In this document: in pieces, positions 1 to 53,824 of the stretch | How the letters are laid out: each line of letters opens with the position of its first letter | Numbering within the stretch: position 1 is the first letter of the stretch | Source: Vitrella brassicaformis CCMP3155 | Taxonomy: Eukaryota; Protista; Chromerida | Length of the DNA stretch: 53,824 bases | Assembly (NCBI GenBank): GCA_001179505.1 | Contig: CDMY01000546.1 | Coordinates: forward strand, 1 to 53,824 | Reading direction: 5' to 3' | The notes under the pieces: model-generated | Databases searched by the model: none | What the model was told of the DNA's origin: nothing | What the model saw: the letters and a program-made list of their open reading frames with translations, nothing else | Made by a program: the position numbers and the translations under genes

Positions 1-1876
1 GGGCCTCGTGTGAGATGGTCAGGGTGAGGGAGCCGTCCGCTGCATACTCGAGTTTGTCACGGTCGCCGATGCAGAAACGGTTGATGGGGTTCTCGGACAG
101 ATAATCCGCCGCATCGTACAGCGTCAGGCTCCAAAAGGCCTATAGGTCACACAACACCGCACATACAGGGCGTACAGGCAGGCAGGCAGGCAGGCAAGAT
201 GGACAAGATGGACCTACCACACAGGCCTCCCTGCCCCACTCCCCCTCCCCACCTGCACTGGCGGTATGGTGCCGAGTGGGAAGTGCAGCTTGTAGGCCAC
301 CAGGGGGGCCTCGGCTCCGTCGACCAACGTCGACAGGGGGCGGCCCTCGCTGTCCGAACGAAGAATCGGATACACCGCATCTTCTCGAAGATTCGCACCA
401 AAACCTGACCGCACACGCGCAAGGGTGCCGATCGATCCAGTGCCGCCTATCCTGCGTTGGTGCCTTGCTGTGATACCCTCCCCCCTACCGTACCTAGCAG
501 CGCAATGAATGCCCTTGCGTGGTAGTCCTTTCCGTAGCTGCCGATGGGGTATGTGTCCTCGGCGTTGAACCAGCCGTTTGAGTGCTGCGGGGCCGGCCCA
601 GGCAGCATCGGGATCTTGCCCTTGGCGGCCGGGATGGCCCCCTCATCCAGCAGCTTCAACACATGGTCGGACGGCTTGAAGGCCTCACCGGCGACGATGC
701 CTGCACGCAGCAGTGGCGAGTGGGTTTTGATCTGATCGCCTGTGGGTGGTGTTTTCGCCATCTAACCGAGTTTCTTGAGGTCGGCTTCCATTTCTAAATC
801 CGGCGGGGATGGGGGATTGTCCTTCATCAGCCCTGCCAACGTGTCGAAGAATGTCGCTGCAGACATCTCAGCAACCTCCTGCACATACACACAGACACAC
901 ACACACACAGACACACAGGCCGCAATCCATCAGTCAATCCCCGACGCACAACCAACCATCAGTGTGTCCCTCTCTCCCCTTCCTTGTTTCTCACCGACTG
1001 ACTTACCTTCTTCGGTTCGCCTCCCTTGGATCCACCGGCAGCAGCATCGAGTCCCTCGCTGTCCACCTTGCCGCCCACATACGCCTCCCACTTGGTCATC
1101 CCGAACTGCCTCTGCATCGCATTGACCGCCGGTGCGTCGTCGGGGCCGTTGAGCCGCGCCCTGCCGACGAGCCACGCCATGTTGGTGGGGCAGTCGACGC
1201 GCGTGACGTTCTTGGGGGCGCCTGTGAGGGTGCCATTGAATGAGGGGCCGCAGAAGCCGAAGTGGCCCTCCTTGTTGCCGGTGGTGCGGGTGCCGATCGA
1301 CTCGAAGACGTTGCTCCAGGCGTCCTTCAGATGCAGACAGACGGCACATTGGAGAGATCCGGGTGCGTGTATGTGTTTCCCTGCCTCTCCCGCACATATA
1401 CACACATCTCCCTCACCATGCACTGCACGATGTAATATCTGCCGTTGCTGTCAGGCACCGACACCACCACAGGCTGCCCATCACTCAGGTCGAGGAAGGC
1501 CATCGAGTAGAGCGTGTCGCAGTTCGGCTTGACCACCTGGGCACACAGACAGACAGACACACAGACAGACAGACAGACAGACACACAGACAGACAGAGGA
1601 TATCATCACTGTCTGTCACGTGATCAGCATGAGATCTTGTGTACTTGGCGGAAGTTGTGATCAGGGGTTGCGAATCGATGATGGAACTTGTTGGGCCTTG
1701 TGGTCATCTTGTGTTTGGTGAGCTCCATCAACACGAGTGGGTACCTGAATGCACACGCGCTTGCTGTGTGGTGCACGCGGTGCCTCCCTGCCTGCCAGAT
1801 CTGTCGATGCCGCGTACCCAAAGATGTAGGCGTTCACGCCGAGGCGCACGATGTCAGTATCAGAGAGTTCGCTCAT
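1..1876 (-). CDS. DUF1254/DUF1214 domain protein (bacterial-type), multi-exon, 3' end runs off the window
   Basis: Spliced translation: MSELSDTDIVRLGVNAYIFG|YPLVLMELTKHKMTTRPNKFHH..RQ|VVKPNCDTLYSMAFLDLSDGQPVVVSVPDSNGRYY (DUF1254 PNxDTLYS motif), DAWSNVFESIGTRTTGNKEGHF, NGW..IGSYGKDYHARA, GANLREDAVYP and AFWSLTLYDAADYLSENPINRFCIGDRDKLEYAADGSLTLTISHE (DUF1214 FWSLTLY..N.I.R..GDR..DGS motif). GT-AG introns keep the frame at the junctions checked. Confidence 0.88.
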
Positions 1877-1923
1877 GGTGGTGCTGACGAACGAGGGGAG
1901 AACGCGCTCGGGTGGATCCCTCG

Positions 1924-1931
1924 AGCTCGCA
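1924..1931 (-). promoter_or_regulatory. TGCGAGCT motif in the divergent spacer DUF1254/DUF2237
   Basis: agctcgca on the + strand. The same motif recurs in all six head-to-head spacers. Confidence 0.5.
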
Positions 1932-2011
1932 AGCTGGCCGCGAAACCGCCGCGAAGGAGGAGGCCACAAGGAGCTACGGGCAAGCGATTCCATCCACCAA
2001 TCGCAGCAACG

Positions 2012-2833
2012 ATGGTGTCCAAGCTCCTCCTCTGGGCCTTCCTGGCGCTGGCATGCCTCCTGACGTTCACTGGCGCCGCCGACGTCGGGGTCAGTGAGCA
2101 CGGGCAGAACGGGCTGCGTGCCCACCACACGGGGGTCCACTCCATCAAACTCAACGAGCAGCTGAAGGTACGGGCGAGGGCTGAGGAAAGCCACTTGCAC
2201 TGGAGAAAGGCCTTTGTTGCTGATGCATGGTTGCCTTGCCGCTTCTGGTTTGCCTGCAGGCATGCCCTGGTGAGACCCGTAAGGACGGAAAGTGCAACAA
2301 AGACGATACCCACCGCGTAGGCGCAGAGCTGACGTGGCACGTGTGATGGGCGGGCCTGTGGCATGCGTGTTGGGTGCATTGCAGGTATGTGCGCACATCA
2401 AGGGCACCGACTTCTTCGAGAAATCCGGCCAGGGGAGCTGGAGCGATACAATCCCCGAGCCCGGCTACTGGTATGGTACACACACACACACACACACACA
2501 CATCCATCACCCAACCCACCACTCGCAGCACAGCGCAGCACAGCCAGTCGACTGATGTGATGTGTGTCCTGTCCGCCCACCCAGGTGCATCTGCATCGGG
2601 CGGCTCGAGAAGTACCTCGAGAACGGCGGCAACCAGATCGCCGTCGACTGCGGGGCCACCTCCTTCGACCGCGTCTGCCAGGCCACGTAAGCAGCCCTTC
2701 TCTTGTCTTTGAGCCACTTATCCGTATGTGGGTGTTGGTGTGTGTGTGTGTGTGTGTCAGTGACGAGGGCATGAACACCCCCAAGGCCAAGGCTTTCGTA
2801 CTGGAGAAATGCCCCGAGAAGAAATGCCCCTAG
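2012..2833 (+). CDS. Small secreted cysteine-rich protein, DUF2237-like
   Basis: Five exons join in frame: MVSKLLLWAFLALACLLTFTGAADV (signal peptide)...K|ACPGETRKDGKCNKDDTHR|VCAHIKGTDFFEKSGQGSWSDTIPEPGYW|CICIGRLEKYLENGGNQIAVDCGATSFDRVCQAT|DEGMNTPKAKAFVLEKCPEKKCP*. The pattern R.DG.C..H.VCA...F...G...PG..WC.C...AT recalls DUF2237 (by eye, no HMM run). Confidence 0.7.
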
Positions 2834-3309
2834 AAGGAGGAGAAGATGTAGCAGGCCGGCCGCCGGCTTCAGGGCCAGGCGCGGCACCTGTACAGACGAA
2901 CAGATAGCACAGCACGGCACACACTGACCGCAAAGAGAGAGAGTGTGTGTGTGTGTGTGTAGCCGAACCCAATAGCCAGCCGACCGACAAGGGCAATGAG
3001 TTTCTGAATGCATGGCCTGTGTTGATATGTGCCCGGTATCAATCATACCCAATATTGATCATACCCCCAGCTCTCACGGCAGAATTTGATGTTCCATCGT
3101 TCCATCCATCCATCCATCCGATTTGTCCATGCATCCTGCCACATACGCAACACACACACACACACACACACCCAAGAGCCCTCGGGCACCCCCCACACGA
3201 ATGCGATGTCATGTAATGTAGTGGATGTCGTGCTGAGAGAGAGAAAGGGAGATGGCAGACAAGGGAAGAAGGGACCTTTCGGTATACACACACTGGAAGG
3301 AGGAGGAAG

Positions 3310-3348
<39 letters not shown>

Positions 3349-3389
3349 AGTGGGAGAGAGAGAGAGAGAAGGGGGGGGGGGGGGGGGGG
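3310..3389. repeat. (GA)n microsatellite followed by a 19-nt poly-G run abutting an assembly gap
   Basis: Directly visible: agagagag... tract, then G19 at 3371-3389. Confidence 0.9.
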
Positions 3390-3689
3390 NNNNNNNNNNN
3401 NNNNNNNNNNNNNNNNNNNNNNNNNNNNNNNNNNNNNNNNNNNNNNNNNNNNNNNNNNNNNNNNNNNNNNNNNNNNNNNNNNNNNNNNNNNNNNNNNNNN
3501 NNNNNNNNNNNNNNNNNNNNNNNNNNNNNNNNNNNNNNNNNNNNNNNNNNNNNNNNNNNNNNNNNNNNNNNNNNNNNNNNNNNNNNNNNNNNNNNNNNNN
3601 NNNNNNNNNNNNNNNNNNNNNNNNNNNNNNNNNNNNNNNNNNNNNNNNNNNNNNNNNNNNNNNNNNNNNNNNNNNNNNNNNNNNNNNNN
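3390..3689. other. Assembly gap (300 N)
   Basis: Run of N. The round size suggests a placeholder length. Confidence 0.99.
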
Positions 3690-4319
3690 AGGCATGCACA
3701 GGTAGGTATCTAGACCAGCGCAGAAATACAAACATAGATACGTGTGGACGTCTTAACGCTAATAAGGCGATGAATGATACATGGTTCGCCAGCCGAGAAA
3801 CCGCCATCTTGCTGGCCCGCCGGCATTCATTGCATTGCGCGCCACTGCCCTGGTTTTGAGCAGACGAGCACTCTCGCTTCCTGACGTTCCAGCCGGCCAA
3901 TACAACGCTCTCTCTCTCTCTCTCTGTGTGTCAGTCAGTGCCATCGATGGACAAAAGGGATGGGCTGCCCATCTCGCAGTCAGTCAGTTTTCCACCTCAA
4001 TCAACGGTACACACAGATACAAATACAGGTATGTATGTTGTGTAGGTATGTGACGGCCAGGTAGGGTAGCCACTTCAGGACTGATCCATCCGCCCGCCCG
4101 CAGGGCCCCCGGGGTCCTACCAGCTCTCACCGATTCCATTCCCGCCAAGAATACACAGTGAGTGGTCCATCCACCCATCCATCTCTTTCTCCGCAACGGC
4201 CAGCACACAGGGATGGGTGGGTAGGCATATAGTGGTGCACACACATTGCCTGCCCGAACAGAACCCCGCTAGGCAGCACCGGCAGGTCAGATCAGTGGGG
4301 GTGATATGTATATGTGTAG

Positions 4320-4619
4320 NNNNNNNNNNNNNNNNNNNNNNNNNNNNNNNNNNNNNNNNNNNNNNNNNNNNNNNNNNNNNNNNNNNNNNNNNNNNNNNNN
4401 NNNNNNNNNNNNNNNNNNNNNNNNNNNNNNNNNNNNNNNNNNNNNNNNNNNNNNNNNNNNNNNNNNNNNNNNNNNNNNNNNNNNNNNNNNNNNNNNNNNN
4501 NNNNNNNNNNNNNNNNNNNNNNNNNNNNNNNNNNNNNNNNNNNNNNNNNNNNNNNNNNNNNNNNNNNNNNNNNNNNNNNNNNNNNNNNNNNNNNNNNNNN
4601 NNNNNNNNNNNNNNNNNNN
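4320..4619. other. Assembly gap (300 N)
   Basis: Run of N, followed by a G-rich sequence. Confidence 0.99.
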
Positions 4620-4663
4620 GGGGGAGGGGTGGGGCGATAGGCCGATGTCTCATCGGTAGGTCG

Positions 4664-5605
4664 TCACTGGTCGTCATCGTTGATCTTGGGCGCCAGGAAG
4701 TACTTGAGCGACCCCAGGTTGGCCTTCTTCTCCTGAACGAAAGGAAGGAAGTCAACACACCGAACAACACAACACCACATCCACACCTACTGAGATAGAG
4801 ACCACTGAGATAGATACTTCCAGCGTTGATCCACCCCTCCCTCCCTCCCTCCCTCCCTGCGTGTGTGTGTGCATGCCAGGTGGGGTGGGGTGGGGTGGGG
4901 TGGGTGAGTCATACGCACTTACGTCGAGGTTGAATTGCACGACGAGGGGCTGATCCAGGTGCAGGCCGAGCTTGACCTCCTCGTTCAGGGGCGACGACTT
5001 GGCGAAGTACTGCCCGCACACAACACACACAGAGACACACAGAGAGAGACACACACAGAGGCAGCAGAATCGACTTGCGTGGACTGATGTGATGTCTGTG
5101 AGTGGGATTTGGCTGCCTGGAGGTATTTGGCGGCGAACTCGAGACGGAGCTCATCCTTGACAATCACCTTAACAGGGTTTTTCTGCACACACACACGCAG
5201 GGAGAGACAGATCATCTCTCTGTATCTGTGAGTCGTGTGGGTCTTGTCTGTCGATCGACCTCAGCGTATGGGTTATGCTTGAATAACATGTTGCCATGGC
5301 CCACATTCCCCTCCACCGAGGTGACGCCAAAGGCCACCTTGCCCTTCTTGCAGTCAATCGACACCACACACACACACACATACATATACGCAGAGAGAGA
5401 GCGAGAGGTCCGCATGGTCACCCAAGACGTGTGGCTCAGTGTGGGTGTGTAGGTGTGTAGGTGTGTGGTTGTGGGTGCGCGCAGGTACCGTTGTCGCCCA
5501 TGCCTCCGAGGTCCTTGACGGTTGACGCGAACTCCTTGCTGGCCATGGTGATCTGGTGGAGGAACACACACACGGCCACACACACACACACACACATGTG
5601 CCCAT

Positions 5606-5638
<33 letters not shown>

Positions 5639-6498
5639 GACTCACATCAACCCAGCAGTGTGGGCTGACCTCAGCTTGGAAGTCGGTGTCGGGTATGCCC
5701 AGGTGCTCGGCATCGATCTCCATCAGGTTCATCTCAAACTCACTCACACGGTCCTCACCTTGACAGACATAAAACAGACAGAGAGACAGACAGACAGACA
5801 GAACGAACACCCATGTGGGTGGCTGGGGGGATGGATGGGTGTGTGTGTGTGTGTGGATGGGGCGGGGCGGGGCGGGGCGCACTCACTGACTCACCCGACT
5901 CGAACTTGAAGGTAAGTCTCTGGGGGTCGTCGTCGCAGCTGAGCGTCACGGTGTCGTCGTTGCCACACAGCTTGAGGATCTGCGTGACGCTCTTCATGTT
6001 GAGCCCCAGAGTCATCTGCTGCTGGTCGCACCGGAACACCGTGAAGCAGTCCACCGTCATGTCCAAACACACCATGCTCTTCACACACAGCACAGCACAG
6101 CACAGGCACGCTAAGCCGACCGATCAATCATTCTTTTGTCACCCACCCACCACGTGTGAGCTGTCCATGGCCTGCAGCTTGATGCCGTCAGTCGACACGT
6201 CGACGTTCACCTGCACACAGACAGACAGTCACTCCACTCGTGCAGCCCACCCCACATCACATGCAGCATCTGGCGCGTGTGCATGCAGCGCATACGTGGT
6301 CAGTGATGAGCTCCTGCAGCATTGCACACCACAACAGCAGCACATCCATATCACATCACACAGACACCGACGTGCACATGCCATGGGCGAGGCGCATGTG
6401 GTGCATGTGTTGTGCGAAGCTGCGTCGTGTCGGCTCACCTTGAGTCCATTGAAGATGTCCTTGAGTGTCTTCCCTCGAGGTAACACCGCCTCAAACAT
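4664..6498 (-). CDS. PCNA: Proliferating cell nuclear antigen (sliding clamp), divergent, about 11 exons
   Basis: MFEAVLPRGKTLKDIFNGLK|ELITDH|VNVDVSTDGIKLQAMDSSHV|SMVCLDM..CD..MTLGLNMKSVTQILK..|..RVSEFEMNLMEIDAEHLGIPDTDF..|ITMASKEFASTVKDLGGMGDN|VSIDCKKG..|..FAAKYLQ|YFAKSSPL..PLVVQF..|..LGSLKYFLAPKINDDDQ*. The hallmark QAMDSSHV, interdomain-loop EHLGIP and KYFLAPKI motifs are present. Confidence 0.97.
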
Positions 6499-6678
6499 GA
6501 TACCTACCCGATGCACACGCTGCGCTGCCAGTGGGTGGTGTGCTGCGAGCAAAGCGCAACGAAGATCAACGCTCGAGATGGCAGATCCGAACACTCGCCC
6601 GTCTGACGTGACGCGAGAAATGGGAAAACACCTATCAGACGGTCGCAGCGGTGGCATAGGACACACTGTGAAACAGGA

Positions 6679-6686
6679 TGCGAGCT
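6679..6686 (+). promoter_or_regulatory. TGCGAGCT motif in the divergent spacer PCNA/RBBP6
   Basis: tgcgagct seen directly. Confidence 0.5.
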
Positions 6687-6721
6687 AGTGGCAAAAGGAC
6701 AAGGGGCAGAGCATTGCGAGG

Positions 6722-9056
6722 ATGTCGTCCCAGCTGCGCTTCAAGTTCCGCAACGAGAAGCGGTTCAAAGCCATCAAGGTCGACCTGCCCGCCTATGTGT
6801 CGGAGCTGAAGCACAAGATAGCGCAGCTACTCAAGGTGGACCTCCACGCCTTCGAACTCACCCTATCGGACCCCTCCACAAACGCAGTCCTCGATGACCA
6901 GCACTCCGTCACCCCCGCGGCCAATGGCGTGGCCACTGTGCTCATCTCCCGTGCGCCAAGGACCGAGGCAACCGCTCCCAGCCAGCCTGCAGCCCCTCCC
7001 ACCCTCCCTGTCGCCACATCTGCCGGCCAACCAGCCGACAGCGACAAGGCGGCCGCATCCGCAGCTGACCAACCACAGGCACAATCACAAGTACAGCCAC
7101 AACCGCCGCAGGAGGGCAAGGGCGAAGAGGACAACAGCAAAGATGAGGGCGGCGAGTACATGTCCCCGAGCCACAAGGAGGAGGACGAGCGGCTGAACGC
7201 CGTCATCAAGCAGACCCAGGAGCAGCAGCGGGGCTCCTGGACGGCCATTACCAACTTCCACCAGTACCAGCGAAACGAAAACCTTAAGTGGGTCAGGGGA
7301 GCAGCCGCACACAGGGACCACCACGCACCCGCACCGGCCTCCCAGCCGTCATCCGTCCCTGGGAGACCAGGGGGTGGGAGAGGAGGTGGCGGTCCACTGC
7401 CCGCCTTCCGGCACTCTGGTCAGAGTGCGCCGCCACCCAACTACATCTGCCACAAGTGCGGCAAGCCCGGGCACTACATCCAGGACTGCCCCTCCAAAGG
7501 CGACAAGGACTCGTTCGGCAACAAACACCAACGGCGCATCCGGCCGGCCGCCGGCATCCCCCGGAGTCTCCTGCAGTCGGTGGACAAGGATGAGGTCGAC
7601 AAGACCGACCAGCAGAATCTGCTCGTGCTGCCCGACGGCTCGTTCGCCGTCATGAAGGCCGTCGACAAGACCAAGACCGCCCAGGTGCTCGGCAAGTCCA
7701 TCGAGCAGCGGTTCACCGAACAGCTGGGGGGCGGTGGGGGGGAGGTGCAGCAGAGCTACGGGTGCCCCCTATGTGGCCGGCTGCTCCGTGAGGCGGTCAT
7801 CGTGGGCTGCTGCGGCACGTCCTACTGCCACGCTTGTGTCCACCAGCACCTCTACGCCGGCGGCAAGACTTGTCCAGCCTGCGAGCAGCCCCTCACACAC
7901 GCCGACGTCATGGAGAACTTCGCTCTGCGCGAGCAGATCAAGAGCCTCGTGAGCAAGCAGAGCGCCCCGGCTGACGGTGTGGCGGGAGCGGCTGCCGCTG
8001 GTGGTGGTGTCAAGGAGGAGGGTGAGAGGAAAGGTGTTGTCAAGAAGGAGGAGGTGGGGGGTGTGCGCGTCAAGAGCGAACCTCCGGATGAGACGAGGAG
8101 CCAGCAGCCCGCCCCACCACCACCACCACCACAGCAGCCGCAGCAGGTAGGTATCTGGGATGGGTGTGTGGAACCACTGTGGGTACATGTGCTTCTTAAT
8201 CTGTGTGGTCGTTCAGAGCGCTGCCATGCCTCGCGCACCGTCACCGTCACCGTCACCGGTGCAGGATTCGCTCATTCCTCCCCCTCCCCCAGACGTCCGT
8301 GGTCCCTCGAGCGATCGTCTCGCACCCCCATCAGAGCAGCAGCCTCACCCGTCGCGGTCATCGTCACGCTCACGCTCGCAGCCCGTGCAGCCGCCGCCGC
8401 CGCCCCCTCCCCATCCCTCCTCATACCACAAGGCCCCCTCGCCCCATCACACACAGCCAAACGGCGTGCGATTCCACCCCTACATGCCATCCCCCCAGCA
8501 GCAGCACCAGGCGAACGGCCACGTGTCATCGTCGAGTGGGAGCGGTCCGCCGATGCACCAGCCGATGCACCACCATGCGGCCCCCCCGCCACCCTTTGAG
8601 GTGCCGATGTACCCCAACGGTCAGCCGTTGAGTCGGCAGGACTTCGCTGCCTACCAGCAGGAGATGATCGAGCTGATGCGGGCCCAACACGAAAGGAAGC
8701 GACGCAAGAAGAAGAAGCGAAGGCGGCGGGAGAAGAGGGACAAGGAGAGACAGAAGCGCAAGGAGGAGAGCGGCGACGCTGGTGGTGAGGGGGACGCAGA
8801 GGGTGGTGGAGGTGGTGAGGATGAGCAGTCCAAGGCCGCCGCCGAGAGCAGCTCTGAGAGTGAGTCGTCGAGCAGCGACTCCGACTCGTCAGCTGACGAG
8901 CAAAAGGCAGCGGGAGGTGCCACCAAGATGGCCATCTTGCCACCGCCCCCATACATCCCCCCTTCAGCATATCATGATGTCCCCTACCCTCCGCCCGGTC
9001 CCCCCGGCCCCCCTCCGCTCCCCTATCCGCCCTACGACAACAGGAGAAGATACTGA
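6722..9056 (+). CDS. RBBP6: RBBP6/Mpe1-like protein (DWNN ubiquitin-like domain, CCHC zinc knuckle, RING), 2 exons
   Basis: N-terminal QLRFKFRNEKRFKAIKVD..VSELKHKI (DWNN); PPPNYICHKCGKPGHYIQDCP (zinc knuckle); RIRPAAGIPRSLL; RING CPLCGRLLREAVIVGCCGTSYCHACV..CPAC. One intron at about 8147-8217, then a Pro-rich and basic RKRRKKKKRRRR tail. Confidence 0.92.
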
Positions 9057-9640
9057 CTGACGCACGCACGAGCCGCTGTGTGTCTAGCTGAAGACGACAC
9101 GACCTGCTGGCTGCTTGGTTAGTAGATTGGTTAAAGTGAGAGATGAGAGACAGTCAGACAGACAGATGATTGGGTCGTTCGTTCCATTGTCAATGATATG
9201 CGGCCTCGTGGCACATCCATCACTCAGGCGGTCTGTGTGTCGGATTGACAGAAGGGGTGTAGCCAGTCGGCCAGCCATTGGGTGGGAGATTGTGCTTGTG
9301 ATTGATGCGTCGAGACCTGCTCACATGTATATCCTCTATCAACATTGTTGATGACGGTGGCGCAACACCTACCTACAGACACAGACTGTCTTTGGCGGCA
9401 AGTGCACCACAATCATTCCAATGGACGGACGTCTCGGCTGTGCGTGGTGTGCTTTGTTTGAAGAGACGTCTCTCTCGGTGAGTGTCCGTGTGGTGGTGCG
9501 TGGGTCTCTTTACTGCGTGGCGTGATGCATGAGTGAGTTGACTTTAATCATCTTTTTGGTATATATTAATGAGATCTGGTGTCTGTCAACTACACCGACA
9601 TTGAACACAGATCAGCCACACCATAAAACTCTGCTCTCAA

Positions 9641-11633
9641 TCATGGCAATGCATCTATTCTCGTGCTGTTGGCGAGGTCGACGGTGTCCTTCGCCGTGTC
9701 AGTCATCTCCTGCACACACACAAAGGCAATGACCGATGGATGGCCCACCCACCCACTCCACCGATGAGTGCAGTGCGGCCCCCACACACTCACCAGTGCC
9801 CATGTGTGGTCGGCCTCGTATTTGTTATCGTCGGTGCGGAAGCTGAATGTGTAGCAGTAGTGCTGGTCCCGACAAAACGGCTCAGCCGGACCTGAGTGAC
9901 AAAACACACACGTCCACACACGTCCAACCATCCAGAATCAATCAGGCAGCCTCCCTGTCGGTGAGCGAACCAACCGGTGATTGATGTGTTCCAGGTGGAG
10001 ATGTATTGCAAGTCAGGCTTGTTCGACACCAACAGATGCTCCTGCAGCCAACCAGCCAGGAGCAACACACAAGAGGGAATGCCCGGTGGTGCTGTCTCTC
10101 TCTGTCCAGTGCAGTGGATACGGACGGACAAGTGTCCCCCGCAGCCACGGGTTGTCCTGGAAGTTGAGTGTCTTGAGCCGATCCCACTGCACAGCACACC
10201 ATGAACAGGAAGAGAGAGACAGAAGCGCCTTAAGATGCACACATACATAACATACGTCTTTTGCGAAGTCAGTGGGCAGCGTGTCGTTGATGGCGTTGTA
10301 TGCGAGATTGAGATCCCGAAGGTTCCTCAGCTCATTCAAACTCCTGCAGACGGGACGGGTGGCTGGCTGTGGGGTGAGGCATCCCTCCCTCCCTCCCTCC
10401 CCTGCCTGTGTCCAGCTCACCCCCTGAGAGTTGCGATTGAGTTGCCCTGCAGCTCTAATGTCTCCAAATTCGTCAAGTTGCCTGACAGCATGGGTGGGTG
10501 AGAGGTTTTGGGTGAGAGACACGGAGTAGTGCAGGGTGATGTATGTGTGCAGACCGAGCGAGTCAGGGAGGCTGGCGACTTTGTTGTTGGCCAGCGAGAG
10601 GATCTCCATCTGGTGGGTGGCCGTCCCGAAGGCATCAGGCAAGTAACTGCCATCACGTCACGCACACACGGACAGACGCACACACCCGATGCCTCCCCCC
10701 ATGTGCCGAACAGCCAAGCCCACCCACTTGATGGAGTTTGATGAGACGTCGAGTACCCTCAGCTCAGTGGCGTCCTCAACACTCATGGGAATCGGACCCA
10801 CAATCTCATTCCTGTCAGACAGAGATATAGACAGGCACCAGACACATAATGCATTAGCTTTGACGCACACCCACCTCCCTCCCCCGCCGACGCACCGATT
10901 CTCATTGACGACGTTATTGAACTCTTGGGCCGTCGATGCGATGCACAGCCGACGCAAAAATCTGAACGCCCTGAAAAAGTCCAGTGGGAACCTGGCAGAC
11001 AGACAGACAGACGGACCCTTTGGTGGTTTCAGTCATGGTGGGCTTGGCGCATGCGCTTACGCTCCCCGAAGACGGTTGTCCACCAGCTCGATCTCGGTGA
11101 CGTACCCCTCGCCGTTGCACGTCACACCGTACCAATGCTCCTGACCGCACACAAGACAAGAATAACCAACACCTGCCCTCAGGCATGCGCCTCGACGGCC
11201 GCACCCTGCAGGGGTCTGAGTAGATGATGAACCCCTGTTGTATGGCCGTCCACCGCCTCTCCCAGCCCTCATTAACCCGCCAGTTGGGCCCGTCCATACT
11301 GCCAAAGAACTCCATCAGCATGTCCGTCTCACCGCCCCTCTCCTCAGCCTTGGCCTGGATGGCCGCCTCCTCCTGCGGCGTCGTCAAGCCACCGCCGAAG
11401 ATCTCCAGTGGCTGAAAGGCGAACTGCCGGGAGCAGCCCATGGGCACGGCGGTTGTGACGGGACAGGTGGCGTCGAAGGGCATCTTGGCCTTCTGCCCGC
11501 GGTGCCAGCTGCCGTCGGAGAGCAGCAGCCGGTGCTCGTCCTCCCGGAACACCTCGGCGGGCTCCGAGGGAAGCATTCTCAGTGCAAAGAGGGATAGAGA
11601 GGCGAGTATCGGCAGCCGTCTCGAAGGGCGCAT
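9641..11633 (-). CDS. Probably secreted plant-type leucine-rich-repeat protein (LRRNT cap plus LRRs, no kinase or TM domain)
   Basis: Hydrophobic N-terminus (MRPSRRLPILASLSLFAL); LRRNT_2-like cap LMEFFGSMDGPNWRVNEGW..DPCR|EHWYGVTCNGEGYVTEIELVDNRLRG; repeats LRVLDVSSNSI, MEILSLANNKVASLP, LETLELQGNSI, LRDLNLAYNAINDTLP and LKTLNFQDNPWLRGTL. The start could instead be Met at 11576. Confidence 0.82.
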
Positions 11634-11699
11634 CCCTCAAGCAGACGAGCAGAGAACGAACGCGGCCGAGAGAAGAATCCAGGCCAGAAAGGGAAGACC

Positions 11700-11707
11700 T
11701 GCGAGCT
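11700..11707 (+). promoter_or_regulatory. TGCGAGCT motif in the divergent spacer LRR/VPS2
   Basis: tgcgagct seen directly. Confidence 0.5.
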
Positions 11708-11759
11708 CGGAAGATCTCACGAAGTGCGGTTAAGCGTCTTGCGCAGAAGAGTCCTGAAG

Positions 11760-11886
11760 ATGGGCGAGGGACAGTCGAAATCTCTCAATGGTACGACACA
11801 CAAACAACGCAGACCCACTCTTCCCCTGCTGACCGCCTCCTTGTGCGGGTGTGTCTGTCTGTGTGTCTGTCTGTGTATCTGTCTGT

Positions 11887-11918
<32 letters not shown>

Positions 11919-13336
11919 CTTGTGTGTGCAGAGCAGCTGCGGAGCAACAAGCGTCAGATCAACCGGTCCATCCGGGAGCTGGACCGGGAGAGGATGCAGC
12001 TCGAGAACGGCGAGAAGAAGCTCATCGGCGACATCAAGACCATGGCCAACAAGGGACAAATGGTAGGTAGGACAACCAACAGAAGCCCTGCTTCACTAGA
12101 GCTGTGTGCGGTCGTTGCATCTCCGTGTGTTGGTGACGTTGGTTGACTGACTGACTGTGCGTTGTCTGCAGAGTTCGGTGAAGATCATGGCTCGTGATTT
12201 GGTCCGCACCCGCAAGTACAAGGCAAAGTTTTACGAGATGCGGTCGCAGCTGCAGGCCGTCAACCTGCGGCTGCAGACCGTCAAGTCCACACAGGCCATG
12301 ACCGAGTCCATGAAGGGCGTCACCAAGGTCTGCCTGCCTCTGGCATCCCACACAGACACACAGACAGACAGACAGACAGACAGACAGGTGGAGCGCTAGA
12401 CGGCACGTCGTGTGTGTGTGTGTGGTGTGGTTGGTTGGGTCGATCAGGTGATGGTGCGGATGAACAAGCAGATGAACCTGCCGTGTGAGCGTCAGATACA
12501 TGCCACGGCACACACACACAGAAAGGGAGGGAGGGAGGGAGGTATGTCTGCTTATCTATCTGTGTGTGATTGGTGTGTCAACTGGTGCACTCAGCGCTGA
12601 ACAAGATCATGCAGGAGTTCATGAAGGAGAACGAGAAGATGGGACTCACCGTACGCTACGCTGGGACCCACAGCACACACGCACACCCCTTCCCTTCCCT
12701 TCCTGCGTGTCTGTATTCCTGCCCTGCGCGTGTGTGTGCAGGAGGAGATGATGTCCGACGCCGTCGACGACGCCATGGCCGACACGGTCAGTCAGTCGAG
12801 AGGCAGGCAGGCACCTGGCAGTGGTTCGGTGCAGATGTGTGTGTGTGGTCTGTCTGTCTGTCTGTGTGTGTGTGTGTGTGTGGTGTAGACTGACGAGGAG
12901 GAGGAGGAGCGCATCGTGGCTCAGGTCCTCGACGAAATCGGAGTCGACCTTTCCGGACAGGTGAGTTAGTTGAGTGGCTGGGCTGGGCGGGCGGGCAAGA
13001 GAGACCGGGCGACGGCACACCAGGTACGCCACTCCTTTGTGTTCCTCTTTCAGTTGGCCGCTGCTCCGTCGGGTCAGCTTGCGGCGGCCCAACCGATGGC
13101 CGTCGACGCACAAGCCAGTAAGATCAATCAAGAAGCAGACACACAGAGATGAGATGCTCACACACGACTGACTGACTGAGTGAGTGTCGGGTGTTTTAAT
13201 GCCTGGCACTCACTGTGCGGGGTGTGTGTGTGTGTGTGTGCGGTGTGTGTGTGTGTGTGCGTCAGGTGCCCAGCCGATGGCTGTGGGTGAGATGGAGAAG
13301 TCCCTCGAGGACCGACTCAACAACCTCAAGAAATGA
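11760..13336 (+). CDS. VPS2: ESCRT-III subunit Vps2/CHMP2A (Snf7 family), 9 exons
   Basis: QLRSNKRQINRSIRELDRER..LIGDIKTMANKGQM|SSVKIMARDLVRTRKYKAKFYEMRSQLQAVNLRLQTVKSTQAMTESMKGVTK|VMVRMNKQMNLPS|LNKIMQEFMKENEKM..EEMMSDAVDDAM..EEEERIVAQVLDEIG, with the C-terminal MIM1 motif EKSLEDRLNNLKK*. Confidence 0.95.
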
Positions 13337-13981
13337 CTGACAACGGAGTGCGTGGCGAGCGACCAGAGGAGCGTCCAGTGGACTCGCGTAGGCCGACTGC
13401 ATGCCATGCGGGTTAGGATGTTTTCACGTTTGTGTCAAGTCAAGCCACGTGTGCTGAGAGAGAAGGCAGGTCAGTCAGTCAGTCAGTCAGGAGTGTGTGT
13501 GAGGGGCCGGTCCTGTGGTGGTTGTTTGGATCGTCTTGCTTTTTCAAGTCGAAAGCGGGAGAGGCAAAGGGAGATGAGACGGTGAGAGATCGTGTATGCG
13601 GCTGCTGACGGTGTGATGATTGAATGCTGCCAGCGATACTGACTGACTTGTTAATGCAATTGTTTATGCGCAATGCAATACGGCAACAAAATGATGTCCG
13701 TCGAATGAATAAAGCTATCTGTCTTATCCGTCACGTACAAACACACATACAACAACAACATGTTGCCTACATCCAACGAATTGCCTGCCTGCGTCCCCTG
13801 CCTGCCTGCCTGCCTGCCTGTATTTCTGGCTGGCTTGCTCTTACTGACACGCTCCAGAACTTTCTGGCTTTACCAACACGCCAACATAGATACATCCCCA
13901 CACACGAGCGCCGCTATCAGTCCATCCATCCATCCATCCATCAACACCCCACCACTCCCTCCGCCCTCCGTCAACCAACAC

Positions 13982-16956
13982 TCAGTGGTGGGAGTGGTGT
14001 CCCCTGCCGCCCTTGCGCGGTTTCTTGAAGCCCTGTGAGATGCTCTCCAGGCTCATGCCGCTGGTCTCGGGTATCTCCCAGTGCACAAACAAGATCACCA
14101 ACAGATTGGTCATGGCAAAGATGGCGAAGGTGCCTGACAGACAGGGGTGGGCAGAGGCAGAGAAGGTATGTAGGTTGGTGTCTCGCTTTGCCCATGTTTG
14201 GTGGCTGGCGTGTAGGCCTGCACCTGATTCTGTGACGAGATCGAAGAGCGACTCGAGCGTGAGTTGGACGAAGAATGCGCAGCTCCAGAAAGTGAGGATG
14301 ACGAGCCCCATGCCCAGGCCGCGGATGGCCGTGGGCAGCACCTCACTCGCCACCACAAACATCAAACCAGCCCAACTGATGTTCCAACAGAACCTGATGA
14401 GCACCCAGACAGACCCACGGACACGCACACACACGGTGTGTGCCGCCCTCTCTCGCCTCTCTCTCTCTCTCTGTCTTTGTTGTCACTTACATGTAGAAGA
14501 GCATGGTGAGTACGGCAACAGTGACGTGCAGGCTGGCCAGCACCCCCTCCCCCTCCCCCTCCCCGCCGGCCGCACACGCACTTTGCACCCCACTGCTGGA
14601 CCGCAGTGTGGGGCCAGAAGCGAACACCAGCTGATAGATAGATAGGCACACGTCGTGTGTGTGAAGGTGGGTAATGTGGGTGTCAGTCAGGTGCTTGATT
14701 GATCCTCTCTCTTGGTGTGAGGCAGGCAGGCAGGCAGGCAGGCAGGGTTGCTTACGGCGAATACGATGTGGCAGATGAAGGTACCGGTTGACCCCCAGAG
14801 CAGCAGCCACCGCCGCCCCTGTCGCTCTACCAGCACAAACGTCATTGACACCCCCAACACCTGACAGAAACGCCAGCCACACAAACACACAACACAACCC
14901 ACATCACATCACAATCAAGACGTACATGGAAGGCAATTAAGGCGTCCCACTCACTGACCTTGGCAATGCCGATGCCCACGCCAGCCAGAAATGGGTCGCA
15001 CACGCCAGCCAGCCGGAAGATGTCTTGCGAGTAGTACAAGACGGTGTTAGCCGCAGTTAGGTTTTGGCACACGGCACACCCCAGCGCCACCCACACCTGC
15101 GGCCAGTGACGCGCCAGCAGACCCCACGAGCCGCAGCCTCCAGGGGGGGATGATGGCTGCTCCAGAGCCGTGCGCTCGGACGGTGAGGGCGGGGGCGAGG
15201 CGTCAGGTGTGTGGCCGCCGTTCTGTGTGGCTGTCGTCATCTCGATCTCGCCCTCCCGGCCTTTGGGAGTGTTCAGCCGGGGTGAGGGGCCTCCTCCCTC
15301 GGTGTCATCGTCGAGGTCGTGCGACTCGATCTCGAAGACCACTTTGCGATGGGGGGACTGTCGTTCGGCCGCTCTCATTGACGGTGACGCCGACGGTGAG
15401 TGCTGCTGCTGTGTCTGGCTCTCCCAGTCCCTGAGTATCTCCTTGATCTCCCTTTGGATGAGCAGGTGTTCCTCCTCCTGATTGCGGCCCGTCTGCCCGA
15501 CGCCCAACTGCTTTAGGACCACAGCGGCTTTCTCGAGCTGACCTCTGCCGACGTACCAACGGGGGCTCTCGGGCAGCACCATCACCGCCATCAGCTGCAC
15601 AAAGGCAGCGATCCCCGCGGCGCCCAGCAGCCAGCGCCACGCATGCTCGCCGACGAACCAGCCGGCCGCATACGCCAACAGACAACCTGAATGAGTGAGT
15701 GAACACGACAGACAGAAGAAACAGACGGTGGGAGGTGAGCCGAGCCATACCCTGCCGCCTCGCCTCGCCGTACCGACGCACTGTGCGATCTCCTGGCAGA
15801 CGACCATCCGGCCGCGATGCTCTCGTGTGGCGATCTCTGCGATGTAGGTGGAGCCGGTGGCGAAACCGATGCCCACACCGAGGCCGATGGCAATGCGGCC
15901 CTGCAGCAGGAAGGCGTATGTCGCCGCCTCGCTCAGCAGAATAGCCCCGATGATGAAACACAGCGCACTGATGGCGAGTGTCGTCCGGCGGCCCCAGCGG
16001 TCAGATAACACGCCGCCCACCAGGCTCCCGACCTGCATGTGTGTGCAGTGCACCATACACTCAACGGCAGGCGTCTTGTCTGTCCGTGGTGCTGACTGAT
16101 TGACTGGCTCACCATAGCCCCTGGAGCGACCATGCTGACGAAGAGCTCCTTCCTGGTGCAGGTGAATGCGTCACCACACAGCTTGAAGTCCACCTGGATG
16201 GGCTGCAGCACGACGGCCACCACGCACAGGTCATAGCCCATCAGCAGCCCCGTCAGCGTGGTGAAGGCGACGGCCAAGATCGTCATGGGCGTCATCCGCC
16301 CCGCCCTGACGGCCGGCAGCCTCGCCCTCCCAATCGAAGGACTGTCACTGCGGTCCTCCGGCTCGCCGTCATCGGCACCGTCATCCTCTCCCCCCCTCCC
16401 CGCCCTCTCATTGCCAGCGGTTTCTCCCGGCGTGTCGTCCTCTTCATCATCATCAGGGCCGAAGTAGCCCTCGGTGGACAGAAGCCGCTTCTGCTCCTGC
16501 CCTCGGTCGCGGCGAACGGTGGTCGCTTTGCCGAATAGATGCGCGGAGCCCTCTGGGCGGGGGAGGGATGGGAGGGCGCTGAGAGGCGGGGGTATGGCGC
16601 GGTAGCTGCCCTCTTTTTGGGGGCTGCCGCCAGACTCGAACGAGGGAAACGAAGGCCTGGCAGTGCAGTGCAGGCATTGCCAACACACAACAAGCAGACA
16701 CTAACACTGGTTTGGCGTGCTGTGCTTTGTGTCTGTCTGGCTGGCTGGCTGGCTGGCTGGTCTGTCAATCAAATCACCTGTGGTTTGGTGAGGGGTGGCG
16801 GTCAGAGTTGATGGGCGTGTCGTCCATCATATCTGCATCTGCAGGGCTGGTGCCTCCGCTGCTCTCTCGCGAGGCGCGGGACGAATCGGCTGCAATGTCG
16901 ATGACAGAAGGGGCCTCCGTAGAATTCTCATCCTTGCCGCTGTTGGTGCCCTCCAT
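13982..16956 (-). CDS. MFS sugar-porter family transporter (about 12 TM) with a long acidic N-terminus
   Basis: GLLMGYDLCVVAVV; GGVLSDRWGRRTT; GRIAIGLGVG..STYIAEIATREHRGRMVVCQE; LPESPRW; QNLTAANTVLYYSQDIF; LVERQGRRWLLL; VASEVLPTAIRGLG; IPETSGMSLESI. These are the sugar-porter signature motifs. The start Met is uncertain. Confidence 0.93.
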
Positions 16957-16990
16957 CGACAAGGTCACCGACTGTTCTCCTTCAGTTCTA

Positions 16991-16998
16991 AGCTCGCA
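16991..16998 (-). promoter_or_regulatory. TGCGAGCT motif in the 70-bp divergent spacer MFS/RPP21-like
   Basis: agctcgca on the + strand. Confidence 0.5.
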
Positions 16999-17026
16999 AG
17001 CGATCCTTTCCCTGGGCCTCCCTTGA

Positions 17027-18498
17027 ATGCGTCACGCCTCTCAGCTTCAGCTGCCCGTCCCGTCGGGTAGGAAGATCGCCGGGAGAAAGCCGGATGAGAA
17101 GCCGGCAGATCTGCAGACGGCTGAGTTCCTCATGTCAGCGGCCCACGGCTATGCATTGCGGGCGCCTGTGCTTGCCCGGCTGCTGATGTAAGTCAGTGAG
17201 GAGAAAGAGATCTCGATGAATCCCTCACTGTCTGTGTCCTTGGGTACACACGACTTGCAGGCGCAAGTTGGATTCGGTGTGCACAGAGGCACAATTTGGT
17301 AAGGCAGCGAGGCAGCGTGACGGCAGAACACACATCAATCGTGTGGGTGTGGTTCATGCAGATCTGCGTGGCGGGTCGATGCCGCCATTCTGTGGGGCGT
17401 GCGGCAGCCTCTTCGTCCCTCAGTCGACGGCAGCATGTGCCACAGAGCCGCACAGCAAGACAAGGAGCAGACAGCCAGCCAACCAACTGGGCGAGTCATC
17501 GGCTGCTCCCACAGTCATCTCGGCTCGGAAACGGCCACCAGGAGGCTCCAGGACTCAGGTCAGTCAGTCTCAGCAGCTCAGATCTGATCATACCGATGTG
17601 CATTCGGTTGCCTTTGCAGGTGTGTCACATGGCTTGGCGCTGCCACATGTGCTCGGCTGTCACACGCACCTCTCACACCAAGACACCCGCCAGGACCAGC
17701 AGCACCAGTGCGCCAACCACCACCAGGCCACCACCGACACGCGCCAAAACCACCGACCTTTTATCAATATCGTCCCTCAAAGGTCGACGATGGCGACAGA
17801 TGGCCAAGCCACGTCAGCAGCAGCAGCAGCCGCAGCAGCAGCCCGTCACGCCTAGAGCAGTGTTGCAGAGTGAGAGAGCAGCCGACAGGCGGCGAGAGAA
17901 GAAGCGGCGGTACAGGGGCAATCGGGCGAGGCGTCGGGCAGCCAGACGGGAGGCCAGGCGAGCGGCGTCTGCATCAAGGACTGACCGGAGAGCCGACAGG
18001 GAGCTGCGGAAGGCCATGAGGGAGGATGAGGCGCTGAAGGGATCAACACTCTACGCCCTGCCTGACACAGAAGTGCCCCAGAAGCGGCCCCGCCCTCCCT
18101 CGCCCTCACCACCTCCGGCAAAGCGGCGGCACACGCCTTTTGTTCCCTCTCCGCCCCCTGTCGCTGCTTCTGCTGCTGCTGCTGCCCCGCCCATGGCAAT
18201 CCCTCGTGCAGCAGTGGCACATCCACCTGAGGAACCAACACAGCCGTTATTTCCGCACGTTGCTGGCCCAGCGGGCCCGGTCCCTGCAGCCGAGCCGACT
18301 GCCGCAGCGCCAGCAGCTGCTGCGAGTGGGGATGTGATGATGTCTGAGGCGCAGGACGAAGCAGATGTGACGGGTGGCGAAGGGGGTGGTGGTGATGGCG
18401 AGATGGCGGCTGAGAAGCAAGATGAGGGAAGAGCTGGTGGTGAGGCGAAAGGCATCAGTTTGTATGAGCTTCTGCATGGCATGGGGATTGAGCTGTGA
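17027..18498 (+). CDS. RNase P/MRP subunit Rpr2/RPP21/Snm1-like zinc-ribbon protein with a long basic low-complexity C-terminal extension
   Basis: Four exons join in frame: MRHASQ..AEFLMSAAHGYALRAPVLARLLM|RKLDSVCTEAQF|DLRGGSMPPFCGACGSLFVPQ..SRTQ|VCHMAWRCHMCSAVTRTS... This matches the family pattern FL..AA..P.LAR...CxxC.(S)LxxP...CxxC..R. The supplied ORF track does not capture the N-terminal exons. Confidence 0.72.
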
Positions 18499-19265
18499 CT
18501 GACTTGATAGATATCGATGGACAGACACGTTTGGTGCCGGATGGATGGATGGACTACTGCGGATGTGATGTAAGTCGTAAGTCATTAGTCTGTATCAAGT
18601 CAAGGGAAGGGATGGTCTCTGTGCAGCCAGCTACGAGCGCTCGATCCAGGCAGCCAGACAGCAATACATCAGACAGACAGACAGACAGACAACCGCTCGC
18701 AACCCCTCACTCACACAGTCCGCCAGCCAATCAGGCTCGCTCAATCAGCCACTCACATATGTACATAGCATAGAGTAAGAAGAAGACAGACAGACAGACA
18801 GGCCAACCATGCCAGCCAACACAAATATAGTATATCTCTGTAAGCAGGGAGTATGGTCCTCGCGCACACAAGTCAGACCATAGGATACATCCATCCATCC
18901 AGGCAAGAAGAAGGAATCAACGCAGGCAGACAGGCAGGCCGGCCGGTCTGGCTGCCTACAAACGGCAAAAAGCAAATAGGAAGGGAAGAAAAAGATACTG
19001 CTCGTACTTACAGCACCAGGTGCGGCGCTGTTTATCTACCTTGATTGATATGTGTGTGATATAGCATCTCCCCTGGGCGGGGCGGGGCGGGGCTTGAGTG
19101 AGTGACGTACAGATGATATCAGTCAGCCGTGCAATGCACCCTCTCCCTCCCTCCACCCATCCACCCATCCCCCCACTATCATCAATCAATCCGTAGTCTG
19201 TCTTGCCTCTTTGTCTGCCTGGCAGGCAATAGATAGATATATCGGTCGGTATCTCATTCATTGAC

Positions 19266-22200
19266 TCACCAGCCATTCCACTGCTCCCACATGTTCTCCA
19301 GCTCCGAGAAATCGCCGCCACCCGCCGCCATGCCCATGCCTGCCTCGTGCGCAGCAGCCTGAGGGCGCACCACCGGCGACCACTGGGCCTGCCCGTTGCC
19401 GTTGCCGCGACGCTGTCCGCCCCGTCCTCGGTTCCTGCGACGGCCCCTGCGCCTCCCGCCACCCCCCATGCCATGGCCAGGCTGCTGCGGGAAGAATCCT
19501 CCTCCCGCCGGCGACCCAGACGATCCCGAGTGAGGGCTGGCTTCGGCGTAGTCCTGACGGTGGTTGTCCTGATGGAATGGGTTCATGGGCGTGTGTGCAG
19601 GGGCCGGAGCCGGTGCGGGGGCCAAGGGGAAGCTCCCTGTCGTCGGTGGCGGGTGCTCCTTGTTGGCCTTAGGGCTGGGCTCGATCTCACACTGGCAGGC
19701 TTTGTCGACAAACACGGGAAGACTGGGTGGTGCGGGAGGGGGAGCTGGAGCGGGCGGCGACGGGGTGGGGCGATACAGCGGACTTGCACATCCGAACGCC
19801 TCAGCCTGCTGAACGGAATGAGACCAGGGAAGGAAGGTCCACAGACGCAGGCAGAGAGAAATGCAGAGAGAGTATGCAAAGATGGACGGACTGACTAGTG
19901 GACTCTCTCACTCCCTCGCGCTCTTTCTCTCTTTCTCTCTCTCTCTGTGGTGTGGGGGTATCATTCCTTGCAAGCTTACAGGTGATGCATGGCCGTCACA
20001 TGGGTTAGCAGGGAGGTATGGTGAGGCGACTGGGGGCTGCGGGACCACTGGCTGCACCACGGGCGGTGCCAGTATCACCGGCGGAGCAACTCCATTGAAC
20101 TCATTAGGAACGCCTCCTGCACACACGGGACAGACAGACAGACAGACAGACACACATACATACACGCAGGCAGGCAGGCAGGCAGGCCGGTCTATGTGAC
20201 GTGCACATGTGTCTAGGACTGACTGGCTCACACACTCACTCACTCACCATTTCGCTGAGCAGTAGATGGTTGGTTTTGGTGGTGGTGGTTGAGCCGTGCG
20301 TTGGGCAGCCAGGCCGCCGGGCAGGGCACATGCTCAGGAGGCGGTGGCACAGGCATGAAGGGCTGCTGTCGAGGGGGGTAGAATGATACGCGGTTGCCCT
20401 GAGGAGGGGGAGGGGGCGGAGGGTGCACGTTGACGGGCGAGTGTGGCTGCCCCTGGCCGTAGTGGGACACGGGCTGCTGCCCCTGAAAAGTGGGGTAGTA
20501 CGACGCGGGCTGCGTTGGGGGCTGCAGGATGATGGGCGGCGGGTGGTGGGTCGGGGCAGCTTGGTTGGTCGAAACTGCACACGCGCACACAAAGACGAGA
20601 GGGACACACATGAGTAAATGCCTATGCCTGCGTCACGTCAGTGACCTCCCTGCACCTCCCTGCCTCGCTCTTGCTTGTATCACTCACTCACTCACCGTAT
20701 GCGCTGTCCTGTGCTGGTTGGTTCTGCCCCAGCAACCGCTCACCGCCCGTGGGACGACTCGATGCCCCTCCCGACACGCCAGCCCCCCCACTGCAAGATG
20801 GCCCGGACACGCCAGCACCCTCTTGCCCGTTGGCAAAGGGATGGCTAGGCATCGCGACGTCTGGCACCACGACAGACGGCTTGTCGGGCTGTGGCTGCGG
20901 CTGCGGTTCTTTGGGCCCATCCTGCGGGCCATCAGCCATGGTGGGGCTGAATCCCGCTTGCCCGCCCGTCACACGCCTCCACACCGACTCGAAGGCAGCA
21001 AACTCCGACGGCCCCTCCCGCTGCATCTCCCGTCCTCCCTCCTGCTGTCCCCGCTGTTGCCGTGGATCGTCCCACACACCCAAGCGGCTGTTGTGCTGCC
21101 GTTCGTTGCACTGCTGCTGCTCGCGCCACATCCTCTCCAGAGGCGAAAAGTCGTGGTCTGAAGCGGCCCCGCTCTCGCCGTTGCGTGTGGCCGCTGGGCG
21201 GGGATTGACTTCTGGCCCACTCTGGCGGCGCGTGTGGTGGTTGTAGACGGACGGCATCTGGCCGTTGGGGTTGTTGTGGTACCTGCGACTGGCCGACGGC
21301 TGCTGGTACTGCTCACCCCCTCCCCGCTGCGGACGGCGAGTCTGGCCAGCGGGTGGGGCCTGGGCCTGCTGCTGGTGAGTCGATGATGATGCCGGGCCCG
21401 CAGTTGCCGGTCCATCCAGTGCGCCCCCCATGTCCTCCTCCGACCGGCGCTTCAGCTCATCCTCTGCCGTCTTGAGGGACAGCTCCATGGCTTTCCGCAA
21501 TTGTTCCTCCTCCAAGAAGTCCTCCATCCGCTGCTTGTTCCACGCATTGCCGACGCCGACCACTGGACTGCCGTCGGAGCGACCGGGGCGTGGGGCAGCA
21601 GGGCGCCCGGTGAGCTGCTGCACGTTGGTGGCGGGCGAGCGATTGGTGGATGACGTGTTAGGGGGCCTGCGGCTACTGGCACTGGAGGGCGATGTGGCGT
21701 CCAGTGCACAGCGGGGTGCAGGTGACGCCTTCTCGGGCGATGGGCGGGCTGGTCGGGCGGCCGACAGGCTGGGAAGGGGTATGCGGCTGCTGGCGCTCGA
21801 TGGCGAGGTGTTGCTGTTGTCTTTCGCCGGTCGGGGTGCAGTTGCCTTCTCGGGTGCCCTCTCGGGTGCAGCTGCCTTCTCGAGAGGCGGCCCAGCACCC
21901 GCAGCACCCGCAGCACCCGCAGCACTCGCAGCACTCGCACCACCACCATCAGCACCAGCCTTGCGCGACTCTGCCGACTTCTTTTTGTTCTTGCGGCCCT
22001 TCTTCTTGGCATGTTTGGGGCCCTCCTCGCCCTTGCCCTCACTCTCGCCCTTGCCCACGCCCGCCCCGTCTCCGTCTCCGTCACCGCCAACTTCAACTTC
22101 AACGTCAACTTCAACTTCAACACCAGCACCAGCCCCACCAGCAGTGGCCTCACCGGCCCCGGCCTGCTCCTCGTCAGTGCGGCCGACGACCTTCTCCTTC

Positions 22201-24093
22201 TCCTTCTCGGCCACTCCATTGCCGGACTTGCCGTCAATCACGTCTGTCTTGGGTGGGACGGGTGGCACAGTGGCGTCTGAGGAAATAAACAGAGCTGTTC
22301 CTGTCCGTGTGTGTGTTTGTGTGTGTGTGTGTGTTCGGATCTTACCAGTCTTTGCAGGCGATTTGCCGTTCTGTTGTGTCTTGTTCTTGTTGGCCGCTGC
22401 GGCCTGCTGGTCCGACGCCGCCGACAAGGGAGGGGTCGCCAAACCCTTGCTGTTGGGCGACTCGCTACCCGGCTCCTCCGTGGACGGCTCCTCCTTGGGG
22501 CCCTCGCCGTCGCCGACATTCTCCTTTTCACCGTCTCCCTTCTCGCCCCCTGCAGCTGCAGCAGCAGCAGCGGCCGCCCTTGCGGCAGCATTCTGCTCCT
22601 GCCTCGCACGTTGGAACATCGAGCCCTTTTGCTTCGGTGGAATCTTGGGCTTCGCCGCCTTGGCGCCCTTCTTGCCCTTGCCAGTGGCTTGGGTGCTGGA
22701 GGTCTTGGGGGGAGCTGCCGGGCGTGAAGGCGCTGCTGTGCGATTGGGAGAGGGTGAGCGGCTGGATGATGCGTTGTCCGATGAGGGTGGTGGTTTGGAT
22801 GGAGGGGGAGGGGGAGGAGGGCGAGATGGCATGGAGGACGCTGGGGCCGGCTGGGAGGGACGGACTGTCGGAGACGCTGAAGAACACAAAGGCAGATGAA
22901 TAGAGGGGTGGGTACGACACTCAGCAAGCCAAGGGGGTGTTTTGGTATGTCTACTGTGTGTGTGTTTGCGCACCAGAGTCTGACGAGTCCTCGCTGCGAT
23001 AAGAGGCCTCATGGGCACCACCGCCACCACGGCGGCCGCCGAACAAACCACTGAAGAACCCGGAGCCTCCAGCTCCTCCATCACGACCAACACCAGCTCC
23101 TCCATCACGACCAACATTATGACGCTGGACGACAGAAAAGGACAAAAAGAGAGACCACACAAACAGGGGAACAGAGTGAGAGTGATGGATGTGTTGTGTG
23201 TGTGTCTGTGGGACTCAGGGTGGCTGTGTCAGTGAGTGGGCATACCCGCGCGCGCGCCCTCTCCTTGCGCTCCTCCTTGCGCTCCCGCCGCTCCTGAGCC
23301 CGCCGCTCACGGCGAGTCGGGCCACCGCCACCGCCACCGCCACCGAAGCCGAACGACCGGCCGCCACCGAAACCGCCACTGGCACCGAAACCACCACCGA
23401 AACCGAACGACCGGCCGCCACCGTCTGGCGGGAAGATGATGTTACCGTCCTGCACGATAGCAACCAACACACACAGGGCATCAGTGCACTCATGCGGGTG
23501 ATTCGTGTGGGTGTGTGGCGCACCTCGTCGTAGACCGTTACACCGCCAGGGAAGGTGGCAAAGATGTGGTCAAACATGTCCTGAGAACACCCAGTACACA
23601 CACAATTACGCTCCCTTCATCCATTGTATGTGTGTCGTGTCTGTGTGTTGCTGCTGGCTGTTGCTATTGCTGTGTTGACTGTTGCTGTGGTGTTGCCCCC
23701 TGACCGTACCGTGTAGTAGTCGGCATCCTCCTCCATCTCGTCTTCCGAGGCGATTTCGCCCGTGTCGTCGTAGTGGGCCCGCTTGCGCGGGTCTGACAGC
23801 ACCTCATACGCCGCACCCAACGCCTGGAACTTGGAAGTGGCGTCAGGGTCTTCTTGGTTCTTGTCAGGATGAACGCGCTGCATGCCATGGACAGAAGGAA
23901 GGCACACACACGTGAACGAAGGCATGCAGGGGCGAGTGCGTCAAGGAGGTCCCCAGGCCCTCATGCCCTTTTTTGTGCCGTCAGGGCTTACCCGTGCTTC
24001 TCGGTGATATGCCTTCTTGAGTTGGGCTTCGGTTGCGTCGGGCTGCACCCCGAGGCGCTCATAGAGGCCCTTGGGGTCCGACTCGGACATCAT
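19266..24093 (-). CDS. J-domain (DnaJ/Hsp40) protein with G/F region, very long disordered region and a UIM
   Basis: [34 protein letters not shown]|[37 protein letters not shown] (J domain with HPD); [12 protein letters not shown] repeats; in-frame splice into ORF 20688-23162; [23 protein letters not shown]; Pro/Gln-rich C-terminal exons ending ..[14 protein letters not shown]. Confidence 0.85.
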
Positions 24094-24632
24094 GATGACC
24101 CAATGGTGACTTGGGAGGCCGAGCGATGCGACAACCGACTAATGGTCGACACGTCAACACACAAATTCGCTGAACGGGTCCGGGAAGGTCAACATGCGGC
24201 TGCCAGGTGGAGGTAGGAATCTCGTGACGGTAGGAATTCCTACGATCGGTGCCGTCTCACCAAGACCTCTCTCAACAGAAACACAGAGGACCCGTTGGAC
24301 TCCTAGGCTCTCCGCACGCAATTCGAAGCCGGTGTTAACGAGCTCGGCCCCCAGTCCACTTGACGAGCAATCCCTGCTCTAAGCTATTTTTCGGCGGACT
24401 CCCTCCAAACTGCCGTCGCGATTTGCACATGCATGGCATGTTTCATAACCATCCACAGCACATGCAGCTAGAAGAGGTGAGAGCATTGAGGGGAGAAACC
24501 ATTGGATTGAGTCAGACAGTCAGTCAGTCAGTCCACTCGTTCACAAGTGTGGCAACGCAGCGCATGATGCATCCATCGACTCCCTCCATGAGATGATGAG
24601 ATGGCCCGGCGTCCGTCCGTTCTCTCAAGCAG

Positions 24633-27536
24633 TCATCCATCGCTCCCATCGGGCTCCCGAGGGAGGAGCGGCCGATCCATCCAGTCGGCCACCTCCTGCG
24701 GCAAGGACGACGACGGGCCAGGTCCATCACCATCACCATCACCACCACCACCCGCCACAGCCCAGTCCCCTGCCGATTCTGAAGCAGATGATGCCGCTCC
24801 CTCTCCCCCTCCCGCAGCTGCAGCACCACCACCACCACCAGCAACACCAGCACCAGCACCACGGGTTGATGGCTGCCGCGCCCCAGGCCCCACAAACAAG
24901 GCGCGCCACCACGGCCTTGTGGGAGGCTGTTGTGTGGGTTGTGTGGCGTTGGTTGTGCTGCCGTCGGATGGACTGCTGTTGCTGCTGCTGGAGGGTGGTG
25001 CGGGAGGGCGGGTGGTGCGGCCACTGCGGCCGCGGGGGGGCGGGGCTGCGCCGACGGCTGAGCGGAGGTCGGTCTTGCACAAGGGGCACTCGAAGGAACG
25101 CTGCAGCCTGCAGACAGACACAACCGCACCAAGGCGAGACGGAGAGCGTGTGTGTGTGTGTGTGTGTGTTCCTTCCTGCGTGTGTCGTGATGTGATGTGT
25201 GATGGGTTTGGCTTGCTTGTACCACTCGTCGATGCACTGTCTGTGGAAGTATTGGTTGCAGCACGGCAACTTACGAAGCCAATCTGGTGGAACACACACA
25301 ACAAGCACACCGACCGGTCAGACCCACAGACAGACAGACAGACAGACAGACAAGGTGAACGGATGGATGGCTGACGCTGTAGTGTGGTCCAAGTGTGTGC
25401 CGCGCGGTGCGGTGTGTGTACCTCCAGGTTCTAGGTCTCCCAGGCAGATCATGCACTTGGTGTCGGACCCGATGCTGCTCCCGCTGCCGCTCGCACTCCG
25501 GGACGGCGATGCACGCGCGCCGAGACTCTCATACCCACCCCCACCACCATCCCCACCAGCTGCTGCCGCCGGACGGGTGGTGTCTGCAGCCAGCACCATG
25601 CAAACCATGCATAAGGATTCCACACAGAACAGAGTGTAGGTGTGTGTGTCGGACCTTTCATCTGAGTGAGCGGCAGTTTGTTGAGCTGTGCCTCCGTCAT
25701 GCCGCGGGGCCGCCTGCCGGGGGCCAACCCGCTCGCAGTCAAGATGCGCTGATATAATGGACGAAGCAAACCGTCATTGATCACCCACATTAGATCTATC
25801 TTGCGGCCTGCCTGCCTGTCTCTCCGTGTGTGTGTGTGTGAGTGTCTGCGACATACCTCTACGTCGGATTGGCTGAGGTCCGTGTTGTTGAGGACGTAAA
25901 GCTGCAGCGGGGGCGGCAGGTGGCTGATGGTGGCTGCACAAAGAGAGAGAGAGAGAGAGAGGCGCACCGCACACAAGAGGTACACCACCTCACTGTGTGA
26001 GTGTCTGTCTGTCTGTCTGTGTGCGTCCTCACATACCGAGCACTTCTCGTGGCAGCAGGTTGCGGATGGTGGGGGCAAGAGCTGCATTCACACACGCGCA
26101 CACGCACACACACACACACACACACGTGAGACGAGACCAGGCCACGGAACGGCCAAACACAGCGAGGCAGCTGTGTGTGTGCTTGTGCTTACTTCCAGAG
26201 CAATGCACTGTGGTTTCAGGTCCAACCCGAAGGAAGGCGTCAGGCTCTGCGATGACCAGCCGGAACTGCACACCCTGGTAGGTGAAGATGTCGCCCACAC
26301 GGAAACGCTGCACACGCAGAGAGAGAGAGAGAGAGAGAGAGGAGGAGATGAGATGAGATGACTGTGTGCAGTGAGAGGGCCTATCTATGTGTGGTGTGCA
26401 TATTCTGTCTTGACAAGACAAGACGTGCCCACCTTGAGGGGGTTGGTCTGCAGGTAAGGCCTCAGGTAGTCGTCCCACAGGTTGAAGCCATACGTGCGGG
26501 CCGTCGGCAACGTGTCGGAGAACGGCACAAAGTGAACCTGATAAGTGGATGGATGGATGGATGGACACGGGAAGGAACCGCAGGGAGGGAGGTGTCTGTC
26601 TGTCTGTGTCCGTTGTGTCCATGTTCTGTGTGCTGCTGCTGCTCTGTCTGTGCGAGGTGGAAAGAATTCACCGACCCTGTTGAATTCTCCCGCGCCATCC
26701 CAGTTGGCGTGGACGAGTGTGGTCTTGACGACCAAACCCATGCGGTTGTTGGGCCGCGTCGCTGCAGGCACCACACCACACGCCACACACATCCATCCAT
26801 CCATCCCTTCGCCAAGCCACACGTGTGACCAGTGTGGCCCGACCGACCTGAGCACACGACGTTGACCCCGTCGCAGTCGTATTTCCTGTTAGGCATGGCC
26901 ACCAGGAAGGGATTCGACTCGATGAAGGGCTTCACATACAACAGCCACAAATCCTGGTGGACACACAACACAACCAACACAACACAACACATGTCCATAA
27001 GCTATGCTGTGTGGATGGATGGATGGATCCCAGCCCACATACCTCATCTGAGCAGACTTGTTCGGCGTCGGGGTCCTTGGTCGTGGCGGCAAACTGGACA
27101 CGCTCCAGCTCTATCAACGGAGGACCCTCAGTGAACACATGAGTCTGACACACACAACACACAACACACAACCACACACACAGCCACACAATCCATCCAT
27201 CCATCCATCCATCCATCCATCGAGAGCCTTTCTGCATGTCTGTGGCACATCCGCCAGACCCACCTGTGAGTTGACCATCCCCTCATCAGGCTCCGCCTCA
27301 ATCACGACGAAATCCCTCCGGCACTGCGTGGTGATCTTGGTCCACCGCCTGACATGTGGGTTGGCCCGGAGGTGACTCATCACCGCCTCCCTCTCGCTCG
27401 CATCCGCCTCGGCGATGTCATTGACGTCAGACCGCAGAGGCAGGATGTGCACCTTCGATACCCACCTGTCGTCACCGCCTCCATTGGTGTGTGCTGGGAA
27501 AAGCGGCTCGTCGGGAGGCGCCGAAGCGTCTGCCAT
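24633..27536 (-). CDS. RING-H2-type E3 ligase with three tandem Cdc48/p97 N-domain subdomain-2-like repeats
   Basis: The third repeat HFVPFSDTLPTARTYGFNLWDDYLRPYLQTNPLK|RFRVGDIFTYQGVQFRLVIAEPDAFLRVGPETTVHCSG aligns by eye to p97 HVLPIDDT..NLFEVYLKPYF..RKGDIF..VEFKVVETDP..VAPDTVIHCEG. Two more degenerate copies lie upstream. RING: CMICLGDLEPG|DWLRKLPCCNQYFHRQCIDEW|LQRSFECPLC. Confidence 0.85.
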
Positions 27537-27564
27537 CGTCAGCCTTTGCGGTTTTTTCCTGAGC

Positions 27565-27595
27565 TGCGAGCTTTTATGCGAGCTTGATGCGAGTC
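27565..27595 (+). promoter_or_regulatory. Triplicated TGCGAGCT motif in the divergent spacer RING/UBA3
   Basis: Exact copies at 27565-27572 and 27577-27584, and a near copy TGCGAGTC at 27588-27595. Confidence 0.55.
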
Positions 27596-27630
27596 GACTG
27601 TCGCCTGTTGCTTGTGCTTGATCCGTTTCT

Positions 27631-27654
27631 TCATTCATTCATTCATTCATTCAT
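27631..27654. repeat. (TCAT)6 microsatellite in the RING/UBA3 spacer
   Basis: tcattcattcattcattcattcat seen directly. Confidence 0.95.
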
Positions 27655-27699
27655 CGCCTCGCTGGGTCACTGGAGATCAAGAAGTGATCAAGTTTCAAG

Positions 27700-29947
27700 A
27701 TGGTGGGTGACGGCGATGTGGTGATGAGTGACGGTGCGGACCGGCATAAGCACCTGTGCAAGGTGCTCTACCGCAAGAGCCCCTTCGCCGACGAAGACTG
27801 CTTCCAACCTGGAGAGGAGGTCAGTCAGATCTCACACGCAGACACAGCGACAGATCGGCATCGGCATGCAGTGCACGGCTGTATATATTCTGTCTGTCGT
27901 GTGGACCAGACCCGCAAGTATCTGCAGGAAGAGTGCAAAGTGCTCGTCATCGGAGCGGGCGGGCTCGGTGAGTGAGTGGGGGGATGGGTGGGTGATCCCC
28001 TTTGTTTGTTTGCGTGGTACGTCTTAAGCTGACGCGTGTGTGTGTGCTCTGTGTGTCTGCGTGTCTGACTTCAGGCTGTGAGATTCTCAAAGATTTGGCG
28101 CTGAGTGGCTTCCGCGACATTCACGTCATCGACATGGACACCATCGACATCACTAACCTCAACAGACAGTTCCTCTTCAGGCAAACAAAACACACACACA
28201 CACACACAGATTGGGCCGTCGGACCCCATGGTTGTGTGTGTGATGTGATGTGATGTGATGGGTTGTGGTGTGGTGTGTTTAGGAGTCGGGATGTGGGTCG
28301 TCCGAAGGCTGACGTGGCGGCCGACTTCATCAACAGGCGGTGCGGCCACATGGGCGTCAACGTCACGCCACACAACTGCAAAATACAGGACTACGCTGAG
28401 GACTTCTACTCACAGGTACCGTCACGCCACCGACACTCGTCCATCAGTAGAGGTGCATGGGTGTGAGTGGTCTGGGCGTGTGTGTGTGTGTGTTGTCTGG
28501 TGGGTGGGTCAGTTCAACGTGATAATAGCCGGTCTGGACAACATCACTGCTCGTCGGTGGATCAACTCGCTCCTTCACACAATGGTCGAATTCGACGAAG
28601 ATGAAAACCCTGATGGATCGACCATCAAGGTAGGTACCCACACACACACCTGCACTGCACACACGACTGCACACACGACTGCACAGTGACTCTCTCTCTC
28701 TCTCTCTGTGTATGTGTGTGTGTCTGTCTGTGTGTCGGCCAGCCTCTGTTGGATGGCGGCACTGAGGGTCTGAAGGGCCAGAGCCGTGTCATCATCCCCT
28801 ATATGACGTCATGCTTCGACTGCTCACTCGACTCATTCCCGCCACAGGCAATGAATGCACCACACACAGAGACAGAGGGAGAGACAGAGAGAGAGACAGG
28901 GAGAGAGAGAGAAAGAGGGATTCTTTTGACACGTGTGTGTGAATGTGTGTGCTGTGTATTGTGTGCTGAAGGTGAATTATCCCATGTGTACCATTGCCGA
29001 GACGCCCCGTCTGCCGGAGCACTGCATCGAGTACGTCCTCGTCGTCGAGTGGGACAAACACTTCCCTAACAGGAAACTGGTGCTCACCTCTACACAACAA
29101 ATCAAACCAAACCAAACCACCACATGCACACCGCATGGCGATCATGTGTGTGTGTGTGTGCGTGAGTGTGTGTGTAGAATACCGATTCCCCTCAGGACAT
29201 GAAGTGGATCTTCGACCAGGCTAAGGAGCGGGCCGACACGTTCGGCATCCGCGGCGTCACATACTCTCTCACCATGGGAGTCGTCAAGGTGGGTGCGCCA
29301 ACACACACAGGAGCCAACACACACACACACACACAGACGTGAAGCGAACCTCTTTGTGTGTGTCTGTGTGCAGCGGATCATTCCAGCGGTGGCCTCGACC
29401 AACGCACTTATCGCTGCGTCACTCGTCAATGAGGTAGCCACACCACACCACACCACACCATACCCAGCTGACTACTCCGCTCACTCACACGCCAGTCGTG
29501 TGGTGTGGTCAGGCGCTGAAGATCTCCACGTACTGCGGTCCGGTGCTGAACACTTACATGATGTACATGGGCAACGAGGGCGTCTACATACACACATTCG
29601 AATATGAAAAGAAAGACGTACGGACGGGCGAACGAATGCACCGCACGACGGGCGGGGCGGACGTCACCAGACCACACCACTCCCAAGGGGCTGGGCTACA
29701 CACACACATACACACACACACACACACAGACAGAGACACAAACAGTGGCTGTGCTGTGCTGTGCTGTCTGTCTGTGTGTGTCAGGACTGTTTGGTGTGTT
29801 CGGGTACGATCCGCAACCTGTCCATGCCCGCCGCCACCTCACTACAGGGACTCATCGACAGGTCGGTATGTCGGGATGGACTCACTGACTGATTGTGCAC
29901 ACACACATGCCCATGCACACCACACCCCCGGCAAGGGGCTAGCATCT

Positions 29948-29997
<50 letters not shown>

Positions 29998-30418
29998 TGC
30001 CGACAATCAGTCTGTGTGCGGATCCGTCGCTGAAGCTGCAGAGACCTTCCATCACTTCCGACAAAGTGAGTGCGCTTAGACACCTGGCCACCCGCCCCCC
30101 GGCAGCACCAGGCGGCACAGCGCTGTGTTGAATTGAATGTGATTGTGGTGTTTTCAGGCTGTGGTGTTCATGTCGAGCCCGCTGCTGCGCAAGGACCACG
30201 AGTACAAACTGCCCATGACGCTGCGGTCAGTCAGTTGTCAGACACACCACCTCGCTGCACTGCAACACCATTCCATCATGGTGCTCTGTTGTGAGTTGTG
30301 AGTTGTGGGTGTGTGCAGGCAGCTGGTGGATGAGGGTGTGCTTGGCGAGAATGAGGTGCTCATCGTCACCGACCCGATCATACCCTCCAAACTCAAAATC
30401 AGAATCGCTCTCACTTAG
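27700..30418 (+). CDS. UBA3: NEDD8-activating enzyme E1 catalytic subunit, about 14 exons
   Basis: [11 protein letters not shown]|[35 protein letters not shown]; [12 protein letters not shown]; [19 protein letters not shown]; catalytic Cys in [19 protein letters not shown]; [15 protein letters not shown]; C-terminal E2-binding domain ..LKLQRPSIT. Confidence 0.97.
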
Positions 30419-30813
30419 AGACACAGACAGACAGACAGAGAGACAGACGGCGGACGGTGTGTGTGTGTGTGTGCGTGCGTGTAGAGCGTTTATCGGTCAT
30501 GTATCTAGCTAGCCTAGCATCATGGGGGGGATGATTTGGACCCCTCTGTGTGTGTGGTGTGGGTATTATCATCATGATTGATCGGCTGGCTACTGAGTCG
30601 TCCATCCATCCGTCCATCCTTCATCCATCTGCTTGAAAGTCCGCCATCTGCTGCACTCACTGCATGCGCCATCAACACGCACACACATACACACACCGGT
30701 TCTCGCAGCTCACACGTCAAGAGAGTAGTCAGTCGAAGGAGTCAGTCAGTCAGTCAGGCAGACAGGCAGCCGTTCGTCTACACACCTTCTCAAGCTCCAC
30801 GAAGCAGTCAGCG

Positions 30814-30841
30814 GCATAGCATAGCGTAGCATAGCGTAGCA
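30814..30841. repeat. (GCRTA)n pentamer repeat in the UBA3/USP convergent intergenic region
   Basis: gcatagcatagcgtagcatagcgtagca seen directly. Confidence 0.9.
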
Positions 30842-31287
30842 CCGGTCATTCCATTCAGGCAGCCTGTTGTTTGGCTGCGCGTGAAGTGAACTTACTTGCC
30901 ACCCATCCCCTCCCGCGCCCCCACCCACCACACGGCGTGTCCCATCATCTTGCCTTGCCCAGCCCAAACTGTGTGTGTGTGCTGGTCTGTCGAGTCGATA
31001 GCGTCGGCTGGTAGAGATGTGATGAGCCAGGCAGGAAGGAAGAAAGGCAGCCAGGCAGCCAGGCGGCGGCGTACGCACGAGTCTGTATAGCTTATGTAAG
31101 TATCTACAATCCCACCGGTGCTCTGCTCTCCTTCTACCCTCCCCTGCCCTCCCCCCGATTAAACTCACAAATGAGTCAGTCGACCAATGCAATCAGACAC
31201 GCACACACAGGCACACTGACAGGGAAGCAGGCAAACAGGCAGACAGGAAAAGAGAGAGAGAGAGAGAGAGACCTGACTTCCATCAAT

Positions 31288-31320
<33 letters not shown>

Positions 31321-31870
31321 AGAGAGAGAAGCGGCAGGGAGGGAGGGAGCGGGCTGGAGGCAGGGAGGGTGACGCAGCGCAGCCCCGCTCGTCTGATCTG
31401 ACCACGCCACGTCACGTCGGCCCGGCCATGCCGTCCACCACAGCTCACTCAAGCACTCAAACTCTCTCAGCTAGCTAGTCTCAGCAGCACGCCTTGCCTT
31501 GGCCCTTTCCCATCCCATCTGTCTGCCGATCCTCTCTCGTCAGTCAATCATTGTGTGTCAGTCATTGTGTATCATTGTATTACAATCTGTATGGCCGCTA
31601 GCTACTGGCCTGGCAGGCTGCCATCAGGCAGCCCGACCAAACCGATCAACCAACCGCTCCAAAGGGTCGAGAGAGACGAGACAGCAAAACCGCCGCCCGC
31701 CCGCCCGCCCGCCCGCCCGCCCAAATCGCCAAGTCTACGCTAACTCAGTGGTCGACAACCATGCAGTCAGTGAGTCGCTCAGTCACTTGCCCCTCCCCCT
31801 CCCCCTCCCCCCCGCCCTGCGTGAGTGTGTGTGGCTAACCTAACTGAGGTGTGTGTGTGTGTGTGCTAGA

Positions 31871-33741
31871 TTAGATGGGTGTGGGTGCGACGTCGACTAT
31901 GGTCCTGGTGGTATCGACGTAGGTGAGCAGGAGGGCCCCCGCGTGGTTCAGGACCTCGCACTCGCGCTTCTCGGATATCATGCGGTCGTCACAGCTGATC
32001 CTAAACACACACACACACCACCACACAGCCCGCATTACGCCCAATCGACCCACCCACCCCAGGCATCCGCCCGTCCTCTCACCATTTGTCGTGGCCGCGT
32101 CTGACGAATGCGCTGAAGTGCCCCACGTGGGCCTCCTCGCCGTGGTGGACCACCACCGACACGAGCTGGTAGCTGGGGGGCGGGGCCGGGGCGTTGTCAG
32201 GCTCGGCGAGGTGGGGGTGCGCCGCGCGCCAACGGGAGTACTCCTCCCACTTGTGACGCTCCTCATACCGCCACCTACACACACACACACACACACACAC
32301 GTATAGCCGCGCATGGTGGGGATGGTTGTGCTGGCTGGTCCGGCAGGCAGTGGCAGTGGCAGTGGGTCGGACCAGTCGAAGTTGAATTGGAGTTCTCGGC
32401 CGTACTCGATGACCTTGCCCGTCTTGATAGCCTGGAGCGCACCAAAACCCGTGCGCTTCAAGCTCAACACCAGGATCTGACAGACAGACACCCACCCCAC
32501 ACAAGCAGAGAGAGAAACGACACACATCACACATCACCTACTCTGCCTGTGTGGTGTGGCGTGTTGGCTGTCTGTCTGCGTCGGTTGCCTACGGGGGGCC
32601 AGGTCTCGACGAAGAGTTTGTGATAGATGTGCCGGTGCTTGGGGTCGGCGCGCAGGACCTCCTCCTCGTCGCGGTCCACCATGGTGCAGCAGATGGCGTC
32701 CCTGCAGGTGACGTGAGGCACAGGTGGTCAGTGGGATAATGGGTCTGTGTGCGTCTGTGAGCGTCTGTGTGTGTCTGTGTGTGTGTGTGTCTGTGCGGCT
32801 TGCGTACTCGATGGTTCTGATTGTGGTGTCGGTGATGGCGAGGTCGAGTGTCCAGAAGGCCTCGGGCTTCCACGTCAACTTGCTCTTGTCTGATGAATGG
32901 AGAGGGGTCAAGGCACACACACACACACAGACACAGACACACAGACACAAGTGGAGTGGCCAAACGAACGAACGAACGATTCTTGTGTCGGCGGATCGGT
33001 CGCTCGTTCACTCACTCACTCACCGTTGTCAGACTGCACGACCCGCGACACCACGCCGGCAAACAGCTTGCTGATGGGGGATGAGTTGATGTCCTGCAGA
33101 GTGTCGTTGCTGCACACACACACACACACACACACAGGCATGCACATGCACACCCCTGCCGATGCGCAGCTTGTCAAGGTGGTGTGTCTACGCGTGGTTG
33201 GCGGCTGGTGGATCGGTGGAAGACGACGACGGCTTGGATGGCTGTGGGGGCGGTGGCGACTGGGACGAGAGCCGCCCGAGGCTCTGACAATACAATCCAA
33301 TACAATCCAATGCACCACCAAGCGAGATATGCACTCACTCACGCACCCCTCGGCGGTAGATGCTCTCTTTGTGGAGGTTGTTGAGTAGGTCGAGAAGAAA
33401 CTCCTGAGGGTCAGACTGCACACCACCGAAGGCATGACCAGCTGCACACACCACACCACACCACACCACATCACATCATCTGACCTGACTGACACAGATG
33501 TGTTTGTTGTGTGCAGTGCAGTCATCTGACTGATCTGTGTGTGCAGGTGAGTGAGGTGACCTCTGCCACGGTGGTCGGGGTGGCTCTGGCTCTGGCTGTT
33601 CTCGAACTCCTTGATGACAGTCTCGAAGAAGGCCGAGGCGTAGAGGGCCGGGAGGGCGGTGTCCTCGCCAGCCAGCGACCCCTTCTCGGGACCCTTGTCG
33701 CTCAAACTCTCGGTATAAGCCACTTGCACATCTGTCAAACA

Positions 33742-33775
<34 letters not shown>

Positions 33776-36700
33776 TGGAGGTGCTGACGACTGTGCGCGT
33801 CTGTGTATGTGTGTATCGTCCGTCGCCTACAGTTGTCCCTGTCCTTGTGGTGCTCAAGGATGGGCTGGCAGATGTCCCGCAGCCTCTGGGTGCGCTCATG
33901 CTCCTTGTCGAGGGTCGCCTGGTTCTTGGCGCGGTAGAACTCGGCGAAGATCGCCCGAAAGGCCGCGTGGAAGGGGTAGTGCAGACGGTGCTGTTCCCTC
34001 CACTCACGGTCGTACTGCGCCGCATTGGCCAAACCCTGCCACACGCACACGCACACAACGGGGAGACACACAGAACCGATTTGTGTGCGTCTCTCGGTTG
34101 TGTGTGTGAGGGTCGAAATCTACCTCTGCCGATAGCGAGAGGTACTCTGCGAACCACTGTAGCGGCAGCATTCCCTGGATCAACTGACGGACACACCACA
34201 CCACACCACACCAAACCACACCACACCACACCACGTGTGTGTGTGAGTGTGTGTGTGTTGGTTGGGTGTTTGTTTACATACCGCATTGAGATAGCAGTAG
34301 TTCTTGATGTTTTCGAGGCCGCGGGGCTGCCACAGTGGCTCGCCATCGGGCAGCGCCTCGTCTTCATCCTACACACACACAGACACAACACAAGCGACGG
34401 GCGGATGGATGGATTGTGAGTGCATCGCTGCATGCCGGCTGTTTGCCTCACTCACTGACCCGTTTGAGGATGAGCAGCTCCTTCTCGTATTCGAGGATCT
34501 TGGACGATACCGTGGCCAGGTGCGGAAGCCAATGAGGGTTACAATCAACCGCCGCACTAGAGCGGCGCCGAACATATTGCTCAAACTGACCACACACACA
34601 CACACAGACAGAGCCAATACAGATGACACTCGGCGCCACAGACACACACCTGCCCCGCCAGAACTCACCAAGTGCACGCGCAGCCTCTCGTGGGGCTTGA
34701 GGTCGCGCAGTTCCATGGTGCGGGCATCCTTGAGGGCGAAGTAGAGGCCTCGTGTGATGACGCTGAACTGCCCCCCTCTCGCCATCAAGTTGCACTTGAG
34801 GCTGTCCGTCATCCAGTTGGTCGACAGCAGCCGCGGCTTCTTGGCGAACTCCATGTCGGCACGGCCCTCCCCGCCCCTCCCCCCTGCGGCGCCAGGGGCC
34901 ACCACGGCCGAGGGCGTGCCGGGGGGCGGACCCCAGACGGACCCAGATGACGTCGACTTGGGCGGCGGGGGCGAGGGACCGGGCAGAGACGAAGGCTTGA
35001 TGAGCGGCATTTGCGGCTGCACCACGCTGCCATCGCCGTACCCGTCCACGCGAATCATCCCGTGCGGCACAGTGTGACCGCTCGCACCGGTGGTCCAGGC
35101 CTCCTCCAACTCGTGAGATGAAGTCCCCGCATCGCCCCCCTGCTGCCGTCCAGTGGCGATGCCCCTGCCCGCGCCACGCCTGTCACCCATGCGGCCTGCT
35201 GGCGGCGGAAGGACCTTGAGCTCAGCGGGCATCGGTGGGGCGGGGTATGGCCCGGCCGGCTTGGGGTCCACACGCAGGATTTGGGGGGGCGGGTGCGATG
35301 GGGCGACGACCGACGAGGCCGGTGTGCTGACGGGGGGTGTGAGGGAGGGCTCCGGTCGGTCATCTCTCTCTCTGGAATGCCTCACGACTCGCACGAAGAA
35401 GTGACAGAGTGGCGAGAGTTGTGGGAAGTCGTAGAGCTCGAGCTTGAACCACTTGGCCTTGCGGCCGTTCCAGTCGAGCTTGACCACGATGTTGTCCCAC
35501 GTGTGCGGCACCCCGTCCCTCGCCTCGGCCACGTCCTTGTCCTCGGCCGCCTCACACGCCGTCGCCACCGCCTCAGCCAAACCCTGCATGAACCGCTCGT
35601 CGTCTCCACTCACATACGTCAACAGGGCGCTGGGGGCCGACACAGATGAGGAGGAGGAGGAGGACGCAGCAGCAGCGGCGATGGCGGCCTGGCTGGTCTT
35701 GCGTGCCTTGTTGTGGTCCTCACAGGCCCTCTTGATGCGCGAGAGGTACCAGCTGACGACCGACCGCTTGATGTGGACGCCGCCCTCGGGGCTCTTGGTG
35801 TTGTCGAGCAGGCGGGGGTGCTGGATGAACCAGATGTCGGTGTCGTCGTCTGCGTCGCTGTCGGAGCACCGCCCGCCGTACTTGGTCACCGGCCGGGGCG
35901 ACGAGGCACAGGAGCCGGGCGGCACCTCCTCTCTCGGCGGCGCCTCACGCGCCGGTCTGGCCCTCGACTTGTCCCTCTTGTCCTCCTTGCCACCCGCTTC
36001 GGGCTTGGGCTTGGGGCGATGGACGAAGCGGCTGAGCTGCTCGCTCTCGCTTATGTCGTCCTCCTCCTCGTTGTCTTGCTCGTCATTGTCCTTGTCGGAC
36101 GCACCCTGGTCGCCCTCGACCTCCTCGGGTGGCGGGGCCGCAGCGGCCGCTGCTGCCTGGCGTCGCTTGTTCTCCTCCTCCTTCTCCTTCTGCTTGCGGG
36201 CCTTGCGGGCCTTCCTGTCCTTCTTGGTCTCCTCGTCGGACAGCTCGACGCCGAGTGCCTTCTGGGCCTCGCGGGCTCGCAGCTCGGCCGCCTGCTGCTT
36301 CTCCCTCACGGCCTGTTCATCCTTGGCGTGGTCGCCCCTGCCCTTGTCCTTCTCGGCCTTGCGCTGCTTCTTCTTCTGGGCCTTCTCGTGCTTCTCGCGC
36401 AGCTCCTCACGCTTGACCTCTGAGCGGTTCTTGGCCTTGGACTCCTCACGAGACTCCTCGGGCGACACGCCCATGGCGATCTTCGCCAACACCTCTGAAC
36501 ACACGAACCAACGAACAACGAGGGAGGGAGGGGAGGGACACCGCACAGCCATACATCCATCGTGTTGTGCCGTATTGTGGTGTGGGTGGGGCTGCGTGGC
36601 GTGGTGGAGGGGCGGGTGGGTACCCACCGGTGTCCTTTGTGAGTGAGCCCTTCTCAGAGGTGAGCCTGTTGATTCCCTCGGTGGCTTTCTGTATCTTGTC

Positions 36701-39700
36701 GTCGAGGTCGGCGATGCTGGCGGCGCTCAAGCCCTTCTTGGCCCGATCTCTCTTGAGTCTGTTGAGTTGCTCCTGCGCAGCCGGCAGCAGCTTCTCGATG
36801 ACTTCAAGCCTCTTCTTCTTGATCTCCAACTCTTTCACACGATGCGATTGGTCGTCCTGCAGCACAACGACAGACAGACAGACAGACAGACACTCATTGG
36901 TGGATGGGCTGTGTGTGTGTTGTGTGGTGCACACCATTCGTCTGTTGTCGTCCGAGTGGTCGTCGCCCATGTCGCTGCCGCCGACCATCAACTGCCAGGT
37001 CCTCTCGCCACCACCGCCACACTCCCTTGCCTGATCCTGGAAATCCTGAACACACACACACACACACACACGACACACGACACGTGAGCGATGCGCGTGA
37101 TGCCCTGCCCCCCCTCTGTGCAAACATGTCTGTCTGTCTGTGTGTGTGTGTGTGTGTCTGTCTGTCTTTCTTTCTTTCTTTCTTTCTCAGTGGCTGGCTC
37201 ACTGACTGACCATATGGAGTATTTTGTTGATGATGAGTTTGACGAGTGTGAGGAGGATCTTCTTGGTCTCGACCTTGGAGCGGCCGAAGGGCAGCTTCTT
37301 CTTGCGCCACTTCTCGCCCTTGCACTTGAGGGCGTCCTCCGCCCACTCCTCGAACTGCCGGCGGCCGCTCTCCTCGTCCTGGGCGCTGGGCTCCTTGGGG
37401 GCCGTCCCCGTCGCATTGAGAAACATGTCGACGTTGCCCTTCCCCATGTCGGCAATGACGCGACGCAAGTGCAAGTTGATGATGCGGCTCCAGTTCTGCT
37501 CGGCCCGTTGGCGCGCCTCCCGCACGCGCTGCTTCATGATCTCGGTGGCAGCCTCGATGGCCTCGGGCATGTTCCACTGTTGGTCGATGTAGTTGGTGGC
37601 GTGGTGGCAGATGGTCTTGATGAGCTCGCTGTCCTCCTGCTCGACCATCATGCGATCCACGACCTGCCCAAGGTCCTCAAGGTACTGCCGCTCCTCCTCC
37701 TTGGCCGCCTGCTCCTTCCGGCTCGTCTTGGTCTTGCGGCTGCTCAGCACCTCGCTCTCCTCATCGGCCTCTTCACGCTCCTTGTCCTTGTCCTTGTCAT
37801 CATCCTCGCCACGAACGACCGCAGACGACGCCGCCCCCCTCCCGCCGCTGCCGTTCCTCCTGCCGTCCTGCGTGCGTTTCTCGTGGTAGTTGGCGACGAG
37901 GCGCTTGACGTGGTCGTGGAGCTGCACCTGCTGGTTGTGCGCCCGCTCCATGTGCAGGCGGTTGTTGAACGCCTCGGGGTGGAAGCGCCGCATGGAGGCC
38001 TCCAGCGTGATGCACTGCCGGATCCGACGCGCACCCTCAGCGTCGTCCTCGGAGTCGTTGACGGCCTCGCGCATGTCCGGGTGGAGATGGATGTGGCGAT
38101 TGAGGCTGCGGAGGTGGTCACGGTGAGGGGGCAGGCGGCCGTCCCGGTCACGCAGGTTCAGGAAGTCCTCAAGTCCATCGTCATCATCGCTCTCCGTGTC
38201 GTCCCCTCCGTCCCCGTTCTCATCATCATCAGAATAGTGGGGGGAATCGTCGGGGCGCCTCTCGGGCTGCCGCCGCCCGCTGGGGGGACGGGCCTCATTC
38301 TCTGTCTCGGGGACCGTCGACGTCTCGTCCGGGGCGTCGGCGGCGTCGTGGTACTCGTTGTTGTCATTCTCGAAATCGTCGAAGGCGTCATCGAAGGGGT
38401 CATGGAACTCCTCGCCAACGCCAACGCCAACGCCACCGCCACCACCCACACCCGACCGGCGCTGCCCTGCGCGGTCTGGCCGACTGCCCAACACCCCGCC
38501 GCCCATCGAGGGCAGGAAGTTGCCCACCGATGTGTAGGGTGCTGCACGGGGGTAGATGGTGGGGGGTGCGGGAGGGACAGGCCGTGTGGGGATGGGGTGA
38601 GGGAAGGCAGGCAGGCCCGGTGCTCTCGTCGACCCCAACAGAGGGTCCATCCCCGATTGGCTGTCGGGAGTGTCGTTGACCTCATCCTCAGGGTGCCAAT
38701 CTGGACCATACAGATCCTCGGGGGGGCCGTCCAGACGCGACAGTGACTCGTTCGCTTCTGGAGGCCTGATCCTCGCCGAATGGATCATGGTGTCCACCAG
38801 CCGTGGAATATCCCTATCCGAATGGATCATGGTGTCCACGAACCGTGGAAGATCCCTCTGCGGGTTCCCGTGCATGAGCGCCGCTTGGAGGGTTCCCCTC
38901 GGCCGGTCTACCAGCTGGGCCGCAAAGCGAATGAGTTCTTCCGCGGTTTCAGGATCAATGGCCCGAGCAGCCTCCGAGGCCTCCCTCCTGTCCCTCCCCC
39001 GCCTCTCGTCAGACCGGTCGCGACGAGTGCCATCAGCACGACCCGTACGCTCGCCCACGAGACTCCCATTTTGAGCTGTGGGTGATGCCCTCTGAGCTCC
39101 TGTGGGTGATGCGCCCGTATCCCCGCCAGCAGGTGAGCCAGGAGGGGGCTGGGCCGGACGCCCCAACAGGAGGGGGATGTGGGGGGCAGACTCCTCCTCC
39201 TCCTCCGCCGTTGAAGACTCAACTGGTGGCGGTGCGGCGGGCGTCTCCTGCGCAGACTTGCTGCCGCGGCCCTGAGGATGCTTGCCGTTGCTGTCCTGGC
39301 GGAGCTTGCCTCGCAGATTCATGTCGAATGAGGATGCCGCGATCGAGATGCGAGCGCCCTCGCCCCTGCGCGTCGACCCCGAGCCATTTCGCGCAGACGA
39401 GGGGGCTGCTCGATCTCCCGTTCCGTTGATCAGGCACGAGCCCGCCTCGTCGGCCTTCTTGCCTACTGCTGCCGCCCCGTCGCTGGGCCGTTTGGCGCGA
39501 CTGGAGATGCCGACATCGTCGTCAGGCTCGCTATCGAGCTCCTCACGGCCCGACATGTCATGTCTGGACGGATGGGCTGGCCCATGGTGGGCGCCGCCAC
39601 CATCCATCCCCACGACATAGACCTGCTCCGTCACGGGACCACCCCGGCTGACGGCAGGGACGTGGGCCGCCTTGTCATCCGAGGCCGGCCGCTTGGGTGC

Positions 39701-40966
39701 AAACGTATCGGCCGGTGCTGCGATGTTGTGCGAGGCCATGGCGGCCGTGATAGCCGGCGGCGACCTGTCGTCATCAGCGGCTCGATACGAGCGCTTGCCC
39801 GTCACTGCCCGGTCTGTCGGCCGCCCGGCCTCCCGCTTCAGGCCGGCCTCAGTGCTGATTGTGGATGCGGCAGGGAGGCCGCTGAGCATGCTGGAGGGGC
39901 TGGAGAGGCTGGCGCCTGAACGGGACGTGCCCTCGCCGTCAATGGTCGACAGGTGAGGTGAGACGAGCGACTCCAGCTCCTCTGAGGGGTGGCGGTGGGC
40001 CCTCGGAGGCTCCAACTGCAACAATGACTCATCTTCAGCTACAGGACCGCGCGGCCGCCCGACAGCAGGCAGCTGCGTCTCGACTACGGCACTCGACTCG
40101 ACAGGGGTCTGCTCCTCGTCCTCCTCCACTCCATCACCCTCACCCGCACCCTCTCCCGCCTCTCCTGTGGCGTCCTTCCGCTCGTTGGGCTGCTCCTCCT
40201 CGCTGGCACCGAGTGGATGCGGGGAGAGTGAGGCGCTTGCGTCTGGTGCGTGTGGTGGGGCGGGGGAGGGGGGAGTTGCCGCCTCGTTGACGGTGTCTTG
40301 TGGGGGGATGTCGTCACTGTCCGTCACGTCCATACTATCGGGTGCATCGTCAGCACGCGGCTCGCCCATTAACTCAGCTCCTCCGACCGCACCTGCACCA
40401 CACCACACCACACCACATCACAAGACACAGTCAATGTGTGACCGACGGTGTCTGCCGCACGTGTGTGTCGGTCACCCACCTTCTGAGAGGGCCATGGCGT
40501 CCGTCTGCCGCTCCTGTTCAGGATGCACCTCTTGGTCCAGCTGGTCGAGCAGAGGGAGGGCGGGCGGCGCCGGCTCACCAGTCTCAACCAATGGGGAGGA
40601 AGAGTCGGGACCAGGACCAGACCCATCACCGACACCAAACGACTCGTCCTGGTCATCGGACTCCTCCTCGTCATCCTCCTCATCTTCGTCCGCGTCGTCG
40701 CCGTCACTGCTGGTGTCCTCCTCGCCGTGTGCCCCGTCGTCGTCCGCCTCAGCCGCCACATCATCGATGCCCTCATCTTCATCCTCCTGCTGATCTTCCC
40801 TGCCATCTGTGTCTGTGTGCGCGTAGGGCTGTGGCGTCACTGTGGCATCTGGTGGCTGGGCGGGGATGTGCTCCTGCGTCTCCTCGTCGGACTCGTCGGA
40901 CGAGTCGAGGTCCTCATCGCCCTCGCCGTCCTCCGCTATCGCATCCGCATGGTCGGCGAAATGCAT
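31871..40966 (-). CDS. Giant ubiquitin-specific protease (peptidase C19), C-terminal catalytic domain after about 2,000 aa of mostly disordered sequence
   Basis: Cys box QPRGLENIKNYCYLNA (exon at about 34300-34368); QSDPQEFLLDLLNNLHKE; PEAFWTLDLAI; QILVLSLKR; His box YQLVSVVVHHGEEAHVGHFSAFVRRGHDKW|ISCDD. Upstream exons (ORFs 34369-36627, 36567-37123 region, 37199-40411, 40472-41095) splice in frame. The start Met is uncertain. Confidence 0.86.
38776..38859. repeat. 42-nt tandem duplication inside USP coding sequence
   Basis: ccgaatggatcatggtgtccaccagccgtggaatatccctat followed by ccgaatggatcatggtgtccacgaaccgtggaagatccctct. Encodes DLPRFVDTMIHSDR-DIPRLVDTMIHSAR on the minus strand. Confidence 0.9.
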
Positions 40967-41201
40967 GCCGGCAGCAAACAATACCTCAACCAGACACACT
41001 ACCTGCGCCAAGGAAGGACAGAGGAACAGCCGTGCGCATGACGTGACGCTCGTATGTGATGGCCACGGAAAATAACAACTGGCTTTGCGTACCAATCAAA
41101 CCGGCGCGGCATTCGGCTACTTCAACGTCGGGGCTCGTCGGGAGCACAACACCCTAGTAAGTTCCCCGTAAAAGTCGGTTCTGTGGGGGGTTTTGCATGT
41201 G

Positions 41202-41209
41202 AGCTCGCG
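41202..41209 (-). promoter_or_regulatory. CGCGAGCT variant motif in the divergent spacer USP/channel
   Basis: agctcgcg on the + strand (7/8 match, GCGAGCT core intact). Confidence 0.45.
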
Positions 41210-41244
41210 AAGAGGAAATCGCGTCTTATCTTTGTCCCTTTTCC

Positions 41245-44200
41245 ATGATGACTGATCATTCGGAGAGGAAAAGAGTGGGCTCGCTGAGCGGCGGCAAAAG
41301 CACGACGAAGGACGAGGAGCAGATGATGGCGACAGTGACAGTGCATGGGAAGGAGAAGACGCTTTGCCGACGCAACATCTTTCATTTGTCCATCGAGCAC
41401 CCCGTCCGCTGGTGGTCGTTGTGGCTGGTCGAGCACCCGCTGTTTGACAAGATCATTCTCTGTCTTATCGTCCTCAACTCATGCGTCATCGCCGGCGAGT
41501 TCTACATCAAGGACGAGCAGCTGCGCAAAGACATTCTGCACGGCGCCGATATCCTGTTCACGCCCATCTTCCTCACCGAGTGCCTCCTCAAGATCATGGC
41601 CTGGGGCTTCGCTTTCGCCGAGCACACCTACTTCCGAGGGGGATGGAATTGGCTCGATTTCCTGGTGGTGGTTGGCGGTCTGTTTGCCCTCTCCGACGCT
41701 GAGCGAGTCGCGCTGGCCGCCGACATATTCAGGGATCTCCGGCCGCTCAGGATTCTCAGTGCGTCAAGAGGTCGGTCGGTCGGTCAGTCAGTCAATCAGC
41801 CGCACTGTCCTCTTGTGGGTCGATGAGACATGAATCGCGTGCGTGCTGCAGGGATGCGCATGCTGGTCAACACGATGCTCTTGTCGACGCAGAAGCTCGC
41901 GAATGTGCTTGGCATGGCCCTATTCATCTTCACGATATTCGGTGTTCTCGGCATGACACTCTGGTGGGTGAGCACACACGCTCGCTCTAACAACGCCTCT
42001 CACACCAATGTGATGTGAGAGGAATTCTCTCGTTCGCCCACGCATGCTGTGCAGGGGTGGCCGGATGCACTCCCGATGCCGCCTCACCAAGAAACCCGAG
42101 TTCGACCCGAGGTGAAATTTCTGATTGACCGAAGAGACACGCGTTCGTCATTCATTCCTTGTGTGATGTGTGTTTGCAGTGACGGATGGGTGTGGGAGAT
42201 TGACGAGGATCAGGAAAGGCTGTGTGGCGGTGCGTACGAATGCGGGTAGGCCGACGGTGGAGGCAGGCAGACATGCTAACAGAAGAATCGGTGTTTCCAT
42301 CTCTTATTTATTTGTCTGTGTCTCGATGATGCCATTCATTGTCTCTATGATCAGTCTGTCGCATGAAGGAGAGGCAACATACTGCGGGTCTGCTTTCGAG
42401 CCGCCCAAGGGCACCAAGGTGGACGAGGCCTGCAGGCGGGAGGCAAGGCGATCAGAAGACCTGAACTTCGGTACACAGCGCATTCCACTCACACAAACGA
42501 GACTGACGACAGTGCCCCTGAATGGCCTGTGGCTTGCTCATCCAGGCATCACCCACTTCGACCACCTGCCAGCGGCATGGTGTGTGCGTGAGGGCGGCAA
42601 GCCGGGCTGAATGATATTCTGTTGCGTCGACGTGTTGTTGCTTATTACCCTGCAGGATCGTCATCTTTCAGACGGTCACGATGGAGGGTTGGGTGGATAT
42701 CATGTACATGCTTCAGGACTCTTACAACGACTGGGCGCCGCCCCTCTACTTCTGCGTCCTCGTCCTTTTCGGATCTTTCTTCCTGGTATGTATGAGTATG
42801 AGAAGACGAAATGGATGGATGTGAGTCTTGAGAGTGCAAGATAGATGCGCTTGTGCGCTGTTTTCGGTCATTGCTCAGCTGAATATCAGTCTTGCAGTGG
42901 TGTTCGACAGCTTTTCCAAGCGGCACGATGACCAGCTGCACCAGACGCTCATCGGCTCGCCGTCTGTCTCGCCCGCCGGCAGCCCTGTCATTGGCCAAGA
43001 TGCCCCCTCCCCACGCAGCCCAGCGACAGCCAAGGAGGCCAAGTCGGTCGCAAACGACACTCCACCCAAGCAGCAGCAGCGACAGCGTGGGAAAAGGGAA
43101 GACGAGCATCGAGAGACCGAGGTGTACGCAACACCGGATCTTCTGCCCGAGGCACAGCAGCCGGATGCCAGCCCTCTCCCGAAGGAGCTGAGGTCCGATC
43201 CACTGCACCACTCCAGCCATCCATACCGGGGCGGCAACGGGACGTCCAGCAGCAACAGCAGCGGGCTATCGCTGACCGCGGTCGTGCCTGTCGACCTCTT
43301 TGGTGACCAGGACGAGCCTGACGCGATTAGAGCGGCATCAGCAGGCCGCTCGCGGCAGCCAGCGTGGCGCAAAGACACGATTTCCTCTCCACTCCGGCAC
43401 AGGGACACACAGGGAGACCAGGACTCTATCGCTGACAACGATTCACGCGACTTCTTCGAATCTTGTCTCGAGGAGCTCTCCCCACCAGCATCAAGATCAG
43501 CGTCTCACCGACCATCGGCCATCGAGCACCTGCTCCCATCGCCACAGAGTGTGCCAACACAGCACACAACCCCTCCCTGCCGCCATCAGCTACCCGGCAG
43601 GAGCGGCAAAGCGGCCCCTCTGCCCCCGCCCGCTGAGGACGACTCCCCCACACCAGTGCGAGAGGTCGTGCTCCCGGATCGCAAGCTGGCGTTTCCCGCC
43701 TTCTCCGACAGCTTGCAGACGCCCATCGCCCTGCACGCTTCGGCCCCGCCCCCAGACGAGGAGGCGTCACAGGAAACAATGAGTGCGCAGCCGGCAACCG
43801 CGGGCCAGCTGGGGTACTCGCGCTTCATCACTTTTGCTACACAGGTAGACCAGGCCCACTGTAATACCGCCCCACACAGATGAGGCATGTGTTTGCGATG
43901 GCTGCAGGCCTTTTCGACTGACAAGCCTGAGGGCGTGGTGTGCCAGCTGGCAAACCGGCTGGTGTCGAGCTCGTGGTGGCAGGTGTTCGTTGTCTGTCTT
44001 ATCGTGCTCAACACGCTGGTCCTCATGATGGACCGGCACCCCATGTCGGAGGCCGAGGGGAAAGTCCTCTCCATCGCGCACGTGGCCTTTACTGTCGTCT
44101 TCGGTGTCGAGATGGTCCTTATGCACCTGGCACTCGGCTTCCGGAACTACTGGACAGACGGCATGAACTGTTTCGATGGCGTTGTGGTCATCGTGTCTTT

Positions 44201-47200
44201 CGTCGAGCTCGGGCTGGCTGGGGCGGGCGGCGGCGCCATCACGGCACTGCGGGCATTCAGACTTTTCAGGTGAGCTGGTGCCCGTCGTGTGAGGGAGAGC
44301 GGGTGCTCTAATGAAGTTGATGCGTGTGTGTCAAGGATATTTCGTTTGGCAAAGAGCTGGGTGTCCTTTCGGTGTCTGCTGCGGTCGATGCTGGCGATCC
44401 TGCTGGAGATGGGCAACTTCCTGGCGATCGTCATCATCTTTATACTCGTGTCCGCTCTCATCGGCGTGCATGTGAGACACACGAACAAGGAACAGCAGGC
44501 AAAGCTGTCCATGTACGTCCTGTCCGTCTGTCTCCGTCTATGTCATATGCATTCAGTTCTTTCGCGGAAGTAGGCCACGTCTGCAAACGACAGCATGTTG
44601 AGCGAAATGGCGTGACTGTTGTGTCACAGAGTTTTGTTTCCGCGAGAATGGAACGCCTGTCGATGTAGGGGCTGACCCAGACGCCTGTGAGGGCGATGAG
44701 GTGGAGATACCAAGAGTCAACTTCGACAATCTTCATCAGGCGCTGACAGTCATCTTCATCATCTTCACGGGAGAGGACTGGAACAGCGTAGGCACATAGA
44801 GAAAGAAGGACCGGCAAAGTGTCGGTGTGGTGGATTGATGTCTGGACTGTGTGCGTTGGGTTGGGTGCAGTTCATGTATGATGGGATGCGAGCGACGGGA
44901 TGGTGGGCGGCCTTCTACTTCATCATCGTCGTGGTGATTGGCAACTTCCTCGTCCTAAACATCTTCCTGGCCATCCTCATGTCCAACTTCGAACAACAGT
45001 CCACAAAAATTAGAGTACACATACGCCATGGCAGAGATTGATGGATGCTTCATGGACGGGTATGCCTCTCTCTCTCTGTTGATGTGGCCTGCAGGAGCGT
45101 GCTGAGAGCCAACGCAGGGAGAGGAAGGCTGCGGCAACCAAGAACATATCGCAGCTCATCGCCAACCTCAAACTCGCACCGCAGCAAAACGCCTTCGTGG
45201 GGACGTCCCCAGGACGATCAGAGGAGGGCGGGAAGATCGCGGCTGGAGGGGACAACACACCTGACGACACTCCAGTCGGAAACACAGCAGCGGTACGCCG
45301 AACAAGGGCTACTGCCTCCCCGGCATGTGTGGTTGTGCGTATGCCGTGCGTATGCAGGAGTATCCCCGTTCGACGTCGTCCGACATGGTCGTTGCCTTCC
45401 GTGACCACACACAGCTCAGTCCTGTCGCAGTGCACACCTTCCCGCCCAATGTGGTCGAGCCCCCACACAACGCCGACGCTGGTGCGGGGGTAGAAATGGA
45501 AAAGAGGCTTGACGGCACCAACCATCTCAGAGAGGAGCATGATTCGCATGTCGCTGTGGGGGAGTTGGAGAAGCCGACCAGCGACGGCGTCAAGCTACCG
45601 CCTCTGTCCGATGATGACGACGATGTGCCCCCTGCCAGTATCCCCGGCAAGAGTTTCCTGCGTCAGCAGACAGAGAGTCTCAGTTTCTGGGCCAAGAAGA
45701 GGGTGCGGCAGCTGGAGGGGGCGTCGCTGGCGGAGAGGGCCGGGGGATGCTTCTGGTTTGCGCTCGTGTGGGTCATCAACGCCGTCAAGAGGGTTCATGA
45801 AATCCCGCGGAGCTGGCTGGTCTTCCACAACGATTCAGCCGTCAGACAGATGGCCAAGCGAGTGGTAAGCCAATCAGTGAAGCACACTGCTTCTGTCTCT
45901 GGCGCATGCCTATGTGTCCCGGACAGGTGTCTGACAAGAGATTCGACTCGGCAATACTGGTGTGCATTGTCTTGTCGTCGGTTGCCATGGCTTGGGACAA
46001 TCCACTTGATGACCCCGACGATCCCGAGCAGTGGTTTCTGTTCTACTTCAACATCGTCATGACGTTCATCTTCACGGTCGAATTTATGCTCAAAACTGTC
46101 GCCAATGGTCAGTTGAGTCGACCCACCCCACCGACACACACGCAGAGAATGGGGGCCACATGTGTGGACGGTCTGGCTCGGTCTGGGCAGGTTTTTGTTT
46201 TGCAAAGAATGCCTATCTCCGCGATGCGTGGAATTGGCTCGATTTCTTCATAGTTGCCGGTCAGTAGGAGACAGGCAGGCAGGCAGGCCGAGAGGGATAG
46301 AGAGACACATGCACACCGAGAAGAGGCAGACAGATGTTCATCTTGAATCATCTTCTTTGGTGTCTGTCGGTGGCTCTCTGTGTTGCAATGCATGCAGTCT
46401 CTCTCGCCGGTGAGCCATGAGCCAGTCAATCAAGCTAAGCCCTGCCTGTGTTGCCATCCATTGATTGTCTCGTTCATGTAACCAACCGTCAGATCTGGCC
46501 AATCAGGAGTCCAAGCTGACGGGGAAGGATTCCCAAGGGGACAACTCGCTCAGCAGCCTGAAGTCTCTCCGTGCCTTCCGCGCACTGCGGCCGCTGCGCC
46601 TGATCTCACGGAACGAGAGTCTGCGGCTTGTGGTCAACACCTTGCTGCAGTCGGTGCCGTCGCTGCTCAACGTGCTGCTGGTGTCGGTCATCCTTTACCT
46701 CATCTTCGCCATCCTCGGCGTCAACTACTTCAAGGGTGCATTCGGCTATTGCGACGTCAGTGAGTGATTTCTGTGTGATATGGGCTGCCGCGACGCTCTC
46801 CTGTCTCTGTGTCTTGGTTGACTGACAGGGCATTGAGGATCTGCCTGAGGGCGTTGAGATCACGACAAAGGAGGAGTGCGAGAACAATGACGACACCAGG
46901 TGAACTAACTATGTGTGGCTCACACCGTCGGTAGCCGCCCGCCTGTGTCTGCATCGCACGAACCTGTCTCCTCGTGTGTCAGCTGGGAGTACCATGACGC
47001 GCATTTTGACGATGTGTTTGAGGCCATGTTCACGCTGTTCGAAATGTCCACCACCGAGGGATGGATCGACGTCCTCTACGCAGGTACCAAAGGTCTACGT
47101 GTGTGTGTGTGTGTGTGTGTGGAACGAATCGATGCACACCTTCCTTCTCGCATCGATTGCATGTAGGCATTGACGCTGTGGGCATCGACAAGGTGCCACG

Positions 47201-50104
47201 GCGGCACTGGAACCCCGCGGCGGGTCTGTACTTTGTGCTCTTCATGGTGGTCGGCTCCTTCTTCGTCCTCAACATGTGTGTGGGCGTCATCGTCGACACG
47301 TTCAACCGCCTCAAGCGTGAGGCGGGCTCGGTGCTGCTGACCCCGTCGCAGCTGCAGTGGGTGCGGCAGCAGCGGCAGCTCTTCCAAGCCAAGAGGCAGC
47401 TCATCACCTCAGCGGAAGTGCACTGGTCTCGCGCCTGGATGTATAGCTTGGTGACGTCTCGGCTGTTTGAGATGACCATCATGGCCTGCATTGTGCTCAA
47501 CACCGTCACTCTGGCGCTGCGGATATACCCCCCGCCATATGGCCTGTCGGACGACTACCCACTGCAGCTGAACCGCATCAACAACGCGTTCGTCGGTAAG
47601 CTCAGGGAAGAAACACACACACAGCCCGCCTATGCTCCATCGTGCTCCCTCGTGTGCAGTTGTCTTCAATGTCGAGTTTCTCCTGAAGTATGTCAGTCCA
47701 CCAGCGACCCTGCGGATGAGTCTTGGCATCATATATGATGTGTGTTCTGTGTCTGTCTGTAGGTTTTATGCGTTGCGTCTGGCGTATTTTTCGTCGGGTT
47801 GGAACATCTTCGACTTCATCTGTGTGCTCATCCCCGACATACAGCTCCTCTTGGAGGCCGTCACTCCTCACTCGGGAGACTCGTCCGTCTTCACTGTGGT
47901 AAGTAACTTTCTGTATGTATTTCCGCAGACACACGAGCGAGACATACTATCACACATGTCAAGTTGATGTGTGTGTTTGTGTTTGTCTTGAAACACAGGT
48001 GCGTGTGTTCCGCATTGCTCGTCTGTTCCGGCTGATCCGCTTCGCAAAGGGCCTTGATCGGCTGTTCCAGGCCTTCATCCTCTCCATACCCAAACTTGTA
48101 AGTGACTAGACGAGACGACTCCACACACAGAGAGACATGCCACGACCGAGTGAGTGTATTTATATGTGTCCGTGTGGTGCGTGCGTGCAGATCAATGTGG
48201 GTCTGTTGTTGTTCCTGCTGCTGTACATCTTTTCGATGCTGGGCATATCGCTGTTTGCCAAGGTGGGGTACAACGGGGACCTCAACGACCACGCCAACTT
48301 CAGGTCCACCGGATTCGCACTCCTCACCCTGTTCCGGTACACATACACACGCAGCTGGCTGGTCCCTCTCCCTCCCTTCCTCAATCCCTCCCTCCCTCCC
48401 TCCCTCCCTCATGGAATGCTCTCGCCGCCTGTGTGTGTGTGGTCAGCTGCATGACGGGCGAGGATTGGCATGCTGTAATGTATTCGACGGCCAACAGGAA
48501 GGACATCGAGAACCCCCTGTACCCGTGCAAAGCCGAGTGCCTCGACCCCTCCAACCCCCAGTCGTGTCTGTTCCCGGCCACGACCACGTGCAACTGCAAC
48601 TGCATGGAAGAGACCATCCCCTGCTGGGACGCGGCTGAGAGGGGCGACATGCGGTACAGGCAGCTGGCGGACGAGTGGGACGGCAACCCCATCCAGTGCG
48701 GCAACCAGTCAGCAGCCACCATGTTCTTCAGCACCTACACCGTCCTCATCACATTCGTCATCTTGAATCTCTTCATCGCCGTCATTCTGGTCAGTCAGTC
48801 CGGCTGGGCTGCCTTTCTCTGGCCTGACTTGCCGACGTGACGGGCAGACGTACGTATGTGTGTGGTGTCATGTCATGTGTGGCTCATCAGGATTCGTTTG
48901 AGGACAGCTCTTCCCACACGAGCTCAGAGTCGGACAACCAGCTCCTCGTCATACAGAGATTCATACGTACGCAGGGCTGATCGATCCATCCGTATCTAGG
49001 ACGGATGTGCGTATGTGTGTGTGCAGTATTGTGGCAGAAGTACGATCGTGACAACATCCAGCTCCTGCCGATCCCCAAGGTGATGGTCATCCTTCACAAA
49101 CTCGGACCTCCCGTCGCACCTGACCCAAAAAGCGACTACTCGGTACGCAAGCAAATCCACGACACCAAATTCATAAACACCCCTTTCTGTGCAGCGTCTG
49201 AAGCTGGCTGCCGGTGCCCCCAATCCCCCCCCAGCGGCCATTCCCGACCGCCCCAGCAGCCCCAAGGACGCCCACCCACCCGAACTATCGACGAGCCTGC
49301 CCCCCCAAGGCGGCTGGCTCGCCGAGCAGGAGGCGTCCCCGCCAACCAGCAAGCAGAAAGACCGGGGCGGGGGCGTCACGGGATTCTTCTCGAGCATATT
49401 GCCGCAGCCCAGAAAGGTCCGGCCCGCACCACCAGCGCCAGGGCGCTCCCAGAGCCTTGAGCCGACGGGTGCGCCGGGTGAGGCTGGCGAAGACTACATC
49501 AATCTCAGCACGAAATACACCAAACAGGTACGTGCAGTCGAGACAGTGGGCAGAAGAGATGTCCCTTGTGAGTGGTTGTGGGTTGTGTGTGTCAGTTGCG
49601 GCTGGCTGTGTCGGCTGACGGTTTTGTGACGTTTCACGACGCTGCTCTGGCGGTGCTGAGACGGCTCATCGGTCAGGGAGACACAGAGGTCATACGGTAA
49701 GTCAGTGTGCCCGCTGCCGCATGCATGCGTGTCTTGCCATCGTGGGTGTGATGGCCTTGCCCATGTGTGTGTCTATCTGTCTGTCCAGTGAGTTGCAAGA
49801 GTTTGAGAAGATGAGACCGCAACGGGCCCTGCACAGAGGCGTGTACATCTCACGCAAAATGGTCAGCCAGCCATACAATGCACCCATGCACGCCACGCCC
49901 AACACACAGTCGATGGCATGTGCATATTGATTGCAGGAGAGGACAAGTGAGATGCTGCGTCTAGAGGAGCTGACGGCCGTCCGCACCATCCAGGTCTGCT
50001 GGCGGGGGTGGAAAGACAAGGCCATCGCCAAGAGGGGCTCGATCGACAGGGCCTCTGTGGCCTCAGAAGAGCCCGTGCGCACACCAGTGGTGCATTCATT
50101 GTGA
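41245..50104 (+). CDS. Four-domain voltage-gated cation channel, Cav-type EEEE selectivity filter, C-terminal IQ motif
   Basis: Four S1-S6 repeats across more than 25 exons. Pore motifs TMEGW (E at 42684), TGEDW (44773), TTEGW (47056) and TGEDW (48460). S4 segments [36 protein letters not shown] and [16 protein letters not shown] motif [12 protein letters not shown] at about 49985. Confidence 0.96.
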
Positions 50105-50700
50105 TGGTGTGTGCGTGACGGGGTAGGGGTAGGGAGAGGCAGAGGGAAAGCTTTGTCACACTTCGGTGGATCGCAGCTTTTTTGCTCAACAGGAGGGCAT
50201 GGCGATAGCATCCATATGATATGGTAGGTCTTTTTGACAGTGGACAATCTGTGCAGCATCCTTTGCCTGTCTGACTGCGTGTGCGCATGGTGATGGTGAT
50301 GACAGCTGGTACGTTTCTGGGGGACGGACGTGTTGTCTGTCTGTGTGTCTGTGTGTGGCATCAATGACATGTTTTCACGCAATCAAGTATACATCAGTCC
50401 ACGCAAGCACACATACACTGCATCACGTCAATCGGTCCGCCACGCATCGCAAATGCACACGGTAGCTACACCGAGACACACAGGCCTGATCGATGTGCCT
50501 CCGGTCTCTCTTCCCTCCCTCTCTGCGTCAGTGGTTGGTCGTCTCAGCTGTCTTACTCCTGCACCCGCTTCAGCCTCAGCCGCTTCTGCTGGTTCGGCCG
50601 CTCAGCAGCAGCAGCAGCGGCAGCTGCAGCTGCAGGCGACAGGCGCGGGGCGGCGGGGCCATTCGTCTCAGGATCGCCGTACGGAAACGCTGTTCGAATG

Positions 50701-53592
50701 TCATATGTGGCAATGAAGACCACAAGTCCATGTTGTGGAGTGGGTGATGGGATATGCTCTCTCACCGTCTGCCCATGTGGCGTCATCGATATCGTCAGTC
50801 GGGCTCGGCTTTGGTTCACGCATCGCCTTCTTGCCCCCACTGTTGCCCATCGTCGGACCACCATGATGCTGCGGGTGGCGGCCGGCACCAAACCTGCTAG
50901 ACACACATATATCATCAACACACCATGTTGCGGCTGTATTTGATATGACGTGACCTTCCGTTGGCTGCCGCGCCGGGCATGGGCAGGGGACGGTATCGCT
51001 GCTGCTGCTGCTGCTGCTGGTGTTTCGGGAGATTGGGATAGCAGGCCGCCTGCTGCTGCTGCTGCTGCTTGGCCGACCCTCCAGCAGGGTTGTTGTGCTG
51101 CTTGCGGATGGCCTTCTGCGTCACACGACGGCACAAATCGTTAATCAGCCCACCCCTAGAGCTCAAAGAGACATAGGCGGACTCATGCAATGCGATACAG
51201 AGAGGGGTGTGTGTGTGTGTGTATGGGTGGCTGTGTCTTCTCACTCACTCGATGGCGAATGGGTTGAGTTCTGCCATGAATGGGATGCGATCGAGCGTGG
51301 CGTCCACCTGCAAACGGGACTGGCCGTCCAGCAGCACACCGACGTCATCGTCCTGCACGACACACACAGTACCACACCACACACGCCGAGCTGTGCTGAG
51401 ACACAGTGTGTGTTGTTCTGTGTGTGTGTGCGTCGTGCCTTGGTTGCGTGGTGCATGATAGGGCAGTAGAGTTCGTTGGGGATGATGCCCTGAGCAAAGC
51501 ACAGCACACAACATTGGGTCGAATTAATGAAGGTCGATCTCGTGCAGTGCACACAGATAATGGATGGGCGCGGCGCGTGCCGTGTCGTCAAGTCACTCAC
51601 TTGTACGAGCATGGTGTGTGCCTTGCCGGCCGGCATGGCGACGAACCAGCTCTCAACCAGAGACGACACACCAGCCAACTCTGCACACGTTCAACCATCA
51701 ATATATCACATCCAGATGCCCCGCTGGTGAGTGAGGTCTCTGTGCTCTCTTGACCGATGACCGACCGAGGAAGGGGTCGAGGCGTGACGAGAGCAGCAAC
51801 ACCTCATCCTCACCGCCACCACCACACACACACACAGAATGGATGAGTCCGCTAGTCAGTATATATCAGGTCCCACCACACCACACCACACCTTGTCTGC
51901 CAGTGAGCGTATGAGCTGCTGCGGGAACTCATCCACATCTGACTGAAGCGTGAACGGGATCCCTGTCAGCACACAACAACATACATACACACTCATAGGC
52001 CATGGCAGGCCGTCGGTGGCCAGCCAGATGTATATATACCATATAGGACGGCCTGGTCGAGTGATGAGCGGGGCAGCCGGTGCTTCGCCACAAACGACAC
52101 ACGACCCTTGGACAAGTTCTTCACCGACGACCTGACACACCACACCACACCACACACGACACACACCATGAAGACATTTGGATGAATCAATCGATGGAGG
52201 AGCGGATGGATGGATGGATGGATGGACTAACGCTTTAAGGAGCAGCATGGTGGCAACAGTGGCCTCCAACGTGATGCGCAGCTGCTGCAGGGCCAGCTCG
52301 GCCTCGAACGTGATGGACAGCAGGCGGCGGAAGAAACACACAACCTGATGCACCTCTGACATGCATGACAGACACCATACAGAACAGAATAGATGGGCGT
52401 GTGGGGGAAAGGATGAGTGTGTGTCATCATGATGTTCTGTCCATTATCCCTCACCGCACCGAGTGGTATGGTGACGAGCGAGAGGCACTCGTATGACGAC
52501 AACTCATGGGCAAGCCTGCACACCACCACACACCGACACACATGCAATGCCATGCCATGCCATGCAGCCGCTTGTCTTGTTGTTTCCCTCCACCCTTCCG
52601 TACTCCTGCAGCATTGTCTGTCGATGTGCCTTGGACGAGAAGGCATCGCTCGGGCAATCTGCAACGAATGCCCGGCAGAGACAGGCGTGGCGCTTTCTGG
52701 GGGTGTGTGCGCGTGTGTGTACACACCATCCATACCGTTGAGTGCGATGAGGTTGAGGAGGTGCAGGACGACGGCGTGGTCCATGGCTTGCAGGTTGGAG
52801 CACACGTCGCCCAGGCTCTGCTTGCACGGCACCAGCAACTCCAGACATCCAGACATGTACACTATGTGACTGCATTGCATCCCATGCACCACAATAACAT
52901 TTGCACAGACAGGCAACAAGCAAGCAACGACACACGGAAGAAAGAGCTCCCCTGGCTGGCCTCCCATCCCGCCTATCTATCTATCGTCTTGCCTGGTATC
53001 CTTCTTGGTGTTGTCAGTGGTGGTCTTGGCAGCCGGGGCGGCCTGGGCCTGCTGCTTGGGCGCTGAAGACATGATGTGCGCCGTCAAGGCGTTCAGACAC
53101 GCCTCACCCTGTAGGCACCCATCCATCCATCCACACAACACAGCACAGCCAATCAATGGATTGGATGTCTGCCTCGGTGGTGTGTGTTGTGTGGTCTCAC
53201 CCACCGGGTCTTCGGTGTCTGAGATGATGAGGCCCTTGTCGTCCAGTCCATCCATCAGGGACCACACCCCATCAGCGGTGTGGAGCAGCTCAGCGGGGTC
53301 AGCCTTGGTGGCACCCCGCAACACACGGAAACCCCCCTCAACCACCACTGCACAAAACATCATCCATCCATCCATCCATCCATCCATCGATCCATTGCAA
53401 ACGGCCGGCGTTTCTCTCACCCACCCCACCTGCACAGGCGATGGACAGCTGCTCCCGCTGCGAGAGCATGTGTGCGATGTCACGGCACACACGGGCGAGG
53501 ATCTCCACGAGCACATTCTTGACATCCTCCGGGTATGTCGAGCCGCCGCCCGACTCGCCGGCTCTCAGGTCCACCACCGTGTAGATCAGCAT
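50701..53592 (-). CDS. Hypothetical multi-exon protein with a Gln-rich C-terminus
   Basis: Series of coding-looking, mostly amphipathic-helical exons bounded by GT/AG and 3' (GT)n tracts on the minus strand (MLIYTVVDLRAG..; ..LQAMDHAVVLHLLNLIALNG; FFRRLLSITFEAELALQQL..). No family recognised. Some exon phases and the stop are uncertain. Confidence 0.65.
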
Positions 53593-53824
53593 CGCAGATC
53601 CTTCAATGCGGATGGCTGATCAGGCAGCCGCTGTGTTAAACGGAAAGAAGAGCGATCGGCCAGCTCTAAGGTGCGCGGCGAGGCTGATTCGGGCAATCAT
53701 TATCCGTCCCGATTGAGCGAAAAGGCCGGTGAGGACCTTTCCTGTAGTTAGCTGAATAGAGGATCTGCTGGGCGGTAAGTCCCAGAGTAAGAGTGCTTTT
53801 ACTTTAATAAGACCGATGGACTGG

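What the first reader, a model, noticed from the sequence alone, without database searches (positions are those of the whole stretch)
1877..41244. The same GCGAGCT element sits in all six head-to-head spacers: a candidate bidirectional-promoter code
Seen: TGCGAGCT at 1924-1931(-), 6679-6686(+), 11700-11707(+), 16991-16998(-), 27565-27572 and 27577-27584(+), and CGCGAGCT at 41202-41209(-). The six spacers total only about 1 kb. A rough estimate for this 7-mer on both strands at about 60% GC is about 0.2 expected copies in 1 kb, against 7 observed; the motif was picked after the fact, so this overstates significance. It occurs in either orientation, as expected for a bidirectional element. It differs from the apicomplexan GAGAC and TGCATGC motifs, and I do not know it as a described element. 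Inference: a binding site for a general activator or nucleosome-excluding factor at housekeeping promoters; an ApiAP2 factor is one possibility.
Basis: partly seen in the sequence, partly recalled or inferred. Interest (0 to 1): 0.85.

Follow-up and report, generated by a model that had tools for sequence, protein, structure and literature searches.

The report
Shared promoter word between back-to-back genes
In the alga Vitrella brassicaformis, a free-living relative of malaria parasites, the seven-letter DNA word GCGAGCT sits in nearly every short gap between two genes that point away from each other, so it is probably an undescribed protein-binding site of these shared promoters.

Summary
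The window is the whole contig CDMY01000546.1 of Vitrella brassicaformis CCMP3155. All seven reported copies are at the stated places and strands.

The window holds nine copies, about what its composition predicts (8.0). The signal is therefore purely where the copies sit: seven lie in six head-to-head spacers totalling about 1.05 kb.

I tested the word, fixed in advance, on two other annotated Vitrella contigs. It lay in 4 of 9 head-to-head spacers, including all three short ones.

Pooled over 116 kb:
- Head-to-head spacers have 13 copies in 5.5 kb; everything else has 10 copies in 111 kb.
- All 9 spacers of 278 bp or less carry it, against 1 of 6 spacers of 473 bp or more and 0 of 9 tandem spacers.
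- One-mismatch variants are not enriched.
- It is the top 7-mer in an unbiased scan and beats all 500 shuffles.
- The apicomplexan motifs GCATGC and GAGACGC, an E2F-like word and TATA are not enriched.

It is a real, highly specific promoter-associated element.

This scan has noted the same word before on other DNA of this genome: at least 20 first-reader notes and one follow-up. I found no paper that names it.

The parts
1924..1930 (-). GCGAGCT copy (ttGCGAGCTcg) in spacer 1877-2011 (135 bp). It lies 47 nt from the minus-strand ATG at 1876 and 81 nt from the ATG at 2012.
   Evidence: Right gene annotated. Left gene inferred from a DUF1254 match on the minus strand.
6680..6686 (+). GCGAGCT copy in spacer 6499-6721 (223 bp), between a PCNA/Rad9-like gene (-) and an RBBP6-like DWNN/zinc-knuckle/U-box gene (+). 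It lies 35 nt upstream of ATG 6722.
11701..11707 (+). GCGAGCT copy in spacer 11577-11759 (183 bp), between an LRR gene (-) and a Snf7-family gene (+). It lies 52 nt upstream of ATG 11760.
16991..16997 (-). GCGAGCT copy in the 70-bp spacer 16957-17026, between a sugar-transporter gene (-) and an Rpr2 gene (+). It lies 34 nt and 29 nt from the two start codons.
27565..27593 (+). Short tandem array (period 11-12, 2.5 copies) with two exact GCGAGCT copies (27566, 27578) and a third degenerate one. It sits in spacer 27537-27699 if the minus gene starts at ATG 27536.
   Evidence: Gene starts come from my own model. The alternative ATG 27638 would make this coding sequence.
41202..41208 (-). CGCGAGCT copy in spacer 40967-41244 (278 bp), between a very large minus-strand gene and a multi-repeat Ion_trans channel gene (+). 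It lies 36 nt upstream of ATG 41245 in the opposite orientation.
37623..37629 (-). Background copy inside coding sequence of the large minus-strand gene. The same codons occur in the paralogue at L003:12987. Not part of the element.
41894..41900 (-). Background copy inside the ion-channel gene, just past its first exon ORF. Not in a spacer.

Best explanation
GCGAGCT (consensus T-GCGAGCT-T-R) is a genuine, sequence-exact cis-element of the compact divergent promoters of Vitrella brassicaformis. It most likely works as the recognition site of one sequence-specific DNA-binding protein. That protein would mark the shared promoter, keep it accessible, and so allow transcription to start outward on both sides. 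This would explain why a single copy, in either orientation, serves two genes whose start codons lie only 70-280 bp apart.

Shown: the location bias, the exactness of the word, the dependence on spacer length, and the lack of conserved flanks.

Inferred: protein binding, action on both genes, and any role in nucleosome exclusion or start-site choice.
For: - Positions confirmed.
- Pooled density: 13 copies in 5481 bp of head-to-head spacers, against 10 in 110,906 bp elsewhere. For TGCGAGCT the counts are 8 against 1.
- Replication with the motif fixed in advance, on CDMY01000077.1 and CDMY01000231.1: 6 copies in 4 of 9 head-to-head spacers where about 0.6 are expected. All three short spacers (113, 224 and 262 bp) carry it.
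- An unbiased k-mer scan ranks it first at K=6, 7 and 8.
- No dinucleotide shuffle reaches the observed sharing.
- One-mismatch variants are not enriched (3.6 against 2.7 per kb), as expected for a specific binding site rather than a composition effect.
- Flanks are not conserved, even upstream of three paralogous genes, so it is not a repeat or mobile element.
- Both orientations occur, usually as a single copy per spacer.
- The public genome paper reports an excess of closely spaced head-to-head genes in chromerids but describes no motif (PMC4501334).
Against: - No binding, accessibility or transcription-start data exist for any promoter that carries the motif.
- In 8 of 10 spacers the copy lies only 20-52 nt from the nearest start codon. 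In 6 of 9 short spacers it points toward that nearer gene. A transcribed, strand-specific leader or initiator element would fit this equally well.
- The two Vitrella transcript contigs I could fetch have 5' leaders of 99 and 361 nt. If leaders of that length applied here, the motif would be transcribed.
- It is absent from 5 of 6 long head-to-head spacers and from all 9 tandem promoters, so it is not needed by every promoter.
- Six of the nine tandem spacers come from one motif-poor region, so that contrast is confounded by region.
Confidence: 0.6

Rival explanations
1. The word is a directional element of one gene of each pair. It would be an initiator-like start-site motif or a transcribed 5'-leader element acting on the RNA, not a shared DNA site for both genes.
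For: The word is not a palindrome. It lies 20-52 nt from the nearest ATG in 8 of 10 spacers. It points at the nearer gene in 6 of 9 short spacers, with one tie. The 40 nt downstream in motif orientation are purine-rich (mean 0.60 against 0.51 upstream; 0.70-0.80 at the three L003 sites), like a sense-strand leader. No ATG lies between the motif and the start codon in the four cases I read.
Against: There is one copy for two genes. The partner genes and all 9 tandem promoters lack it, so it cannot be a general initiator. In at least two spacers it points at the farther gene. The orientation bias of 6 of 8 is not significant.
Confidence: 0.25
2. The motif is a by-product of which genes lie there. 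It would be a regulon site for a class of conserved housekeeping genes that happen to be packed head-to-head, and not tied to bidirectionality as such.
For: Spacers with the motif flank mostly conserved genes: PCNA-like, RBBP6-like, Snf7, Rpr2, Fcf1/Utp23-like, a sugar transporter. The motif-poor region on CDMY01000077.1 holds mostly genes without Pfam domains.
Against: 9 of 9 short spacers carry it whatever the gene function, including lineage-specific genes without domains (L003 16865-17088, window 40967-41244). The sample is small.
Confidence: 0.12
3. Chance, or after-the-fact selection of a word in GC-rich spacers.
Against: Replication on independent contigs, the look-elsewhere shuffles, and about 25-fold enrichment (about 160-fold for the 8-mer).
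Confidence: 0.01

Closest known systems
gCATGCa promoter motif of Toxoplasma gondii (Markus et al. 2021, PMC7854901)
   Same: It is a short word found in a large share of promoters of a related alveolate (44% of start-site windows). It lies in the nucleosome-depleted region, its factor is unknown, and the genome has many bidirectional gene pairs.
   Different: The sequence differs. GCATGC and CATGCA are not enriched in Vitrella head-to-head spacers. The Toxoplasma motif was placed about 82 nt upstream of mapped starts, whereas no start data exist here. The Vitrella word is tied to short divergent spacers.
Factor sites over-represented in animal bidirectional promoters (GABP/ETS, NRF1, YY1; the TCTCGCGAGA element), cited from my own knowledge
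   Same: They are short words concentrated in TATA-less, CpG-rich divergent promoters and act in either orientation. TATAAA is absent from the Vitrella spacers too.
   Different: The words and proteins are unrelated. In animals several motifs share the work, whereas here a single heptamer covers 9 of 9 short spacers.
Yeast general regulatory factor sites (Reb1, Abf1, Rap1), cited from my own knowledge
   Same: This is the proposed mode of action: one sequence-specific protein opens a nucleosome-free region from which two genes diverge.
   Different: Nothing about chromatin was tested here, and no homologous factor was identified.
ApiAP2 binding motifs (for example the Cryptosporidium set, PMC4117751)
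   Same: They are 6-8 bp words bound by single AP2 domains, and the family is expanded in this lineage.
   Different: No published AP2 word containing CGAGC, GCTCG, GAGCT or AGCTC was found in that paper's text.

Membership tests
Shared cis-element of bidirectional promoters | Concentrated in spacers between divergent genes relative to other sequence | tested here: met
   2.37 per kb in head-to-head spacers against 0.09 per kb elsewhere, replicated on two other contigs
Shared cis-element of bidirectional promoters | Works in either orientation, one site for two genes | tested here: inconclusive
   Both orientations occur and most spacers have a single copy. Whether it acts on both genes was not testable.
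Shared cis-element of bidirectional promoters | Fixed position relative to transcription starts, within an accessible region | not testable with these tools
The transcript collection scans found nothing.
Initiator / core-promoter start-site element | Present at each transcription start, strand-specific | tested here: not met
   Usually one copy per gene pair. It is absent from 9 of 9 tandem promoters and from 5 of 6 long head-to-head spacers.
Apicomplexan gCATGCa / GAGACGC promoter motifs | Same word, enriched upstream of genes | tested here: not met
   GCATGC is at 0.55 per kb in head-to-head spacers against 0.47 in genes. GAGACGC has 0 copies in head-to-head spacers.
ApiAP2 target site | Bound by an AP2 domain in vitro or in vivo | not testable with these tools
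   No binding data. No matching word in PMC4117751.
Dispersed repeat or mobile-element fragment | Similarity extends beyond the core into the flanks | tested here: not met
   The flanks of 13 sites share only T at -1, T at +8 and R at +9. Upstream regions of three paralogues do not align.
Known RNA family in the spacers | Match to an Rfam model | tested here: not met
   No Rfam match at gathering score anywhere in the window

The most novel reading that the evidence does not exclude
A single exact heptamer could be the near-universal organiser of ultra-compact bidirectional promoters in a chromerid, with start codons as little as 70 bp apart. One lineage-specific factor, possibly an ApiAP2 protein, would bind it. 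This would be a simple promoter grammar in the closest free-living relatives of apicomplexan parasites, one that differs from every motif known in the parasites.
Probability: 0.3. Interest if true: 0.75.

Novelty: new member of a known kind. Interest (0 to 1): 0.5.

Why it matters
Almost nothing is known about how chromerid algae start transcription, although they are the reference point for how apicomplexan gene regulation evolved. A word present in every short divergent promoter sampled is a concrete, testable handle.

- It can be used as bait to identify the factor.
- It can serve as a marker to correct gene starts in the annotation.
- It is a candidate minimal promoter part for building expression tools in these algae.
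- It shows that the prevalent promoter words of Toxoplasma and Cryptosporidium are not shared with Vitrella.

The finding is not unique to this window. The same word has been noted many times across this genome by this scan.

Tried and rejected

**Transcripts.**
- The look-up of encoding contigs showed that two JGI samples (3300017148 and 3300017297) hold Vitrella transcript contigs 100% identical to the genome. Both belong to promoters without the motif.
- I tried to fetch transcripts of motif-bearing genes from metagenome contigs with IUPAC-merged patterns.
- A three-gene pattern found nothing.
- A five-target pattern that included a positive control also found nothing. That collection therefore does not hold these contigs.

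**More Vitrella loci.**
- All three homology searches returned only four protein ids, and the representative search returned three.
- I could walk along contigs only through rare single-exon genes.
- Three guesses at single-exon products were not on record. The right half of the window therefore rests on my own gene model.

**Cross-species test.** The only non-Vitrella locus obtained, Logan contig L006 from an unknown organism, has compact head-to-head genes but no copy of the motif in its spacers. No Chromera sequence could be reached.

**Rejected readings.** I rejected a repeat or mobile element, a known RNA family, a composition artefact, and equivalence with GCATGC, GAGACGC, E2F-like or TATA elements.

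Full report
**Origin and gene map**

The window is the complete 53,824-bp contig CDMY01000546.1 of Vitrella brassicaformis CCMP3155, assembly GCA_001179505.1. The public gene calls for positions 1-19,056 are:

| Position | Strand | Gene |
|---|---|---|
| 2012-2833 | + | no domain |
| 4664-6498 | - | PCNA/Rad9-like |
| 6722-9056 | + | RBBP6-like |
| 9641-11576 | - | LRR |
| 11760-13336 | + | Snf7 |
| 13982-16956 | - | sugar transporter |
| 17027-18498 | + | Rpr2 |

An unannotated minus-strand gene with a DUF1254 domain lies left of 1877.

I could not obtain public calls for the rest of the window. A codon-usage score trained on annotated genes, together with Pfam hits, gives this layout:
- a minus-strand gene ending at ATG 27536 (or 27638);
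- a plus-strand gene from ATG 27700;
- a very large minus-strand gene from about 31.9 kb to ATG 40966;
- a multi-repeat Ion_trans channel gene from ATG 41245 to at least 47.7 kb.

**The observation**

There are two further copies. One is in coding sequence that a paralogue conserves (37623). The other is inside the channel gene (41894).

The total of nine matches the shuffle expectation of 8.03, so the window has no excess of the word. What is unusual is that seven of nine copies fall in six head-to-head spacers that sum to 1052 bp, about 2% of the window.

The two 300-N gaps lie in a tail-to-tail interval and are flanked by (GA)n and poly-G. They touch nothing used here.

**Is it more than chance?**

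The word was chosen after the fact, so I ran three tests.

1. *Unbiased k-mer scan.* I scanned annotated head-to-head spacers against the remaining sequence. GCGAGCT and TGCGAGC rank first by number of spacers at K=6, 7 and 8.
2. *Look-elsewhere control.* In 500 dinucleotide-preserving shuffles of the 15 spacers, the most widely shared 7-mer occurs in 5-6 spacers as a rule and never in more than 9. GCGAGCT is in 10. For the nine short spacers the null maximum is 5 and the observed value is 9.
3. *Replication with the word fixed in advance.* I fetched CDMY01000077.1:253-39297 and CDMY01000231.1:91887-116865 with their gene calls. There, 6 copies lie in 4 of 9 head-to-head spacers (4.4 kb). Against that, 8 copies lie in 59.6 kb of other sequence. 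The three short spacers (113, 224 and 262 bp) all carry it.

Pooled over 116 kb:

| Region class | Length (bp) | GCGAGCT copies | Density or share |
|---|---|---|---|
| Head-to-head spacers | 5481 | 13 | 10 of 15 spacers |
| Genes | 87,616 | 9 | 0.10 per kb |
| Tail-to-tail spacers | 18,196 | 1 | 0.05 per kb |
| Tandem spacers | 5094 | 0 | 0 of 9 spacers |

TGCGAGCT occurs 8 times in head-to-head spacers and once elsewhere.

**Anatomy**

- The core is exact. One-mismatch variants are no more frequent in head-to-head spacers than in genes (3.6 against 2.7 per kb).
- Outside the core only T at -1, T at +8 and a purine at +9 are favoured.
- The flanks do not align, even upstream of three paralogous genes that all keep the word.
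- Copies are usually single. Two spacers carry short tandem arrays: window 27565-27593, and a 30-bp repeat with three copies on CDMY01000077.1.
- Presence depends strongly on spacer length. All 9 spacers of 70-278 bp have the word, against 1 of 6 spacers of 473-851 bp (Fisher p = 0.002).
- In 8 of 10 spacers the copy lies 20-52 nt from the nearest start codon.
- In 6 of 9 short spacers it points toward that nearer gene, with one tie. This bias is not significant.
- The tightest case is 16957-17026. The word sits in the middle of only 70 bp between two start codons.

**What it probably is**

An exact, short, flank-independent word confined to compact divergent promoters is best explained as the binding site of one sequence-specific protein that serves the shared promoter. 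That it acts on both genes, and that it does so by keeping the region open or by placing the start sites, is inference.

The main rival is a directional initiator or transcribed leader element of one gene of each pair. The closeness to start codons and the purine-rich sequence downstream of several copies fit that reading. One copy per pair and the absence from all nine tandem promoters argue against a general initiator.

The tandem comparison is weakened because six of those nine spacers come from one motif-poor region. That region consists mostly of genes without domains. This also leaves room for a housekeeping-regulon reading.

**Transcription starts**

These could not be examined.

Two JGI transcript contigs of Vitrella were reachable through single-exon genes, and they match the genome at 100% identity. 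Both belong to promoters without the motif. One leader is 99 nt. The other is 361 nt and contains an 83-nt intron.

Pattern scans for transcripts of motif-bearing genes found nothing. A positive control included in the second scan also failed.

**Comparison with what is known**

The genome paper reports an excess of closely spaced head-to-head genes in both chromerids but gives no motif (PMC4501334).

Full-text searches for the word, its complement and its extended forms found only two papers on unrelated subjects. Searches on chromerid or Vitrella promoters found nothing relevant.

The nearest published analogue is gCATGCa, present at 44% of Toxoplasma promoters about 82 nt upstream of mapped starts, with no known factor (PMC7854901). 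That word, GAGACGC, the E2F-like TGGCGCCA and TATAAA are not enriched in Vitrella head-to-head spacers.

**Earlier notes of this scan**

At least 20 first-reader notes on other contigs of this genome report the same word in divergent spacers. One follow-up (s1-080131) reached the same reading for an extended 13-base form. I treat these as leads, not evidence. The extended form (TGCGAGCTTAG...) fits 3 of my 13 sites.

What this report adds is:
- a test on annotated independent loci;
- the look-elsewhere control;
- the exactness of the core;
- the dependence on spacer length;
- the absence from tandem spacers;
- the negative result for the apicomplexan motifs.

**Verdict**

The mechanism is inferred. 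This is a new promoter word of a familiar kind, already seen repeatedly by this scan in this genome.

Noticed in passing
window 1-1876 (-): A minus-strand gene with a DUF1254 domain (ORF 962-1450, E 2.8e-18) and a plausible first exon starting at ATG 1876 is missing from the public gene calls for this contig.
   Followed up: partly
window 27536 / 27638 (-): There are two in-frame candidate start codons for the minus-strand gene. The upstream one would turn the tandem motif pair into codons 19-25. A (TTCA)6 microsatellite sits at 27630-27654.
   Followed up: partly
window 31874-40966 (-); L003:10001-14979; L004: The very large minus-strand gene has Vitrella-only paralogues (P0004, 57% identity; P0005) and no Pfam domain. 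P0004 and its neighbour gene at L003:15382-16864 share an N-terminus beginning MG...DFIHR, which suggests N-myristoylation.
   Followed up: partly
L002:8840-8915 (CDMY01000077.1): A 30-bp tandem repeat (TGCGAGCTTGATAGCTTGCGAATGGACGCG, about 2.5 units) carries three motif copies in a 473-bp head-to-head spacer, next to a run of G and a GCATGC.
   Followed up: partly
head-to-head spacers of window, L003, CDMY01000077.1: The second-tier enriched words GCAGATC and GCCGAGA each occur in 5 of 11 spacers (about 8-10-fold). GCCGAGA lies next to GCGAGCT at L003:9900 and about 30 nt upstream of it at window 11701.
   Followed up: no
L008 (JGI 3300017148), L010 (JGI 3300017297): Two JGI records hold spliced Vitrella transcript contigs identical to the genome. 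L010 shows an 83-nt intron inside a 361-nt 5' leader, so some long head-to-head spacers are mostly leader. L008 fuses two convergent genes' transcripts.
   Followed up: partly
window 3390-3689 and 4320-4619: Both 300-N gaps follow (GA)n or poly-G runs. The annotated minus-strand gene ends only 45 nt after the second gap, so its 3' end may be incomplete.
   Followed up: partly
L006 (Logan SRR22824308 contig, 9.4 kb, 56% GC): A contig from an unknown organism has intron-free, tightly packed head-to-head genes (spacers of 70, 266 and 167 bp), including an RBBP6-like gene. GCGAGCT is absent from those spacers.
   Followed up: partly
window 41245-47735 (+): Three separate Ion_trans matches along one plus-strand gene suggest a multi-repeat voltage-gated-type cation channel.
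   Followed up: no

What the first reader, a model, noticed from the sequence alone, without database searches (positions are those of the whole stretch)
26080..27536. Three tandem p97/Cdc48 Nc-like modules fused to a RING: a possible p97-mimic E3 ligase
Seen: three repeats with the pattern V.(I/F).P..D....LW..Y(L/V)(R/K)P(Y/F)...F.V...EP..G.V...T.V...G, with no double-psi barrel and no AAA domain, followed by a helical linker and a RING. Established: the p97 N domain (Nn+Nc) binds UBX, VIM and SHP cofactors and ubiquitin, and Ufd1 shares the fold. Inference: isolated Nc repeats act as substrate, ubiquitin or cofactor receptors for a lineage-specific ligase.
Basis: partly seen in the sequence, partly recalled or inferred. 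Interest (0 to 1): 0.7.

Follow-up and report, generated by a model that had tools for sequence, protein, structure and literature searches.

The report
RING ligase with three Cdc48-Nc modules
A transcribed Vitrella brassicaformis gene encodes a ubiquitin-ligase-type protein whose front half is three copies of one small piece (Nc) of the Cdc48/p97 unfoldase; relatives occur in dinoflagellates and a coccidian, standard domain annotation misses the repeats, and what they bind is still untested.

Summary
On the minus strand, 27536-24633, lies a 12-exon gene with 11 GT-AG introns. Spliced transcript contigs from four runs support the introns. Its product is the 566-aa database protein P0001 (Vitrella brassicaformis, named only "RING-type domain-containing protein").

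Residues 26-263 are three tandem ~80-aa modules. Family profiles of each module hit only the Nc subdomain of Cdc48/p97 in the PDB (E 1e-9, 1e-4, 1e-11). AlphaFold models superpose on p97 residues 107-192 (Z 13.2 and 11.6; repeat 1 alone Z 9.1). There is no Nn barrel and no AAA domain.

A conserved helical linker leads to an RNF12/RNF13-like RING-H2 finger (Pfam E 2.6e-11). In Vitrella its fourth zinc ligand is Gln, next to an extra Cys.

Collinear relatives at 30-35% identity occur in dinoflagellates (Effrenium, Biecheleria), a truncated Cystoisospora model and an unidentified sludge eukaryote. The triplication predates the Vitrella-dinoflagellate split.

Pfam CDC48_2 never reaches threshold, and I found no paper on this architecture.

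Most likely this is an E3 ligase whose Nc array binds extended peptides such as SHP boxes. That function is inferred, not shown. The scan had already noted a related gene elsewhere in this genome.

The parts
24633..27536 (-). Coding region of the gene: 12 exons, 11 GT-AG introns, 566 codons plus stop. Exons are 27536-27264, 27144-27043, 26953-26848, 26761-26676, 26537-26433, 26307-26193, 26081-26037, 25933-25857, 25748-25655, 25583-25422, 25283-25223 and 25107-24633.
   Evidence: The exon model translates exactly to P0001. Spliced contigs in runs X1, X2, X7 and X8 support the joints.
27537..27554 (-). 5' untranslated region, minimum extent
   Evidence: Transcript contigs reach 27550-27554 (table 8).
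24481..24632 (-). 3' untranslated region, minimum extent
   Evidence: The X8 contig runs unbroken from 24481 through the stop codon.
27109..27461 (-). Nc-like module 1 (aa 26-103), crossing intron 1. It is the most diverged module in its helix.
   Evidence: Profile A2 against the PDB hits the Cdc48A/p97 Nc subdomain at E 1.1e-9. Modelled alone, it matches Nc-type subdomains in the top 18 rows (Z 9.2-5.5; CDC48A-N Z 9.1, 26% identity), followed by a drop to Z 3.5.
26682..27108 (-). Nc-like module 2 (aa 104-187), crossing introns 2 and 3
   Evidence: Profile A3 against the PDB hits the Cdc48A/p97 Nc subdomain at E 1.2e-4. Model residues 99-181 superpose on p97 106-186 with Z 11.6 and rmsd 1.7.
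26080..26681 (-). Nc-like module 3 (aa 188-263), crossing introns 4-6. It is the most p97-like module.
   Evidence: phmmer aligns it to human p97 112-187 at E 1.5e-7. Profile A4 gives E 1.2e-11. The model superposes with Z 13.2, rmsd 1.6-2.0 over 81 residues at 32% identity. Against the genome's own Cdc48 Nc the shuffle z is 22.
25459..26079 (-). Linker (aa 264-376). It contains a conserved helical segment (L.PS.RNLLP...LPP.LQ), an "RG(L/M)..xx(I/L)..L" pre-RING segment, and a Vitrella-specific Gly/Ser-rich disordered insert (aa ~338-371).
   Evidence: Alignment A1 shows invariant or near-invariant L264, P266, R269, L271, L272, P284, Q288 and G319. The model has helices at 268-308 and pLDDT below 50 for 338-371.
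25074..25458 (-). RING-H2-type finger (aa 377-420), crossing introns 10 and 11. The sequence reads C-x2-C ... PCCNQYFH-x2-C ... C-x2-C-K, and the fourth ligand position is Gln.
   Evidence: Pfam zf-RING_2 scores E 2.6e-11, 44 bits against a cut-off of 27.3. Model residues 318-425 superpose on the RNF12 RING-Ube2d2 complex at Z 12.2 and on the RNF13 RING at Z 11.7. Homologues have the canonical C-x-H-x2-H at this site.
24636..25073 (-). Low-complexity C-terminal tail (aa 421-566; Pro/Ser/Gly/Ala-rich). It is absent from the relatives.
   Evidence: Sequence. The homologues end shortly after the RING.

Best explanation
This is a real, expressed gene for a soluble RING-H2-type ubiquitin ligase. 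It belongs to a family found in chromerids, dinoflagellates and probably coccidia. The substrate- or adaptor-binding part is an array of three modules descended from the Nc subdomain of Cdc48/p97.

Proposed mechanism:
- The C-terminal RING recruits a UbcH5-like E2~Ub. The usual E2-contact residues are present: Ile in C-x-I-C, Trp in IDEW, Pro in CPLC, and a basic residue after the last Cys.
- Each Nc module offers the exposed sheet and groove that, in p97, captures the SHP box by beta-strand addition, and that in Ufd1 captures an extended ubiquitin tail.
- The array would therefore hold proteins carrying short extended hydrophobic motifs (SHP-box-like Cdc48 adaptors or other clients) for ubiquitination.

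Shown: the gene structure, its transcription, the domain homology and fold, the family and its range, and the age of the triplication.

Inferred: E3 activity, peptide binding by the Nc modules, and the identity of the ligands.

Rough odds: the architecture as described 0.95; the family acts as E3 ligases 0.7 (Vitrella copy 0.55, because of the Gln ligand); the Nc array is the ligand receptor 0.5; the ligand is SHP-like 0.2. The overall confidence of 0.5 is for the statement as a whole (an E3 ligase with the Nc array as its receptor).
For: - Gene and transcript: the exon model equals P0001. Spliced contigs in four runs from three studies support the introns.
- Nc homology by sequence: repeat 3 against human p97 112-187 gives E 1.5e-7. 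Profiles of repeats 1, 2 and 3 against the PDB give E 1.1e-9, 1.2e-4 and 1.2e-11. All hits are Cdc48/p97-type chains in the same register.
- Nc homology by fold: Foldseek's top 50 are all p97/Cdc48. VIA-align gives Z 13.2 for repeat 3 and 11.6 for repeat 2, and 9.1 for repeat 1 in an unbiased search of 48,161 chains.
- Repeats are homologous to each other.
- RING: Pfam hit above cut-off, plus RNF12/RNF13-like structure that includes the pre-RING segment.
- Family: 30-35% identity over about 98% of the length, in Effrenium voratum, Biecheleria cincta and many marine transcripts. A partial Cystoisospora suis gene and a sludge-metagenome gene also belong.
- Age of the triplication: repeat-2 and repeat-3 modules each form positional clades that include the Vitrella copy (support 100/99 and 95/95).
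- SHP-contact positions of p97 (R113, H115, L117, F131, V166, V176, I182, H183; PMC5042407) are kept in kind in repeat 3. The count is K/R in 14 of 15 members, H in 14 of 15, V/L/I in all 15, F in 13 of 15, V in 14 of 15, I/V at 182 and an aromatic at 183. The R/K-x-H-x-L strand is also kept in repeat 1.
- Nc-type subdomains are known to bind extended peptides by strand addition (PMC5042407; bioRxiv 10.64898/2026.03.13.711538).
Against: - No biochemical data exist for any member.
- Pfam CDC48_2 does not reach its cut-off: P0001 has no hit, and 9 of 15 relatives hit only at E >= 0.003.
- In Vitrella the fourth RING zinc ligand is Gln, with an inserted Cys beside it. Transcript contigs over the RING exons showed no base differences from the genome. 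Zinc site II and E3 activity may therefore be altered.
- Part of the SHP pocket differs. F139/L140 become L plus a polar residue, H183 is F/Y in most members, and repeat 2 has Q for H115.
- Several of the conserved positions may be kept for folding or for packing between repeats. The inter-repeat geometry is uncertain (pTM 0.52).
Confidence: 0.5

Rival explanations
1. General p97 decoy. The modules imitate the whole p97 N domain and soak up or ubiquitinate UBX, UBXL, VIM and VBM cofactors.
For: The modules clearly derive from Cdc48 itself, not from NSF, Pex1 or Ufd1: the PDB sequence hits are Cdc48/p97-type chains only. The same genome also carries a Cdc48 N-D1 paralogue (L019) that an earlier scan note describes as fused to a RING.
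Against: UBX, UBD, VIM and VBM all bind the cleft between Nn and Nc (PMC5042407, section 19). There is no Nn here: Pfam gives no CDC48_N hit, and structural matches start at p97 residue 106/107. Only Nc-only ligands are structurally possible.
Confidence: 0.08
2. Ubiquitin-chain reader or chain-extending ligase. The Nc modules bind ubiquitin, or its exposed C-terminal segment as the Nc of Ufd1 does, so the ligase extends chains on already ubiquitinated or partly unfolded clients.
For: The Ufd1 UT3 Nc groove binds the unfolded ubiquitin tail at Kd 17 nM (bioRxiv 10.64898/2026.03.13.711538). Repeat 1 modelled alone matches Ufd1 117-190 at Z 8.8. The divergent paralogue type (P0017, and the Vitrella C312 gene) carries a ubiquitin-interacting-motif-like helix.
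Against: By sequence the modules are much nearer to Cdc48 Nc than to Ufd1: no Ufd1 chain appears. The Ufd1 groove residues were not examined. There is no direct test.
Confidence: 0.15
3. Structural array only. The three modules serve as a rigid scaffold or an oligomerisation platform and bind no ligand. Targeting would come from other parts, such as the PX domain or lipid anchor seen in relatives.
For: Some relatives carry an N-terminal PX domain (P0016, P0034; E 4.6e-12) or start with Met-Gly, so localisation signals exist outside the array. Repeats 1 and 2 are much less conserved than repeat 3 (22-31% against 47-53% identity to P0001).
Against: Exposed strand residues (K/R-x-H-x-L) are nearly invariant in repeats 1 and 3. 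The three-module order has been kept since before the Vitrella-dinoflagellate split.
Confidence: 0.15
4. The Vitrella copy is a degenerate, ligase-dead relative of an otherwise active family, that is, a pseudo-E3 or adaptor.
For: The fourth zinc ligand is His-to-Gln with an inserted Cys. There is also a 35-residue disordered insert before the RING and a 146-residue low-complexity tail, both absent from relatives. The Vitrella modules sit on long branches.
Against: The gene is transcribed and correctly spliced and its reading frame is intact over 12 exons. All other RING ligands and the E2-contact residues are kept. A second member with a "PCC...H" RING exists (P0035), which suggests a tolerated variant.
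Confidence: 0.2
5. Artefact: chance similarity, a pseudogene or a mis-assembled locus.
For: None beyond the weak self-similarity of the single sequence.
Against: Transcripts, an exact database protein, a conserved family, and highly significant profile and fold matches.
Confidence: 0.01

Closest known systems
Nc subdomain of the Cdc48/p97/VCP N domain (Pfam CDC48_2, PF02933)
   Same: Same fold and clear common ancestry. Repeat 3 is 32% identical to p97 107-192 (Z 13.2, rmsd 1.6-2.0). All three repeat profiles hit p97 112-190 in register. Most SHP-contact residues are kept in repeat 3.
   Different: The module is present three times in tandem, without the Nn double-psi barrel, without the N-D1 linker and without AAA domains. 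It is fused to a RING. The Pfam model does not reach its cut-off.
Ufd1 UT3 domain and the N domains of NSF/Sec18, Pex1/Pex6 and VAT
   Same: They share the Nc-type subdomain: Z 8.8 for Ufd1, and Z between 7.0 and 7.8 for Sec18p/NSF-N, Pex1/Pex6, the PEX1 N domain and VAT-N, all with repeat 1 modelled alone. Ufd1's Nc binds an extended peptide, the ubiquitin tail.
   Different: No sequence-level match to these proteins. All of them pair Nc with an Nn barrel.
Nc-like domains outside AAA/Ufd1 proteins: PH1500 N-terminal domain (2jv2, 2m3x) and the DEPDC5/Iml1 N-terminal region
   Same: They match repeat 1 in fold: Z 7.4 for PH1500 and 9.2 for DEPDC5. An IML1 cluster also appears in the Atlas structure search.
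   Different: Each has a single copy in an unrelated context (a hexameric archaeal protein; the GATOR1 subunit). Neither has a RING, and sequence similarity is low (10-21% identity).
RNF12/RLIM, RNF13 and RNF38-type RING-H2 ligases (Pfam zf-RING_2)
   Same: The RING and the short segment before it superpose on the RNF12 RING-Ube2d2 complex (Z 12.2) and on the RNF13 RING (Z 11.7). The relatives have the canonical C3H2C3 ligands.
   Different: The N-terminal receptor part is unrelated. The Vitrella RING has Gln at ligand 4 and an extra Cys.
Vitrella Cdc48 N-D1 paralogue, noted as fused to a RING (earlier scan finding s1-231075; G000:C22, L019)
   Same: The same genome carries another gene built from a piece of Cdc48.
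   Different: That gene keeps Nn, Nc and a D1 ATPase half with a changed Walker B. Its RING is said to be IAP-type. I confirmed only its N-D1 part, not the RING.

Membership tests
CDC48_2 / Nc subdomain (Pfam PF02933) | Score above the Pfam gathering cut-off (22.4 bits) | tested here: not met
   P0001 and its cut-out repeats give no CDC48_2 hit at E<=1. Nine of 15 family members hit only below threshold, best E 0.0031.
CDC48_2 / Nc subdomain (Pfam PF02933) | Significant sequence homology to the Nc of solved Cdc48/p97 structures, in register | tested here: met
   phmmer gives E 1.5e-7 for aa 188-263 against p97 112-187. Repeat profiles give E 1.1e-9, 1.2e-4 and 1.2e-11.
CDC48_2 / Nc subdomain (Pfam PF02933) | Beta-alpha-beta(3) Nc fold | tested here: met
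   AF2 pLDDT is 86-94 across the repeats. VIA-align gives Z 13.2, 11.6 and 9.1 with rmsd 1.6-2.2.
Cdc48/p97 AAA ATPase | Nn double-psi barrel (CDC48_N) before Nc | tested here: not met
   No CDC48_N hit. Only 25 disordered residues precede repeat 1.
Cdc48/p97 AAA ATPase | D1 and D2 AAA domains | tested here: not met
   No AAA family at E<=1 in P0001, and none in the 15 relatives.
RING-H2 E3 ligase (zf-RING_2, PF13639) | Pfam score above cut-off | tested here: met
   44 bits against a cut-off of 27.3, E 2.6e-11, aa 377-420. Fourteen of 15 relatives match.
RING-H2 E3 ligase (zf-RING_2, PF13639) | Eight zinc ligands with C3H2C3 spacing | tested here: not met
   Vitrella reads PCCNQYFH where relatives read PC-x-H-x-F-H. 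Ligand 4 is Gln398 and there is an added Cys395. Seven of eight ligands are canonical. The relatives meet this feature.
RING-H2 E3 ligase (zf-RING_2, PF13639) | E2-contact residues (Ile after Cys1, Trp before Cys7, Pro in C-P-x-C, basic residue after Cys8) | tested here: met
   CMIC, IDEW, CPLC and K420 are read from P0001. Which residues contact the E2 is from my own knowledge of c-Cbl/RNF38-type RINGs.
RING-H2 E3 ligase (zf-RING_2, PF13639) | E2-dependent ubiquitin transfer | not testable with these tools
   Needs an in vitro assay.
SHP-box receptor (p97 Nc surface) | Conservation of the contact residues R113, H115, L117, F131, F139, L140, V166, V176, I182 and H183 | tested here: inconclusive
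   In Vitrella repeat 3, five of ten are identical and three more are conservative. F139 is Leu and L140 is Gln. The family keeps K/R, H, V/L, F, V, I/V, I and an aromatic. Repeats 1 and 2 keep only part of the set.
SHP-box receptor (p97 Nc surface) | Physical binding of an SHP peptide | not testable with these tools
   One complex prediction gave no verdict. It is not evidence either way.

The most novel reading that the evidence does not exclude
A ligase family of dinoflagellates, chromerids and coccidia uses a triplicated Cdc48 Nc module as an SHP-box reader. It would then ubiquitinate, or compete with Cdc48 for, the SHP-bearing adaptors (Ufd1, p47/Shp1-like proteins, Derlins). That would be a dedicated regulator of the Cdc48 adaptor pool, built from a piece of Cdc48 itself.
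Probability: 0.15. Interest if true: 0.8.

Novelty: new variant of a known kind. Interest (0 to 1): 0.6.

Why it matters
RING ligases and the p97 N domain are both well known. I know of no described case of an Nc subdomain cut loose from its Nn partner, triplicated and used as the front end of a ligase, and I found none in the paper library.

The family is invisible to standard annotation: its members carry only RING domain labels. It is nevertheless conserved across dinoflagellates and a chromerid, and probably reaches coccidian parasites.

It offers a natural test of what an isolated Nc surface can bind (SHP-type motifs or unfolded tails). Together with the N-D1 paralogue noted in the same genome, it suggests that pieces of Cdc48 were reused more than once in this lineage. 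If a Toxoplasma orthologue exists, the function could be studied genetically.

Tried and rejected
- **Pfam on single exon-bearing open frames**: nothing, because the exons are too short.
- **phmmer of exons 5 and 6 alone against the PDB**: nothing.
- **CDC48_2 family search of the genome**: found only the true Cdc48 (C603), not this locus.
- **Exon-wise searches of the genome**: only the locus itself, plus matches to the low-complexity intron read-through.
- **My first model used a GC donor after ...DEWYK.** The transcript joint showed a GT donor six bases upstream, so I corrected it.
- **P0002 and P0003 from the big HMMER search** are repeat-protein noise.
- **Complex prediction** of P0001 20-275 with the SHP-like exon of a Vitrella Ufd1 gene (L022:327-443:-): verdict "no answer", score 0.00, controls not run. 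This is not evidence for or against binding. The peptide also lacked the first Phe of the box, which lies in the preceding exon.
- **Search for more apicomplexan members with the Cystoisospora protein**: only itself. The tool's length window and word index limit this search, so it says little.
- **The Cystoisospora gene model starts at base 74 of its contig**, so its repeats 1 and 2 could not be checked.
- **Looking for the earlier-noted Vitrella paralogue:** P0017, P0035 and the C356 RING locus failed. Profile A2 finally led to G000:C312.
- **ESM Atlas by features:** uninformative, score 0.75.
- **Paper searches for the architecture:** none found.
- **High-depth long-range "joints"** (24531-24533 to 26786-27010): I take these for artefacts of the GGAT/CA intron repeats, because the flanks are short (19-22 bases) and the ends are not GT-AG.
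Full report
**What the DNA is**

The window is eukaryotic. It has short exons and GT-AG introns filled with (CA)n, (GGAT)n and (CT)n tracts. Its assembly has 72.7 Mb in 1064 contigs. The database names the protein's source as Vitrella brassicaformis CCMP3155.

**Gene model**

- Reading the minus strand in three frames, I built a 12-exon model by hand.
- The hand-joined protein was never sent to any search tool. It was assembled only inside local scripts, for coordinates and repeat statistics.
- A whole-library HMMER search with exon 1 (window:27264-27536:-) returned a 566-aa protein, P0001, 100% identical over the exon.
- Contigs of four public runs from three studies, laid on 3.4 kb of the window, are spliced. 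Joints or abutting pieces show ten of the eleven introns directly. Intron 7 lies inside a 120-letter bridge whose length matches exons 7 and 8.
- One joint corrected my exon 11 donor to a GT six bases upstream.
- The corrected model is 27536-27264, 27144-27043, 26953-26848, 26761-26676, 26537-26433, 26307-26193, 26081-26037, 25933-25857, 25748-25655, 25583-25422, 25283-25223 and 25107-24633. It translates exactly to P0001, and all 11 introns are GT-AG.
- The transcript reaches at least 27554 upstream and 24481 downstream.

**The observation**

The three repeats are aa 26-103, 104-187 and 188-263.
- Within the single protein they are only weakly alike (shuffle z 3.5 for repeats 1 and 3, 6.0 for 2 and 3, none for 1 and 2).
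- With family profiles the repeats are plainly homologous (hhalign probability 98.3, 98.6 and 96.6%).

**Are they Nc modules?**

- Repeat 3 aligns to the genome's own Cdc48 Nc with a shuffle z of 22, and to human p97 112-187 at E 1.5e-7.
- Fifteen collinear relatives gave separate profiles for each repeat. Each profile hits only Cdc48/p97-type chains in the PDB, always at p97 residues 112-190. E-values are 1.1e-9, 1.2e-4 and 1.2e-11.
- An AlphaFold2 model of aa 1-430 is confident over the repeats (pLDDT 86-94). Foldseek's top 50 are all p97/Cdc48.
- VIA-align places model residues 183-267 on p97 107-192 (Z 13.2, rmsd 1.6-2.0, 32% identity) and residues 99-181 on p97 106-186 (Z 11.6).
- Repeat 1 modelled alone was searched against 48,161 chains without Foldseek. 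Its top 18 rows are Nc-type subdomains: CDC48A-N Z 9.1, Ufd1 8.8, NSF/Sec18, Pex1/6, VAT-N, PH1500 and DEPDC5. The score then drops from Z 5.5 to 3.5.
- There is no Nn barrel and no AAA domain. Pfam finds only RING families at E<=1.
- The Pfam CDC48_2 model itself stays below threshold in every member. This explains why these proteins are annotated only as RING proteins.

**The rest of the protein**

- After repeat 3 comes a conserved, mostly helical segment (L.PS.RNLLP...LPP.LQ). Next is an "RG(L/M)...L" segment, a Vitrella-only disordered Gly/Ser insert, and the RING.
- The RING scores above the zf-RING_2 cut-off (E 2.6e-11).
- Together with the pre-RING segment it superposes on the RNF12 RING-Ube2d2 complex (Z 12.2) and on the RNF13 RING (Z 11.7).
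- Relatives have the canonical C-x-H-x2-H. Vitrella has C-C-N-Q-Y-F-H, so ligand 4 is Gln and an extra Cys precedes ligand 3. Transcript contigs over the RING exons showed no base differences from the genome.
- A sludge-metagenome member also has "PCC...H".
- The E2-contact residues are present (their role is from my own knowledge).
- The 146-residue low-complexity tail is Vitrella-specific.

**Family and history**

- Full-length relatives (30-35% identity, about 98% coverage) come from MMETSP, EukProt and Logan transcriptomes. The named ones are Effrenium voratum and Biecheleria cincta, both dinoflagellates.
- A profile search added several more:
  - a form with an N-terminal PX domain (P0016, P0034);
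  - a divergent type (P0017, P0035);
  - a Cystoisospora suis gene model cut off by its contig start, which retains only repeat 3, the linker and the RING;
  - the source of P0035, an intron-poor 45-kb contig from activated sludge.
- In a tree of all modules, repeat-2 and repeat-3 modules form positional clades that include the Vitrella copy (support 100/99 and 95/95). The triplication is therefore older than the Vitrella-dinoflagellate split.
- The three modules of P0017 group apart on long branches, so their history is unclear.
- An earlier scan note reported a second three-Nc RING gene in this genome. I located Nc-like exons and a ubiquitin-interacting-motif-like helix at G000:C312:105573-108656 (local HMM E 2e-5 and 3.6e-5).
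- The genome also has a Cdc48 N-D1 paralogue with an altered Walker B (L019).

**How it most likely works**

- By homology, the C-terminal half is an E2-recruiting RING-H2.
- The Nc array is the only candidate receptor.
- UBX, UBXL, VIM and VBM partners of p97 need the Nn-Nc cleft, so they are excluded here.
- The SHP box binds Nc alone, by adding a strand next to beta-11 and contacting R113, H115, L117, F131, F139, L140, V166, V176, I182 and H183 (PMC5042407).
- The Nc of Ufd1 binds an extended ubiquitin tail in a similar way (bioRxiv 10.64898/2026.03.13.711538).
- In repeat 3 most of these positions are kept across the family. The K/R-x-H-x-L strand is also nearly invariant in repeat 1. Repeat 2 and the F139/L140 pocket differ.
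- I therefore favour an E3 whose Nc modules hold short extended motifs. SHP-like adaptors of Cdc48 are the most specific, but unproven, candidates.
- One complex prediction with a Vitrella Ufd1 SHP-like exon gave no verdict.

**Novelty**

Paper searches found nothing on this architecture. The library is incomplete, so this is weak evidence of absence. I rate it a new variant of a known kind: a RING ligase with a new receptor built from Cdc48 Nc modules.

Noticed in passing
window 27607-29600 (+): The neighbouring gene, head to head, is a ThiF-family E1-like enzyme (Pfam ThiF E 4.8e-14). By eye it looks like the NEDD8 E1 catalytic subunit. Its transcript contigs start by 27607, and the RING gene's reach 27554. 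The two ubiquitin-system genes therefore share a promoter region of only about 50-100 bases.
   Followed up: partly
G000:C312:105573-108656 (L031, + strand): A second gene in the same genome with Nc-like exons (RLHLLPI..., LFARYIKPFF, VRFKVVALTPPQGFITRETV), a ubiquitin-interacting-motif-like helix (EDMRLAMQLQQ) and a run of N in the assembly. It is probably the paralogue noted earlier as s1-233309, and it resembles P0017.
   Followed up: partly
I did not look at its RING part.
   Followed up: partly
window 25223-25283 (exon 11): The Vitrella RING reads PCCNQYFH where relatives read PC-x-H-x-F-H. The fourth zinc ligand is Gln and a Cys is inserted. A sludge-metagenome relative (P0035) has PCCNPHPGHYFH.
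   Followed up: partly
G000:C501, C480, C477 (L021-L023): Three Ufd1_N1-like loci lie in the genome. The C480 gene has an SHP-like box (LFGGTGVRLDGK) at the start of an exon (L022:327-443:-). Several Ufd1 copies would fit a plastid ERAD-like system beside the cytosolic one, but I did not test that.
   Followed up: no
window 26537/26676 and L001 (G000:C603): An intron lies at the very start of the Nc module in both genes. It falls between K and RVHVLP in the genome's Cdc48, and between R and VHFVPF in repeat 3 here, one codon apart and both in phase 0. This is compatible with exon-wise capture of the module, or with coincidence.
   Followed up: no
window 24514-24627 and 26566-27135: Very high summed contig depth and many long-range "joints" with 19-22-base flanks fall at GGAT/CA repeat tracts in the 3' UTR and in introns 1-4. 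I take these for repeat-driven assembly chimeras in the run contigs, not splicing.
   Followed up: no
P0016, P0034 (relatives, not in the window): Some dinoflagellate-type members carry an N-terminal PX (phosphoinositide-binding) domain. Several others start with Met-Gly. Both hint at membrane-attached forms of the family.
   Followed up: no
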